Source: Amphiscolops sp. MND2022
Taxonomy: Eukaryota
Direction: 5' to 3'
Assembly (NCBI GenBank): GCA_964187785.1
Contig: OZ076409.1
Span: 9,860,001-9,924,000 of the forward strand
Length of the DNA: 64,000 nucleotides
Shown here: piece after piece, positions 1 to 64,000 of the stretch
Position numbering within the stretch: the stretch's first letter is position 1
Layout of the letters: the number at the start of each line of letters is the position of its first letter
The notes under the pieces: model-generated
What the model was told of the DNA's origin: nothing
The model's input: only the letters and a program-made list of their open reading frames with translations
Database searches by the model: none
Program-made: the position numbers and the translations under genes

Positions 1-152
1 GCCGTCCCGATCGAGACAATTTCCTAGCTGGCAAACTCTCAAACTGGTTGAACGAATGTTTCTCAGAAATTGAGGAGAATTCGAGAAGAAAGTGTCAAAG
101 TACCGAAGTCAATGAACTTGACAGAAGCATAGAAAATCATCTTAGCTGTTGA
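1..152 (+). CDS. Possible 3' end of an upstream gene's last coding exon (RPDRDNFLAGKLSNWLNECF...HLSC*)
   Basis: Open frame from the window edge (codons from position 3) to TGA at 150-152, followed by AT-rich UTR-like sequence. No recognisable motif. Confidence 0.2.
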   Translation, partial: RPDRDNFLAGKLSNWLNECFSEIEENSRRKCQSTEVNELDRSIENHLSC

Positions 153-605
153 GTTTGTCACCAGACCATACAGTACCATCAACCGAGTGCAACCGCATTC
201 ATTTTAGCTGACAAAACATACAAAATTTGTCTTGTTTTTATTGTTTCTTACCAGACAACAATGTAAACATTGCAAAATCCCTACAAGTTCATAGCATTAT
301 TTGACTTCTGAGCGTCTAAGTTTCATCATCACCTTCTAGGTGTTTAACGTTTGTTGTTTCAAAACCATTACCAAAGCTTCGTTCTTCAGTTAGTTATTAC
401 TTATAATCCAAGATGGACATTATTAAAGAACCCATAACCAACTATTACCAAATTGGTGCTGAAATCGGAATGTGAGTTGCTTATCGAATTTCATTGAATT
501 TTTTTAAAAAAATTTCAAGTTTCAAAATTTTAGTCGTTTTCATGGAACTTTACTCCCATTTCCCTGCTTTCGTTTGAACCAGTCTAAAACCTAACTAAGA
601 ACGTC

Positions 606-1314
606 CCGGGTCGACCCTCCATGGATATCTTAGTAAGATCTTGGCAAGATCTTGGAAAAATCTTAGCTAAGATCTTGCCAAGATATTGGCAAGGATTGCA
701 AGATGTCATGGTAAGATCTTATCAAGAGAGCCATGTTTCCAAGAAAACTTTTATTGTAAAATCCTATTTGGAAAGAAAAAATCTGAAAGGAACTCAACAA
801 AAATCAACATTTCTGCAGATTTATATTGTTAGACATTAAAACTTCTGTTAGCAATGTATAAAATTTGTTTGAAGAGATATTTATTTAGGAAGGCTGGTTA
901 AATTGTTCTTTCAATTGCAAAACTGTCGCCAACAACGGCGTCAGAAAAGCCTTCAGCTGAATCATTACCCAAATTTCGGAACCCAGAATACGTTATCGAA
1001 ATTTTTCATGCATTTTTGCATGCAAAAGTTTTTCAGCAGGTTTAAGCATTTTGATTATGAAAACGAGTAGAAATAGTCGTTGTTGGGTGAAATGAGCCTT
1101 TAGATTGAGTCTCGGCTTGTACCGAAGGTATAGTGTTTTTTTATAAGCTTAAAATTTTGTCCATCGTTATAAGATACGATCTTGGAATAAGTATTATCTT
1201 AGTAAGATTTTAATAAAAATCTTTCCATGGGATCCATGGCTGCCAAGATGTAGTAAGAATTTGGCAAGATCTTGCCAAGACAGCCTAGATGCTAGTAAGA
1301 GGGTCAAACCGGGG
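606..1314. mobile_element. Non-autonomous TIR element with internal CTTGGCAAG/CTTGCCAAG repeats
   Basis: Left end cccgggtcgaccctc and right end gagggtcaaaccgggg are imperfect inverted repeats; 'agatcttggcaag' motifs recur near both ends. Confidence 0.6.
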
Positions 1315-2184
1315 TTTCTCAAGTAAGTTTCGAAGTTCATCCAATTAACGATTTCATTCAAACTACGTACATGTGCTACACAACGAATAATTCAAGTGTG
1401 GAGGTTTTATGGTATAGGTTTTATTTTCGAAACCAAAATGTCAGTAACTACATTTTTTGAAATATTCCGCGGCTTCATTGTTGAAAGTTGAATCGAAAAG
1501 CGAAAGAAAAAAATCGGGCAACTTTGGCTGCTTGTTTTGCCCAGCCCAAAAAACGTTTCGTAAAAAGATAAATTTGGACTTTTTACACTACAGACCAGAC
1601 TATCAGACTGGTGCAACTTCAATTCGTCGAACATTCAAATCGTCAGAAAATGGAAAGCTATTTAATGCGTCGAAAGAATTCCATATCAGCGATTATTTTC
1701 ATTTGGTTATATTTTGTGGCGATTAGCATATTTGTTGTATGGCTCTGTCGCTTCGCTCCTTTCTCCAAGTAGCAATATCGAGGCATGGCCATATGACACG
1801 TCGCTCCGATTCGCTTCGCTCCTGCATTTAGGGTACTAGGAGTAGGTGAACATAGCTGATTACGTTATAGTAATTTTGAATGCTCGAATTTGATTGGCCG
1901 AAATCAATTACGTCATACCATGCTCGATAAATTAATACGTGTTCGATAAATTGAATGTTCGACTAATTGAATGTTCGACGAATTGAACAGTCCCCTATCA
2001 GACTATGGTCAAGGAACACGTTTTTGAATCAACTTTAGATTTTTTTTTGCGAATTTGAATGCAAAAATTTTTAGCAGTTTTATGGGGTTTTCGAAGCGTA
2101 ATGTTTATCATGATTGAAGCTTTAAGTCTTTTGTGTTGTTTGCTCCTGTACTTCATTAAGTATATGTTCAGGAAAGTTCGGTCA

Positions 2185-2660
2185 TTTTTTAGTCGGCGCT
2201 TTTCTTAAGAAAAGAGCCGACTATAGTCATGGTTTTTCGTCATTGATTTTTTAAGATGCACCTAAAGTGACCAAAATAGGTCTTTCAAAAGTTCTACAAA
2301 ATTTTAAATTTCACCTGTTGGCCCAGGGAACAGAACCAAAAAGGTTTTTCCTTTTTTTCCGAGTAATATACAATACCTGGAGAGACTAAAAGATCTTTCA
2401 GTTTTTTCGGCATTGTGCGACTTTTTTTGGAAAAAATGTTTTTCCCAAAGGGTGTCCCTTCCATTTTTTTGGAGTTTTGCGACGGAATGAATGTTGAAAA
2501 ATCCCAAAGGGTCCTTCTTTCAATTTTTTTCGGCATTGTGAGATTTTTTAAAAATATTACCAAAGGGTCCCCGATTCACCAATACTTTGACACTTTGAAG
2601 ACCTTTTGCTATCTTTGAGCCATAGATATGGCGCCGACTTGGGCCGGTTCCGGATTGCTG
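2185..2660 (+). mobile_element. Helentron-associated (HINE/DINE-1-like) element, family A
   Basis: 5' T-run + AGTCGGCGC...GCCGACT hairpin. 3' end has GCGCCGACT (inverted subterminal repeat), a short ccgg-tt-ccgg hairpin and a T-run. Internal 'caaagggtccc' subrepeats. Confidence 0.7.
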
Positions 2661-2686
2661 TTTTTAGTTGGCAATTTCGTTAAAAA

Positions 2687-3010
2687 CCCTAGTTGAGACG
2701 GGAAAGTTTCTCATGCTGCAGGCCTGCATTCAAGGTAATTTTCCAAAAAAAACAAGAAAATTCCGTAGGGGTCCGGTGGTAAATCTTGTAGAATTACACT
2801 GCATTTTTTCCTAATTCTTTATCAAACCTGCAAAACTTCAAGACCTAAAATTGCCGCCAAAACTTGAAGCTCCGAAAGAGCTTGATGAAAATCGATTACA
2901 ACAGGGAATATCTTCGCATGAAAGTTTCAGTAAGAGTATTCGAAAATCGTATTAAATGTTGCTGGTAACATTAAAGTGCAGGTAAAAAGTTTAAGCAGTT
3001 TCAACAAGGG
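2687..3010 (+). mobile_element. MITE, CCCTAGTTGA-ended family
   Basis: Ends ccctagttgag...tttcaacaaggg. Homologous copies at 41696-42241 and ~61221-61740; fragments at ~20720-20857 and ending at 12420. Confidence 0.65.
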
Positions 3011-3669
3011 AAACGCAGCCTATAATGGTGTCATAAATTTAAAGTCATAACTTCACTTCAGTCCATATGCCACTTGGCCTGAGGGATAAGTGCGTGGCTG
3101 ATGAGCAGGTGTGTGTGGTATCGAATTCTGCTCTAAACCATTTTTTTATGTGTGCACAAATAACACGGAGTTCAAATTGTCCACCTCAGAGGTTTTTTCT
3201 TCACTGTGATTTTTGGCCAAAAACTATTTTTCTAATCAAAGTGTATACTATTCATGGTTTTGATGTTTTTGGTTTAAAAAGAAGCAAATTACGAGCGTAA
3301 ATGATGGTCTTCATTTGGGTTTTTTGGCCAAATGAAATTTTTCGAAAACTCAAAAATTCTTTTTAAATATTTGGATTTTAAACTGTTCCAGATAGGGATA
3401 AAACTGTTTTTCTGTATACTGAGTACTTCATCGGGTAAATTTTGGCAGTTAAGTAAAATTCACTAAAATTGTCCCCTTGAATAAATGAAACACAATACGC
3501 TTTTTATACCTTGAGCATGGTGCAGGTTTTGTTACTTTTTCCAAATCTTTATTCGAAAGGCAATGTATGGGGTGGTCTGGGGGCTAAGCAAGATTTTTAA
3601 TTGAATATATTCAATTCATATAATGATAGTATAGTATTGATACTAAAATATTCACTATAGTTGTTTTTT

Positions 3670-4950
3670 AGGCTCGAGCGAAGCAAGGTGTCTCAATGCG
3701 ACATTTTTTTGGTATTTTTGCGGCATTCGTTGCATTTGTCGTACTCCATCTTCGAAGATCCGTTTCTCCGAATCTATTTGAGGTATCGTTCTGTTGTTTG
3801 GTTACAGAACTCGGCAAGACTGTAGAATTTTTAAAACTTGGCATTTTTACAAAACTGCTATGACATTGCGCGAAGCTCAGCCTATAAATGGGACTGATTT
3901 TGAGGCGTTTCGAGATTCGTAAGTTTAGTAAAAGCGGCTGGAAAGACTGATTGTAACGTGTTTTGTTAAGTGATGGTTTATGCGTTTCAGTCAGGCGAGA
4001 AGATTTGCGATGCACCGCACTTAGAATGATAGAATAGTACCTCTTACGTAGAAAACATGTAAACATAGTAATTGAAGGTAATTGAGCAGTTCTCTCGACG
4101 TTAGACAAATCTTCGAAGACCTAGCGCAGTGTAGATTTTCCTACAAGTTCGGGAATTTGGTTGAAGTGGGACCAAAATAACTTTTTGTTAGACGTCGGTG
4201 GTCAACACCACAAAAACAACTACGCCTACGTAACCGGTTAGGCCAAAACGACACTCGAAAATGTTCAAATCTTTGCAGTTTTACCCTTGCTGTTATGTTT
4301 GTCCAATCCTCTGAAGTCTTTTTTCTTGTAAATTTTAGTTTCCTGGTATTGATGGCATTCAATCAATACTTTTGATTGTATGATAAAATCAAAGTAGCTT
4401 TCAGCCTTAATGGTTTTCGGGACGAAAGTTGCTTTTACAAAACCGTTTTTTGACATGTTTTAGTTTATGGAACTTGTTTCTAGATTTTTATTACACGTGA
4501 CACTGCGCAGCAACGTTTGAAGATCTTTGCAGCAACTTTCAGGGGATTTTTTTGCGCTGCAGTTTTGCTGTTCATATTTTCGACGACGATCCTATTTTAC
4601 AGTTAGACGTTTTTCTCTAGAAAATCCGCCACTCTGCTGAATCTTTGTTGATGCCTTTGTTTTCTAAGGGGACGTTTTTCTGCGTACATCCCTAGCAGCA
4701 GTTCAATAAAACGCCAGTGGGGTACTTTGGAAAGCGAAATAGTTTTAGAGTCTACGCGCAACTGATCTTTCACATTGATAGCAAGCTTTGCAACCAATCA
4801 ACATGATTCAAAGCGCACTGGTGTTCTCAAGTATCCTATAGTCATCCTGCAGGAAGGTATTTTCGAAAAAGATTAGATCATGACTCTGGTGTATAGGCAA
4901 AAACTTCCTGAATTGTATGGAAGTCGCCTCATTGAAAAATTTGATCCGTT
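3670..4950 (-). mobile_element. Heavily decayed LINE-like coding remnant (possible endonuclease region)
   Basis: Broken minus-strand frames with a 'GVDHRRL' (SDH-like) motif, adjacent to an RT remnant. Weak evidence. Confidence 0.25.
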
Positions 4951-5024
4951 TCAGCTGCAGGAAATCATCGCTGGGACAACTTTCGGTTGTTTTTGAATCA
5001 CTTAAATTTGCGGCTCGAATAAAA

Positions 5025-6228
5025 CTTGGTCGTCGAGTGTTCCAGTGTATTCACCCATCAGCATCGTCGTATCCATCATCAATGTAGAGGTCATCAGAGC
5101 ACTGTTTGCCACCTCTCCGCCAGTCTGACAGCGTCATCTGTTGCTCTCATCAGATCTCCGGTATGCAATCCACTTCCTTTGACTATGTGTGACGTTATCT
5201 GAACTTGTCAGCATTGACATAAGTCGTCTACGCTTACACCCCATTTTTTGACGTTGTATTTTTGTCTTCCATTGAGCGCTCTCAATCTATTGATTTCCAC
5301 GTGCTCTACTTCAGGTTTCCACCACTTTTAGGTGGCAGTTCCTCACGATGGCCAGTGGGATGGTTCTTTGTCCGCTCTCTCGTTTTCCAGAAACGCTGCT
5401 TGTACTGTTCTGCTGTTATATCAAGGACGCTTGTTTTGCATAGGAAGCTGTACCTCTGTTTCTTTTTCTCCTGTACTAGAGAGCTCTTCCGGCGAATCAT
5501 TGGCGGGGCTATTCCTTCCAGATTGTACACTGTTTCTATTGGTGCTCCTGAGACAGCCAGTGACCTTCCTGGATGTCTCATTTAGGGCGATGTCGACTTT
5601 TTTACCGTGAGCACTGTCTAACCACACATGGCATGTGTAGTAGCCAACTGAGAAACAAAATGCAAGCGCTGTTGTTCGCATTACATGTGGGTTTGCTCCC
5701 CATGTGGTGGCAGTGAGCCTGGAGAGTAGGTTATTGCGTGTTCGAATTTTTGCTGCGGTGTTTAAGCAGTGCTGCTTGAAACAACGTTCTTTCGAATGGG
5801 ACGCCTAGGTATTTAGGCCCTTCGTCATGCTCGATTTTCACACCATTCCAGTTCAGGTCCAATGTTTCTTTGCTTTCACGGTTATTCAGATGAAACATGC
5901 AGCTAACTTTTTCCGGGATTGGCTTTCAGCTTTTTGGTAGCATAATAACTACTCAATTCCTCGAAGCACTTCTGTAGTCTAGCTTCGACATCTGTTTTCG
6001 TGCGCCCCGTTGCCAAACTGGCCCGGTCATCCGCGTATATGATGCTTTTAGTGGGTTCCTACAGTGGTTGATCGTTGGTGTAGATGTTGAACATTAGAGG
6101 GGCCAGTACACCCCCTTGTAATCCGTTCTTGGCGTTGCGCAATCGGCTTTTGCGTAGCCCCATCTGCACAAAGGCGTGTATTCACTGGAAAGGCTATTCA
6201 GATCAGACAACTTGTCGTAGCCAGCATT
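5025..6228 (-). mobile_element. 5'-truncated, decayed Ingi/Vingi-like LINE (RT C-terminal half)
   Basis: Minus-strand translation gives KNGLQGGVLAPLMFNIYTNDQP, IIYADD, YLGV, WGANPHVMRTTALAFCFSV...SAHGKKVDIALNET and GIAPPMIRR, interrupted by frameshifts. Confidence 0.8.
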
Positions 6229-6623
6229 TACAGTATTTTGCAATATCTCGCTACGCATGTTGAGTTCGGAAACTGGATTTCAAACTGTATAAGTTCTGGA
6301 TACTTAATCTCAATATAGAATAACAAAATTTGGCTCTTTTCTGCTTTCCACCCTTCAAATTGTTTCAAACTGGTCTGGTCAGAAATATTCTTCCAAAAAG
6401 TAACGTCTACTGAAATAGTTTTTCGTTTGAACAAAACATTTTTCACACAGTTTGACTGTGATTATGTTCGAATTGGTGTTTTTGACTCAAAACAGGAAGA
6501 TGTTGATATCCTGATCAAAAATAATGAGTGACAACATAGTTTGTACAAAAATTGTATTTGGATCCTAAAATGCCATGATGAAAATAAAGTTAAAATTGAA
6601 GGTTTTGTGTGCGCTTTTCAGTC

Positions 6624-7175
6624 TTTTTAGTCGGCGCACTTTAGTAGAAAATGTGCCCGACTATTACAGTGGGTAGTTTTTTTTAGACACGAAAGGTCCA
6701 CTTTTTTGTTCATTTGTTCAACAACGTCAAACCTCAACAACTTCAAACCTCAACAACTCCAACCTCAGAAGCGCGTCCAAAACGAAAAGAAAAAACAAAA
6801 CAGACGTCCAGAACCTCGAGAACACACTAGGAATCCCCACATAACCCCATTTTTTTCGGCACTATGCGACTTTTTTTGAAACTTTTTGGATTGCACCAAA
6901 GGGTCCCCCTTCGTTTGTTTCGATATTTTGCAACACAATGGATGTCAAAAAATTGCAAAGGGTCCCCCCTTTTACATTTTTTTCACTGTGACACTGTTCA
7001 AAAATCTCATTTTAAAAAATTCTTTGGGAAATTTTTTCATGTCCCCAAAGGGTCCCCCCTTCATGTTTTTTTCATTTTTTGCAACCAGCTGGAGTTTCAC
7101 AAAGCCCGAAGTGTCCTCCTTTTTCAATTTTGAGCCTTAGATATGGCGCCGACTTTGGCCGTTCTCGGCTCGTTT
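6624..7175 (+). mobile_element. HINE-like element, family A
   Basis: Same ends as the 2185 copy: tttttAGTCGGCGC...ccgactat and gagccttagatatgGCGCCGACTttgGCCGttctCGGC followed by a T-run. Confidence 0.7.
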
Positions 7176-7486
7176 TTTAATGTTTTCACGATTTTCCAAA
7201 TGAAAAGACTTTAGTGGTTGGGGGGGGGGGGGGGGGGAGGTTTGTTGCGGTGTTGCAGAAAAGAACCCAAAATTTCCCTCAGATTTTGCGGAGGCACCGA
7301 CTATCCTTTTCTGAAGTTAAGTAAGTTATAAGCAGAGAAATTGTATGTGGGCTTTTTGAAATACAAAACGTAACTGCCAAACGCCATACATAAATAAGTT
7401 TATGATCAATAAACGCAGTTTGTGGAGGAATAAGAACACTTTTTCAGTTTGGTTGCAAAATTCACCTTTGCTGTTGATTTGAATTA

Positions 7487-8330
7487 TTAGGAGCTGGACT
7501 GCTTATGCACTCGTTCTTATTCTCCCGACCTTTCAAAGGAAATTTCAAATTTGTCAAAAACTGTCCGATTTTAATAAAGTTTTGCAAAGTGATTCTACAC
7601 CCAAAGGTGCTCCTGTGTGCGCATTGGCATCAAATTCGTATGACTGGGATCTGAGAAACATAGCAAAAGTTAGTTCAAAAATGACCAAAAACGGCCATTT
7701 TCTCAAAAGCTGTCTGTACGATTCGATCGAAGTTTTTTACCTTATCTTTCTAGGCTCTTTTCTGTTTTCCCCCCACCACAAAATTTTTTTTGGAAAATTA
7801 GTGAAAATCTTATAACAAATAGACTTGAATACAAACCAGAAAGCTTCAATTTTAAATTTATTCTCAGGGTGATAGTTTAGGATTCAGATACAAACTTTGT
7901 TCACACTTTTTCAATATGTAGTCACGCATTTTTGATGAAGAAATCAACAGCTTCCTGTTTTAAGTCATAAATAGACACTTAATACGAACATAATCACAGT
8001 GAAAATGTGTGAACAATGTTTTGTTCAAACGGAAAACTACTCTAATACAAGTTAACTTCCCGTTATGAAAGAAGGTTTTACTTTTAATTAGGCTAGTCTA
8101 AAGTTTTTAAGGAAAGTTAATTTCAAAATTTTTGGTGGTGGGGGGGAAAACAGAAAAGAGCCTCTTTCTATACCATAGTAGGGTCCTATATGTGCAATGA
8201 CATCAAAATCGTATGACTGGCATCTAAGAAACAGTCAAAATAGACCAAATGACAACAAAGGAGTTACATTGTTTTTCAATATTTTCATTCTTTTGCGACG
8301 CCTTTTCCGCACGTGAGACTCTGGTTCGTG
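7487..8330 (+). mobile_element. HINE-like family B copy (degenerate), interrupted by a MITE
   Basis: Shares aaaaactgtcc...atcaaaatcgtatgactgg blocks with 27371-27800. Degenerate 3' end ccgcacgtgagactctgg. Confidence 0.5.
7753..8162. mobile_element. 410-bp MITE with GGCTCTTTTCTGTTTTCCCCCC TIRs and 8-bp TSD
   Basis: TIRs visible. TCTTTCTA is duplicated at 7745-7752 and 8163-8170. Second full copy at 26564-26966. Confidence 0.9.
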
Positions 8331-10404
8331 CTCGATTCTTAAACGGGCAATTCTTTGAAAGTTTTCTTCATATATTCACACCATGAATTCTCATGAACAA
8401 TCCGGTTAAGCGAACAATGAACTTTCAGTACATTGATGATACTTCACACGTTGAATTTGTTTATTTTCATTATGGGATAAGTGCATACTTTATTCAATTC
8501 ACGCCTGAGTACTTTCGATTGTAATTTTTCTTTTCCACTCAAAATGACGTCATAAGTCGTCATAGCAAAATGTTTCCAATTGTCAGTGTCTTACTCATGC
8601 AGAAGTGGCACCTAGCTGGGTGTGTCGAGTTTCGGGCCATGTCAAAAACTGGGTTTGCCCCATTTTTGTGATCATGCCAGTATCCTGTTCTTCTAAACTG
8701 ACTTCCAAAATTACATTTTGTTAGATTCTAATTAATGATTTATTATACTAGGTACCTTACCAGTTTCCCCAACCCTTGATTTTTACAGAACTGATTTGTA
8801 AACCGAGCAAAATTTATTGCAGATTATACAAACGGTATTTTTCGTTATGAAGTCACGCATTCTTGATTAGGGAATCAACAGCTTCCTGTTTTGAGTCACA
8901 AAAAACAAGTAATTAGTGAACAAAACAACGTTTTAAAATGTTGGCATGCGACTTCCGGTCAGTTCCAATCCTGAATTGCATTGGGTTGGAACAATTGCAG
9001 AAACTCATTTCCGCTGCACAAAGTAGAAATTAATGCAGATTCTCAAATTGAAAAATTCAAAAACTCAAGGGTACTATTTTGCTCAATTATTGAACAACTT
9101 CTATATACACGCAGTATAAACCTATTCCAATGGAATCATTGACAACAGAATATCCGCAGACAATTTCTAGTCGGGAAATCTTTCTAGAGACAAGTTTAGG
9201 TTCTTAGTATCCTAAATTTTACACTCTTTTTGGCCTTCAAAGGGTAGTTGAATTGACTGGGCAAAATTAAGATCATGTCATCTGATAATCTGCAAACTCA
9301 GTTTTTACACAGCGCTTTGTTTCTTGGCCAAGCCCCTTGGTTGATCAAAAATTAGTTCGTTTTTCCAAAGCAAAAACACATGTTGGACAAATTGTTTACA
9401 GCTGAAATTGTCATCATATTTTGCTAATGGGCAATTACAGGAAAAGTCAGAAAGTGGGCAAATAATAAACAGTGTCAATCTGACATTTCGGTTATGTGAA
9501 TTTGGTAACTTCAACAACGAAACTTCAGCAACTTTGAAAACAAAAAAGTTTATTAACAAAATATATATGCAAATACACATGTGAACAATTAACTTCGCCT
9601 ACGAATTCACACCCGCCATTTGCTAAACTTCTCGAGAGCGCACATTTCATAGACTCTTTGATTACACAAAATGCCATAAACATCCAAATATGAACGATGA
9701 AATGAGTCATAATAAAATTAGAACTAAAGAGTGTACGTACAAGTGACACTTAAACGCTCTTTGGTCATTGCGGAAAGCATAGTTCACGCCTTGCGACTGA
9801 TTCAGTGTCAAGACAATTTTCAAGTGTGAATTAAGTTTAAAACAAAGTTGTCATTTTTTAGATGAAAAATATCGACAAAAACTAATTTTATTACATAAAA
9901 GTTTGAAAAGATGAAACTATACCATTTCTAATTCTATTTCATTAAACCGAAATATCAATTTCTTTTTGGTTCAAAACAATTTCATATGGTTGAAATCCAA
10001 TTTCGTTCATGTGAGATTTTTTCATTCCTATGAAAAACATTTTCATATCAACGAACTTCCGTTTCATTTGAGTGAACAAATTTCATTTTCATGCAACACG
10101 TTTTCATTCAAACTAATTTCATTTTCAATTACAGTTTCAAATCACACCTTCAGCATACATATCTCCCTCATTGAATCGGAAATTGCCAAATTTTTTATTA
10201 GTTTGACAATTTACTAAAATTTGGCAAGTTTTTAAATAATTTGGCACAAAATTAAAAGTCTGAAACAAATTATCGAAGTGCAAACTTGAACATTCAAAAT
10301 TCCAAATAATCTGACTGAAGCTCACAAAGAATTAAAAGTAATCGGAATTATCAAAATGTTCGAAATTGAAACTATATAAAAAATGTGAACAATTCCGATT
10401 TTAC

Positions 10405-10500
10405 CAAGCCGGGACCGGCCCAAGTCGGCGCCATATCTAAGGCTCGAAAATAGCAAAACGACTTCAAAGTGTCGAGTATTTCTTTTCAGAGCCCGAAAAA
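10405..10500 (-). mobile_element. HINE-like family A, 3'-end fragment
   Basis: aagccgggaccggcccaagtcggcgccatatctaaggctc is the reverse complement of the family 3' end. Confidence 0.6.
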
Positions 10501-13500
10501 ACCGAAAAGTTCAATAGTAGCTGTGGATCAGTTGAATATGTTGTTGAATTGAAACAAGAAAGAAAAAAGTGAATCGCATTGAAACATCTGGGTTTGAAAC
10601 ATCTGGGCTGGACATAAACATCTGGGTTAGAAACAGCAGCTTGCGGTGAGGAATGATCAAGTTGAAATAAACAGATGAGTGAACCTTCACGCCAAGGTTC
10701 TTGGATCCATAGGTTAAATTACATTGAGACACATAAATGCATTGTCTTGTGGGCAAATGCTAGATGGGGATGAAATGAAGAAAAAATCCTAAACTAATAG
10801 CACGTGGTCCGTGTGAAACAAACTTCAATGGCTCACCTAACTTTGAAAACTTTTCAAAAGGTAAAAGGCTAAAAACATTGCTAAAAAGCATTGGTCTTTT
10901 GACTTTTGATTAAAAGACACAAAGCTCAAACGTGCGGTTTTGGAAGAAACATTTGGTTGAAGTAAAATTTTTGAGCTGCTGGGCAGAAGGGAATTTGCAC
11001 CAAAACTTTGCACGCCTCACGTCTCTGATTGCATTTCAGCATGTTTCAAAACATTCTAGGGTCACTTTGACCCACTCTTGATACCAGTGGAATAAAGTGG
11101 CAACAAACGAAAACTGGAAAAACGGAAAATCTACGCTCAAAATTTTGATTTATTGGTCCCATTTTCTTCATTTTGGATACTATTCCGTGAAAAGGCGTGC
11201 AATGCTGTGTAATATTGTCTGGAAATCTAATTCAAGAAGTTTCTTTACCATAAGGTCTGCTGGTGCGTTTAACTTGCAGAATTTAACTGTTACGCAGTCG
11301 TAATGTGGTCCATTTTAGCTTTAACCAATTAGCAAATGAAAACGGATTCAGAACAATTAAATTGAAATTCTTCCAAATGAAAATTCTTTGCGCAACAATG
11401 AAATTGAAATGCACTCATTTTAAAATGTTTTGCGCAACAATGAAATGAACTATGATTTCTTTTCTTAAGCCTCCTCACAGAAACTTCTGAAAAACGTTCT
11501 CAGTGGAAAAATCTAAATTGGAGACTCAAAATAAACGCCAATAATTGTACAACAAAAGGTACAAGAAAAAAGAGAAATCACAAACGTCCAGAACTGACAC
11601 TACAACAGATAGCAAGGTTCCTTTGTACGGGTTGGACGCAGACTCCTGTAATTTTAGGAAAGACTCCAGGCGAAACTCCCTGAAACAAGCAGTGGTAAAG
11701 TTAATGGGCCAGCATTCACCTCACATAATTTGAAGGACTCAAAAAGTCAAAAATTGCGGAACTAGTATTTTGATGGTTTTCTAGTTTTGTATGTCCAAAC
11801 TCTGCAACAAAATATGATGCAAAAAATTTTCTTCGAAACTCCACAAAAAGAGTTTTAGGACCACACGATGACATATTTCACGAAAGCTTCTACCAGAACA
11901 CCATGTTCGAAGTCATTGCCAATCAGTTTTATGGAACAATTCTCAAAAACTTGGAACTTTAACCCAAAAAATTAAAAAGTACATTTCACAAAAGAAAAGC
12001 CGCAATGTATGACGGAAATAATAATACCTAGGTCGTAAAAACATGAATGGCTGCAAGCCCGTAGCGGAGATCAAAAAGTCCAAAACTGACACTAAAACAG
12101 AAAGTAATACGACTTTGTTTGCCACACTGGCACACGTAAAAATTTGTTTACATCATATATTAGCGTCAGTACACATAAAATTTGAGGTTTTGCCCGCAAA
12201 AACATTGAAAATTTCGCGGGGAGTTTTTCACGAACTTCCTTGCTGTTGCTGTGAAAACCCGCCAAATTGTATAGAAATCCTAATAAATACCTGAAGAAAT
12301 AGACTTGCATCAGGGAAATATATTAGCATTAATGATTTTCCATGAAACTCCCAATATCATGCTAAAAGTGTTTAGCAGCCTAAAAAATCATGCAAAAGTT
12401 TCTAGTAGTTTCAACTAGGGCTCATGTGAAATCGATTTGCATTCATATGAAAATGTTTTACGTTAATATGAAATCGATTTGCATTCATATGAAAATGTTT
12501 TTTTCATAATTATGAAATTGGTCTGGAAATGGTATAGTCGTCAATTACCACAAATATACCATATTTTCACGGAGAACTTTTTAATGAAATTTACTTTCAA
12601 AAAGTTTTGGTGGTGGGGGGTAAAACAGAAAAGAGCCTATCTCGTTAGTGAACTAAGTTCAACTTGATGAAGAATTTAGAATAATTTATTTTCGAATTCA
12701 GCTCATAGCACCTTCAAAGTCGTGATTTTTATCTTCTCTGGTTTCTAAATAAAAACGAATTTGATTTGTCCATGATCATTAAAGTTGGTTTGACAAAATT
12801 GAATCATCCTTTGCTGTTTCAATTTGATGGGAAAGGAAGATTAGATTGGATATGTCTACTTTTTTGCAAAGAAAGAATTTGACAATCCTTCTTCTTAAGT
12901 ATGAACACGCGTGTTTTTGACAATTTCAAATCTGTTCATGTCTTGTGAACACAGAAGAATTGTGAATTCCATCTAAACTTGTTGAAGTCTTCAAATCTCT
13001 TCGTGAACGAATCTGCTTGAAATAATAAACTGTGAAAGTTTTAAGGTCACGATTTCGTTGGCGACTTCAAAGTGTGAACAAAACGAAACATTCAAAATGT
13101 GGCCAGCGCTGTCCTCAAAAATTGTTGCTTTTAATTTTATATTCTCTAATTATATCATAAATTGAAAATTTAATTGTTTCTGACTTTTATCGCTTTCCTC
13201 TTTGATTAGAAAACCGAAAAGAAAACAACTTTCTTCAAGTGTGACTTCATGAATGTTGCAATGGGCAATGATAACAGACTCAGAAATGAAACGACCGAAT
13301 ATTTTGAAGGCTGATTTATTTGAATGACACCTCGTATCTTGAAAGATGATTCATGTTTGAGTGGCCGAAGTTCTTCATCGTAAAGATAAGTTGAGTGAAA
13401 GTAGTAGAAATATTCGTACCGTATCTTGGTTGATCGATCACTAGGTTGGTTTATGTCAGTCTAAGAAATGTTTTTGCTTTGATTCAAAGCTAACAGGGAA

Positions 13501-13989
13501 TGATTAACGCTTCAAGAATTTCCAAAAGATATATATAGATAGATGGTAATAACAATGGCGACTTTCGAAACTTTTCGAAACAGAAGAAACTATTTTCGGT
13601 AGGAAAGTTTACCACAATTAACATGGGTGAAATTTTCGACTATTTGTAGTTTTAAACAGCTCTGCAAAATTTGCTGAAGTGACTATCAACATTTTTGAAT
13701 GCAAAAATTTGTGACATGTTCCTGCCTTTCCACTATTAACCGTCAGGTGCTTTTGATAGGTACGCACTTGCTTCTCTCGAAAAAAGCTCAGCAAAATTCT
13801 CGAAAATTTCTTTGTCAGAAAAAAATTTGAAAGTTTCGTAATTTTTTGTTCATGTTGAAATTGAAATATTTTATAAACTCATACTTCATTTGGTGAGTTG
13901 ACGTTCATTCTTTGGTGGTAGATTACAGAAAGCGGGAACGGTCCAAATGGGAGCTCATCTTGGGGCTGAAGAAAGCGACGAAAAGCAAA

Positions 13990-14185
13990 AAAAAGTAACG
14001 GTGAGCAATGAGACCTTTGTGACCTTGAGCAAGTCACTTTGAAACCACAGCTTCAAGTCCACCATTGCTGGACCATTTGGCTGCAAATATGGTACCATAG
14101 CTTGCTACGGGCGCCGACTTCGAAAAGCAGAATTGCTTATTCGGCGTCCATCCCGCGGAATTGGAGAAACTAACTTTCTTCTGGA
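13990..14185 (+). repeat. Dispersed repeat (family C)
   Basis: Similar to ~17800-17990 in the same orientation, and to ~26470-26560, 40689-40750 and 41140-41230 in inverted orientation. Confidence 0.55.
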
Positions 14186-14688
14186 AAAAAACTACCCGTT
14201 CCTGCACTCCACCACAAACCACCTGTGGCCACCAAGTGGAGACACTTTAGGGCTGCCAATTTTGTTTCCACCGGTGGACACCGGTGGAAAATTTTTCAAA
14301 ATTGAAAAAATGGATTTTGAATATTCAAATCACGCGCTCGAGAATGCTTGCAAGTGAAATTTTGCTTGCCATCATTTTTCAGTTAAAAATCGTATTTTTT
14401 CAGGTTTTGAACAATTCTTGGTTATTCCAGAGGGTTGCCTTAATGACCCGAGTAGCATTAAGGACGCTTTTCGGCATCGGTACCGTGTTTCCCGAAGGTA
14501 GGATGTAACGAATTTTGCTGGTGTATTTATCAATGTCCACCGGTGACCACCGGGTAGCCATTGTAACTGTCTATTCTTCATTTTTTCTCAAAACTTTGCC
14601 AACTAAAAACCAGTTTAATGTGTCACTTTTTCAGGAGTAACGTTTCGTTCAAATCGAAATTAACTTTTTTGACCTGGTTTTGTTCCAG

Positions 14689-14889
14689 AGGCAGATTTGC
14701 CAAAGTGCGTGAGCTGATCCGGCTGGTGGACGGCCAGAAGTTCGCTGGCAAGTTCCAGGGCAAGAGAAGGGCTGCCAAACACATTGACCAAGAAGTCCAG
14801 GTGTACCAGCTGTGTTCCTCTCACCCCAGATTCCCTGCCGTTCACGGGGTGTACGAGAGCGGCAATGAAATCGTCATAGTCCTCGACTA
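14689..14889 (+). CDS. STK17: DRAK/STK17-like (DAPK-family) kinase, coding exon A (Gly loop, catalytic Lys, alphaC)
   Basis: Acceptor ttccag. Encodes (R)GRFAKVRELIRLVDGQKFAGKF...DQEVQVY...HGVYESGNEIVIVLD(Y). Donor GTTAGT at 14890; phase 2/2. Confidence 0.9.
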
Positions 14890-14920
14890 GTTAGTACAAT
14901 CAACGGCTCTGTATCAACGG

Positions 14921-15277
14921 CAGGAATAGATTAAAATCCGATTTTTTAAAAAAAATCAATCAAATCCGATTTTTTATATTCATGGTCGAATTTTTTGGTT
15001 TTAAAGATTTTTTCTGATTTTTTTTTCTGGGAAAACAATATTGTTTAAAAAGATGAAATAAATTCATTTCAAAGCTCTGCAAACTTTGATTTATTCAAAA
15101 CTTTGAAGCAGAATAAAAGTTTGGCAGCTTTTTCGGTTCTTCGATCTTTCAAATTTCTCCCAAACATCGGCAGATTTTTGACCGGGAGCCATGATTACCA
15201 ATTTTCTGATTTTAATTTTTAAGAAATCATGATTTCAATCAATGATATAAATCAACGATATAAATCAACCATTCCTG
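14921..15277. mobile_element. hAT-like MITE
   Basis: caggaatagat...atcaaccattcctg TIRs. Flanks atcaacgg / ataacgg resemble a decayed 8-bp TSD. Confidence 0.55.
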
Positions 15278-18082
15278 ATAACGGTATTTTGACTTTGCAG
15301 GAAAAATTAAAGATGATTGAAATTTTCTCTCGATATTAATACAATAAGAGGCCAGCAGAGCAGCGAGAATTTTCAAGCCCCAAAACGTTTCAGTTTTTTT
15401 ATTACTCTCAATATTGACCGACCTTTCAATATTGACCGAAGTTTTTTAAAACGTTATGAAACTGCTGAAAATTTTATTTAAAACTTGAAATGCCACGGCT
15501 CATTGTGGTAAAAAACAATGCTATAAAATTTCCATTAGTGTTTCATGGCGCGAAATTTTAGCAAATATTTTTGAACCGCTCGAATTATGATCTGAATTAT
15601 GACATGTGCAGTTGTCCTAGTTCGAGGAATGAAGTATCTCCTTTATTGGGTACTTCTATCTAATGTTGCTATCTAGAATTTTGCAAACTATTCCAACAAA
15701 GGGTATTAGTTTCACAACTAGGGGTAAGTCCATTTTACATACCCTTTCTGAATATGCCACGTGTAGCTGATCGAATGTATATTATTGCAATGATTTGTCA
15801 AATAGGTTCAAATTTCATTGGACCAGACTCATTTCCTTCAGCTTTCAATTTCCAAATATGGTCCAGTTTGACACCATGGCAGTTATTTTGATATAATTCC
15901 GGAATTTATAGGGTCCCCTAAATAGCCATACCAAACTTACTGCTCAATGACGAAAGCAGTTCCAAAATAAGTCACGCGTCAAAATAGTTGCCGGGTATTT
16001 GAGGGGTCAACTACCATATATGGAAATATCAGCCGTACGTTTTGAAGCCAAGCACTTTCAAGGTTTCATTTGATGTGTCTAACTGTGGCTCCCGATACAT
16101 ACTTTAATGGCCTGAAAAATGCGCTTAGGGGGATTAAAGTAACGGCGTGTTTCAAAATAAGTCACCCCAAACTGAAGAAAAATGAGTTACTTTATATTGT
16201 GCAAGGTAAACACGGTTATTGTAAGAAATCCGAAGAGTTCACGGTTTAGTTTCTTCTAAAGTGTATTTACACATTATTATCCGCCTATTTTTCAATGGTA
16301 ATGAAAAATTACTAATTCAGCCGCGGTTTTTCCAATCATGTTTCAATTTCAAACCCAATTTATCTAGGTTGTTCCACAGAAATGAACTGCCAGAGAGTTA
16401 GGTTCATATGATGAGTATATATCCAGATATTTGAACTTTTTGTTGAAAAAAAAGACTACCATAAGTGCCGCGATATGACAAACTGACACCAAAAATTCCA
16501 AAACTACCTAATTCAGACCATTTTGTGCAATCTTTGTACAATTTTTGGAAAATTTCCGAGGGTTACAGTATCCACAGAGATTTACATTAAATCAAGAGGT
16601 TATCCAACACGCTTTTAAGAAAAACTTTTCAAAAAAAACCAAGACGTCCCCGGAAACTAATTGTTTCGAGTATTTTAGTTTAGTCCGATATTTTTGTATC
16701 ATTTTTGACTGTTCGCATACAAATAAACATCTACAAAATCCAAAAACAAAACATTCACGTGATACTTCTCGAATTCGAAGTTTGTTGTTTTGAAAAGGCA
16801 AGCAACAAGAGCACAAGATTTCATTTTCAAATTTTGACAATTTTTTGCTACTTTTTATTAAGTTTTGAATGTTTTTGAGGGGTCTTCTTCTACTGAGAGT
16901 TCAAAGAAACAGACTTTTATACTGAGCACACTTTTAAAGAACGAAATTTGAGGGTTTCCTTATAAAAAGTCTCGTAAACAATTAATGCAACTTTTTCTTC
17001 CAAGTTTTGAGTTTTATGCAACTTTGGTCAAATGTTAGATGCTTTGGTGGGTATTACAAAAACAATAGTTCAAAGTGAACAAATGTATATTTTCGGCAAC
17101 TTTTTGTAAGAGTTCAGAGGTTTGTAGCTTAAAAAGCCTCGAAATGTCCAAAAACAGCGAAATTGCCTAAAATTGTCAATTGCGATAATTTTACTTTGTC
17201 TACGAAATGTGGTTGCATGTAATGTGAAAGATTATCCACAGATTCCAACGAAAAATTTGACCACAAAGAATAATGTGGGAAACCTTCAGTGTTTATCAAT
17301 CAATGAAATACGTGAAATGAATCAAAAGGTTTCAGCTTTTTCTCTGTTTTGACTGTTTTATGCATTTTCGTTTAACATTCGAGTGCTTTCGCGGGTTGAA
17401 ATTCCACATAAAAGCTAGAACAATTCGGAGGCTACATTACAGTTTTTGGAAGTGAGGAAAACGACTTATCCGTTATAGTTGTCTTTATGAACCAAAATTA
17501 TTTAGTTTTTTTTTGGTGTTTAAACAATTTTTGTATCATAACGTGGGTTCAAAGGTTCAGAAAAAAACAAAAAAATGCTGCTTGGGCTGGTAAGCATTTT
17601 ACCAAGAAGAAATTGTTTAGTTTTCTTGAACTAATCTAAATTTTGACATTTTGTGTTCATGAGGTATTCAATGCATTAGGCTTTCGTTGAAGTAAATTTT
17701 GATTTTCTATTTACTATTCACCTTTGAGCAGGTTTTTCGCTCTTAGCTAAGTTGTATGGTCAATAGGAAAATCGCACATGGCAAAGAAACTTGAAAAAGC
17801 ACCGGCGAGCAGTCACACATTTGTGACTTTGAAAAAGTCACTTCAAAGTCACTGCTTTAAGCCAAACATTTTGTGACACTTGGCTGTAATTATGTTACCG
17901 TAGCTTGAGGAGTGTCCAGGAAAGGCACCGTTTTAGAAAAGCAGACATGCGCTTTCGACATTTACCCTGTAGAATTGAGGAATTGAACTTTCATCTTTAT
18001 TCTCATCCATTGAATGTTCAATGTGAATTGGGTTTCTTTTTTTGTATATTTTGGAGTGAAAATATTTTAGGGGATATTTTGA

Positions 18083-18335
18083 GGAGGAAAATCATGATAT
18101 GTGTTGCGTTTTATTCCCAAATTCTGCCAAATCTCCCAGTTCCTCCCACTTATAGTTACTTGACGCGCGCCATCCACTACTTGACTATTTTATATAGTTA
18201 CTTGACTACTTTAGTTACTTGAACACTTGCAAAATCTCCACTATGGCAGGCACGAGGTCGTGGGTTCAAACCCGGGCTGATGCGTTACATTTTTAGTGGA
18301 AAATATCCCGGTGCTTAGCGGGCGTTATCATATAT
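18083..18335 (+). repeat. Short dispersed repeat with tRNA B-box-like motif (family D)
   Basis: Contains ggttcaaaccc and 'gttacttgac' subrepeats. A second copy at ~50900-51061 plus 55084-55160 is split by an LTR element. Confidence 0.6.
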
Positions 18336-20086
18336 TAAGTCAATATACCGAAAATACCCCGGTTTCGGATTTGAAACTTTTAAAGGCATTTGTTTCTATT
18401 ATCTTTCCACATCGAAATAGAATGGCCCTTGTTTGGGTTGAATCAACTGCAGCCAGTTCTCAAGATTATGCTTCTTTTTTTAATAGGGTAAACTTGACGG
18501 AAGTGTAAAAAAAATGTGAATTTCAACAATTTTTTCCTACGAAGTGTTCCACGCAAGTTCTTACCAAGTTTTATTCGAAAACACAGGGAATGTTGATTGA
18601 ATCAAATGGACAATTATCGTGCATTTTCGGTTGATATTCTAGTTATCCCTTGAGTTCCTCAAAAACTATTGAAACTGTTCCTGAAATAAAATAGAAACTT
18701 TGAGAAAAAATTTACTAGCCTCTTTTCGAGTCAACAACATTTTGGTTTGGCTAGTGATTAATGCCTTTGGTAAGCAGCAATCAATTGTCAAGACAACGGT
18801 TCCCTCGGTCCTGTCCAAAAGCATTGTGCCTGAATTTGATCATTTTAACTTTTAAACAGATTTCAATTCCGATACCGAAAAGTTTACTGTACAGCTCTGG
18901 TTCCTGGATTCATGCCAAATTTCCACAAAATATTATTTGGGTCCTCAATTTTCATTTGCTGCAAGTTCTTGCTAATGAGTCATTCAAAAATACAAAAATG
19001 TATTTGACTTTTCGAAGCGTTTTTCAAGCAGTTCAAGTGCTGTTTTTTGTCATAGCTAACGATAAATTCATTGCTGCTTTCTTTATTCGTTGGTTCGTTG
19101 AACTTTTTCATTCATTAGTCAAAATGTTTTATTCAACCTCTTCAACAGAACTCTTTGTTTTGAGATTACCTGGTTTTGAATAGATTAACCAAAAATTTAG
19201 TACTTCAATAATAGGATAAGATCGCAATCTGCAGGATTTAATTTTCATAATTGAACACCTTTTTACAATATACTGAACGGAATAATGAAAAACACATGTG
19301 TGCGTTTATTTGATGACTCATCCTTTTGGGTCATACTGGTCATTTTATATCACTGTCGCATCCGCGGGCATGAATTGATCTGTTGATTATTGGATATAGT
19401 TGATGTATTCTGAGTCATTCGAAAGCATCTTTACATACTAAATCGTTCACGCAGGCCTTAAGTTTACATGACATGACGCATGTTTTTCGAGACTAGCTTT
19501 TTGAGTCGATAAAATTTTCACTTTGATTCAAATTTAATAGCCACTAGAAACATGCATGTTCAACTTCTTAACTTCCATTGGATTGATTTTTCGTTTGAAC
19601 AAATTATTCTTCACTCACTTCAACTGTGACTATGTTCAAATTAACGTTTTTTTTGTGACTCAAGAAATAAAGCGGATGATTTCTTCATCAAAAATGAGTG
19701 ACTTCATAGGGAAAAATGGTGATAATCCTAAACTGCCACCTTTAAATTGAACTCAAAATTAAAGGTTTTTGGTACGGTTTTCAATCTTTTTTATTGTAAT
19801 ATTCTGACTGAATTTGGCGGTGGGGGTGTTGGGTGTTGGGACGGAAAAGAACCAAATTATATTGTAGACCTTACATGATTTCATACAAGGTGATTAGTTA
19901 CTAATTTATAACAATTTTTCAATATTTTAGCAAATTTCACACGCGTAGAGCGATGTGTTAGGGAAAATGTTCCCTATTTTCTCCGATTCCAACAAAGATT
20001 TTTATCAATATTTGTTTCCAGAAAAAAAATTGCTGAAATAATTGAACGAGCTGTCTTTAGTTCTTGAATTGAATCAATTGTTCTAG

Positions 20087-20261
20087 TGCGTTCGGGGGAG
20101 AAATTTACCCCTACTGCGTGGGCACTGACCCCGAGAATCCAGACGATGAGAACAGCGAAGGTCTCGTCTTCACAGAAGATGACGTCATCAAATACATGAC
20201 ACAACTGCTGCAAGCCGTGCAATTTTTACACAAAAACAATATTCTTCACCTCGACCTCAAA
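20087..20261 (+). CDS. STK17: DRAK/STK17-like kinase, exon B
   Basis: Acceptor ttctag. Encodes (Y)AFGGEIYPYCVGTDPENPDDENSEGLVFTEDDVIKYMTQLLQAVQFLHKNNILHLDLK. Donor GTTAGT at 20262; phase matches exon A. Missed by the ORF track. Confidence 0.93.
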
Positions 20262-20672
20262 GTTAGTTGACCTCGACCCCAAAGTTAGTTGACCTCGACC
20301 TCAAAGTTAGTTGACCTCGACCTCAAAGTTAGTTGACCTCGACCTCAAAGTTAGTTGACCTCGACCTCAAAGTTGGTTGACCTCGACCTCAAAGTTAGTT
20401 GACCTCGACCCCAAAGTTAGTTGACCTTGACCTCGACCTCAAAGTTAGTTGACCTCGACCTCAAAGTTAGTTGACCTCGACCTCAAAGTTAGTTGACCTC
20501 GACCCCAAAGTTAGTTGACCTCGACCCCAAAGTTAGTTGACCTCGACCTCAAAGTTAGTTGACCTCGACCTCAAAGTTAGTTGACCTCGACCTCAAAGTT
20601 AGTTGACCTCGACCCCAAAGTTAGCTGACCTCGACCTCAAGGTTTGTTGACCTCGACCTCAAAGTTAGTCAC
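20249..20672 (+). repeat. 22-bp minisatellite (CCTCGACCTCAAAGTTAGTTGA, 19 copies) made from the exon B/intron junction
   Basis: Counted directly: 8 units, a 6-bp ccttga insert, then 11 units. Variants include cccc, ttgg, gctga and ggtttg. Confidence 0.95.
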
Positions 20673-20999
20673 TTCAACCTCGAAACAAAGTTTTGTCATG
20701 TAATGAATTTATTTCTATTTAATTCCAGAAATGGAAAATTGCTGTGTAATTCTACAAGATTTATCCCCGGGACCTTACTGAAATTTTTAAGTTTTATAAA
20801 AAATTACCCTGCATGCAGGCCTGCAGCATGTAAAAGGTTCCAAAAGTCTCAACTAGTGTAATATGTAAGAATGCATTTTATAAATAAGTTCTGATATTCA
20901 TCTTGTTCTTTTGAGGAATTCCTACTGCAACTTTTCAAAATTCAAGTCTTTTTATATTTATAGTATTCCAATGAAACGTGATGTATTGTAAGGTTTGAT

Positions 21000-22700
21000 T
21001 CGGATTTGTTTTTTTTTCACACCGGTTTCAATAAATATATCAAAATTCAGACCATGTACGCTGCATAATCAATCAAGGATTTAATAGAATTTCCAAAAGT
21101 TTCCGAATGACCTTTCCACATCTGGACAACTTTAAAGGGTCCATTCTTAAATTCGGTGAAGACATATTTGCAAACATGGAAACTAGAAACAGATGCGCAA
21201 GCAATACGGTTAAAACTCTGTCAATGCTTTTCAAAACCTTGTTCGAATTAAAATAGAAGACAGTACTTTTTCAAGCTTGAGACGTTCTGAAAGCATCGAG
21301 TTTTCACATATGCAGGCAACCCTATAACTGTTTTGAAAGCTTAAGTGTCAAAGATCTACAGGGAGGGTTCAAATCCGCAGGGTTGAAGTTTGAGGATTGA
21401 TCTAAATTTATAGATAATCAAGTCAGTTTCTGGTCTAGAGAACTGAACGCTATTGAATCGTTAGATTTCCAGTCTTTAGAGCTTTTAAAACTTTATAAGG
21501 TTAATTCTAGAATTAAATTGAATTTTCTCTGTTATAAACTTGCCGATACCAGAGGAACTTTGTGGAAACGAATTAACCTTTCTGAGGAACTTTTATTACC
21601 AACATGTAATAATCAAGAATCTTTGGTACGAAAATTTATTCAGTTCACTTTCATGCGATCAAGCTGTTAGGATTTGTATGAGGACAAAATCTGTATTTCA
21701 TATTTATTATATACTGCACAATTGTACAAAAATGTACGTAAGGTATATAAATGCATACCTTATATTTTATCTTACCTTAGATTTATCTTTCAGCAATCTA
21801 CCCAAAATCCAACAATCTGTCAAAACGCGAAATTTCGTTTCCCGGTTTCAGTTCATATCCACCAATTTATGGCACGGCTGGCTTCTTGCAAAATGGAATG
21901 TAAATATTAAATATTCAAGGTACCCGTCCGTTCAATTTGCAAATGCAATATTGTGCTTCTTCAAATTGAGTTTGCTGAAAAGTTTCTCTACTTCGCCGCT
22001 TGAGTTTCATAAATCATGAACTCATTCCAAATTCTTGGGTTACCTTGACCATGTGAACGGAAAATCATTTCATTCACAAGGAGCTTGTTGGATTCCATTT
22101 AATCCTGAAAAGTCGAACGAAATCTGAACAGATTGGGACCAAAATTTTGAACCGAATGTCAACTAAACAAAACTATTTTGTGGCAAATTAAGTTAACGTG
22201 ATTATCGCGGCATAATCTGAGTTGAAATTTGACAAGATTTTCGAGACTCTGTGGATTTAGTAGAAATATTTCCCTGTTCTGACGAATGTAAAACGACTGA
22301 GGAAAACGTTTTTGACATTATATTGACACTTCATAACATTAAATTCCAGCTATGAAATCCAACTAGATAGCCCACGGGACGTTAAAAAAACTTGAACATA
22401 AAAGTCAAAAGTTATAAGAAGAAAATACGAAGAGGCGTTTAAGTTTGAGAACCGAACGTAGTTGATTTTTGTGAAACCAAACGGTTCGCCTCAAGCGAAA
22501 AGCTATGGCGCGCAGAATGACAAGTTTCAACTAAATACAATTTTCCAAGTACTTACGAATCAGGTCTCAAGATTGCAGTACTCGAGATTTTGGTGTTTAT
22601 GGGCATTTGGGCGACGGAAAGTTTCTTCACAATTTGGAAATTTGCAGCAAAGAAAGTAGAACTATTTAGTTTGACGGGTTTCACGATAAGATACCATTTT
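21000..22700 (-). mobile_element. Possible decayed hAT transposase remnant
   Basis: Minus strand near 21950-22010 reads NSSGEVEKLFSKLNLKK, similar to the hAT C-terminal 'ERxFS' motif. Boundaries uncertain. Confidence 0.3.
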
Positions 22701-24689
22701 GTTTACCTTAGCCAACTTAGCCGGCTAGGGAACAAATAAATATTTCGCTGGGATAGCAAGACTATGAAGGGAGAGTTGAAAGGGTCCGATTTCGGAGCTA
22801 AACAAATTCGTGACACGAAACCGGTGATCATTTTTCAGTTAACAGCAGGCGGTTTGGAGAGCAAACAAAGCGTGAACCCGTTTGTGTCAAATAGTTCGTT
22901 CCCACGACCCAATCCAAACACTTAATCAAAGTCTTCTCGTTATGTTTCCAGTCGGCATTAGTTACATTTTGAACTCTTAATGGTTATTGTTTAAAATTGA
23001 GACGTGGTCGAAATATGTCTGAAACTCTTTGAAACCGGAAGTGTTTGCATTTTTGTTTCCGGCAACCGGAAGCGGCAACTGGGAAAGAAAGATATTTGTT
23101 GATTCGTCCGACCGATTGCATAATTGGGTTAATGATTAAAACATGCTCTAATCTGTTCCATCGCTCCACTAGGGAGGAGCACCGAAGGGTGACTCAGGGG
23201 ATAACAGGGAAGGCGACTGGTTTTCCCAACTGGTATTGAAGAGGGGAATTCGAAAACATTTGCATAGGCGAACTATGTATGGGTTCAAGTATTGGAGACG
23301 GCCCATTTTAGGACGAACTTCCTCCCAAACTCCGATTGATAGTTGTTTTGAAGCAGATGTTTGAGTTTTTACATGTACAGTTGTATGCCTTTTCTTAGGA
23401 TGTTGTATGCTTTCTCATGGATGAAGGCAATACAGTATCGTTCTAAAAAAATCGCAACCCAATTGCTTAAAATCGCAACTTTCAAATCCAAATATCTTGA
23501 AAACTGTCACGAATATGGATGATTGTCAGTTAGGAAAGTTTCTTAGAATTGTTTGTAGTTTATAAAAGTATTTGAATTTTCTGTCACGAAACTTAGAGAA
23601 GTTGAAAATGGTAATTTTTGACGAAATTTTATCAACCTTGAACATCACCATTTTCACAGAGTTGAAAAAAAATATTTTGAGAAAATTTCAGTCAATATTT
23701 TGCCCCCAAATCTACTGAGGGTTGCTAATATGATTTGATTAAAAAACTTTTTCGATTTAAAATAAAAATAATTATCTAAATACATCTATTGCAATGCACA
23801 TAGACACAAAATATATTGCATTTTTTTTTCAAAACAAATTCACCATCAATACAATTTTGTAGGTTTGGGAGATTATAAGGAATCTCAGAATAACTTTTAT
23901 ACAAAAAATTGAATTTAGGCGGCCTCTCAAATATTGAGAAAACTGAAGTTTCAATTAAAATTCTTAAAGTTTGCAATTTCACAATAAGGGTCGTAGAAAT
24001 TTTTAACATAGATGAAATTCTAAGAAACTTTTCTAGCTGGCATTTTTTTGAATTTGCGACAGTTTGCGAAATACAGAGAACTTCGCTTAATTGCACACCC
24101 ACAGGACCGACGACTGTTGTGCAATTACGCGACGTGATACTGTTTTTCGGACCGATTTCTTAGAAAAAACCTATGCAATTAGGCGAAGTTTGCAACTAGG
24201 CGATGTGCAATTAACCGATGCTAATTAGTCCTATGAAATGACGGTGGTGAACATTTTTTTTTGCAATTAAACGGAGTATGCAATTAGTGGGTGTGCAATT
24301 ATGCAAAATCCTCTGTATTTGATTTTGAATTTTGTCATTCTGAGTTTTGGAGTTGCAATATTTCAGAACGTAAGTCAGGTAATATATTTGGATGAAATAA
24401 TACAAATATACGAAATAATGATGCATAGCATACTAATAATCATCAACCTAAAACATCCCAAAGGGACAAGGAATGAGTATACATGCTCTTCGAGTCGTTG
24501 CCCCGAGAATCAATTAGGACGTATTGAATAGTTCTACTTTGATGCTTAGAAAAAAATTGAGTAGAGGTGTTTGTTATTAACAATATATAAATCAGTGAAC
24601 TTTTTTGTATATTTTCGAAGTTGAACCCTACAGAAAGACTCAATATTTTCCGGGAGTAAGTCCATCCACTTCAACCAATTGAATGCTTT

Positions 24690-25720
24690 CCGCAATTTGT
24701 TTTCTAATGGTTTCCTTTTTACTACAGTTCTGCATTATGTTGAACGAAAAAGTCCTTTTCGGCCCCAGCGGGTTGTCGGTTTCTACTGTTGTACAATTTT
24801 CTTCGGGGAATATTTTTGTGGTATCTCATTACGTAGTTGTTTGAAAAGCGACTTGACAAGCTCTTCCATGTAAAGTTCAAAAATTGTCAGCACTTTATTC
24901 TCTAAAAATAAGTTCGCAATTGATTCAAATCGTTTTTAAAAAAAAACCGGAAAAGTCTTCGCTGTGCGTTTTCAATTTTGTTTTCAATTTCGTTTTAGCT
25001 GCTGAGCCATACACTAAAATACCGTAGGAAATGATTGACCTGGCAAACGAATTATATAACATGAGACAACTTTTTACGGATACAAGTCTCTTACACAGTA
25101 AATTAAACCACAAAATTTATTTCTTCACAACGTAGTTGATGTGTTCCCTGAACTTGAGACATCCATCTAGATGTAGACCTAAGTAATTACATGCAGATTT
25201 GTAACATAGTTCTTCATTTAAAATAGTTATTTTTTCTGGCAATCCGCAGCCAAGTGATATTGCTTCAAATTTACGTATATTTAATAACTGTCAGTTTACT
25301 AGCTGTGAACCAATCAGTGATTCTATGGAGATCTTCATTGATTTTCCGGTCAGTATTTTTTCCTGACTTTTTAATAGGTGTGTCATCTGCGAACATTACT
25401 ATTTGGCTGTCCTTCACAACTAGATCATTGAAGTAGAGGAGGAGAAGGAATGGGCCTAGTACACATCCCTGGGAACGCCAGTTTTAGCACAGAGCTTATT
25501 GGAATGATTTCCGTTATCACAAACAAAATGATACCGGTCACTGATATTCTTCCGGAGTATTTCTAAAATCGTTCTAAAGCAAGCTTGTCCTTTATTCTTT
25601 ACCTCAATAAATTCTCATGAATTCTGTCACAGAGTTAATAGCGTCAATGTATAATGCTTTTGTAGACCTAATGATGTTTTCAAAACGATCCGTATTTCAG
25701 TATAACGTTTTTCTAAAAAC
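24690..25720 (-). mobile_element. Decayed CR1/L2-like LINE RT fragment
   Basis: Minus strand gives GVP-QGCVLGPFLLLLYFNDL, IVMFADDT, YLGLHLDG and LYNSFARSIISYGILVYGSA, with frameshifts. Confidence 0.8.
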
Positions 25721-26563
25721 AAAATGTAAAATAAAAGATGTCACTCAAGTTTTGTTGTTTTAGGCATGTATTTTATTTTATCTTGAAATATTGGAACAAA
25801 TATGAAATAGGGTATTATGCAGTATATAGTGCTTTTATACTCTTTATATAGTATATAATATGCATTTTTAGTGAGATTATTTAGTTCTGCAATAAATTCA
25901 CTTGGAAACTAAAAATAGCCCCGACGATAGTTAAAGGCTGAATAACACTAAAATATACAAGCTGCTAAAGATGTAAACAATCCGCGAAGTATCATTTCAG
26001 GTATTGATTATTTAGACATTGATCTCAGCTCTGTCGACGCTTTGTTTTGCTTAGGGTACGATTTCTCTTAGGCTAGTAATAGTTGCGGAATTATTTACTT
26101 TGATAACCTAACCAAGTTATAGTACCCTGGGAAATGACAACGGACAAATTTACATTTAACCCGTTCTCAGATTCTACACATATATTCGCGACGCTAATCG
26201 AACTTTTTATAGCTAAAATGGAGGCTCTCCCAGAAATAGCAAAAACATAACATGCTTTTGTAAAAGGAGAAATCAGAAGTTTCGGAGAGCTTTTCGTGCA
26301 ACTTTTCGTGAATATGTTGTCGCTAAAATGATTCAAGGCGGAAAATATTCAGGGCTCTTCTAGCGTTTTAGATGTTTAGAAAAAGCTGACATAGAAAAAG
26401 CGATTTGTTTCATGTCATGCTCGTTTTATGGAAATTATAGTGAAGAAAACTCTTTGCCCAGTTCCGCGAGGTGGGCGTAGAATAAGGAAAACCTGCTCTT
26501 CTGAGTCAGTTCAGGTCACTTCGGAATACTGTCTCTCCACAGCAAGCTATACTACCATATTTG

Positions 26564-26966
26564 GGCTATTTTTTGTTCCCCCCACCACCAAAATTTTTTT
26601 TGGAAAATTAGTGAAAATATTATAAATAGATTTGAATACAAACCAGAAAGCTTCAGTTTTAAACTTATTCTCAAAGTGATAGTTGAGGATTCAGATACAA
26701 ACTTTGTTCACACTTTTTCCTTAAGTAGTCACGCATTTTTGATGAAGAAATCAACAGCTTCCTGTTTTAAGTTAACAAAAAAACACTTAATGCGAACATA
26801 ATTATAGTCAAAATGCGTGAACAATGTTTTGTTCGAGCGGAACACTACTCTAATAGAAGTTAACTTCCTGTTATGAAAGAAGGTTTTTACTTTAATTAGG
26901 ATAGTCCAAAGATTTTAATGAAAGTTATTTTCAAAAATTTTGGTGGTGGGGGGGCAGAAAAGAACC
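26564..26966. mobile_element. Second copy of the GGCTC-ended MITE with 8-bp TSD
   Basis: High similarity to 7753-8162. CATATTTG is duplicated at 26556-26563 and 26967-26974. Confidence 0.9.
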
Positions 26967-27370
26967 CATATTTGTACCATACCAGACAAGTCGTGAATCA
27001 ATGGTCAGCTGCAAGTTTTGGTTGAAGCAAATTCACTGAATCAAATTCACAAAGTTGTAACAGCTCGCCGTTGCTTTTTAAAAAATTGTTCCTTCATCAA
27101 ATGCGTTTTTAAGGATCATACAACTACGCTAGGGATGAAGGACTTGACTAAGCTAAAGGGAATGAAGAAGTACAATTTCAAGATCTTTACATTCCCACAA
27201 CAAACTCCCTAAATGGTTGCACATGTTTTTTTTGAAAAATGAAATTAAAGTTCGGTCAAAACAAAGAACAAAATATAAGCTGATAGCGCAGAGGTAAAAT
27301 ACTGGACTTTCAATGAATAGATCACAGGTTCGTATCACGGTGTTTGCATTACTTCGTATAAAACAAGCAA

Positions 27371-27800
27371 TTTTTAGGAGTCGGAAAAAATTTTCGACTA
27401 CTTATGCAATCGTGTCGTTTTTTTTTCTTTTCTCCCGATCTTTTCATGAAAATTTCAAATTTCTCAAAAACTGTCCATACGATTTTGCACAATCATTCTA
27501 CACCCAAATTCTGCACCCCTGCGTGCTCAAAGGCATCAAAATCGTATGACTGGAATGTCAGAAACATAGGCAAAATTAGCCCAAAAATGGCCAAAATTAG
27601 CCCAAAAACAGCCATTTTTCGACTTTTTTTCGATTTTCTCAAAAACTGTCCATACGATTTGTACGAAATTTTCTACAGTCATTTTCTACACCATAATATC
27701 GTCTATATGTGCAATTTCAATAAAATCGTATAACGGATTGGAGCGAGTCAGAAGGAAAAAGACCTAAGCCGACTCCTTTACCGCATATGCGGCTCTAGTT
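27371..27800 (+). mobile_element. HINE-like element, family B
   Basis: 5' tttttAGGAGTCGG...tcgact. 3' CCGACTCCT, then the palindrome ccgcatatgcgg, then ctctagtt. Confidence 0.6.
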
Positions 27801-27913
27801 CCACCTTTTGGCCATCGGTTAGCAAAAACTGCAGATGCCACGTCGATGGTCTACGGATCATCGATGACCGACCACCTCTGGAGAGATTGTTCGCCAAACC
27901 GGGTACAAGTTTA

Positions 27914-28996
27914 CAGGGTTGGCCTGTTTTAAAACAGTTTTAAAACACAACAATAAACGTTTTAAAATATCGATAAAATACATTTTAAAACATTTTTTAA
28001 AACATTTTGAAATTTGAATAAGAAAATTCATTGTTTTTTATGTTCGATTGTTTTCACCCCCTATTTTTAGTCGGCGCATTTTCCTTTAAGGAAAAAAGCC
28101 CGACTATTACAGTGGCTAGTTTTTTTTCTTTTTTTTTTCGTCAGACCACAGAGCTCATCGCGTATGTACCACTTTTTACAGAAACTGATAAGTTCACTCA
28201 GGTAAGTTCGACCAATGCAAACTTACTGCAAAGGGTCCCCCCTTTCGTTTTTTACCTTTTTTACGTAACCTACAAAACCGGAAGACTCCAAAGGGTCCCC
28301 CCTTTCAATTTTTTTCGGCACTGTGCGAATTTTTTTTTCGAAAATTTTTATTTTTTCAAAAGAGTCCCCCCTTCGGATTTTTTGATATTTTGCAACAAAA
28401 AGTATGTTAATGAATCCCAAAGGGTCCCCCCTTTTCATTTTTCGGCACTATGCGACGTTTTCGAAGTTTTTTCAAAAAAAATTTTTCAAAAAAAATTTTT
28501 TCAAAAAAAATTTCAAAATTTTTTTTGTTTCCAGTCGAGTCGGGAAAAGTGGTTTTCCAGTCATATCGAGCATGCAAGGCACACTTTGGGTGTCTCGAAA
28601 GTGTTTTCAAAGCTTTTCATGAATACATCCTGGGCATATTTAGAAAACTCTGAGCTTTTTGAGCCTTAGATATAGCGCCGACTTTAGACGTTCCCGTCTT
28701 GTTTGAATGTGATATATCGTTTATGTTCAAAAATTCGTTTATGTTCAATTCGTTCAAAGCTGAGATGCCAACTGGATAACGAAGAGGCAGCCAATCTCTG
28801 CTTTTTGTATCGCCAAAAAACAAGAAATAATTTTCTTCAATTTACATTTCATTTAATGAAAGATTAAGAAACAATAATATCCGTTTTTCTCAGTTTGAAG
28901 TGGAAATTTTATAAAAAACAATAAAAACATGTTTAATTGCATTAAAAACTGTTTGCTTGTTTTATTTGATAAAAAACAAACTAATGACCAACCCTG
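27914..28996. mobile_element. hAT-like MITE (CAGGGTTGG TIRs) carrying a nested HINE
   Basis: cagggttggcc...gaccaaccctg. Flanks caagttta / caggtttg match at 6 of 8 positions. Confidence 0.6.
28064..28704 (+). mobile_element. HINE-like element, family A
   Basis: tttttAGTCGGCGC...cccgactat at the 5' end; gagccttagatataGCGCCGACTttAGACGttccCGTCTtgttt at the 3' end. Confidence 0.75.
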
Positions 28997-30720
28997 CAGG
29001 TTTGTCTTTGAAAATACACTACCGAAAATACATCACGGAAGCTATTGACAGTTCATGCGTTTGAACGAACACCTGATTGTCAACGGTTTAAGTGATCAAT
29101 GGTCACTCAAAAATTGGCAACTCAAGTTCGAAAAGTTTCATTAATTTTTCCGATGTATTCAGTTTTATCGTTTGCTATACGCTAAGTAAAACTTTGTAGA
29201 AAGCACCCAGTAAAGAAAAGGTTTCCCTCTTTCGTTCTATAAGCGAAACAAAAGTTCGATTTTGAACTACTTTATGAACTAGATTTTGCACTTGAGCGAG
29301 CTACTTCAGCTAATTTGTTTGAGCTGAGAAAAGCCTGACCTAAAAGTTTTCTAATCTTCCTGAATTACATAAATGAAAAGATACTTGACTACAAAAAACG
29401 GAAATATCATAATAGCAATATTAAATTCAAGTTGATCGATTAACCAAGTACATTAGAGCATTTTATCGGATTAAAAACGAAATCAACACGTGAATTTCGA
29501 TCTATTTCGCAATAAATTAGAGATTGGCCAAGTTGAATAAAACTATTACAAAGAACCTTTGATTCAGTTTGAAGCTGCTATAAAAAACTTTCGAAATTTG
29601 CCTGCTTTAATAAGTTTCTAGATCACTCGGGAGATCCGATCATTCTCGTTTGATGTATTCTTGTCAAGTTTTGGGTAACTTGCAAAGTATACAGAAGATA
29701 TACCAACGGGCTGTTTTCATGAATTTTACTATATCTTTTGAATAGAATAAGCTTCTATTAAATTATAATTTTGTTATGATCTGCGGAGAATAAGTTTGGC
29801 GACGTTGAATGACGTTGAATCTTTTGAGAAATCGTGTCGGGTTTCACACTGGTTTAAACGAGTGACGTTTCTCGTTCCTATGCAGAAAAGTCTTCAAGTA
29901 AAAACTCTTCTTTTGAAATGTAAAAATTTAGGATTCTGCTCAAATTTATTTCCTGACGGTGTTTCCTATCATATACCCATAGAAAGGGCATTTCGGTGGA
30001 AGGCGGGCAACTACAAGTCCGGTCAAATCACTTTTTTTTGGTCCCTCGAATGCTTTTGGAGAACCTAGCTCGAGTGATTATAACAAATTCGAGAGTTTTT
30101 AGAGTTCAAACCAGTGGCCTCCGTTTGATTGGAACTGAAATAGCCAACTTCACAAGATTTTGATCCAATACATCTTTTTTGGAAACTTGAGAATGCACGG
30201 ACCATGCTTCTTACCCCCAACACGAAAAAAAACTTTTATGCTTAAAAAATTTCTCGAGCGAATGAAAAAATTATAAGTTTATATAAATACTCAGAGGATT
30301 TCGATGTTTGCAGCAAAAAATTATCAGGAATTTTTGATATACTTTTCTAATAAAAAAAGCAAAATTTACCTCTCGAACAAGCTAAAATTGTAACCGTAAC
30401 GCAAATATCTATTCTAACGCAAATATTCTCCCCCATGAATAATAATGGGGGTAATGAGAAACATGGTCCGAACGCACTTTTAAATTTGAACCTGCATTCG
30501 ACGTGCATTGTTGTGGATGCTAGGTGTACAAGAGGAATCAGTGATGTCTTACAAGATTTTTATTCATCTTGCAAGATTTTGCATGGTCTTGCAAGATTCT
30601 TACAAGATTCATGCAAGACCGGCATCGGCTTGCCAGAAACTTGCATGTTTCTAACATGTTTTGTAAGAAACTTGCAAGATAAGTGTTCCAGACTAAGGTA
30701 AGTATGGAGATGTGTTTCAG

Positions 30721-30847
30721 CCGCAAAATATTCTGCTGTCTGCGCCTTGCCCCGAAGGAGACATCATTCTGGTCGACTTCGGACTCAGTCGTGCTCTGGA
30801 TGCATCCAGTGACCAGAGGGTCTTCGCCGGAACTCCGGATTATCTTG
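30721..30847 (+). CDS. STK17: DRAK/STK17-like kinase, exon C (PQN, DFG, activation loop)
   Basis: Acceptor tttcag. Encodes PQNILLSAPCPEGDIILVDFGLSRALDASSDQRVFAGTPDYL(A). Donor GTTAGT at 30848. HLDLK-PQNILL is typical of DRAKs. Confidence 0.93.
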
Positions 30848-33582
30848 GTTAGTGCTCAATGGTTGAATGAAATTTCATTCACATAAACGTTGCTTCGCAT
30901 GACATGTCAATAATATTGCCCGTTAGTCGTACGTGTAACCGAACGAGTTTTAAGAGGAACGATTGTAGTAAAATCGATCTCAAATGTGATTGGTCGACGA
31001 AATAAACAAACTACTGCATCGACTTTCATTCGATTCTGGTCGGTTGTCTTGCCTTGTCGACACGATCGAATATGATTGGATCAGTGAAAATATTCTCAAT
31101 TTTGTTATGCAACTATGATTGGTATCGAATTAAAAATGTTTGAAATGTATAAAATTTTTGCAATCGGACCAAAATGAAGACGTTTAAGGTTTTTTTACAA
31201 AAGAAGATGCTGAAAAATCAATTTGTTTTTTGGGTAAGTTTCATTTCTTGATCTTCACAAAAACGTATTTTCTTTTCTTTGAAATGATAAAATTCCATTC
31301 CACTACTTGTTATGTCATTTTCAATTCTTCATGATCGGCCAATTGCACAGTCGGCCAATTGCACCGTCGGCCAATTGATCTAGCACCACAAAAATCCACA
31401 GGTTGCAAACTCCAATTACGTCATCAATATCTAGTGGTTTCTGCAAAATCTCTCCATCTTTGAGAATTGTACCTTAAATTGAATGACCAACAAAACAGCA
31501 CTGAATTAAAATCCCTTGAAACTCGCTTCCGGTTGAGTTATTATTCGTTTTTTTAACTCTAAATGCTGGGTATGAATGAAATTTTGGTCAGTATCAAGAA
31601 TGTTCTGAACAGATTCTGCAGTTGTTCAGAAATGTTCGTATTTTCCGTCAACTTTCCAAGAATTTTGAAAGTTTTACATGCATGCACAAAAGAACAACAA
31701 AACGCAGTTAAAGTGAAGTAAAGAATAGACACAGTTCTTAAAATGATAATTTCAACTGAGTCACAAATTCCTCGACAAATTCCTAAGATAACACTTCCAA
31801 CAAGCTCTTTTTATGTTCACGTCAAGTTTATTTGTCGTCATTCGGGCTTTAGTTTTAAGCCTAGTTTATGACCAACTCTAATTGATATTTCGAAATCGAG
31901 ATGCTTGTGAAGATAACCGTGTATTTAATTTACTATGGGGGGGGGGGCATTTCTGTTGACACCTACGGGTACAATGGACGGGTGGCAACGTGACGCCCAC
32001 TCTGCAAATGACGTCATAAAACTGACGTTATGATAGATAAATGAAATTATGGTAGAGATTGAAAGAAGGGAAACTCTATGTATGAAATTCTAAATTTTCC
32101 ACAAGACACCTAGCAAAACAACCTAGCATACTTTCGCCAATTCGTCTCAAATACCCTAAGTTGCTGAACGTTGCCTAATTGAAACTGTTATTAGAGTTCG
32201 ATCCTAGGTTTGGACCTGAGTTTTTTTATAAATGGATCTTACGAAGTCTAGACAATGAAGATCAAAAAGATGTTTGAGCAACTCAATGACTCAAAATGAC
32301 AAAATTCAAATTGAATTGCCATAATGACCAAAGTTCACCAGCTTGAAACGTTTCTCGTGGGGTTCAAAAGGGTTTTGATTGTTTTTCGTCCGAAATCAAA
32401 GCATCAAACTTTGTCAGAATGAATATATATGATTCCACTGTTTAATTAAATCTACAGAAGTTGAAATGATTTTTCAAAATGAAACTGAAATCTCAACTGT
32501 TCAACTGAACTTCCTGTTATCTATCTTAAAACATGTTCTGTATTGAAATTTTTAGCTCAAGTTCTTTAAATCCAAAAAATTATGGGGAATTTTTTCATTG
32601 ACCTAATATCTCATTTTTGATAAAATTTTGATGGCTCTATGTTATCCTCAGGGCAGGCTCTTTATTAGTTTTGCTCAAAATATCCTTTTAATCTCTTGAA
32701 AACCGCTATGATGCAAATTATTGGCACTATCAATGCAACTGCAGCATCATTGTCTCTTTTAATGACACATTCATGAGGCAAAAATATGTTGTTAACCTTA
32801 ATTAACCTGGCCGTTTCTGCAAAGATTCAAGAAATTGGGTCTAAAAAATTCTATCATTAATATCTCCACCACTACGCATACCAGAGAAATGTATAGCACG
32901 TTTGAAAGGTCTGTACTAGGCTTTCATTTTGTCAGGTGAGCCCTTGTCGCTGCGCGCCCCATTCTTCAGATTTTTAGTTTTTTTTCCGGTACCACTCGGT
33001 TTTACTGCACAAGGTCTTGTTTTGGAAGGGTATTTGGTTGCTTTTCTTCATAAGCCAAGGACGTTTGAGAGAACTTAATTTTGCCAAAAAGGTAATTTCA
33101 GAAAAGTATGACCATTTTTTGCAAGAAAAACCCGTTTTTCATAGCTTTGGAGACAAATTAACTTTTTCTAATGCTTGTGCCGTTCAGGCAAAACACGGTA
33201 CCAAGAAATTGTAGAATCAAAAATGTGCTGGAGAATATGGGCTACTGGCAAAACGGATTAGAAGTTGAAAAAGGAGGGCTGCTTTAAAGTACCGCTTGGC
33301 GATTTAGTGTAAAAAGATTTTTCATCTTAGTTTGAAGTTTGTTCAAATCATTCGATGCAAAATATTCTGTTCTGTTTTTTTCCAATTAATCACATTACAG
33401 CTTTCCAGTTCTTGGACTATATCAGTTCGGTATTGATTCAGCTAAACGGATTTATTAGTTTAGAAAATGAATGATACTTTATCAAACTAATGAACGTTTA
33501 GGACATCAAAAAAGTCATCTGAAAACGTTTGAAGAAATCTTTTAAATACTTATATCTCGAATTTCTGATCATCGGTTTGATT

Positions 33583-34040
33583 TTTTAATTGGCGCATTTT
33601 GTAAAAAAAATGTGCCCGACTGTTACATAGTGAATAGTTTTTTCGTAAGACCACGGAATGTATGCGAATGGTCCACGTTTCAACAGAGCTTAAAATTTCT
33701 TCACGCCGCCAGTTTGTTCAACCAGCAGCCATGCGCGCTTCCCAAGCCGACGGCTATCGGTTCGATTCCCGATGAGGACTTAAAATCATTGTTTGCGAAT
33801 CTTTACGTGTCAGAAGGTACCCTTTGTTTTTCCGTCATTGTGCTACTTTTTTAAAAGTTTGTTCATCAATTTGGGTATTTTTTGATGTTTTTATCAAGAG
33901 AAAGCGTTTTTTGAGGCCACGGATTGCTGCTTCGAATATGTTTTGCCACTCTGAAAGTTATAAAAATTTTTCAAAAGCCACCCTTCGCCTTTCAATGAGA
34001 CTTAGCGCTTTTTGAGCTTCAAACGGGGCACCGACTTTAT
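33583..34040 (+). mobile_element. Degenerate HINE-like family A copy
   Basis: Ends ttttttaattggcgc...gcccgactgttac and tttgagcttcaaacggggcaccgact. Confidence 0.5.
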
Positions 34041-34951
34041 ATAATGAAACCGCAATAATAATAAAACCTTCACTCATCAACATTTTTGAAAAACTACTCT
34101 ACGCTGCACTCAAGTATTTGAAGAAGTCGGTCAGAGAAAGCCAAGACAAATGACACGGCAAACAGTCAAAAACTTAACAAAATGAAACACAAACACTTTC
34201 AAAATTGACAATCAGCTGCTACAGAAACTGCTCATTTTATTATTTGTCAACTTCACGATTTACGTACTTGATGACTAATCCGAACACCATTTTTGGTAAC
34301 ATGTTGGTCACACCTCGAGAAATTCACTCGAACAAATTTGATTGAACAATTCAAAAGAATGACACATTTGACCGTTCGACGATTCTTTGAAGTTCATTAT
34401 AATTTTTCGACAAAAAATGTCGTTGGAACATGATGTAGATTATCGTTCCATGACAAGGGAGGTAAAAATGGATCCAAATATTCTTTTTGTAAAAAAACAT
34501 TTACTTTGTTCCTGAGAACAACGAATATTTTCATTATTTTGTGCTATATTGTGAGGAAAAAGTATATTGGTCGAAAAGAGATCAGTTGTACAGCACTTTT
34601 TGGACTGTATTTACATCCATAAGTAGTAAGACCCCACTTTGAAGGGAACACACTGAATGGATTTTTCTACACGTCTAGTAATTAATTTCTAATACTTCAT
34701 AAAAGTTGGCCAAAAAATAGAGCCGAGTTACGTGTATTTCGCGTATACGATTAAAACCGTAATTTTTATTGGAATTTTCCATCCTTGAAGTAAATATCAA
34801 AATATATTGGCCTAAAACACTAATACAATGAAACAAAAATATATTGTATTCTACAAAACCGAAGATGAATATATTTTATTTATTTATTGTCAATATATTC
34901 AAACAATATATTTTTTTCACATTTCTGCCCATGATTTCTGGATTTTACATC

Positions 34952-35430
34952 CAGGGCTGTCATATTTTACTGTTAAAAACGATTTTTACAATTTAACATG
35001 TAAATTACGAATTTTCACATGTAAAATAGTAAAAAATGTGTTAAAATCATTTGTAGATCAATATCGTGCTGCTTTGATTTTGACGATGCCATGTGCAACG
35101 TCGTTTGTCTTAATGTTTTCGGGGCCGAAGGTCCCGCATTATCATTTTCAGATTCTGTCGCACCCTTACAATCTTTTTCAATGTGTTTTTCCATCCTTGC
35201 TGCATTATTGACAAATTCCAGCCCACAGTTTTTGCATTTTGCACGCTTGTTAGTTCCCGACAAAATTTCTTTGAAGTAGGACCACACTGGTTTCTTCTCT
35301 CGAGGCATCTCAAAATCTGAAAAACGCTGAAATCTCTGTTATCTGTTAAAAACATGTTAAAAATAGGGTGTAAATAACATGTAAAAAAAGGTCGTGTTAT
35401 AAACACATCGTTATTAACATGACAGCCTTG
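34952..35430 (-). mobile_element. Internally deleted hAT transposon retaining a BED zinc-finger ORF
   Basis: TIRs cagggctgtcat / atgacagccttg. Perfect 8-bp TSD TTTACATC at 34944-34951 and 35431-35438. ORF 35308-35015 reads MPREKKPVWSYF...AKCKNCG...RMEKHIEKDC. Confidence 0.9.
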
Positions 35431-37228
35431 TTTACATCTGAATCAAACTTTTCAACCAGCATTCAGTTTAGAGATTAATTGATTTTCACGAGCGTAATAG
35501 TCTTTTTTTTTCGCTGTTGAATCTAATTTTAGAAGCGTCATGTCTCGTAAAAATGTCCAGCAGCGTTTTGCGCAGTGGTTGAAATCTGGCAGATTATTGA
35601 TGTTCCGTTCTCACAATTAGATCACACGGCGCATGAAAGCTCTTACAACTAAGACTTGAACAAACATGCTGTCTCTCCGGATATCTAAACAGCATGTATC
35701 TTTTCACATGAAAAATTGAAGTTAACATTTCCAGGGCTTTAGTTTTCCGCTTTTGAAAAGTCAAGATTAAGTCAAGAGTTCAGTCACGTTTTGAGAATTC
35801 TGGGGCTGAGACTTAATGGTATTGAAATTAGATTGGAGTTGAATCTTTTCACAGTTAAAAACATTCTTACACGTTATTATTAGTGTATAAAACGAATTGA
35901 TGTTTTTGTTTTAGAATTTCCAAAGCTTTTTTGCTAGTGTGAAGTTTCAAAAAGCATCATTCCAGAGACTTTTGTTGAAGGTTGCAAAAAGTTTCAGGTT
36001 CGAAAATCTTCAATACAAATTATTGAGTTTCAGGTCAATGCAACAAACTTTTAAACCAGGCTGAATTACCGAAAATCCTGAAAATACTTTCGAAACATTG
36101 AAGCGTCAAACTGAATGTTTTTTGTGGTTCTTTGAAAGTTTTTTGAGAATTAGGTTCTATCGAAAATCCAGCAGATCACATTTCTAGATGAGCTTTTTTA
36201 AATATAAAACGGTAATGAGGTTAACACACATTTGGTCCGTGTTAGCATAAGCCAGACAAAATTGCTCCAGTGCATTTACTACGCAGCCAGACATCTGGAA
36301 AATACCATTATCCGGGTATTGACGACATATGTACGCAGTCTGAAACTTGAAACCTGTGTCATTTGAGTTGGTTGGGAATTTTGAATCCAAATTCCAGCAA
36401 TACGGGTTCACAGTTATTCCACTTTATTTTGCTTTAATGGTGTGCATTTATCTGAAGGTTGTTAGAATCTATGAGGAACATTGTTTACGCAGATGTAGCC
36501 ATTGTAACATGACACCGATATATACCACAGAATGTCGATACATTACATCCCTTTCAATAGTTGTACTCTTTTCGATTTGAGAATTCGAAAAATTTTCTGA
36601 CTAGCTGAAGCTATCTAAAGTTAGCCGAATTTAACCAAAACAAATATTTGTGTCGCGTTTAGGCAAAACAATGTTTCCGAGAATGTTTTTCAATGATTTA
36701 TCGATTATTGCCAGAAATTTTAACAGTTGGATAAGCCCTTGAAATTACAAGAAATTGTTTTAGATGCTTCTTGGCTTTGAGATTGTAAAAACAACAAGAA
36801 TGTGCAGTGATTGTGTATGAAACATTGATCTCAAGATATTCTTGTTTGCCTTAATGTCTGAAATAGCGCTCGGGCTAGGCTTGCAATATTTCCCCTGAAG
36901 CGACATGAAACTCTGTGTTTTTGATAACTTAACTTTCAAAAATGTTATTAAACTCTCTTAACCCGAACGCAGTTGATTAACCCTATTTCAATAATGATTC
37001 GACAAAGATATTTACTTTCGCTGAAACACAAAGACCTTGAACCAATTGCGAACCCATCCCTAGCATGAACGAGTTTGAAATATAGGAAATATTTCTCTAG
37101 GAGATACTTAGCGTTTAGTTCAATTCAAACTTTTCGAAATAATATTCCTCCATTCGTTAGTTTTCATTATCAAGTCAGGTGATTGTAAGCTTGTCCGTTT
37201 TTTTTTGACAAAAGTTTGAATGTTTCAG

Positions 37229-37277
37229 CCCCCGAATTGGTAAACTACGACCCCATAAGTTCAGCTACCGACGTTTG
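37229..37277 (+). CDS. STK17: DRAK/STK17-like kinase, exon D (APE)
   Basis: Acceptor tttcag. Encodes (A)PELVNYDPISSATDV(W). Donor GTTAGT at 37278; phases 1/2 fit the neighbouring exons. Confidence 0.92.
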
Positions 37278-37294
37278 GTTAGTTTTTTTATATC

Positions 37295-37666
37295 CAAGGT
37301 TGTTAAGGTGCTTTATTTATGAATGAAACATAAAAAAAACGTTTTTCTTTTTTTTTCACACACTTCTTTACAGTTGTTTATGGTCTAGTTTCTGACTGTT
37401 CAATTTTTTTGGTACTTTTTACATTTTTCCAGATACGTGGAAGATGATATCTGGAAAAAATCAATGAAGTGAATGACTTTCATGCTTTGTATTCATTTGT
37501 TACATTTTTGTACAATTAAATATTTGGCAAAAAATGTAAAACCATTGTGCATAACATTCCACGGTAGTTTTCACAAGCAGAAAAACAATAAAATACAAAA
37601 AACAGTATATTTTGGAAAAAAACATGTTTGAAACATTTTTCGGGTAAACTATAATTAACAACCCTG
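37295..37666. mobile_element. 372-bp hAT-like MITE with 8-bp TSD
   Basis: caaggttgtt...aacaaccctg. TTTATATC is duplicated at 37287-37294 and 37667-37674. Confidence 0.85.
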
Positions 37667-37754
37667 TTTATATCAGTGCTTTTTAATCCCCAATAATCCC
37701 CAGAAAAACCTCAATCCCCAAAAAGTTTTTTATCAATGCGGTGCTATTTTTCAG

Positions 37755-37934
37755 GAGCCTGGGAGTCGTTTGTTACGTAATGTTGACTGGCCAAAGTCCC
37801 TTTGCGGGAGAAACTGCTCAGAAAACGTCAAACAACATTTGCAACGTGGATTATGAGTTCCCAGAAGACTTGTTCAGCGGAATCTCGGAACATGCACAGA
37901 CGTTTATTTCTTCAATTTTCAAACGCAACCCAAA
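37755..37934 (+). CDS. STK17: DRAK/STK17-like kinase, exon E
   Basis: Acceptor tttcag. Encodes (W)SLGVVCYVMLTGQSPFAGETAQKTSNNICNVDYEFPEDLFSGISEHAQTFISSIFKRNP(K). Donor GTTAGT at 37935. Confidence 0.93.
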
Positions 37935-38373
37935 GTTAGTGGCGAAAATAAGTGTAACTTCTTGAAGTATGCTTTATACCACTATTTCTTATAGATTTCC
38001 GAAATCATAATACCTAAGATTTTGGTTCATTTAAACTTCGACTTGAAAGTGGTTTTTGAAAGATTGACAGACAGCGTTCGCTAAAAGATTGGTAACGTAA
38101 ATATTAAAACTGTTTTTTTTTAAAGATTCTGTATGCAGATAAACAACGATAAAGAGATGGAAAAGGATGAAGTCACCCTTGACCTGATGTTTCTTGGTAT
38201 ATACGTCATGAAAACATTTGAGAAGTCACGTTTTCCCCCAAAAAATTCAACGTTGTTTTTATTGGGACAATAGAGGGCCCCCCTTTTTTTAAAGTTAGTT
38301 GTTTGTTTTGAAAAATGTTGTCAACAACATGCCCCCGTAATACTGATAATTTGGAGCGGTTGGAAGCACCCTG

Positions 38374-39980
38374 CAGGGCTCTTAAGTTGTTAGTTAAAAT
38401 AGTTTTACCAGTTAAAAACAGTTAAAAAGGAAAAAAGAACAAGCCGGGAACGGCCCAAGTCGGCGCCATATCTAAGGCTCAAAAATAGCAAAAGGACTTC
38501 AATATGTCAAAGTATTGGTGAGTTGGGGACCCTTTTATGAAAAAAAAATTTGGGAAAAAAGTCTCACAATGCCGAAAAAAACTGAAAGGGAGGACCTTTT
38601 GGGATTTTTCAACATCCATTCTGTTGCAAAACTCCAAAAAAATTGAAGGGGGACCCTTTCGTGGGGAAATTTTTTTTTCAAAAAAAGTCGCACAGTGCCG
38701 AAAAAATCTAAAGGGGGGACCTTTTGGTCTCGTCCGGTATTGTATGTTACGCGGGAAACCTTTTTGGTTCAGTTCCTTGGGCCAACAGGTACTTTTTGGG
38801 GTTTTCTGAATTTTGTTTGGGGGTTTTCAACATCCATTTTGTCGCAAAACATCAAAAAATTGAAGGTAGGAAAATTTTTATTTTCGGAAAAAAGTCTCAC
38901 AATGCCGAAAAAAACTGAAAGGGGGGACCCTTTGGTCTCTCCCGGTATGGTATGTTACGCGGGCAAACAGGAAAAACCTTTTTGGTTCAGTTCGCTAGGC
39001 CAAATGGTGCAATTTGGTGCAATAATATTTTATAGAACTTTGATAGAACTATTTTGGTCAGTTCAGGTGGTCTTAAAAAACACTGACGAAAAGCCATGAC
39101 TATAGTCGACTTTTTTCCAGAGAAAAGAGCCGACTAAAAAACATGTAGAACTTGTTTAAAATAATAACATCAAAAACAAATGTTTTCACAGTGCAATTCC
39201 ATCACTTTTTGTTCATTTGGCAGTAGATAAACGTCAGTTTACCGGACTTCTTAACGCCCATCGATGTTCCAAAGTTTCTTTGTATCCAAAGTATAGAACA
39301 GAAAAGTTTGTACCAGAACGCTGATGGCAACTGCCAGCGCAGGTTTCATGACCTTTGTCGACCAACCGTCAATCATCATTGTGAAAACTTTGACAATCTT
39401 TGACAATGTTTTCAACCTTCAAACTACTCTTCAGCAAGCAAAAACCTTGTCAAGTAGCGGACCCGCTAGCGTTTGTCGGCTCGGAATCTTGGTTCCTGGG
39501 CGCAAAATATTAACAAGATGCCAAAAATTTACGTTTTCAACAATAGCGGAAGGGCTGTTGGTCCCAACAACAAACTTGTGGTTATAGCTGCTTCAATTTC
39601 TTGCTGCTTAGTGTGCCCAGTGCTCAAAACCTGCAGACTTGACTGAATAAGGCCTGTTGTTTCGCTGCCGACGCTCCTTGTTAGGTGCTACAGTCACCAG
39701 TTTTCTTCGAGCAAGCATTAAAATGGTCTTTCATCCTTTCAGCATTTTTGACCATTTTGTGGTTGCAGGTCTTACACCTTGCCATGGCAACACCGACAAT
39801 TTTGATGACATCAAAGTGAATCCATATGTCTTTTTTTCCACGACATAAGTCATCTGAAACACTAGTTTTTAACTAGAACCCATAGAATTTTTAATTTGAT
39901 GACATTGTTTAGAAAACTGTGTTAAAAACAGTTTAAAAAAGGCTTGCTCAATAACAATGTTATTTAACATGACAGCCCTG
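38374..39980 (-). mobile_element. Decayed hAT transposon with transposase N-terminal remnant and a nested HINE
   Basis: Ends cagggctc / atgacagccctg. Minus strand gives KDIWIHF...ARCKTCNHKMVKNAERMKDHFNAC (BED finger), VENVNFWHLVNILRPGTKIPSRQTL and TMMIDGWS. No clear TSD. Confidence 0.8.
38438..39141 (-). mobile_element. HINE-like element, family A (reverse orientation)
   Basis: aagccgggaacggcccaagtcggcgccatatctaaggctc at the left; tatagtcgac...gagccgactaaaaaa at the right; gggaccc subrepeats inside. Confidence 0.75.
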
Positions 39981-40384
39981 CATCCGAACGTACGACAACT
40001 CATATCATTCAACAACGCATTTAAATCAAAACTCGAATCAGAAAACTGCAGAAATTATTCAATTGAAGAGCAACTATTGGAAATGAAGAGGTATTAATAG
40101 GATGCCATCGCTGACATCAAGTGCCTTGAATAATCATTTTCTTATCACACCTTGATCAAAAGGTTCGTAGAGAAAGAAACCTCGATTAGAACGCATAAAA
40201 TGCGAAATAACTCGACAATTTTTAAATTTATAATCGCTGCTATATATAAATTGTTTTTGAACTATAACTTGCAACCTATTGACAAACATGATTTGAGTTG
40301 TCACTATGCCCGTCTGAAGTATTTAGTTTGAAAGCGGTCGTCAATATTTTGGTTTTACAGTGATCCACAGAGGGTATTTTTTAG

Positions 40385-40678
40385 ACACAGAGCCACAATT
40401 GAAGAGTGCCTACAACACCCCTGGATCTGCCGTAACTCTTCCTCCTCCCCCTCCTCCTCTGAGAAGAAAAGTGGGAAGAACATGTTGCAAGTGGAAGTGG
40501 TGTCAACCTCGCCTGACAGGGAGCACGTGTTTTGGGTCAACGAGGATGACCCCGATCATGACCCCAACGACGCCTCCAGGAGTGCTAGCTGCAGTCCCTC
40601 CACGTGCTCCGAAAGTTCAGAAAACTACTCGTCTCCTCTACAGACATCCAGAGCTCCGGGCTCCACCGCAATTACCAG
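40385..40678 (+). CDS. STK17: DRAK/STK17-like kinase, exon F (end of kinase domain and Ser-rich tail)
   Basis: Acceptor ttttag. Encodes (K)HRATIEECLQHPWICRNSSSSPSSSEKK...PGSTAIT(R). Donor GTCAGT at 40679. Confidence 0.85.
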
Positions 40679-41695
40679 GTCAGTTGAAGAAGAGAGTTAA
40701 TTTCTCCAATACTTTTGGGTGGACGTCGAATAAGAAGTTCTGCTTTTCTACTAGGTGAACCAAAAAAAACGGAATGTACCACATATTCACTCTTCAAAAC
40801 TCGTAGTATTTGTAAACAAGGCACTTCTGATAACCTGTCACTTTCTCTGTCAATCATCCTCTCATTACGTAATTAAATTTCCAACAAAGAATGATGCGAA
40901 CCTGCAGAAAAGTCTTTACTTTATCAGTCATGTCGTTCACACTTTTAATGTGTGAGAGTTTCTTTGGCTTCGGAGAAAAGTTGTCAAAATGAATGACTGA
41001 CAAGCTGAATTTTAATGTTCAGAGTTGTTTTGAAACATTTGTTGACAAATATTTGAACGTTAAGATAGCTCAAAAACTTTCATGAGTTCCGTTTTTCATG
41101 GTCCACTTAGTAAGTCGGCGCCCTTTCGGATATTAACTCACCATAGCAAGCTGATACCATATTTGCAGCCAAAGTTTCAAAGTGACTTGCTCAAGGCCAC
41201 AAAGGTCTGATTACTCACTGTTGCTCTTTTTATTTTTAATTTTCTCCGCCGAAGGCGGTATTTTTTGCCATTGAACATACCACTAAGCTAAGGGTGAAGG
41301 CCAACTATTTAGCTGCCGCGCAGGAATTTTTCAGTGATTTCATTAGCTATCCAAATTAGCGGCGACTAATGAATTGTCCAAATATTAAATTTCCTCAGTC
41401 TTACACGGGGTTTCAGAACGAATTTCGAAAAATTCTAGCTATTACGTTTGTAAACTCCACACAGTGTGAAAGACTTCAGTCTTTCTATCTTGCAAAAAAT
41501 AATACGGTACCGTTTAATTTTAAAATATACTTGAAATCCAACATTTGATGACAAAAATTTTCAACGAAATTTGAAATTAGCGGTTTAGCGATCAGCGAAA
41601 AATATTAACAATAAAAAAAGAATATTGAATTTATCTGACGGATTGAAGTTTCCGGCGCTTTTTGTTGACACCGCCTTGACTGAATAGCTTAGTAA

Positions 41696-42241
41696 CCCTA
41701 GTTGAAACTGCAGGAACTTTTTACTTGCTGCAGTCCTGCATGCAGGGTAATTTTTTAAAAAACCTAGAAAATTCAGCGGACTTCAGTTGGTAAATCATGT
41801 ACAATTACACTGCATTTTCCTCTCCTGCAATTAAATTTGAAAATAAATTCCACTACATCACCGATACGATCAGTTTGTATTCACACTTTGTTTTCTCAAC
41901 TACTCGTCTGATGTGATCACCGCTTCTCAAATAGTACGTTGAAGATGACGCTAATTTGCAGTTTATAACGCGACTGAGGTCATTTTGCATTAAATTAGCG
42001 GTAAAATTGATAGCAGCTTATTTGCTTTTAAAATTATAGCTGCTGCTCAATGAAACCTGCAAAACTTCAATGCTTAAAGTTGCCGCCAAACTTTTCATGA
42101 ATCTTTCAAGCAGCTTGATGAAAGTTAAATACAACAGGGAAATACTTCCGCATGAAAGTTTCGGTAAAAGTTTAGGAAAATCATAAAAATTACTGGCAAC
42201 ATTAAAGTACATGCAAAAAGTTCAAGCAGTTTCAACTAGAG
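41696..42241 (+). mobile_element. MITE, CCCTAGTTGAAACTGC TIR family
   Basis: ccctagttgaaactgc...gcagtttcaactagag; homologous to 2687-3010. Confidence 0.75.
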
Positions 42242-43168
42242 AAGCATTAAAACAGCATAGAAATCATTTCATTTTCAATACTTCTTGTTGGGTTTTGAAA
42301 TTTAAATCAATGTGCTTTTGTAGGGTGACTTTGTCGATGTTCCAATGCATTATTGGTACAGTCGTTGGACAGAATAGTTGTCCCGTTCCGAAAAAAAACT
42401 TAGATCGCATCAGATGAACTTGTTCAATTTTTTACTGTATTTCCACGAAAGTCGTGAACCAACATTAAGCAGATTTCAGTTACCGGTGTGAAAAACATTT
42501 CTTTTTCAGCTTGTCCGCTTTGCAACAACAGAAACTCATTTCGGGATAAAAATGGATTGATTTCATCACCAAGAATTATTGCTTTAAAAATGAAAGTTAT
42601 CAACAGAAAGCAAGAAAATTGCCATTCGTCTCTTTACACAATAATTCGAAAAAAGTACGCATCGCTAAAATTCTGGGCATATGAAAGGGCATATCCGGTA
42701 CCGAAATATTTACGAGCGAAAATTGTTTGAATTGAGTTTTGTCGAGGTTAATTTATTCTACTTTTTAAATTTTTAAATTGCTGCAAATTCTTTAAAGTTG
42801 CTGCAAATAAGTAAGTAAGGAAGTAAGTAAGTAAGTACAAAAACACTGAATTCCATAATTTTGTGATAAAAATTATCATGAAAGATGGCAGTGGGGATTA
42901 TCAAAATGGTCAAAACGGGACAACTATTCTCTCCAATGTCTCAGGGTTGGCAAAAATGGAAAAAGTCATAAAAAACATTCACGAAAAACATGCTTCGATC
43001 ACGTCTTGGCGTGAACAAAGCACGAAAATTATAATTTTTATTTAAACAACTAAATAAATAAAGATTTGGAAGAAAAATTGAAAAAAAACAATTTTCCGAA
43101 AAAAACATGTATTTTGGGAAAACATTATTCCTGCAATGACTGAAGTGTTTTTTTTTAACCCTTTTCAG

Positions 43169-43478
43169 GACTGGAGTGTACCATCGTCTATGCCAGTCGG
43201 AAGAACACAGTAGCAGCTCGGACTCGGCTGCTTTTCTGAGCGACGATGACGTCACTACTCTGAAGCGAGCAGCCGACTTGGCTTCGACTTCGCTGCCCAT
43301 ACCATCGTCGCCACCCTGCCCGCCCCAAAAGTTCAAAAGTTCATCGACCTCCGGTGCCAGAAAATCCCTTTCCAAGGAGTCCTCTTCACCTGGGAAGCTG
43401 TCGGACTTCCGTCGTCTGTCTCTGAAAAGGAAGCCCAAAAACGAAACGACCCCGTGCAAAGTGATGAACATACGGTAG
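43169..43478 (+). CDS. STK17: DRAK/STK17-like kinase, terminal exon G (Ser-rich, basic tail)
   Basis: Strong acceptor ttttttaacccttttcag; phase 2 matches exon F. Encodes (R)TGVYHRLCQSEEHSSSSDS...FRRLSLKRKPKNETTPCKVMNIR*. Confidence 0.8.
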
Positions 43479-45724
43479 ATGTGGTGTATTGAATGTGTAC
43501 TTTGTGTTAGCGTAAAGGCGATTGACTCGGAAAAGGAATTATAACAATGTAAAGACTTGAAGGTCTGGCTTGCCGGCAAGCAATGTATTTAGCCAATCTG
43601 TTGTTCAATCTCAATTTTTAATACAATTATTTATTTGTGTATAAATTGTTTTCAAAAAGCAGTCGGAAAAAAAGGTACTTTTGTGATACCAGCAAGGAGC
43701 TAAAAATTACTCTCGTTATTCCTGCAGGTTTTTTGTCGTACGTGTGATAGTGAAAAGTAGGGATTATCTAGTTAGAGTAGCAAAAATATTCATGCTTAGC
43801 TGAAAATAGTTATCAAGACACTACGCATGAAGCGTCTTCAGAGATTTTTTCTGTGAATAACCCAAAAAGAGATTATTTCCTTTACCCTGACATGACCTGT
43901 TCCAAACAGAGACCCCGTTGCAAGATAAGATGCTATCTTCTTCCGCGGATAAGCTCATTGAAAGTCCAAGCTAGATATCAGAACCACGGAATATTTGAAG
44001 ATTTCTCTAGCTCCTAAAGTAAATTTTTGCAAATGCCGACGCTCAAGAGACTTTGAAATTGAAAAGCTGGAATTGGAATGCAATCGGAACTTGAAAAAGT
44101 AATTATTGGCTTGGGCAGCAAAGTCACTGACAATAGTTTTCTGGAGACAACGGAGCAGTCAGTGCCATAACAAGACGGGAACTGCCCAATTGGGTTGAAA
44201 AAGAACATCTCATGAACATTCTCAGTTCTTTTGCAAAACTTGTCAAACCTCCTTGCCAAAACTACCTAAAAAACTTTTTTGGTATCAAAAGTTTTTTAAC
44301 TTCAAAACTTGAAAAACACGAAAGAAGGACTCAGCAATGAGTTTTTCCGAAAAAATGTTACAGTGCCGTAAAAATGTCCAAAGAGGGGCATCCATTCGAT
44401 CATATGCAATTTTTAAAATATGAAGTTTCTAAAAAGTGGACCAATCAGCATATGATTAACTTAACGATGCAATAACAGATTTAGTATATGAACAGTGCAT
44501 TAACAGACAAAACAGTGCATTAACAAATTGTTATTGCACTGTTTAGAAATTTTGTTCACGCAAAAGTTTGGCTTAAACTGATTATTCGATAGCTTGTTCA
44601 CGCATTCCGAAAATCATTTCAGTCTCCACCTGCGGTCTCGACTAAAATTAATTTCTCGATGCATGAACAAGCCATCAAATAGCTTGTAATTAGGTAAGCC
44701 AAGTAACTCCTTGGCACAAATACGTCTACAGCTACGTCCAATTTTTCAACATCGAAATCATTTCCTACATATTGGTTATATTTGTGGCTTCAAAATGTTT
44801 TTGTATACCTACTCTGGGATCTGTTCACTTATGAGCTAATTAATGGTTACTGTCAGCACGCTATGAAGACCCGATGTTACGGACGTTTTGGTTGTTCTTT
44901 TTCCTACAGTTTGTCATCTTTTCAGTAAGGGCGATTCACCATACTGGTTAATTCCCCAATTTGCTTATTCATTTTTAAGAACCTCTCTTCTATTCTGTAT
45001 TTTTCGTGTTCTCTCTCCAGAGATCTCATAGTCTCTTTGTTCTTTTCGTGAAAAACACTCCCTGAATAATGGTTTGCGACACTAATATTGTCGTCACCAT
45101 CAGCAAATCTATCTAATTATGTTTGCTCGATTCTGATTTCTCTGTTAGGGATCTGGTGTTTCCATCGTTGAAACAGTTTTCGTTTTAGGTTGAATTGAAT
45201 TTATGTTTTCAAGGTAAGAATGTTCATTTTACAAATTTGGAACTATGAAGATTTTAATAGCTGGTAACGGCAGTACGTCTGACTATCACGAAAACAATTG
45301 GTCTACTGGTTGGTTTCTTTTTCGCAATAGCATCTTCACAATCCTTAGTTACGCGCGGGCAACTCCTAATTGAGTGCGTCTGTTTTAGCCAGTCTTACTG
45401 GTTAAGCCAGCAATTATCACTTCATGGGCGTTGGACGACTGGTTACTTCAGTCGTCGCTAATTCACATCACAACAATTTCGCACCTTTTATCTCACTAAT
45501 TTATATCATTGACATTGGTCTTTCCACTGTTCAGCACCGACGAATTTTTGACTTATGCTTTTGGTAGTAAATTTTATGGTGGTTACGAGATTTTTACATA
45601 AATCTTGGTGATATATATATCGATGCACCAATTGTTGATGATGACTGAAACTTGTTGTTAACGTGAATGTCGCTAAATGTACAAATTGATGACCATATAC
45701 TAATGACTCCATACGTTGCTTTAG

Positions 45725-46880
45725 GACTTGGAGGACGAGCTCGATGAGAAAGAAGCTGTTGTATTCAAAAGAAACTTGCTTGATCTGGTAAATGAATACC
45801 GTGAGAGAACACATGCGTTGCTGTTGTGTGTAAACTCCATGTTGAGTATTACGAAGGAAGAAACGCAAAGACAGCTCATTCGAAGTGTTACTGAATGGAA
45901 AGAATGCTTTCCAAAATTGGAATCGAGATGGGAACTTTGGTTCCCCGATGTGAGGCAATTGTTAAAGTGTCCAAATGATCAAGTGTCCAAGTAGTCAAAT
46001 GCATTAAAACTGAGCCAGATGGCAAAGGGAACATCTACAGACGCAACTATGAGAAGCCGTCGAGCACGAATGCTGAAAAAAGTCTCGAAATTACCAAACT
46101 CGAGGAAGGAAAGGCAAGAGTCATTTGGGGTTTTGAAAGAAATAGAAAACGAACTTCCATCCTGCGGTCAGTCCACAATAACGAATTGATAACGAAGTGT
46201 GTAGTGGAGCAAATATTGAGAAATTGGCTGAAGACGTTTTCGACTTATTTGGAAAATTACCTTTTGTTGAAGTAATTATGGAAGCTGAGTTAAATGAGCT
46301 GAAGCATTATCTCTATGTACGTTTCAAAGGTTTGAAAGGAAGGCAATTGACTGAACTCAAGGAATGTCGGACGTTAATGACGAAGTTTGTGATAATTGAG
46401 AAAACTATGATGGGTTGTGTGAACATGTAGAAGTTATCATGGCCAACAAACATGATTATGATCTGGAAAGACTCTGCAGCAGAGAAAAAACGCAACAAAA
46501 AGCAGACAAAGAATTTGGGGTTCTCAGAAAGACAATGACGATAGATGGCAAACTCAAAAGACCGACAGCCAGTACTGAAACTGGCATCTTTGGTCTATGA
46601 AAGTGTTTTTTGGGAGAAAAAAGGGGCGACAATGTTGACACCAGTCATCAGCCGGCAAAGAAAGCCGATTGGGAACATGCTGGTTGAGAAACAAGACTCA
46701 AACTTGGAAAAATTTTGATGAAAAATCAAAGAAATGTCGACCATCACAAATCTCCAAGCACCACCCAATGGGTTTTCTCGAAGACAGATGGTCATTAAGC
46801 GAAGAAACATGGCACACATTTGCAGGTTTCGAACACAAACAACCCGGCCACGTTTCAAGGTCATTCACCCATTATAACCC
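45725..46880 (+). pseudogene. Frameshifted coding-like remnant of unknown family
   Basis: Successive protein-like frames (EDELDEKEAVVFKRNLLDL..., VKCIKTEPDGKGNIY..., EKLAEDVFDLFGKLPF..., LCEHVEVIMANK..., YESVFWEKKG...) joined by frameshifts after a tttag acceptor-like site. Confidence 0.4.
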
Positions 46881-47152
46881 CCTTGAACCCTCACTTGTGT
46901 GGTGTTCAATGTCATTGAGTCGGAATGTGAACATTGTTGTTCATAATTTGACCCATTCAGAATGTAACTCTGTTGAAATTACGGATATTTACTTTGTGTA
47001 AACATACTTTCGAGCCCACCTAATCAACACTCATGGTCACCGAATACCCAATAATTGCCATACCCAAAACTTCACAAAGCCAATAATTTTAATAATTCAC
47101 TAAATTGTTATATTTTTATACCACATACTTAGACTTAAATTTACGGTAGAAC

Positions 47153-47554
47153 TGTAACCCTGGTTCACACCTTTACTAGATAGAGAATTCAACCACAAAA
47201 GATCTATAGTCAAGTTGGGTCTCAGGACCACGAGACTACTTAGTTTTCCATTTCTTTACAAGTTTTGGCTAGAGTCAGAGCGATTAAGTGTCTACTCTCA
47301 AAGATGGAGAGTCGGAGCGCGTGAAGTTATTGGGCGAGAAATCTGTGACGGATCTTAGCAGTTCCACCCTAGTAAAACGCAGAATCGCAAGAGATCCTAC
47401 GGATCACATGGGACCCATCCACCAGCTAAAAGATAGTCCTTTAAAACACGAAAACAAGAATTGTTTAGTAACGGTCCACAGTACTGAGCAACCGATCAGG
47501 GCAGCGTGAAGCTTGTCAAGCTTCAGCGCGTGATAAGGGCACGCAGCTGTTACA
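47153..47554. mobile_element. Probable solo LTR
   Basis: 402 bp bounded by TGTAAC...GTTACA, higher GC than the flanks. No direct TSD. Confidence 0.5.
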
Positions 47555-47801
47555 GTTCTCACTAAATTTTGTTTTGAAATTTGAACTTTTTTACAGTTTT
47601 CGTGGCGTTCAAAAGAGCAAAACGTTTGAAAGTTTTTTACTCAACACAGAGGAAGTAGATATCATTCCTATTTCACAGCTTTTAAGAGCTTTTTTGAAAC
47701 AAAATATGAATAACAAGAAATAAAAAAATAAACATTCAAAATGCTTAAATCTTGGACATTTTGTAGCTCTCTAAGTAGTTTTGGAGTCATTATCAAACAA
47801 A

Positions 47802-48372
47802 CGTAGTCGGCGGTTTCGTAGAAAAAGCAGGACTCTTACAATCACTAGTTTTTCTCACCATTAGCTCTGATCTGTCCACTTTTACGGAGCCCAGATGAAG
47901 CAAAGTATAAGAAATAAGCTAGTATTTTTTGTTTTTTTTTTGTTGTTTTGTGCGGTTTTTTGATTCCGTTGTGTGGATGGGAGTTTTGTTGAAATAATTG
48001 TGGAAAATACTTACGGTCTTTTTCGGCCCTCTGCGACGTTTCTTCGAAACATTTTGTATGATCAAAGTACCCCTTCACTTTCATAAATGCCTTGGCCTTG
48101 AAAAAAGCGTTTTGCGAGATCAAGGCTCCCTTTTCTGCACAGACTTTTTCCGACAAAAAATTTGGACTTTTTTCAAAAGAGGCCTTTTTTGGTTTCCATT
48201 TGGGGTAGAAGGTTTTCGAGTCTGATGCGTTTGCTTTAGGGTGTATTTTGGCACTGAAAAATTGATAACATTCAACAAGGATGTCATTCGCATCTTCAAG
48301 AAACTTCAAAAAACTTGCTTTTTGAAGCTTGAGCGCCAACATAGCCGGCTTGAGCGCGTTCCCGGCTTGCTA
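47802..48372 (+). mobile_element. Degenerate HINE-like family A copy
   Basis: Starts agtcggcgg...aaaagcaggact and ends gagcgcc...gccggcttgagcgcgttcccggcttg. Confidence 0.5.
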
Positions 48373-49651
48373 AAATCACCACTTTACAATTTTTTCATCA
48401 AACATGCTTTATGTAGAGCATTATTTAGTTTAGGAAACTCACCAAAAATTTCATATCGCGCAAAACTGAATTTATGGCAGTTCAATTCTTTGAAGGAACC
48501 TCTATTATTTTGGTATAAACTTCGGAATGACAAATTTCAAAAAACCACGACTCCTCTAGCAATTTTCCTCTCTCATATGAAAATATGGGCGAAGGTTAAA
48601 ATTTTCTGGATTCAGCTCATTCCTATGTTAATGCAATGTGGACAAGAAAAACCGTGTTTATAATCTTTCTTCAGGATTAATTTTAGACACCGTCTTCAGT
48701 TCCGATTTTATTTTTTTTATTATAGAAGTTATTATACAAGTTTTCACTATTATACTAGCATGCATAAAACCATGCTATTTAATGCCAAAAGTCGGAGTCG
48801 ATATGATTTTTGCGTTTCGTTTGTAGTGTCAAGAGACAATGGTACAAAAGTGGGAATGAAAGCTCAAATGATGAACATCGATGCCTTTCGAAATTGTTTT
48901 TTTCCCGGTGTTGATCAAGCAATGAAAAGTACTTCGATCGTTAAGTTTACACAAACTACATTGTCGAAATTAGCGAAATTGTCACTTTCTGATGATTTCA
49001 AAAAGATCTGTTTTCTGAGAATTGCTCCACGCAAGGAAAGCAACAACAAGAAGAAGAAGAAGAAGAAGATGATGAAAACGATAAAAGAAGAAAAAGACGA
49101 AGTAGAAAGAGATTCCCTAAAGGCAATGATATGTAAATTTTTTTATAGGGACTGTGAATATTAGGAAGTTGAACATTCACAAGTACTGTAAAAATGGATG
49201 AGCTGACAACACCATTTTCCAAATGGCGCCATAAAACTTTCCCAAAATAGCAGATGCACATAATTTGTTGTTAATGTTGATCAACATTGCTAACAAATTT
49301 TTTCACCTGCCACTTCAGAAACGTTTTACCAGTTTTTTTGTGAATATAGAAATTTCTAAAGCCTGCGGTTGCCAATAAACTCTACAGCGCAGAACACGTC
49401 AAGAAACACCGTCAAAAAGCTAAGTAAAATATAAAAAAGTAATTAGATGTAAATAACTTATAGATTGTTTGATAAGTCCTCTTGACGTAGGTAATACTAG
49501 GGAAAGCTTGAGTCTACCATCTATAATCTTACAGTCTGGTAAGAGTTCCACAAAAGCGCAGAAGTCGGCAAAAGTCTAACCGCATCAGCCATAAAACTCT
49601 AAATTTCTCACTCTAATTGGCACTATAACTTTACCTTACTAGACACAGTAA

Positions 49652-49997
49652 ATGCATTTTTTGTTTACCCATGTAATTTTTGCCCTCTGGATATACAAAG
49701 GCTACAGAAGTACAGCCGAAGCAACTCCAAAAACATTCCGCTGTTCACCGTTTGAAGAGATTGAAAAAGGTAAAAGTTTGAACTCCTCTTTTATTTTGCC
49801 CAGTACTAGTGTTATGCAGTCGGAAAGCAAATGTGCTCTACTCTGCAACAAAAATGACAGATGGTTGTCATTCGGGTTTTGTGGGGGTGGAACTTGCAAA
49901 CTTTACAGCGTGGACATTCACTCCACAGAGCAGGGGGAAAAGATTCTTCAAAAAGAAGGAAATTGCGACTATTTTGGAATGAAGAAGGAAGCTAAAC
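49652..49997 (+). pseudogene. Secreted PAN/apple + C-type lectin gene, 5' half (interrupted by a transposon)
   Basis: Signal-peptide-like MHFLFTHVIFALW and PAN-like SESKCALLCNKNDRWLSFGFCGGGTCKLY. The frame runs into a transposon TIR at 49998. Confidence 0.7.
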
Positions 49998-52900
49998 CAG
50001 GGGTGTAGATTGAAAAACATCACTCGATTTTTTTTTAAAAAAATGACAATACAAAAAAATGTGTTTTTGTTTCAAAAATAGGCAATTCGGTTTTCTAACC
50101 ACATTTAAAAGACAAGGATATTATTGCTTTATAACAAGCACTTGAAAATCTCTTGAAAAACTTGAAACAATATATGCTTGCAGCAGGTCTAAAATTGTGA
50201 GGTGACACGTTAGGGTTGTCTGAACTTTTTTACTGGTAGTTCAAAAAATGAATAATTGATTGAATTTATTGTCAAAAAAATGAATAATTGATAAAAAGGT
50301 TGGAACTGCTAAAAGGTTAAAAAATGATATTTAACACGTGTTTTGCTTCGTACAAATTTCGAGCAGCTATTTATAACGATCATTTTTCAAGGCACAGATG
50401 ATCATACTAGGATCATCATGTTTTATTGTATGAACCTAGTAGGATCCATCATGGTTCATAGTATAATTAAAGTCTTAGACACCTAATAAACTGTAGGTTA
50501 AAATTGACATGTCAGACAAGACAAATTCCTGTAAACAAAGTTCTCAAATAGAAACCCCGATAAGACGGATGATGGAATCTAATACATGCGCTACTTTGAT
50601 TAAGCGCTTCAGAGAAATTCTAAAATTCAGTCCCAAATTTCAGAAACCTCTAGCTATCGTAAGGTAACGCCGTGCCGAAACGCGACCTCAATGGTTTCAG
50701 TGTCCTTAGGGCAACCTTTGAAAGTTGACCACTTGGATGCTAATAACGATGCTGCAACAATCTATTTCGAACGCATTTCCGAGAAAGCTGTCAAAAGAAC
50801 ATCGAATTTTTTTATAAGTTTCTAATGTCTTTCTCTCGCTCGACCTCGCTTAGAAAGACGTCCGCTGGTGACCGCGAGGCACTAAAAAAGGTTGGGACGA
50901 CTAGGAAAATCATAATCTGTGTTGCGTTTTTTCCCAAATTCTGCCAAATCTCCACGATGGAGTGGAGGGGAACTTCACTTGACTATTTTTGTTACTTGAC
51001 CATTTCAGTTACTTGGTAGCACAGTTGGAAGTGCGTCTGCCTGGCCCACACGAGTTCGTGGTGTAACGTCAGGCAGTCGATGTTACAAAATTTCGATGAA
51101 AAATTCGAAATGTGCGGTATCAAATAAGCACATTCAAGATGGCCGACCCGGCAGGTACCAAAATTGTAGAAGAACCAAAAAAACGTACAAACAGACCACC
51201 CCGTAGTCCCCGACACCCGAAGGCACCCGAAGAGGCTGAAAAGAGAGCGAAACCCAGTCGAGTGCCATATCATCCAGGAAAATGTCGGAAGAGACCCTCC
51301 AGAATCAAGGTGGAACCTGTCAGTGGATCTTTGCAAGAACTCCGGAACCTTCTTGAAGATGCCCGAGGAACTCTTAGTGGTTAATTTTATTGTTATTATT
51401 GTTTTTGGCAGATTTGTGATGAAATTGGATCTAGCAGATCCCAATTTTACTGATTTTAGATCTAAATCTGCAAATATAATGTACTTTTGCTGGACACCTT
51501 TTTTGGACCTCGGAAGGATGTAGGAATTCGCACGAGTACGTAAGGAACCTAGGAATCGTTTTTACAGGCTTGTGGGGGGCGCGTCCGGAGCTCTAATCTG
51601 AAGAGTCACCTTAGACGTAGGAAAAGTACCCCTAGGAGACCATTTTGGGAGAAAAACTGATGTTTAGGGCTGTAGTAAGACAACGGTCTCCTGTTTAAGC
51701 ACCCTAGGCATTGTACCACTTGCTAGGTGTGCGCCATTAGCAGGACGTTACATCTGAAAAAGTTTTTATAGCGACCACAGAGGGATATTTTTCACTTTAG
51801 CGTCCGACTAGAAGTTTTTCCGGCTTTCCGGCCCTGCTAGTTCCGGATCTGGGAAATTGTTCTACTTGGTTCCAGATTGTTTTGTTGTCCCAAAAGTTCT
51901 TTTGTTGAGCTTGGCAGTACGAAAAATTACTGCCAATACGGTTTTCAGCATCCCCCATATATATTGAAACTTTACCGACGCTTTTAATTTGTTACAAATA
52001 GACCTGTGTGAAAGACCTCCTAAATATGAGCTGTTTTGAAACAAAACTAATAATTAAAAGATCTCCAACCCCCTGAAGAAAGTTGTTACACCTCCCTACA
52101 CTTCTGTTGAAACCATCCGGAAAGTCTGAGAACAAAGAAACTGAAAATTTTTGGTACTGTTCCGAATGTGTAAATAGTGCAATCTGAAAATTTTTTGAGA
52201 GATTTTATTTGGAACCTACCAGGTTTTGCTTGCCTCTTTTCTGTTAATATTGAATGTAACGTTGCAAACGCAGAAAACCGCGAGTGATTTTGATCAGTGG
52301 TTGCCGAGATATAGTCAAAAACGTGCTATTTTTGCAAAATTTCGGGAATTCGGCAACCACGTTTTTTGGACAAGTCGAAATTTCTCATAGCAGGAGTAGC
52401 TAAAAACGGATTGCACCAACGTGTAGAGCGCAAAAAGTTACGCTTGTGGCGTGATTTTAGTGGCGCTACTGTTAATACTCGTGGAAAAATCTTAGCCACA
52501 GTTTTGCTCTGAAAGTGTACAAAGTTGCTGAAAAAACCGAATTTTAGTTGAGCACAATGCGGTATCTCCGCGGTATCCCAGCACCTAAATACTTGCGTTT
52601 TCGCATACGTGGTACTAAATTCCAACGATTTGTGCAATTTGAGCAGCCGGAGGCACCTTGCGTTGTCGCTTTGTTATTCTGTTACGTGGGCATAAGTTAT
52701 GCTCGCACATCAGATTTCAGGTAGCTAGGAAGCCTAGAAGGCCAATTTGACCACTTGTTGCAATTTGTACAACATAGTAAATTTTTCAAGAAACTATGCC
52801 AAATGACAGCATTCCACATAGGGTCAATTTTGGTGCAATTGGAGGTTATTTCCCTTCGATTTGGCTACTGTAGTATGCGGTGTGAAATTTGCAGGTCGCT

Positions 52901-55900
52901 AGCAGCGCTAGAAGTGCTTTTCACTTTCCCCGGAGGTGCATGCTGATGAATAAATTCTTGACTTTGTTATTTTTTGAGACAAATCGCACACTTTTTGTCA
53001 GTGGACGTGCCAGTGAGAGCCCAATCGACCTCACTAGTGTACCCGGCACCCTCAGCACGTCCTGCTGAATCACCCTAAGATCTCGGGTCCCTGAGAAAAC
53101 GGTCTACGAGACATAGAGGTGGAAAACAAAAAATCGAAATTTGCCTCCTGACTGCTATCAAAAACACCTAAATGCAAGTTATTCGTTGTGATAACGCATG
53201 TTTGGTGCCCTGTGTACCCTGTGGGTGCTAGAGCTTGTTTATAGGCACTTTTAGAGGTTCAGACTTTGAACACAGTGCGTCTCAAAACAGAACAACAAGT
53301 ACAGTAGTGACTACCATAGTTGAAAGAGAACGTTTTTTTTCTGATCGTACTACAATCGTAAGGCAAGAAATCACTTCAAACTCGCTGTCCTTCCTTTTAC
53401 TCACCCCCAAGGCCTATTTCCAGTCCCTGATCACACTCACGTCCTTACTTGTGCTCTCCAGAAACAGGGCAGCATGAACGACAAACAGACTTTTCAGACA
53501 ATCTAGCTTCTGTTGCCAAGAAGGCTTCTCAAAAAATCAGTGCTCGTCGCTCTATTCACGCCTAAGATGTACCGCGGTTCTCGGTACCACAGTTGTGTGA
53601 ACCATGTCGATGTGAAAACACCCCAGAGAAATGAACACCAAGCATGATGAAACACCTGGAGCCTCGAAGCTCTGACGGCACGGAAACTGCTTGGAGCACG
53701 GAAACTGCTTGGCCAGCGACCGTGCTTTTAAATTTCCAATGAGTGTCCTGGAATTTGTTTTTATTGTCCAAGACTGTTTTCATGATCTATCATGCCTGAT
53801 TTTTTGATTTTGATAGGATCTGTTCTATCATCGCTGTCGACATAATCATCCTCTTGAGAAGCAGATTATTTTCTCTTACATATACACTGGTGCATATACT
53901 ACCTAGACGATACCTTTATCTGAGCGTACACTGCTAACACAATAGACTGAATGGGTCCTCACTTTTGGTGATATTTTGAATTTTTGAGCTCTGTTTAACT
54001 TTGGTGCTATTTATTGTGCAGTTTCTGTTGGCCATGAACTACGACACTTTTGCAAGACTACAGCTGATACTTTTATTTTTTGCTTTTCAAGTGCTATCGT
54101 GCGTTCGTGCGTTTTGTAAAACCTAACCTATCAGATGGGCCCCCGGCCAAAGCCAAACCTGTTGTGATAAGGGCTTTTTATATTTATAGAGATTCGGTAA
54201 CACAAAATGTCAGTAATTTTGGTGCGAAATTAAAAATCTGAAAACGTTTTGAATACAATGCTAGTGTCTAAAGTTGTAATACATTTCCTGTGCAAGTACC
54301 CATTGTAAGTGTGGAATCCAAGGATGCCTGCTAAGCTGACAAAAGCTCATGTTTTTGGGCAGTGCATTTTTTGGGCAGTAATTTCTTTCTGGGCAGCAAT
54401 TTTTCTTCGGGTTCCTGAAATGGCATGTTGCTGAAACTGTACCCCTGGATGATGACAATCAATACGTGAACGTCCACTCTCGTTTGTCGAGGACGACAAA
54501 CTACGGCCCAGTGAGGATGTAACGTCAGGCAGTCGATGTTACAAAATTTCGATGAAAAATTTGAAATGTGCGGTATCAAATAAGCAAATTCAAGATGGCC
54601 GACCCGGCAGGTACGAAAATTGTAGAAGAACCAAGAAAACGTACAAACAGACCACCCGGTAGTCCCCGGCACCCGAAGGCACCCGGAAGAGGCTGAAAAG
54701 AGATTGAAACACAGTGTGGTGCCATATCATCCAGGCAAATGTCGGAAGAGACCCTCCAGAATCAAGGTGCAACCTGTCAGTGGATCTTTTCTGCTGAACT
54801 CCTGTTTTGGACCTCGGAAGTATGTAGGAAGTCGCAGTAGTACGTTAGGAACCTAAGAATTTTTTTACAGGCTTGTGGGGCGTGTCCGGACTTTGAGAGT
54901 GCCGGCGCGTCGCCTCGGAGCTCTAATCTGAGGAGTCTCTTTAGACGTATGAAATGTTCCCCTAGGAGACCCCTTTTATGAGAAAAACTGATGTCTCGGG
55001 GTGTAGTAAGACAATGGTCTCCTATTTAAGCACCCTAGGCAGTGTCCCACTTTCTGGATGTGCGCCGCTAGCCGGACGTTACATGGGTTCGAACCCGTGC
55101 TGTTGCGTTACATTTTCGGCGGAAAATATCCAGGTGCTTAGCTGTCGTCTTGTTAGTATTTAGATCTTGCGACAGCATGGCAGTTTTATACGTTTAGATT
55201 TTGGACAAAATTTGCAATTGAGAATGTCAAATAGTTAGATTTCAGGCGTTCGATCCTATTCTGGTTTCTCTACTGACTCATTTCTTAGTAAAAAGTTCCT
55301 TGCATGCTCAATCAAAATCTATGCTACTTATAAAGGGACATACTATGATCAAATTTTGATTATTGTGTTGTACCAGGGTCATACTTTGACATCATCTGGT
55401 TCACCAAAACGGCGTCAACCTGGATATACAGTAGTACCTCTGTGGTATAAATTGAAGAAGTATTATGAGAATTTTTAAAAACACTTCTGCAGGTGGGGGG
55501 AATAAGACAGAAGGTTTAAATACCATTATGTCGACATCGTTTGCGTTGAAATTTTGGTCCAATAAAGTAATTGATGTCGACATAATCCTATCCATTACAT
55601 TGACTGTCAGTTGAAAGTTGCTCATTGAATTTTATAGTGGACAAAATTTGTGCTGAAATAGGGACCTTTTTATACAATTTTAGCTTATTCCAAACGTGAA
55701 TTTCTGCTATTTTAGACAATAATATCAAAAATTATGGTAATTTTTTATAACCTGAAGTGTCCAAACAGTGGCAGAGACAATCCTCTAAATATATACATTC
55801 ATATAACATTCTCTCGACGATATTGGTGAAATATTTTTATTCAAGAATAAAATGTGCTTTCGTGTTGGGGGGGGGGGGGTGTAATTCCCAGCAAGGTGTA

Positions 55901-56001
55901 CCGGGCGATAGATGACATGGTCGAAATTTTTGTCTTGATTCAAAATGCTGACAACAAACTAAGTTACTGTGAATATTCACTGTTTTCAATTCACACTCCT
56001 G
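49998..56001 (-). mobile_element. ~6-kb composite decayed hAT-like element inserted in the lectin CDS
   Basis: TIRs caggggtgtagattgaaaaaca / tgttttcaattcacactcctg. Weak transposase-like remnants on the minus strand near 50500-50600 and 55400-55700. TSD not conserved. Confidence 0.7.
51062..55083 (+). mobile_element. Non-autonomous LTR retroelement (LTRs 51062-51752 and 54518-55083)
   Basis: Two direct repeats, each TGTAACGTC...GACGTTACA. PBS-like tagcgacca after the 5' LTR; tcgaggacga...gagga before the 3' LTR; TGG on both flanks. No gag/pol recognised. Confidence 0.85.
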
Positions 56002-56009
56002 CTATGTAA

Positions 56010-56596
56010 CAGTCTGCCAAGAAGAGGGCAGATTCGTAGATATTCAGAGTGACGAGCGCAGTGAGCACTGCGCTGTAAACGGGAAACGAGTGGATCGAGA
56101 ATGGGGACCATGGGTGAATGGACAAAGAATAGACGAATCGCTTCAATGGAAGGTCACGAAAGTCCGAAAACAAATAATAGGCACAGCTCATGGAGGCGTT
56201 GAAGGAAATAACCAATCAGAGAAAGTCGTTTCGTGGATCAAGTTCGTCAACCAATCAATGACGTGGGATGAATGTAAAACACACTGCGAAGCTTTAGGTG
56301 GTATCTTATTTTGGATAGTTGACGGAACTATAGGGCAATTGGAGTTTTTGCTTGGAAAAATGGAACAGAAATCTTTCTGGTTGGGAATTTACACTGAAGA
56401 TCACGCAGTCTGGAAGTCAGTGACAGGAGAAATAATGGGAGAAGAGCTTTTGTTTTGGCTCAGTGGCCAGCCTAATAATTATAAAGGGAATCAATACCAC
56501 GTTGTTGTGGATCCACCATTGCCAGGAACATCCAGCTTTGGATTGGGTGACTATACTAAAACCGGCAGAAGGAGATGTCTTTGTGATATGCTGTGA
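56010..56596 (+). pseudogene. PAN/apple + C-type lectin gene, 3' half (CTL domain)
   Basis: Encodes VCQEEG...VDREWGPW...MTWDECKTHCEALGGIL...FWLGIY...WLSGQPNN...RRCLCDML*. AATAAA at 56653. Joins the 5' half in frame as ...EAK-P-VCQ. Confidence 0.8.
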
Positions 56597-57204
56597 GGCA
56601 TTAATATTTTAGATTTGCGCGAATAATAATTCAGCATAAATGGTACTGGAAGAATAAACTGAATTTTTCATTTTCTTCTGGAAATTTGTCTGCTTGCATC
56701 CATGCAACATGCAAAAAAGACAACGCAGCATGCGAAACATGAAAAAACGATGTAGATTAAGGTGCTAATAAGTAATCAATTATTATAGAGTATCAAAGTA
56801 AGTAATGCTCGAATCCAAATGTACATAAAACTTTGGATTGAAGTATTTGTAATGCTTTTCCTCGGACAATTCATGGAAAAAAGTCACTTCAACTCAGTGT
56901 GCATGAAATAATGTTTTTTTTCAATTGATGTTTTTCTTGCACTGAAGATCTTTTTTTCAAGAACCGGAGCTTTTTTATTAACGTCATCGAAGTGATAAGT
57001 GTTAACATCATTGAAACTTAGCTCCGTAACCGAGGATCGTCGCATCAATATGTTACATACTCTGACATGAGGAATTTCTTAAAAGTTCCATGTTTTCTAA
57101 TATCAATTTAGTTAGCTAATCAGCATAGAGAACTAATGACTGTTTTTATACAAATTCGTAGTTGATTGGTTGCATTTGAGCCTCAGTTGAGAAAAATGTC
57201 GTTA

Positions 57205-58321
57205 CCCTGGTTGAAAGAAAATGCGTTCCTTGCAAGGATCTTGCAAGATCCTTGTAAAAATGCAATTACTTGTAAGATCTTGCAAGGAAATTTGTTCCTT
57301 GCAAGATCTTGCAAGGAAATTTTTTCCTTGCAAGATCTTGCAAGGAAATTTTTTCCTTGCAAGATCTTGCAAGGAAATTTGTTTCTTGCAAGATCTTGCA
57401 AGGTAATTTTTTCCTTGCAAGATTTTTCAGAAATGTTGATAACTTGCATGATTTTCCAAAAAAAAACACGAAACCATGGAAGTGTAAAGAACAAAAAACA
57501 AAAATTCTAAATTGTCAAAGTTTCAAACTTTTGTTCTCGTGCGTGTCACTTTCCAGAAAACAAGAAATACAAGCCAAATGGGTACAAACTACGGTCTAAG
57601 GAATAAGATCGAAACGCACTTCTGTAACTAAGATCTAAAGAACTACGATCTAAATGTCATTTTTCGTAACTAAGATCTAGAGAATGCCAGCTCCTGAAAA
57701 TCCAAAACTATGAACAGATATAAAGTATAAAATGTGTCTCGGATATGTCGACAGATCCGAATTGTTTTCATTAATTTTACACATTTTCTCTGATTCTACA
57801 TTTCTTCTGTTCTGAGACCCGCAGGAGGCCACGTTCTTGTCGTGGGTCTCGTCAAGTGCGATACTATGTATCTCACGAGCTGAGTGCCTCCCTAAAAATA
57901 CAGCATAAGGACTTCGGCAAGCAATTACTGTGAACTCTGTTGACAGGTAGCTGCCATTTCCGACATTCTTACTATATTTTTTATACATGGTTATACTGTG
58001 ATCTTAGTATCGTAAGTATGTTTTGACAACCCAATTAATTTTCCAATGAATTTTTTTCCTTGCCAGAATCTTTCAAGGAAACACTATTCCTTGCAAGAAT
58101 CTTCCAACGAATTTTTTTTCCTTGCAAGAATCTTTCAAGGAAACAGTATTCCTTGCAAGAATCTTTCAAGGAAATAGTATTCCTTGCAAGAATCTTACAA
58201 GGAAATTTATTCCTTGCAAGATTCTTGCAAGATGTCTTGCAGAAAAATGCATTATCTTGCAAGACCTTGAAAGAAAATCTTGCAAGATCCTTGCAAGGAA
58301 CGCACTTTTTTTCAAACAGGG
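57205..58321. mobile_element. Foldback-type element with long modular inverted arms and TA flanks
   Basis: ccctggttgaaagaaaatgcgttccttgcaaggatcttgcaagat matches the reverse complement of the right end. ~30-bp CTTGCAAG-containing tandem units in both arms; TA on both sides. Confidence 0.85.
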
Positions 58322-58995
58322 TACTAAAATAGTTCCGGGCGGAAAAAAATCCTGCTGCTCAGCAGGCGTATTGTTCACACTCGTGAAGTAGACATTTCCC
58401 AAAGAGACTTTCTAGAGATAATATTTTGATACCATGTTTTATTTTCGAAGTTAACTCAAGTCTTATGGGAACAATACAGCGTGGGTATTCATTCAACAGA
58501 TCAAGAAAAAATTGCTATTTGACGATTCGAATTGCAATCATTATGAAGTGAAAGTTGACGTCATCAATAGTGGAGTAAGGTGCAGTGGCACTGGTGAAAA
58601 AGGTGTGCAATGTCCGAGGTTTGCTGATAAAAAACAAGGGATGACCGGAAAAGGTACTGCCAAAACGTGGGAAACGCGAGTTGTTTCTTTAAATTTGACG
58701 AAACTAAGGCGCAAAAAATTTTTTTCCGGTCAAAAAATGAACAATTTTGTTGCTTAGGTTGGTAATTACAGTGGAAACAAAGGTAAGCGTTGAAACTAGT
58801 ATGCTTATAGCCGCCCATATTTGCAATCGGGAAACGAAAATCTTACCAATTCTCCGCTTTCCCGGATTTGACAGAGGGGGAGGGGTATAGTCAATTGGAA
58901 ACAATGTGAACTTTCAACTAAGTATCTGTTACGACTTGTTATTTAGTGTATTTTCAATTCTAACGGATTTAGAAGGGGTGTAGAAACTTCTAGTT

Positions 58996-59343
58996 TCACT
59001 TTCCAGTAACATCTTTTCCATCTACATTCTCTCCTGTTTTAGGTTTCAACAGTTTCAACAGTTCGTTTTGGGATTCTACCAACAAATCTTTAATTTCTGC
59101 CGTTATTTCCTCTTTCAATGAGGTTCTCAGAGTTTCTAAGGCGGCGATTTCGCTCCTGGGTAATTTGGCATAGGAAGGTCCCACAGCCATGACATCAGAC
59201 TCTCTTATATCTATGTTTTTAACCAAAAGTGGGGGAACTACGTTCTCACTTACGTTTTCTGCGTTATCTTGGAAGTTGTTCCTTCTTTCCTGGCTTCTAG
59301 TTTTCACAAGGAAAGACAAAAGTCTGATTGATTCAATTCTCAA
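58996..59343 (-). mobile_element. Possible retroelement gag/ORF1-like coiled-coil fragment
   Basis: 115-aa ORF containing VKTRSQ and helical LETLRTSLKEEITAEIKDLL; isolated. Confidence 0.25.
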
Positions 59344-60277
59344 AATCTAAGGTATTATATACCCTCAAAGCATAACTTGATCACATCGGCATACCCAAAT
59401 TTCTTCTAAACAATTAGTCATTTCCGGTATTTTCAGGAGAGAATTCATTAGATTTTCGGATTACGTCGACATTCCAAGGTTTAAGACACACGAATATCAA
59501 TCCAGTCATTGAGCATGATCGCATGATCATATCATTTCATTCCAGCGTCCATTTTATTTCTTCCGAAGCAGGAATTAGATTTTACCTCAATCTGTCAAAC
59601 TGGAAATCTTTCCCTGTTTTACTGCTTTGATTCGCTGGAAATTTGACGCGGAGATGACGCTGACGTGAACAACCAAAACCTGATTTTGAATTTCAACTTG
59701 GAAAATTATGACTATTCTCCAAAATGACTATTTGAAAGATGCTAGAAAAGTAGAAGTTCGGTAATACAATGATGATAAAATTGTTTTACTAAACTAAATC
59801 CACGCTAGATTAGTTACAGCAATTAACCGCCAATTTGACGTCCGTATTTTACAAATGAAACGGTAATTAATGGAAAATAAAACTTCATCGAATGGTATCA
59901 AAATCAAACAAAATAACTTGGGCTTCACAACCAGTTAAAACAACTCACTTGACAAATGGGTACAATTTAGTGAACGACGCGATCACTTTAGTTTTCACAA
60001 TTTGTTGTAATTCAGGCAAGATGCACCAGTTAAAAAACACAAACTGCACATGCAAAAGTATTTGTTTATCCAAATCAGGTTGCCCAACTCCTCATTAGGT
60101 ATAAACAGTGACTTCTTTTTGCAATTTTTTGTATTATTTTAACTAACTTAAGCTTTCAAAATACTTTAAGACTGTATTCGAAATGATAACATTCTTGCAT
60201 GACGAGAAATGGACGTAAAAAGCAATCTCAATACAATCTTTCTAATATTCGACGAAAGACAGACGTGACTTCAAATT

Positions 60278-60369
60278 TTTCAACGTTTCCATCAGTTATT
60301 TTCGTGAACGAGGCGTAGACTTTTAAGTCTACGCCTTGTTCACGACAATAACTGATGGAAATGTTGAAA
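60278..60369. repeat. 92-bp near-perfect palindrome/hairpin
   Basis: 45-bp arms (60278-60322 and 60325-60369), 2-nt loop, 3 non-Watson-Crick positions. Confidence 0.9.
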
Positions 60370-61220
60370 TGATTTTTAGCAAATAAAAAATAGCGCTTCG
60401 TTTAAATTCAATACTAGCTAAAACGCCCAATTTCATTGCATAACTTGCGACGTAGTGTTGACGTAAAATTGCTTCTAGAGCCAGCTAGCTGCCAAGGCAG
60501 TGACGTAGAGCTGATGGTAATTTATATTGGATATCTATTTAGCTACCATAAGATTTGAAATGACTAGACTGGCGTTAACAGGACTGCGCCGTCATTAAAT
60601 AATATTTCTATAGTATCTACGTTGTTGTGACGTCACGCATAGAGTAATATCACATGCCGCCACCATGATTGTTTACCTAACGACCTTTCATCGTTCTAAA
60701 TCCCACTAGTTACTGATCAAAGCGCAATTAAGTAGACTTTCTCAGAGAGTGGTACCGTTTTGAAGCCTATTCTTTGAAGTTTCTTCAAGTTTTGATTTGT
60801 CTATGACAAATGTTTTTATCTAGATTAGGCTGTTGTTTTCTAAATTGGTTGTTTAAAGTAAAATTTCTACTGGAATAATGGCCTCAAATCCATTGTGGCT
60901 TAAACGTCTTGACAGAAATGTGTGAAATCATTTTGATTTGATCATTTTGATAGTGGTTTTCGTTTTAGATTCTCAGGAATTGGAAGTGTAGTTCTTGTTA
61001 AGTCACAGTTCATTTATTGAAGGTTCATTATCCAAAGTATGTTTCCGGTAACCTTGCGGTACAGCCATGGCCTCTTTCTATGCTGATTTTCCGGCAACCT
61101 TTGAAAAGTTTTTTAAAATCCAGCATTTAAATTGCCTTGAAGCAGAGCCTGTTACGAAAGTTGCAGAAAAAGTTTTATGCCGAGAATCAAACCCGTAAAA
61201 TGCTGCTCAAAAATCGCGCG

Positions 61221-61740
61221 CCCTAGGATTTTTTTTACTGCAGGAACTTTTTACATGCTGCACGCTTGCATGCAGGGTAATTTTATCTTTAAACCAAAAA
61301 ATTCAGTGATAATTCAGATGAAAAATCTTTTAGAAAAACACTGCATTTCACACTACTACACTTAAATTTTGAAACTAGATACATCGACACTGACACGATC
61401 ACTTTGTATTTACACTTTGTTTTCTCAACAACTCATCAACTTTGATCACCGGTGCTTTTCGAATAGGACGCTAAACATGACCCTACGTTGTAGGTTATTA
61501 CGAGACGGAAGGTATTTTGCATTAAAATGGCTGTTAAAACTGAGAGCGTTTCATTTGTTTTTAAAACTAGAACAACTTCTAAAGAAACCTGTAAAACTTC
61601 AAGGATTAAAACTGCCGCCAACACTTCGATGAAAATTTTGAGCAGCTTGATGAAAGTCGAATACAACTGGTAAATGTTTTCGCATAAAAGTTGCTGGCAA
61701 CATTAAGATCCATGCAAAAAGTTCAAGAAGTTTCAACCTG
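61221..61740 (+). mobile_element. MITE, CCCTAG family (degenerate)
   Basis: Colinear similarity with 41696-42241. Confidence 0.65.
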
Positions 61741-61799
61741 TGCGCTTTGACCACCAGGCTATTTTGCCTTGAAAACAAATTAGTATTAGTTCAATGTAG

Positions 61800-64000
61800 T
61801 GTTATTTTATTAAACAGGTTTCATATCGAATTGGATGAACGAGATGTCGGACGACAACGTCCCCGCTTGGGATCGGCTCAGGAGTACTGGCCAACTCTTG
61901 AGGAGCTAGCAAATGCACACGACGCCGAAGTTTCCGCGTTCATGGCAAGAAAGAACGGAAACGACATTATGCTAGTGTGCAAGCAGCTCCTGGCCTCATT
62001 CAAGAAGTCCAGCAAATCAATCGAGAACAACCCACTTGACATCAAGAAGTCAGTTGATCAAGTGAAGACAGTATTTTGCTCGACTCCGAATATCGAAGCT
62101 AAGTTTTCTGGCATTATTAAAAACTAGAATGTTCCTGAATCCAATGAACTTGCATGGGAAAAAGGAGCCCCTGATATACCTGAGTACACGTCTTTGTATC
62201 ATTTAAATGATCGAAATCGAAAGTTGGATATTTTTGATCATGAAGAAGTGTCTGTACATGAAGTGTTGTCACATTTAGATGTTAATTCCTCTGACATAGT
62301 GTCAATGCCCAGACTTGCAAAGTTTGACGCCGCAAATTCACGTCCTAGGACCCTCTTAGTCAAGTTTAGAATTGAAATCTCTGCCCGAAAAGTTTTGGTA
62401 AAAGCTTCTCTCCTCAACTCTTATTTGGACAATACCAAGGTAGTTATACCGAAAGTTATCATGTATTTGTGAATAAGTCACTGAGCAAAGGCGAACGAGA
62501 AAAAAAACGTAAATCCTTTGTCAAAAGACCCAAACTTATAAACAACGGAGTAAACCCAATCAACCTCATTACCCGAATTATTGAACTTTACTGCAATAAT
62601 AAAACGTTCAATTCCAGGGACTATCAAACCCTGTGCGTCAAACCCTCTAAACTAATTGTATCTATAACGTCGGAATTCTACTGAACGACCAAAAAAATTC
62701 TATCCATCTTTATGTTACTGAATTATCATCAAGTGATGTGCATTAGTGAAACTTGGCTTACCGACAAAATCGGAGACGGCGAACTATTTCTTCCTCAATT
62801 TTACATCGTTCGTTCAAACCGCCCTTGTAACAGCAATTTCATGGTGGTGCTATGCTATGTATACATAACTCAATTGCATCAACAAAGCTCTATCTGCCTG
62901 ACAAATATTCATACTGTCATACTGTGATACTGAATACTGTGATGCTGCGCTCATTGCTTGCCTTAACAAGACTATCTTGATTGCTTCACAGTATAAGCCA
63001 TCAACGGATAGTAGCTACCGCCTACCAATGAGTGAAATCATTGAACTGACTAAATTGCTGCACTCACTTTTTTACTACGTAATATTAGTGGAAGATCTGA
63101 AACTTCATTCTTTTAGCTAGAATACACTTACTTCACCTGACGGATATGAGAACGCTTTGCTGCAACTAATTGATGATCTGAATATCAAGCAACATTAATC
63201 GTTTTTAGGTGATAACCTAGACCTAGTACAGGCCTCCAATAAAATATACCTCGTAGATGCTGCTCCCATTTCTCCAAATCAGCTCCCAACTTCCATACAC
63301 TTGCCCATATCATGCACACTTGCCATCGAAGACGAATTGAAACTACGCCAGTTCGCGACTGACTCCTAACTGAGTTATTGTTAAACTGACTACGTTATGC
63401 TGAACAATTGTTTAGAACAGGACGCTTTCTACTCTATTTGCTGGTCGAATGTCTCGGTCGTGGTAAGCAACTGGTATGAATGGCTTTGGCCAAAGATTAG
63501 AGCTTACACTCTTAGAAGGTCCAAACACCGGCTTGCCCCGTGGATTTCTCCTGAAACATCGAACCTGTTACACTGCAAATGGCATGTCAAATATCTCCAA
63601 GCAAACAATGAGCTTTGTGCCGCCTTCAACCGCAACAATTCTGATTACGAATCTAGACTTTCAGAGAAGCGAAACACAAGTTTCCTACTCAATTAAAACA
63701 AGTCTTTTAACAAGACACCTTACCCTGCAATAATGTATCTTGTTAAAGCCAAAGTTGAGTCCGATCTAGACAAAGCAAACCTGTTTGCTAACTTTTTTCC
63801 AATGTCTATGTTGAATCAAACAGTTTTTTATATGGTAAACTTGCAGCCGACTGTGCATTTCCTATTCTTGAAGAACTGTTCTTCAACGAAAGCGTTGTCC
63901 TAGAACTATGTACAACACCCGACGCTAACAAATCAAAAGGACCTCATGACCTTCCGGCAATATTCCACAAGAAATGTGCTCGTTCATTGTCGCATTCCCT
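61800..64000 (+). mobile_element. Decayed CR1/L2-like LINE: ORF1 remnant and ORF2 endonuclease, running off the window
   Basis: ORF1-like RLAKFDAANSRPRTLLVKF; APE-like VMCISETWL...ELFLPQFYIVRSNR; PWIS; pre-RT KSKGPHDLPAIFHKKC. Many stops and frameshifts. Confidence 0.8.

Follow-up and report, generated by a model that had tools for sequence, protein, structure and literature searches.

Few features of animal 5' splice sites (donors) are as constant as the purine at the third intron position (+3), and the question raised by a protein kinase gene of Amphiscolops sp. is whether its introns, most of which begin with GTTAGT, belong to a lineage in which this rule no longer holds. The gene lies in a window of 64,000 nucleotides, the whole stretch of DNA analysed here, and all positions are counted from its first letter. 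The observation is real, was partly misdescribed in a first-pass annotation, and is a one-gene lead.

The reconstruction shows a predicted intact kinase gene of the STK17/DRAK type, with eight coding exons whose joining gives an open frame of 464 amino acids, and with seven introns that would be of the major-spliceosome (U2-type) GT-AG kind. All features are on the forward strand, and a slash marks the exon-intron boundary. Exon 1 (413..471, ATG at 413) is the partner of the exon at 14689, which opens mid-codon within the glycine-rich loop; in a tblastn search, residues 1-19 of P0001, a 457-aa database protein, match it at 100%, and its first 19 residues are matched by both P0001 and a second protein, P0005. 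Its donor, AAT/GTGAGT (472..477), has a purine at +3 and opens intron 1 (472-14688, 14217 nt, phase 2). Exon 2 (14689..14889) runs from the glycine loop to the hinge, with a weak Pkinase match that falls under the curated cut-off, and is followed by the donor CTA/GTTAGT (14890..14895; intron 2, 5197 nt, phase 2). Exon 3 (20087..20261) ends within the catalytic-loop HLDLK and has the donor AAA/GTTAGT (20262..20267; intron 3, 10459 nt, phase 0), and exon 4 (30721..30847, 127 nt), which contains the DFG motif, has TTG/GTTAGT (30848..30853; intron 4, 6381 nt, phase 1). The APE motif is encoded by exon 5 (37229..37277, 49 nt), with the donor TTG/GTTAGT (37278..37283; intron 5, 477 nt, phase 2), and exon 6 (37755..37934, 180 nt) is followed by AAA/GTTAGT (37935..37940; intron 6, 2450 nt, phase 2). 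Exon 7 (40385..40678) holds the end of the kinase domain and the start of a serine-rich tail, and its donor, CAG/GTCAGT (40679..40684; intron 7, 2490 nt, phase 2), is the only one preceded by an exonic AG. The last coding exon, exon 8 (43169..43478), includes the stop. Six of the seven introns are longer than 2 kb, and all have GT-AG ends, with CAG or TAG acceptors after T-rich runs.

The junctions themselves are supported by P0001, which is identical to the window kinase in 410 of 464 alignment columns and is colinear with it, uninterrupted, across all seven. This protein stems from either a relative or a distant allele; as a contig of 1896 nt holds its 457-aa frame, it probably represents a spliced transcript. 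Each of the seven junctions also admits a single GT/GC-AG placement when the boundary is shifted by up to 12 nt over equivalent positions. It had been claimed that kinase motifs fix the exon boundaries, which does not hold for the donor at 40679, located beyond the kinase domain; there, the junction 40678/43169, and with it exon 8, is backed by colinearity with P0001/P0005, and read-through would meet a stop at 40700. Given this colinearity and the unique placements, mis-predicted junctions have hardly any probability, and neither have minor (U12-type) introns, which share that negligible figure: their hallmarks are an RTATCCTT donor and a TCCTTAAC branch site (PMC3488318), but each of the seven donors has 4-6 mismatches of six to the U12 donor (+3 to +8), and the introns together contain one loose match to a U12 branch-like sequence.

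The nearest named relatives of the kinase are STK17A/B. STK17A/DRAK1-type kinases are the best named matches among those listed (45-49% identity over the kinase domain) and share invariant catalytic motifs with it in alignment A1, whereas the window kinase has a 10-residue acidic insertion and a longer serine-rich tail and sits on a long branch, without a close named relative. In the kinase tree, long branches meet without fixing its placement, and no named acoel protein is found among the 120 kinase matches listed. As to whether the intron positions are ancestral and common to other animals, two termite isoforms diverge exactly at junction 1 of the window gene, two other database proteins end their match at junctions 1 and 2, and human STK17A presumably has equal-length exons of 127, 49 and 180 nt. 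The codon at the intron 1 junction is Arg in six aligned named homologues (giving a G at -1), Ile in the window and Lys in P0001, indicating that the exonic G at -1 of this intron has been lost.

All kinase introns, then counted as six, had been described as starting with GTYAGT. Re-reading of the sequence confirmed these six donors (five GTTAGT, from 14890 to 37935, and the GTCAGT at 40679) and their exonic ends (TA, AA, TG, TG, AA and AG, in this order), but the introns are seven, and the one that had been missed, at 472, starts with GTGAGT. Position +3 is thus T in five donors, C in one, G in one and A in none (pyrimidine in 6/7), while +4 to +6 are AGT in 7/7; an exonic AG precedes the donor in 1/7, and G occupies -1 in 3/7. 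In this gene, the donors have the form GT-N-AGT, with +4 to +6 fixed and +3 mostly T. Only 1.5% of the 2206 intronic GT dinucleotides lie in a GTNAGT context, so that its presence at all seven donors can be taken as a splice signal.

The share of A at +3 in fly and worm donors, as commonly held, conflicts with a published figure of under 1%. That figure comes from PMC5387049, whose Table 1 alone served as the human donor reference: summed from this table, C or T is found at +3 in 6.1% of human GTNAGT donors, at which rate at least six pyrimidines in seven donors would have P = 3.3e-7, a value that is optimistic, like the other P values given here, since the finding was picked post hoc among many windows. 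Against a human share of 29.5%, AGT in 7/7 has P = 1.9e-4. The +3 usage of the kinase gene is therefore far from human, and T5 C1 G1 A0 has a likelihood of 4e-9 with the human frequencies at GTNAGT donors, compared with 3e-3 to 2e-2 if +3 is free.

All this could be a local coincidence, in an ordinary GTRAGT-led lineage with perhaps 10-30% of pyrimidine at +3, where a gene was noticed for its seven extreme old introns. GTTAGT is tolerated by many AT-rich invertebrates, which counts for this explanation, as do the choice of a single gene after the fact and the canonical GTGAGT of intron 1. In addition, old introns are known to carry more of their donor signal on the intron side (PMC3488318), which accounts for the AGT part. 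We nevertheless consider it unlikely, because at least six pyrimidines in seven would have a probability of just 6e-6 at an assumed C/T share of 10%, 4e-4 at 20% and 4e-3 at 30%, and because A is found at +3 in 0/7 donors despite being the consensus in human (PMC5387049) and, according to the accessible part of PMC2721852, in sea urchin.

The shifted splice code that had been proposed is upheld as a departure from the +3 purine in this gene, whereas a shift to pyrimidine is unproven, since the seventh donor has G and the tally is compatible with an unconstrained +3. If +3 is drawn from local composition (three backgrounds), at least six pyrimidines in seven are expected with a probability of 0.07-0.19, at least five T with 0.014-0.14 and no A with 0.07-0.20; the 95% interval of the pyrimidine share at +3 is 0.42-1.00, based on seven introns of one gene chosen for looking odd. 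On these data, a preference for pyrimidines is indistinguishable from an absence of constraint at +3, although five T against one C may reflect a true T preference. A positive preference for pyrimidines, as opposed to a merely relaxed constraint, would involve selection against A at +3, imposed by an altered U6 box or by a protein particular to the lineage. It would explain the absence of A from all seven donors, and the best-fit T-rich model has a likelihood of 7e-2, which is 3 to 25 times that of a free +3, with parameters set after seeing the data. Mutants of SNRNP27K do change +3 choice in C. elegans (PMC11732430, available text). However, such a preference appears very unlikely, as the lack of A is unremarkable under a free +3 and the ACAGA box is reported, in the available parts of the sources, to be invariant in 240 fungal genomes (PMC10581693) and in Fritillaria (PMC13326754).

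The reading that we favour, at slightly better than even confidence, is that the introns are ordinary and U2-type, that their donors belong with the intron-side (U6-pairing) class, and that the lineage has relaxed the +3 purine rule while keeping U1 unchanged. Lineage-wide, the requirement for a purine at +3 would have been relaxed or tipped towards pyrimidine, the unchanged U1 5' arm would tolerate a mismatch at its position 6, and donor choice would depend more on the intronic positions, when the site is passed on to the U6 ACAGA box. There, AGT at +4 to +6 would lie opposite A43, C42 and A41 of U6, and +3 opposite G44, a position weakly bound by the usual purine, as described in the available text of PMC11732430. 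We infer that G44 could wobble with U, or form a Watson-Crick pair with C, at +3. The heavier reliance on U6 suggested in the first-pass annotation gains support from this geometry, since G44 could in this way accommodate both pyrimidines. Protein helpers such as U1C, Luc7 and SNRNP27K, or the modification of an snRNA, may have changed alongside. By contrast, the weak exonic ends and strong AGT, which had been presented as part of a new code, need none, as a weak exonic end with a strong intron side is a known donor class (PMC11732430, in the part available) and a known trait of old introns. The NN//GURAG donors of animals and plants, which form this U6-class, are weak on the exonic side, keep +4A and +5G fixed and are recognised chiefly through the U6 ACAGA box; the kinase donors have +4A and +5G in 7/7 and lack an exonic AG in 6/7. 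However, the class is defined, in the same available text, by a purine at +3, which is present in just 1/7 of the kinase donors, so that these work like NN//GURAG donors and yet are non-members by its definition. Together, the data suggest that in this lineage one letter of the splice signal has become looser or has changed, by a cause that is beyond the reach of one gene.

Alternatively, U1 could have co-evolved with the donors, the main or a second U1 carrying A or G at arm position 6 and pairing with U (or with U and C) at +3, as in Entamoeba. An arm with A6 improves pairing at 5/7 donors and one with G6 at 6/7, and the gain of about 4 kcal/mol at the five GTTAGT sites follows by construction. 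The canonical arm is predicted to bind the two AAA/GTTAGT donors with only -1.7 and -2.8 kcal/mol (calculated without pseudouridines), and such very weak pairing, in one case at the opening of a 10-kb intron, would fit a changed U1 better. Against this, both variant arms are worse on the GTGAGT donor, so that a canonical U1 or tolerance would also be needed, and the three different bases found at +3 (T, C and G) are not pairable by any single U1 base. A co-evolved U1 is therefore improbable, and still a little less probable is that GTTAGT replaced GTRAGT genome-wide in an intron-rich animal lineage, with U1 position 6 matched to it, alone or beside a canonical U1.

Among known systems, the accessible text of bioRxiv 10.1101/2022.06.08.495308 describes GUUUGU donors in Entamoeba, where U is the common base at +3, paired by a U1 arm ACAAAC (+3 U included) and with additional pairing potential to the U6 ACAGA box, and GUGCGC donors with a U1 arm ACGUAC in the intron-richer Mastigamoeba. 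Unlike the kinase gene, Entamoeba is an intron-poor amoeba with near-invariant donors and U also at +4; the gene of the window is an animal gene that keeps A at +4 and has introns of 0.5-14 kb, and its seven introns show nothing of the intron poverty of Entamoeba. Co-evolved U1/donor pairs are reported only in amoebozoans in the accessible literature found, and most lineages with shifted donors have an unchanged U1 (bioRxiv 10.1101/2022.06.08.495308, PMC3033335, PMC10581693 and PMC13326754, in their available parts), which would give a variant U1 a lower prior in the kinase case. U1 is unchanged in 236 genomes of yeasts and outgroups despite the +4U shift of Saccharomycotina (PMC10581693), in green algae, including Micromonas, and in Thecamonas (bioRxiv 10.1101/2022.06.08.495308), and in the tunicate Fritillaria (PMC13326754). 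As in the kinase gene, the donors of these groups depart from U1 complementarity, with causes that lie in U6 modification or proteins, but there the change affects +4 or the terminal dinucleotides, whereas in the kinase it is at +3 and leaves GT-AG and AGT intact. Per-species +3 frequencies were not found in the accessible portions of PMC10599564, PMC3033335, PMC2721852 and bioRxiv 10.1101/2024.12.01.626237. An Rfam search of the 64-kb window gave no match. Among metagenome contigs, a collection that may hold few eukaryotic U1 genes, a search for U1 with a non-T at arm position 6 returned 19 loci, one of them a true U1 (L010), which has C at this position, suiting G rather than a pyrimidine; 0/19 resemble the window, and they are not informative on Amphiscolops.

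Lineage-specific donor shifts are already known as a kind, although no +3 pyrimidine shift in an animal was found in open-access text (figure logos not being readable). If true, an animal with long introns and without the +3 purine would serve as a natural experiment on whether the donor consensus is set by U1 or by the hand-over to U6, and on the role of +3 opposite U6 G44, and donor models trained on other animals would mis-score this lineage. Until more genes are counted, this wider meaning rests on one gene.

In the rest of the window, no other intron-bearing gene was found. A scan of both strands for GC-rich exons of the AG...GT form, which is not exhaustive because it missed two true exons, recovered six exons of the kinase or extended forms of them, together with five short candidates that nothing else supports. 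A lectin gene split by 6 kb was considered as a source of an extra intron and rejected, as the junction has no GT and the inverted ends indicate an insertion; none of the lectin paralogues has a name. The GTTAGT at 389 was likewise discarded as the donor of a 24-nt intron, since its G ends the acceptor-like TTCTTCAG. GTNAGT occurs in introns 32 times in sense versus 14, a strand excess that ranks only third of 64 comparable motifs and was dropped as support for that reason. As queries for further DNA of the lineage, a repeat motif gave 0 loci in viral and prokaryotic collections, and P0001 and P0127 gave no confirmed loci. The boundary of exon 3 and intron 3 has been built into a 22-bp minisatellite of 18.9 copies (20248..20669, forward strand), which contains 16 copies of GTTAGT, the true intron 3 donor among them; use of any of the 15 downstream copies would lead to a stop at codon 148. 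The GC content of the window is 36.8%, and that of Symsagittifera roscoffensis is given as 36.7% in the available text of PMC9911081.

The exons that end at the six donor hexamers first recognized (at 14890, 20262, 30848, 37278, 37935 and 40679), whose coordinates and exonic ends proved to be as stated in the first-pass annotation, join into an open kinase frame. Its first codon is incomplete and lies inside the glycine-rich loop, so that an upstream exon is required. A scan of positions 1-14600 for phase-2 donors following a hydrophobic residue plus glycine returned seven candidates, of which the one at 472 is preceded by an open stretch with an ATG at 413 (exon 413-471) and reads GTGAGT. P0001, the single relative retrieved with exon 2 as query (457 aa, encoded on a contig of 1896 nt), has first 19 residues identical to this exon, and its sequence follows the eight-exon model colinearly across each of the seven junctions, with 410/464 columns identical (409/464 for P0005, another database protein). 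None of the seven junctions can be shifted to a different GT/GC-AG pair within 12 nt. The boundaries had been regarded as fixed by kinase motifs, which does not apply to junction 40678/43169, located beyond the kinase domain and supported instead by colinearity with P0001 and P0005. The seven introns thus use GTTAGT (five), GTCAGT (one) and GTGAGT (one), and the claim that all six introns have a pyrimidine at +3 had overlooked intron 1; the pattern is real, at 6/7 donors. A U12-type reading of these introns was ruled out by comparing donors and branch sites. A strong acceptor-like TTCTTCAG (382-412, forward strand) lies 23 nt upstream of the kinase ATG and would belong either to a 5' UTR intron whose donor lies farther upstream or to a trans-splice site; an open frame entering from the window's left edge (3-150, forward strand, ending near 150) may be the terminal exon of a gene that precedes the kinase.

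Of 63411 human GTNAGT donors, 3854 have a C or T as their +3 base (summed here from Table 1 of PMC5387049). Under this rate, at least six pyrimidines in seven have a probability of 3.3e-7, and of 4e-4 to 4e-3 if the background were 20-30% C/T, values that disregard the gene having been picked for its oddness; AGT at +4 to +6 in 7/7 donors has P 1.9e-4 against human usage. If +3 were free, the same count would be expected with P 0.067 from intron composition, 0.187 from the bases after intronic GT and 0.070 from the T_A context. On these values the human +3 rule is rejected for the seven donors, and preference and relaxation are not separable from the data, GT-N-AGT being the safest description. 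Of the shifted splice code proposed at first, the departure from the human rule was upheld, and a pyrimidine preference over a free +3 was not. A local coincidence, which would leave the lineage with the usual purine, is doubtful, the choice of an odd gene speaking in its favour and the low P values even at 20-30% C/T against it; no second intron-bearing gene was found within the 64-kb window. We lean towards a relaxation or shift of +3 across the lineage, U1 being unchanged.

With a pyrimidine at +3, position 6 of the U1 5' arm would be mismatched. For the seven donors, the computed pairing energies with an unmodified canonical arm lie between -1.7 and -8.0 kcal/mol. Hypothetical arms with A or G at position 6 pair more strongly with 5/7 and 6/7 donors, respectively, a gain that follows by construction and is no evidence for the existence of such a U1, and both pair worse with the GTGAGT donor. 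The weak pairing of the two AAA|GTTAGT donors keeps alive the idea of a U1 that co-evolved with them, which we nevertheless consider improbable. The Rfam search found no snRNA gene in the window, and a search of metagenome contigs for U1 genes altered at position 6 gave 19 loci, one of them a true U1 and none similar to the window. This U1 (locus L010, 3001-3160, forward strand, Rfam 127 bits), on a metagenome contig unrelated to the window, is full-length; its position 6 is C and its Sm site is shortened. It is either a pseudogene or a U1 that would pair with a +3 G.

A shift in donor consensus is an already known kind of change. A preprint (bioRxiv 10.1101/2022.06.08.495308) describes Entamoeba donors with U at both +3 and +4 and a U1 arm that matches them, and a separate donor/U1 change in Mastigamoeba. 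As far as the accessible parts of the sources go, U1 is unchanged in most other shifted-donor cases, including yeasts (PMC10581693), prasinophytes, Thecamonas and Fritillaria, a tunicate in which it is instead snRNA methylation and U2AF that are altered (PMC13326754); the sea urchin is described as retaining A at +3 (PMC2721852). Open-access text, as distinct from figure logos and closed supplements, yielded no description of an animal whose donor consensus has a pyrimidine at +3.

Exonic AG is absent in 6/7 donors, and +4A, +5G and +6T are present in all seven. This weak exon side with a fixed intron side is the profile that PMC11732430 presents as an intron-side donor class pairing mainly with the U6 ACAGA box, most likely the mode of recognition here, and PMC3488318 gives the same intron-weighted profile for old introns. 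Several exonic ends are set by codons (Tyr, Trp, Lys), but the junction codon of intron 1, Arg in the family (giving G at -1), has been replaced by Ile in the window gene and by Lys in P0001, and upstream of intron 3 Lys is encoded by AAA, though AAG was open. PMC11732430 places +3 opposite U6 G44 in the B complex and describes the contact of the usual purine with this base as only weak. U or C could pair with G44, and the Entamoeba preprint makes a similar remark on U6 pairing for its own donors. A positive pyrimidine preference set by other means, such as a changed U6 box or a lineage-specific protein, is very unlikely.

A 22-bp minisatellite (20248-20669, forward strand) has the intron 3 donor at its start, and its unit is the exon 3/intron 3 boundary in about 19 tandem copies. 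It holds 16 GTTAGT sites, mostly in AAA|GTTAGTTG context, and only the first yields the protein, since splicing at any of the 15 downstream copies would lead to a stop at codon 148; the array is a natural experiment on first-come donor choice or on nonsense-mediated decay. Two further sites within intron 3, CAG|GTAAGT at 28202 and AAG|GTAAGT at 30698, match the canonical donor perfectly, and P0001 gives no sign of their use; exon definition explains their being bypassed without an altered code. An acceptor-like TTCCAG, six bases and a perfect AAG|GTAAGT just 23 nt upstream of the true acceptor (30684-30720, forward strand) look like a 6-nt microexon, absent from P0001, or a dead site.

The best named matches, among 120 listed of 8000 candidates scored, are STK17A-like kinases (45-49% identity). 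The catalytic motifs do not vary when the window kinase is aligned with six named homologues. This kinase sits on a long branch of the kinase tree; judged by homology, it is an animal gene. Relative to six named STK17 homologues, its sequence is four residues shorter ahead of helix C and carries an acidic insertion of 10 residues following the hinge (exons 14689-14889 and 20087-20261). Junctions 1 and 2, at least, look common to other animals, and the introns are therefore probably old, with donors altered in place. Intron 4 includes a BED zinc-finger fragment of a DNA transposon (35015-35338, reverse strand; Pfam PF02892, E 3e-4). A dispersed repeat family with at least four copies and a common terminal motif occupies the kinase introns (2294-2650, 6831-7160, about 10420, 38450-39100), with no match in viral or prokaryotic collections.

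Downstream, a secreted PAN/C-type-lectin gene (49652-56596, forward strand) is split by a 6-kb insertion (49998 to 56001), which we take to be hAT-like; the inverted ends of the insertion are imperfect, and there is no clean target duplication. Paralogues of the lectin gene on ENA contigs (e.g. P0127) each form one frame of about 306 aa. Nested in the insertion is a direct repeat pair (51062-51753 and 54518-55084; 94% identity over 272 nt and 79% over 297 nt), possibly the terminal repeats of a second element.

Follow-up and report, generated by a model that had tools for sequence, protein, structure and literature searches.

In a kinase gene of Amphiscolops sp. MND2022, the 5' splice site at the end of the exon that encodes the catalytic loop (exon B) stands at the head of a 22-bp minisatellite and is followed by 18 further copies of itself, each with an intact GT. 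With the first of these donors the reading frame stays open, with every other it ends at one and the same premature stop, and the junction found in an orthologous sequence is that of the first donor. We consider that the array is probably a tolerated product of slippage at which the first donor is preferred. The window referred to below is the whole stretch of 64,000 nt that was analysed, and positions are counted from its first letter.

Anatomy of the donor array

A search of the window with TRF placed a 22-bp minisatellite of 18.9 copies (93% matches, score 727) over 422 bp at the 3' end of exon B (Table 1). The window is rich in tandem repeats, with 34 TRF rows in 64 kb, and the array has the highest score among them. 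A 20-nt pattern of the unit, allowed up to three mismatches, gave 19 matches in the window, every one of them inside the array, and none of 100 shuffled versions of the window reached 19 matches (mean 0.00). A dispersed element was rejected on the same count. The shuffles, the TRF result and the 19 GT donors established that the tandem 5' splice-site array proposed in the original prediction is real. The array starts 13-14 nt inside the 3' end of exon B, and its unit consists, as had been predicted, of the final 13 nt of the exon together with the start of the intron, the latter amounting to 9 nt.

The donors follow one another at 22 nt throughout, except for one 28-bp step after unit 8 (20416 to 20444), where the unit is a 22-bp unit with one extra 6-mer resembling the repeats at the end of exon B. 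The predicted series of donor ends at 20261+22n consequently holds up to unit 8 and fails beyond it because of this step. The GT was kept in 18 of 18 downstream copies, most of which had been described as intact donors with the same exonic context. The donors were found as described, but the upstream context that donor 1 has in common with its copies does not exceed 14 nt and shrinks to 4 nt in the five units (2, 8, 12, 13 and 17) that share a T>C variant at -5. Identity to donor 1 is complete from -3 to +6 in 15 of the 18 copies and from -13 to +9 in 10 of them. Units 6, 17 and 18 each have a single change within the donor or next to it, and unit 19 has a different tail. The predicted number of 19 units is correct for those with a GT donor, but a degenerate 20th unit lacking an intact donor lies at the 3' edge. 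It matches the 28-bp unit in 17 of 23 columns, and its local score of 25 was reached by none of 320 intron 31-mers (mean 12.6, maximum 23) in a background test picked after the flank had been seen.

Table 1. Positions of the kinase gene, its donor array and neighbouring sequences in the window
Feature	Positions	Strand	Remarks
Acceptor-like TTCAG	385..412	+	23 nt before the ATG
First coding exon	413..471	+	ATG at 413; donor GTGAGT at 472; tblastn to P0001 residues 1-19, 100% identity
Exon A	14689..14889	+	P-loop end and catalytic Lys; donor GTTAGT; Pkinase 10-78; tblastn 92.5%
Exon B	20087..20261	+	175 nt; ends with the HLDLK catalytic loop; Pkinase 90-125, E 3.4e-8; 98% to P0001
Minisatellite array	20248..20669	+	22-bp unit
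Donor 1	20262..20267	+	sole array donor keeping the frame open
In-frame TGA	20268..20270	+	included in the mRNA on use of any downstream donor
GT of donors 1-8	20262, 20284, 20306, 20328, 20350, 20372, 20394, 20416		
GT of donors 9-14	20444, 20466, 20488, 20510, 20532, 20554		
GT of donors 15-19	20576, 20598, 20620, 20642, 20664		
Degenerate 20th unit	~20671..20692	+	
Reverse-transcriptase fragment	25274..25483	-	B-C intron; RVT_1 E 4e-4, below cut-off
Near-consensus donor	30696..30705	+	GT at 30698; B-C intron
Exon C	30721..30847	+	PQNILL...DFG; acceptor TTTCAG; donor GTTAGT; Pkinase 126-164
BED zinc-finger remnant	35018..35338	-	C-D intron; zf-BED E 3e-4, above Pfam cut-off
Exon D	37229..37277	+	APE...DVW; donor GTTAGT
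Exon E	37755..37934	+	Pkinase 182-249; donor GTTAGT, its -3 to +6 nine-mer the same as in the array donors
Exon F	40385..40678	+	end of the kinase domain and start of the Ser-rich tail; donor GTCAGT
(TAAG)7.5 microsatellite	42808..42837	+	F-G intron
Exon G	43169..43478	+	last coding exon; stop codon
PAN-domain ORF	49652..50008	+	E 0.002, below cut-off
C-type lectin ORF	55973..56596	+	E 1.6e-6
Dispersed minisatellites with a common core	627..693, 30547..30618, 57268..57459, 58037..58297		units of 11, 20, 29 and 31 bp

The host gene

Eight coding exons with canonical AG/GT borders join into an open frame of 464 codons, and four of six exon candidates match consecutive parts of Pfam Pkinase. The intron between exons B and C, which carries the array, is 10,459 nt long and ends at the acceptor before 30721, where the original prediction had correctly placed it. 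The sole close relative found was a cluster of two sequences, P0001/P0005 (457 aa), carried by Logan contigs of 1,896 and 1,826 bp; these contigs are probably transcript assemblies, since the full coding sequence lies on a short contig. The protein encoded in the window and P0001 are identical in 410 of 464 aligned columns (88%). Both P0001 and P0005 read HLDLK-PQNILL across the exon B/C junction with no insertion, which is the junction made by donor 1. P0001 thereby confirms the exon map, and it comes from a relative that may lack the array.

On sequence comparison the gene is an STK17/DRAK-like member of the DAPK family. Exon B found its best PDB matches in STK17B and STK17A, and P0001 matched the solved structures of STK17A (E 1.5e-74) and STK17B (3.9e-74) ahead of DAPK3 (1e-58); its named database matches were STK17A or STK17A-like proteins at 46-49% identity, and Pfam returned kinase-type families only. 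For exon E alone, DAPK3/2/1 ranked above STK17B. The catalytic kinase motifs are intact and the domain as a whole is closest to STK17A/B, but in comparison with STK17A/STK17B (DRAK1/DRAK2) exon B of the host gene carries a short acidic insert, and the kinase domain is followed by a long Ser-rich tail. Differences between the window protein and P0001 are concentrated in this tail (44 of 186 columns, against 10 of 278 in the kinase part; Fisher p 5e-11). The far smaller change in the kinase part points to purifying selection on the gene, a signal that may predate a young array. A pseudogene was rejected in view of the open frame and the conserved kinase domain.

Some further observations were made on the gene model. 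Exon F has two acceptors 6 nt apart (40385 and 40391, +), both in frame, and P0001 fits the upstream one. The acceptor-like TTCAG ahead of the ATG raises the possibility that an upstream non-coding exon or a trans-splice site lies outside the window. A window-encoded model of the kinase was absent from both protein searches, while that of the neighbouring lectin was returned; the kinase gene may lack an annotation in the source record or be split there.

Consequences of donor choice

The outcome of splicing to exon C was followed for each donor of the array. Donor 1 gives the 464 codons of the full frame, and each of donors 2-19 gives 147 codons and a stop at codon 148, located 663-1043 nt before the last exon junction. 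Reading on past donor 1 yields K-V-S-stop, as had been predicted, and the accompanying claim that use of any downstream copy truncates the kinase was likewise borne out for all 18; a later copy as the real donor was rejected for that reason. Skipping of exon B offers no rescue, leading to a stop after 133 codons. Under the exon-junction rule of 50-55 nt, which may not hold in this organism, mRNAs with such stops would be NMD substrates.

The original prediction had also raised a decoy or U1-binding block with NMD-coupled dosage control, a suggestion for which the properties of the donors gave no support. GTTAGT is the donor in five of the seven introns of the gene and was thus rejected as an unusual donor. 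Scored against a generic donor consensus, the array donors are weak (6 of 11 matches), which is the ordinary type of this gene. A stop within 9 intron nt on read-through is met at four of the seven donors. With GTTAGT ordinary and early read-through stops this common, neither feature points to design.

Masking of the copies by RNA structure was rejected, the whole region folding with a z of -0.78 and the mean unpaired probability of donor 1 (0.70) being like that of the copies (0.35-0.76). What sets donor 1 apart is its position, as the first, and its context, of which the copies carry no more than 14 upstream nt. We also rejected recursive splicing and the gain of an intron within the array: the three array AGs examined have 1-2 T in the 12 nt upstream, against 5-7 at the seven real acceptors, and AG|GT occurs in unit 18 only.

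Two other donor-like sequences were noted in introns of the gene. The near-consensus donor at 30698 belongs to the intron of the array, 23 nt short of the exon C acceptor; its 10-mer is the sole exact match in the window, and 10 of 100 shuffles also gave one. It is probably a chance occurrence, as an intron of the remaining 23 nt would seem too short. Four GTAAGT motifs arise in the (TAAG)7.5 microsatellite, which lies some 330 nt upstream of the exon G acceptor and away from any junction.

Origin and turnover of the array

The last codons of exon B (H-L-D-L) form a near-perfect 6-bp tandem. We infer that a segment spanning the border of exon B and its intron was duplicated early on, with a now decayed copy surviving at the 3' edge, and was then amplified and homogenised into 19 units by slippage or unequal exchange. 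The array bears the marks of turnover: five units have a variant in common, one has gained 6 bp, and the unit at the boundary has decayed. The same marks of minisatellite turnover are described for the mirages of amphioxus (PMC3087553).

Within 1.5 kb, no duplicate was found of any of the 13 remaining junctions of the gene. In a rough, post hoc estimate, the chance that any of the 20 TRF arrays of the gene starts over any of its seven donors is about 0.055, falling to about 0.005 if only arrays of at least 5 copies and a period of at least 10 are counted. Across a repeat-rich genome, arrays that start at donors would be expected. The array gives no indication that the spare donors are under selection: the GT was never lost, and four of five substitution events fall in the nine donor positions of the 22 (p 0.09).

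A metagenome scan with exon B gave 389 pattern matches and 11 confirmed loci, all 11 of them distant kinases (44-61% identity) and none an orthologue. At none of these 11 loci do the 30 nt that follow the matching codon contain repeated donors. In five of them (L004, L006, L007, L009 and L010) the catalytic-loop Lys codon is immediately followed by a GT, apparently the start of a short intron at the same phase-0 position as the exon B junction.

Comparison with known reiterated donors

The closest match in arrangement is the 37-bp VNTR in intron 7 of human F7, where mutagenesis shows that, of the functional donors, the one farthest upstream is used exclusively (Borensztajn et al. 2006, PMC1557585). 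There, as in our array, the first unit spans the exon/intron border, and pseudo-donors of identical sequence lie behind the authentic donor. The two differ in that the upstream F7 donor was shown by experiment to be productive, and here the use of donor 1 is inferred; in the unit, which in F7 measures 37 bp, occurs 5-9 times and includes 4 exon nt, as against 22 bp, 19 donors and 13 exon nt here; and in the outcome, since all downstream donors of our array cause the same stop and two of those in F7 do not (PMC1557585). In LMNB2 and PDGF, reiterated donors are also present and only the authentic one is used (PMC1557585). The genes 6-16 and CBS, with short units and 15-26 reiterated donors, come closest to the array in copy number, but both use two extra donors in mRNA (PMC1557585); alleles of the 31-bp VNTR in CBS intron 13 have 16-21 units (PMC2630376).

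Among invertebrates, the amphioxus mirages of Adh3 and globin genes are likewise minisatellite-like duplications of exon/intron borders, unstable in length and apparently harmless to splicing (PMC3087553). Units of the Adh3 mirage measure 10-72 bp and boundary units, as here, stand outside homogenisation; mirages recur in several amphioxus loci (PMC3087553), whereas only one of 14 junctions of the present gene is duplicated. Four features of this class were found in the array: the first unit crosses a real exon/intron border, set by the open frame and P0001; the donor sequence is repeated in the downstream units, as in the F7 IVS7 type and the mirages; the authentic donor is the most upstream one, as judged by the full frame with donor 1 only and by the identical junction of P0001 and P0005; and the boundary unit has diverged while the inner units are homogenised.

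A different rule was derived from duplicated globin donors, among which the downstream one wins when the two are at least 45 nt apart (PMC3413131). Donors 4-19 of our array lie 66-402 nt from donor 1. Here the two rules make opposite predictions, upstream-first according to F7 (PMC1557585) and downstream-wins according to the globin donors (PMC3413131). The array thus offers a clean test case, in which identical weak donors are set out in 22-nt steps to 402 nt and every wrong choice destroys the protein. It adds one more natural example of reiterated 5' splice sites, extending the human and amphioxus pattern to another animal kinase gene. In narrow literature searches, no title among the matches listed concerned a repeat in STK17/DRAK genes, and no paper was found that combined a donor VNTR, NMD and copy number.

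Interpretation of the array

Among the readings offered in the original prediction, neutral slippage together with first-donor choice fits best, but a first-donor rule is not new, being already known from F7 intron 7. On this reading an ordinary intronic minisatellite would have nucleated by chance where exon B meets its intron in a functional STK17/DRAK kinase gene. By analogy with the published systems, the spliceosome would commit to donor 1, which is the earliest to be transcribed and alone has a whole exon in front of it. The copies would then be competent but mostly silent spares, and any leak to donors 2-19 would produce a 147-residue stub and an NMD-type mRNA, tolerated as waste.

A leak could have larger effects if a share of transcripts passed through donor 2, 3 or later into NMD and the kinase level fell with copy number. 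Such a leaky dosage allele, which would be a side effect as in human CBS and not an evolved switch, is the main rival reading but unlikely. In its favour are the identity of most copies to donor 1 across the donor itself, the distance of every resulting stop from the last junction, the lack of any structure masking the copies, the use of two extra donors in 6-16 and CBS (PMC1557585), a title cited in PMC1557585 that links the CBS VNTR to lower activity, and the distance rule favouring downstream donors (PMC3413131). Against it stand the strong conservation of the kinase domain and the behaviour of F7, whose identical pseudo-sites stayed silent even when strengthened (PMC1557585). It is improbable that the copy number of the array sets DRAK kinase dosage through NMD in the manner of a rheostat. 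In that case each additional 22-bp unit would divert more pre-mRNA to NMD, since all downstream donors end in one premature stop. A hypermutable repeat would then serve as a quantitative NMD-coupled regulator in an invertebrate, and the locus would pit upstream-first scanning against the downstream-wins rule in a natural setting, over spacings of 22-402 nt. The array would take on this larger importance only if both a leak and an effect of copy number on the kinase level were shown.

It is very improbable that the array is a selected regulatory element, whether a U1 decoy block or a poison-donor switch, retained because it tunes DRAK in particular conditions. The GT retained in 18 of 18 copies, the NMD type of all alternative products and the low post hoc chance for long arrays would agree with selection, but near-identical units are expected of a young or homogenised array without it, the changes lean towards the donor positions and not away from them, and early read-through stops are usual in this gene. 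An assembly artefact or a mis-resolved copy number is also very improbable, given that the array is only 422 bp long, contains interspersed recurrent variants and a decayed boundary copy, and lies between unique flanks in a gene that continues correctly to exon C.

Other features of the window

Downstream of the kinase gene, the window holds a PAN-domain ORF and a C-type lectin ORF, which possibly belong to one gene; in the lectin protein search the window's own protein was the only match (one among 16 candidates). Remnants of mobile elements lie in two introns of the kinase gene, the reverse-transcriptase fragment in the B-C intron and the BED zinc-finger remnant in the C-D intron, the latter probably a fragment of a DNA transposon. 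With the PAN and lectin ORFs they mark the genome as that of an animal. The dispersed minisatellites of four unit lengths share one common core, and one copy of them ends about 100 nt before the exon C acceptor.
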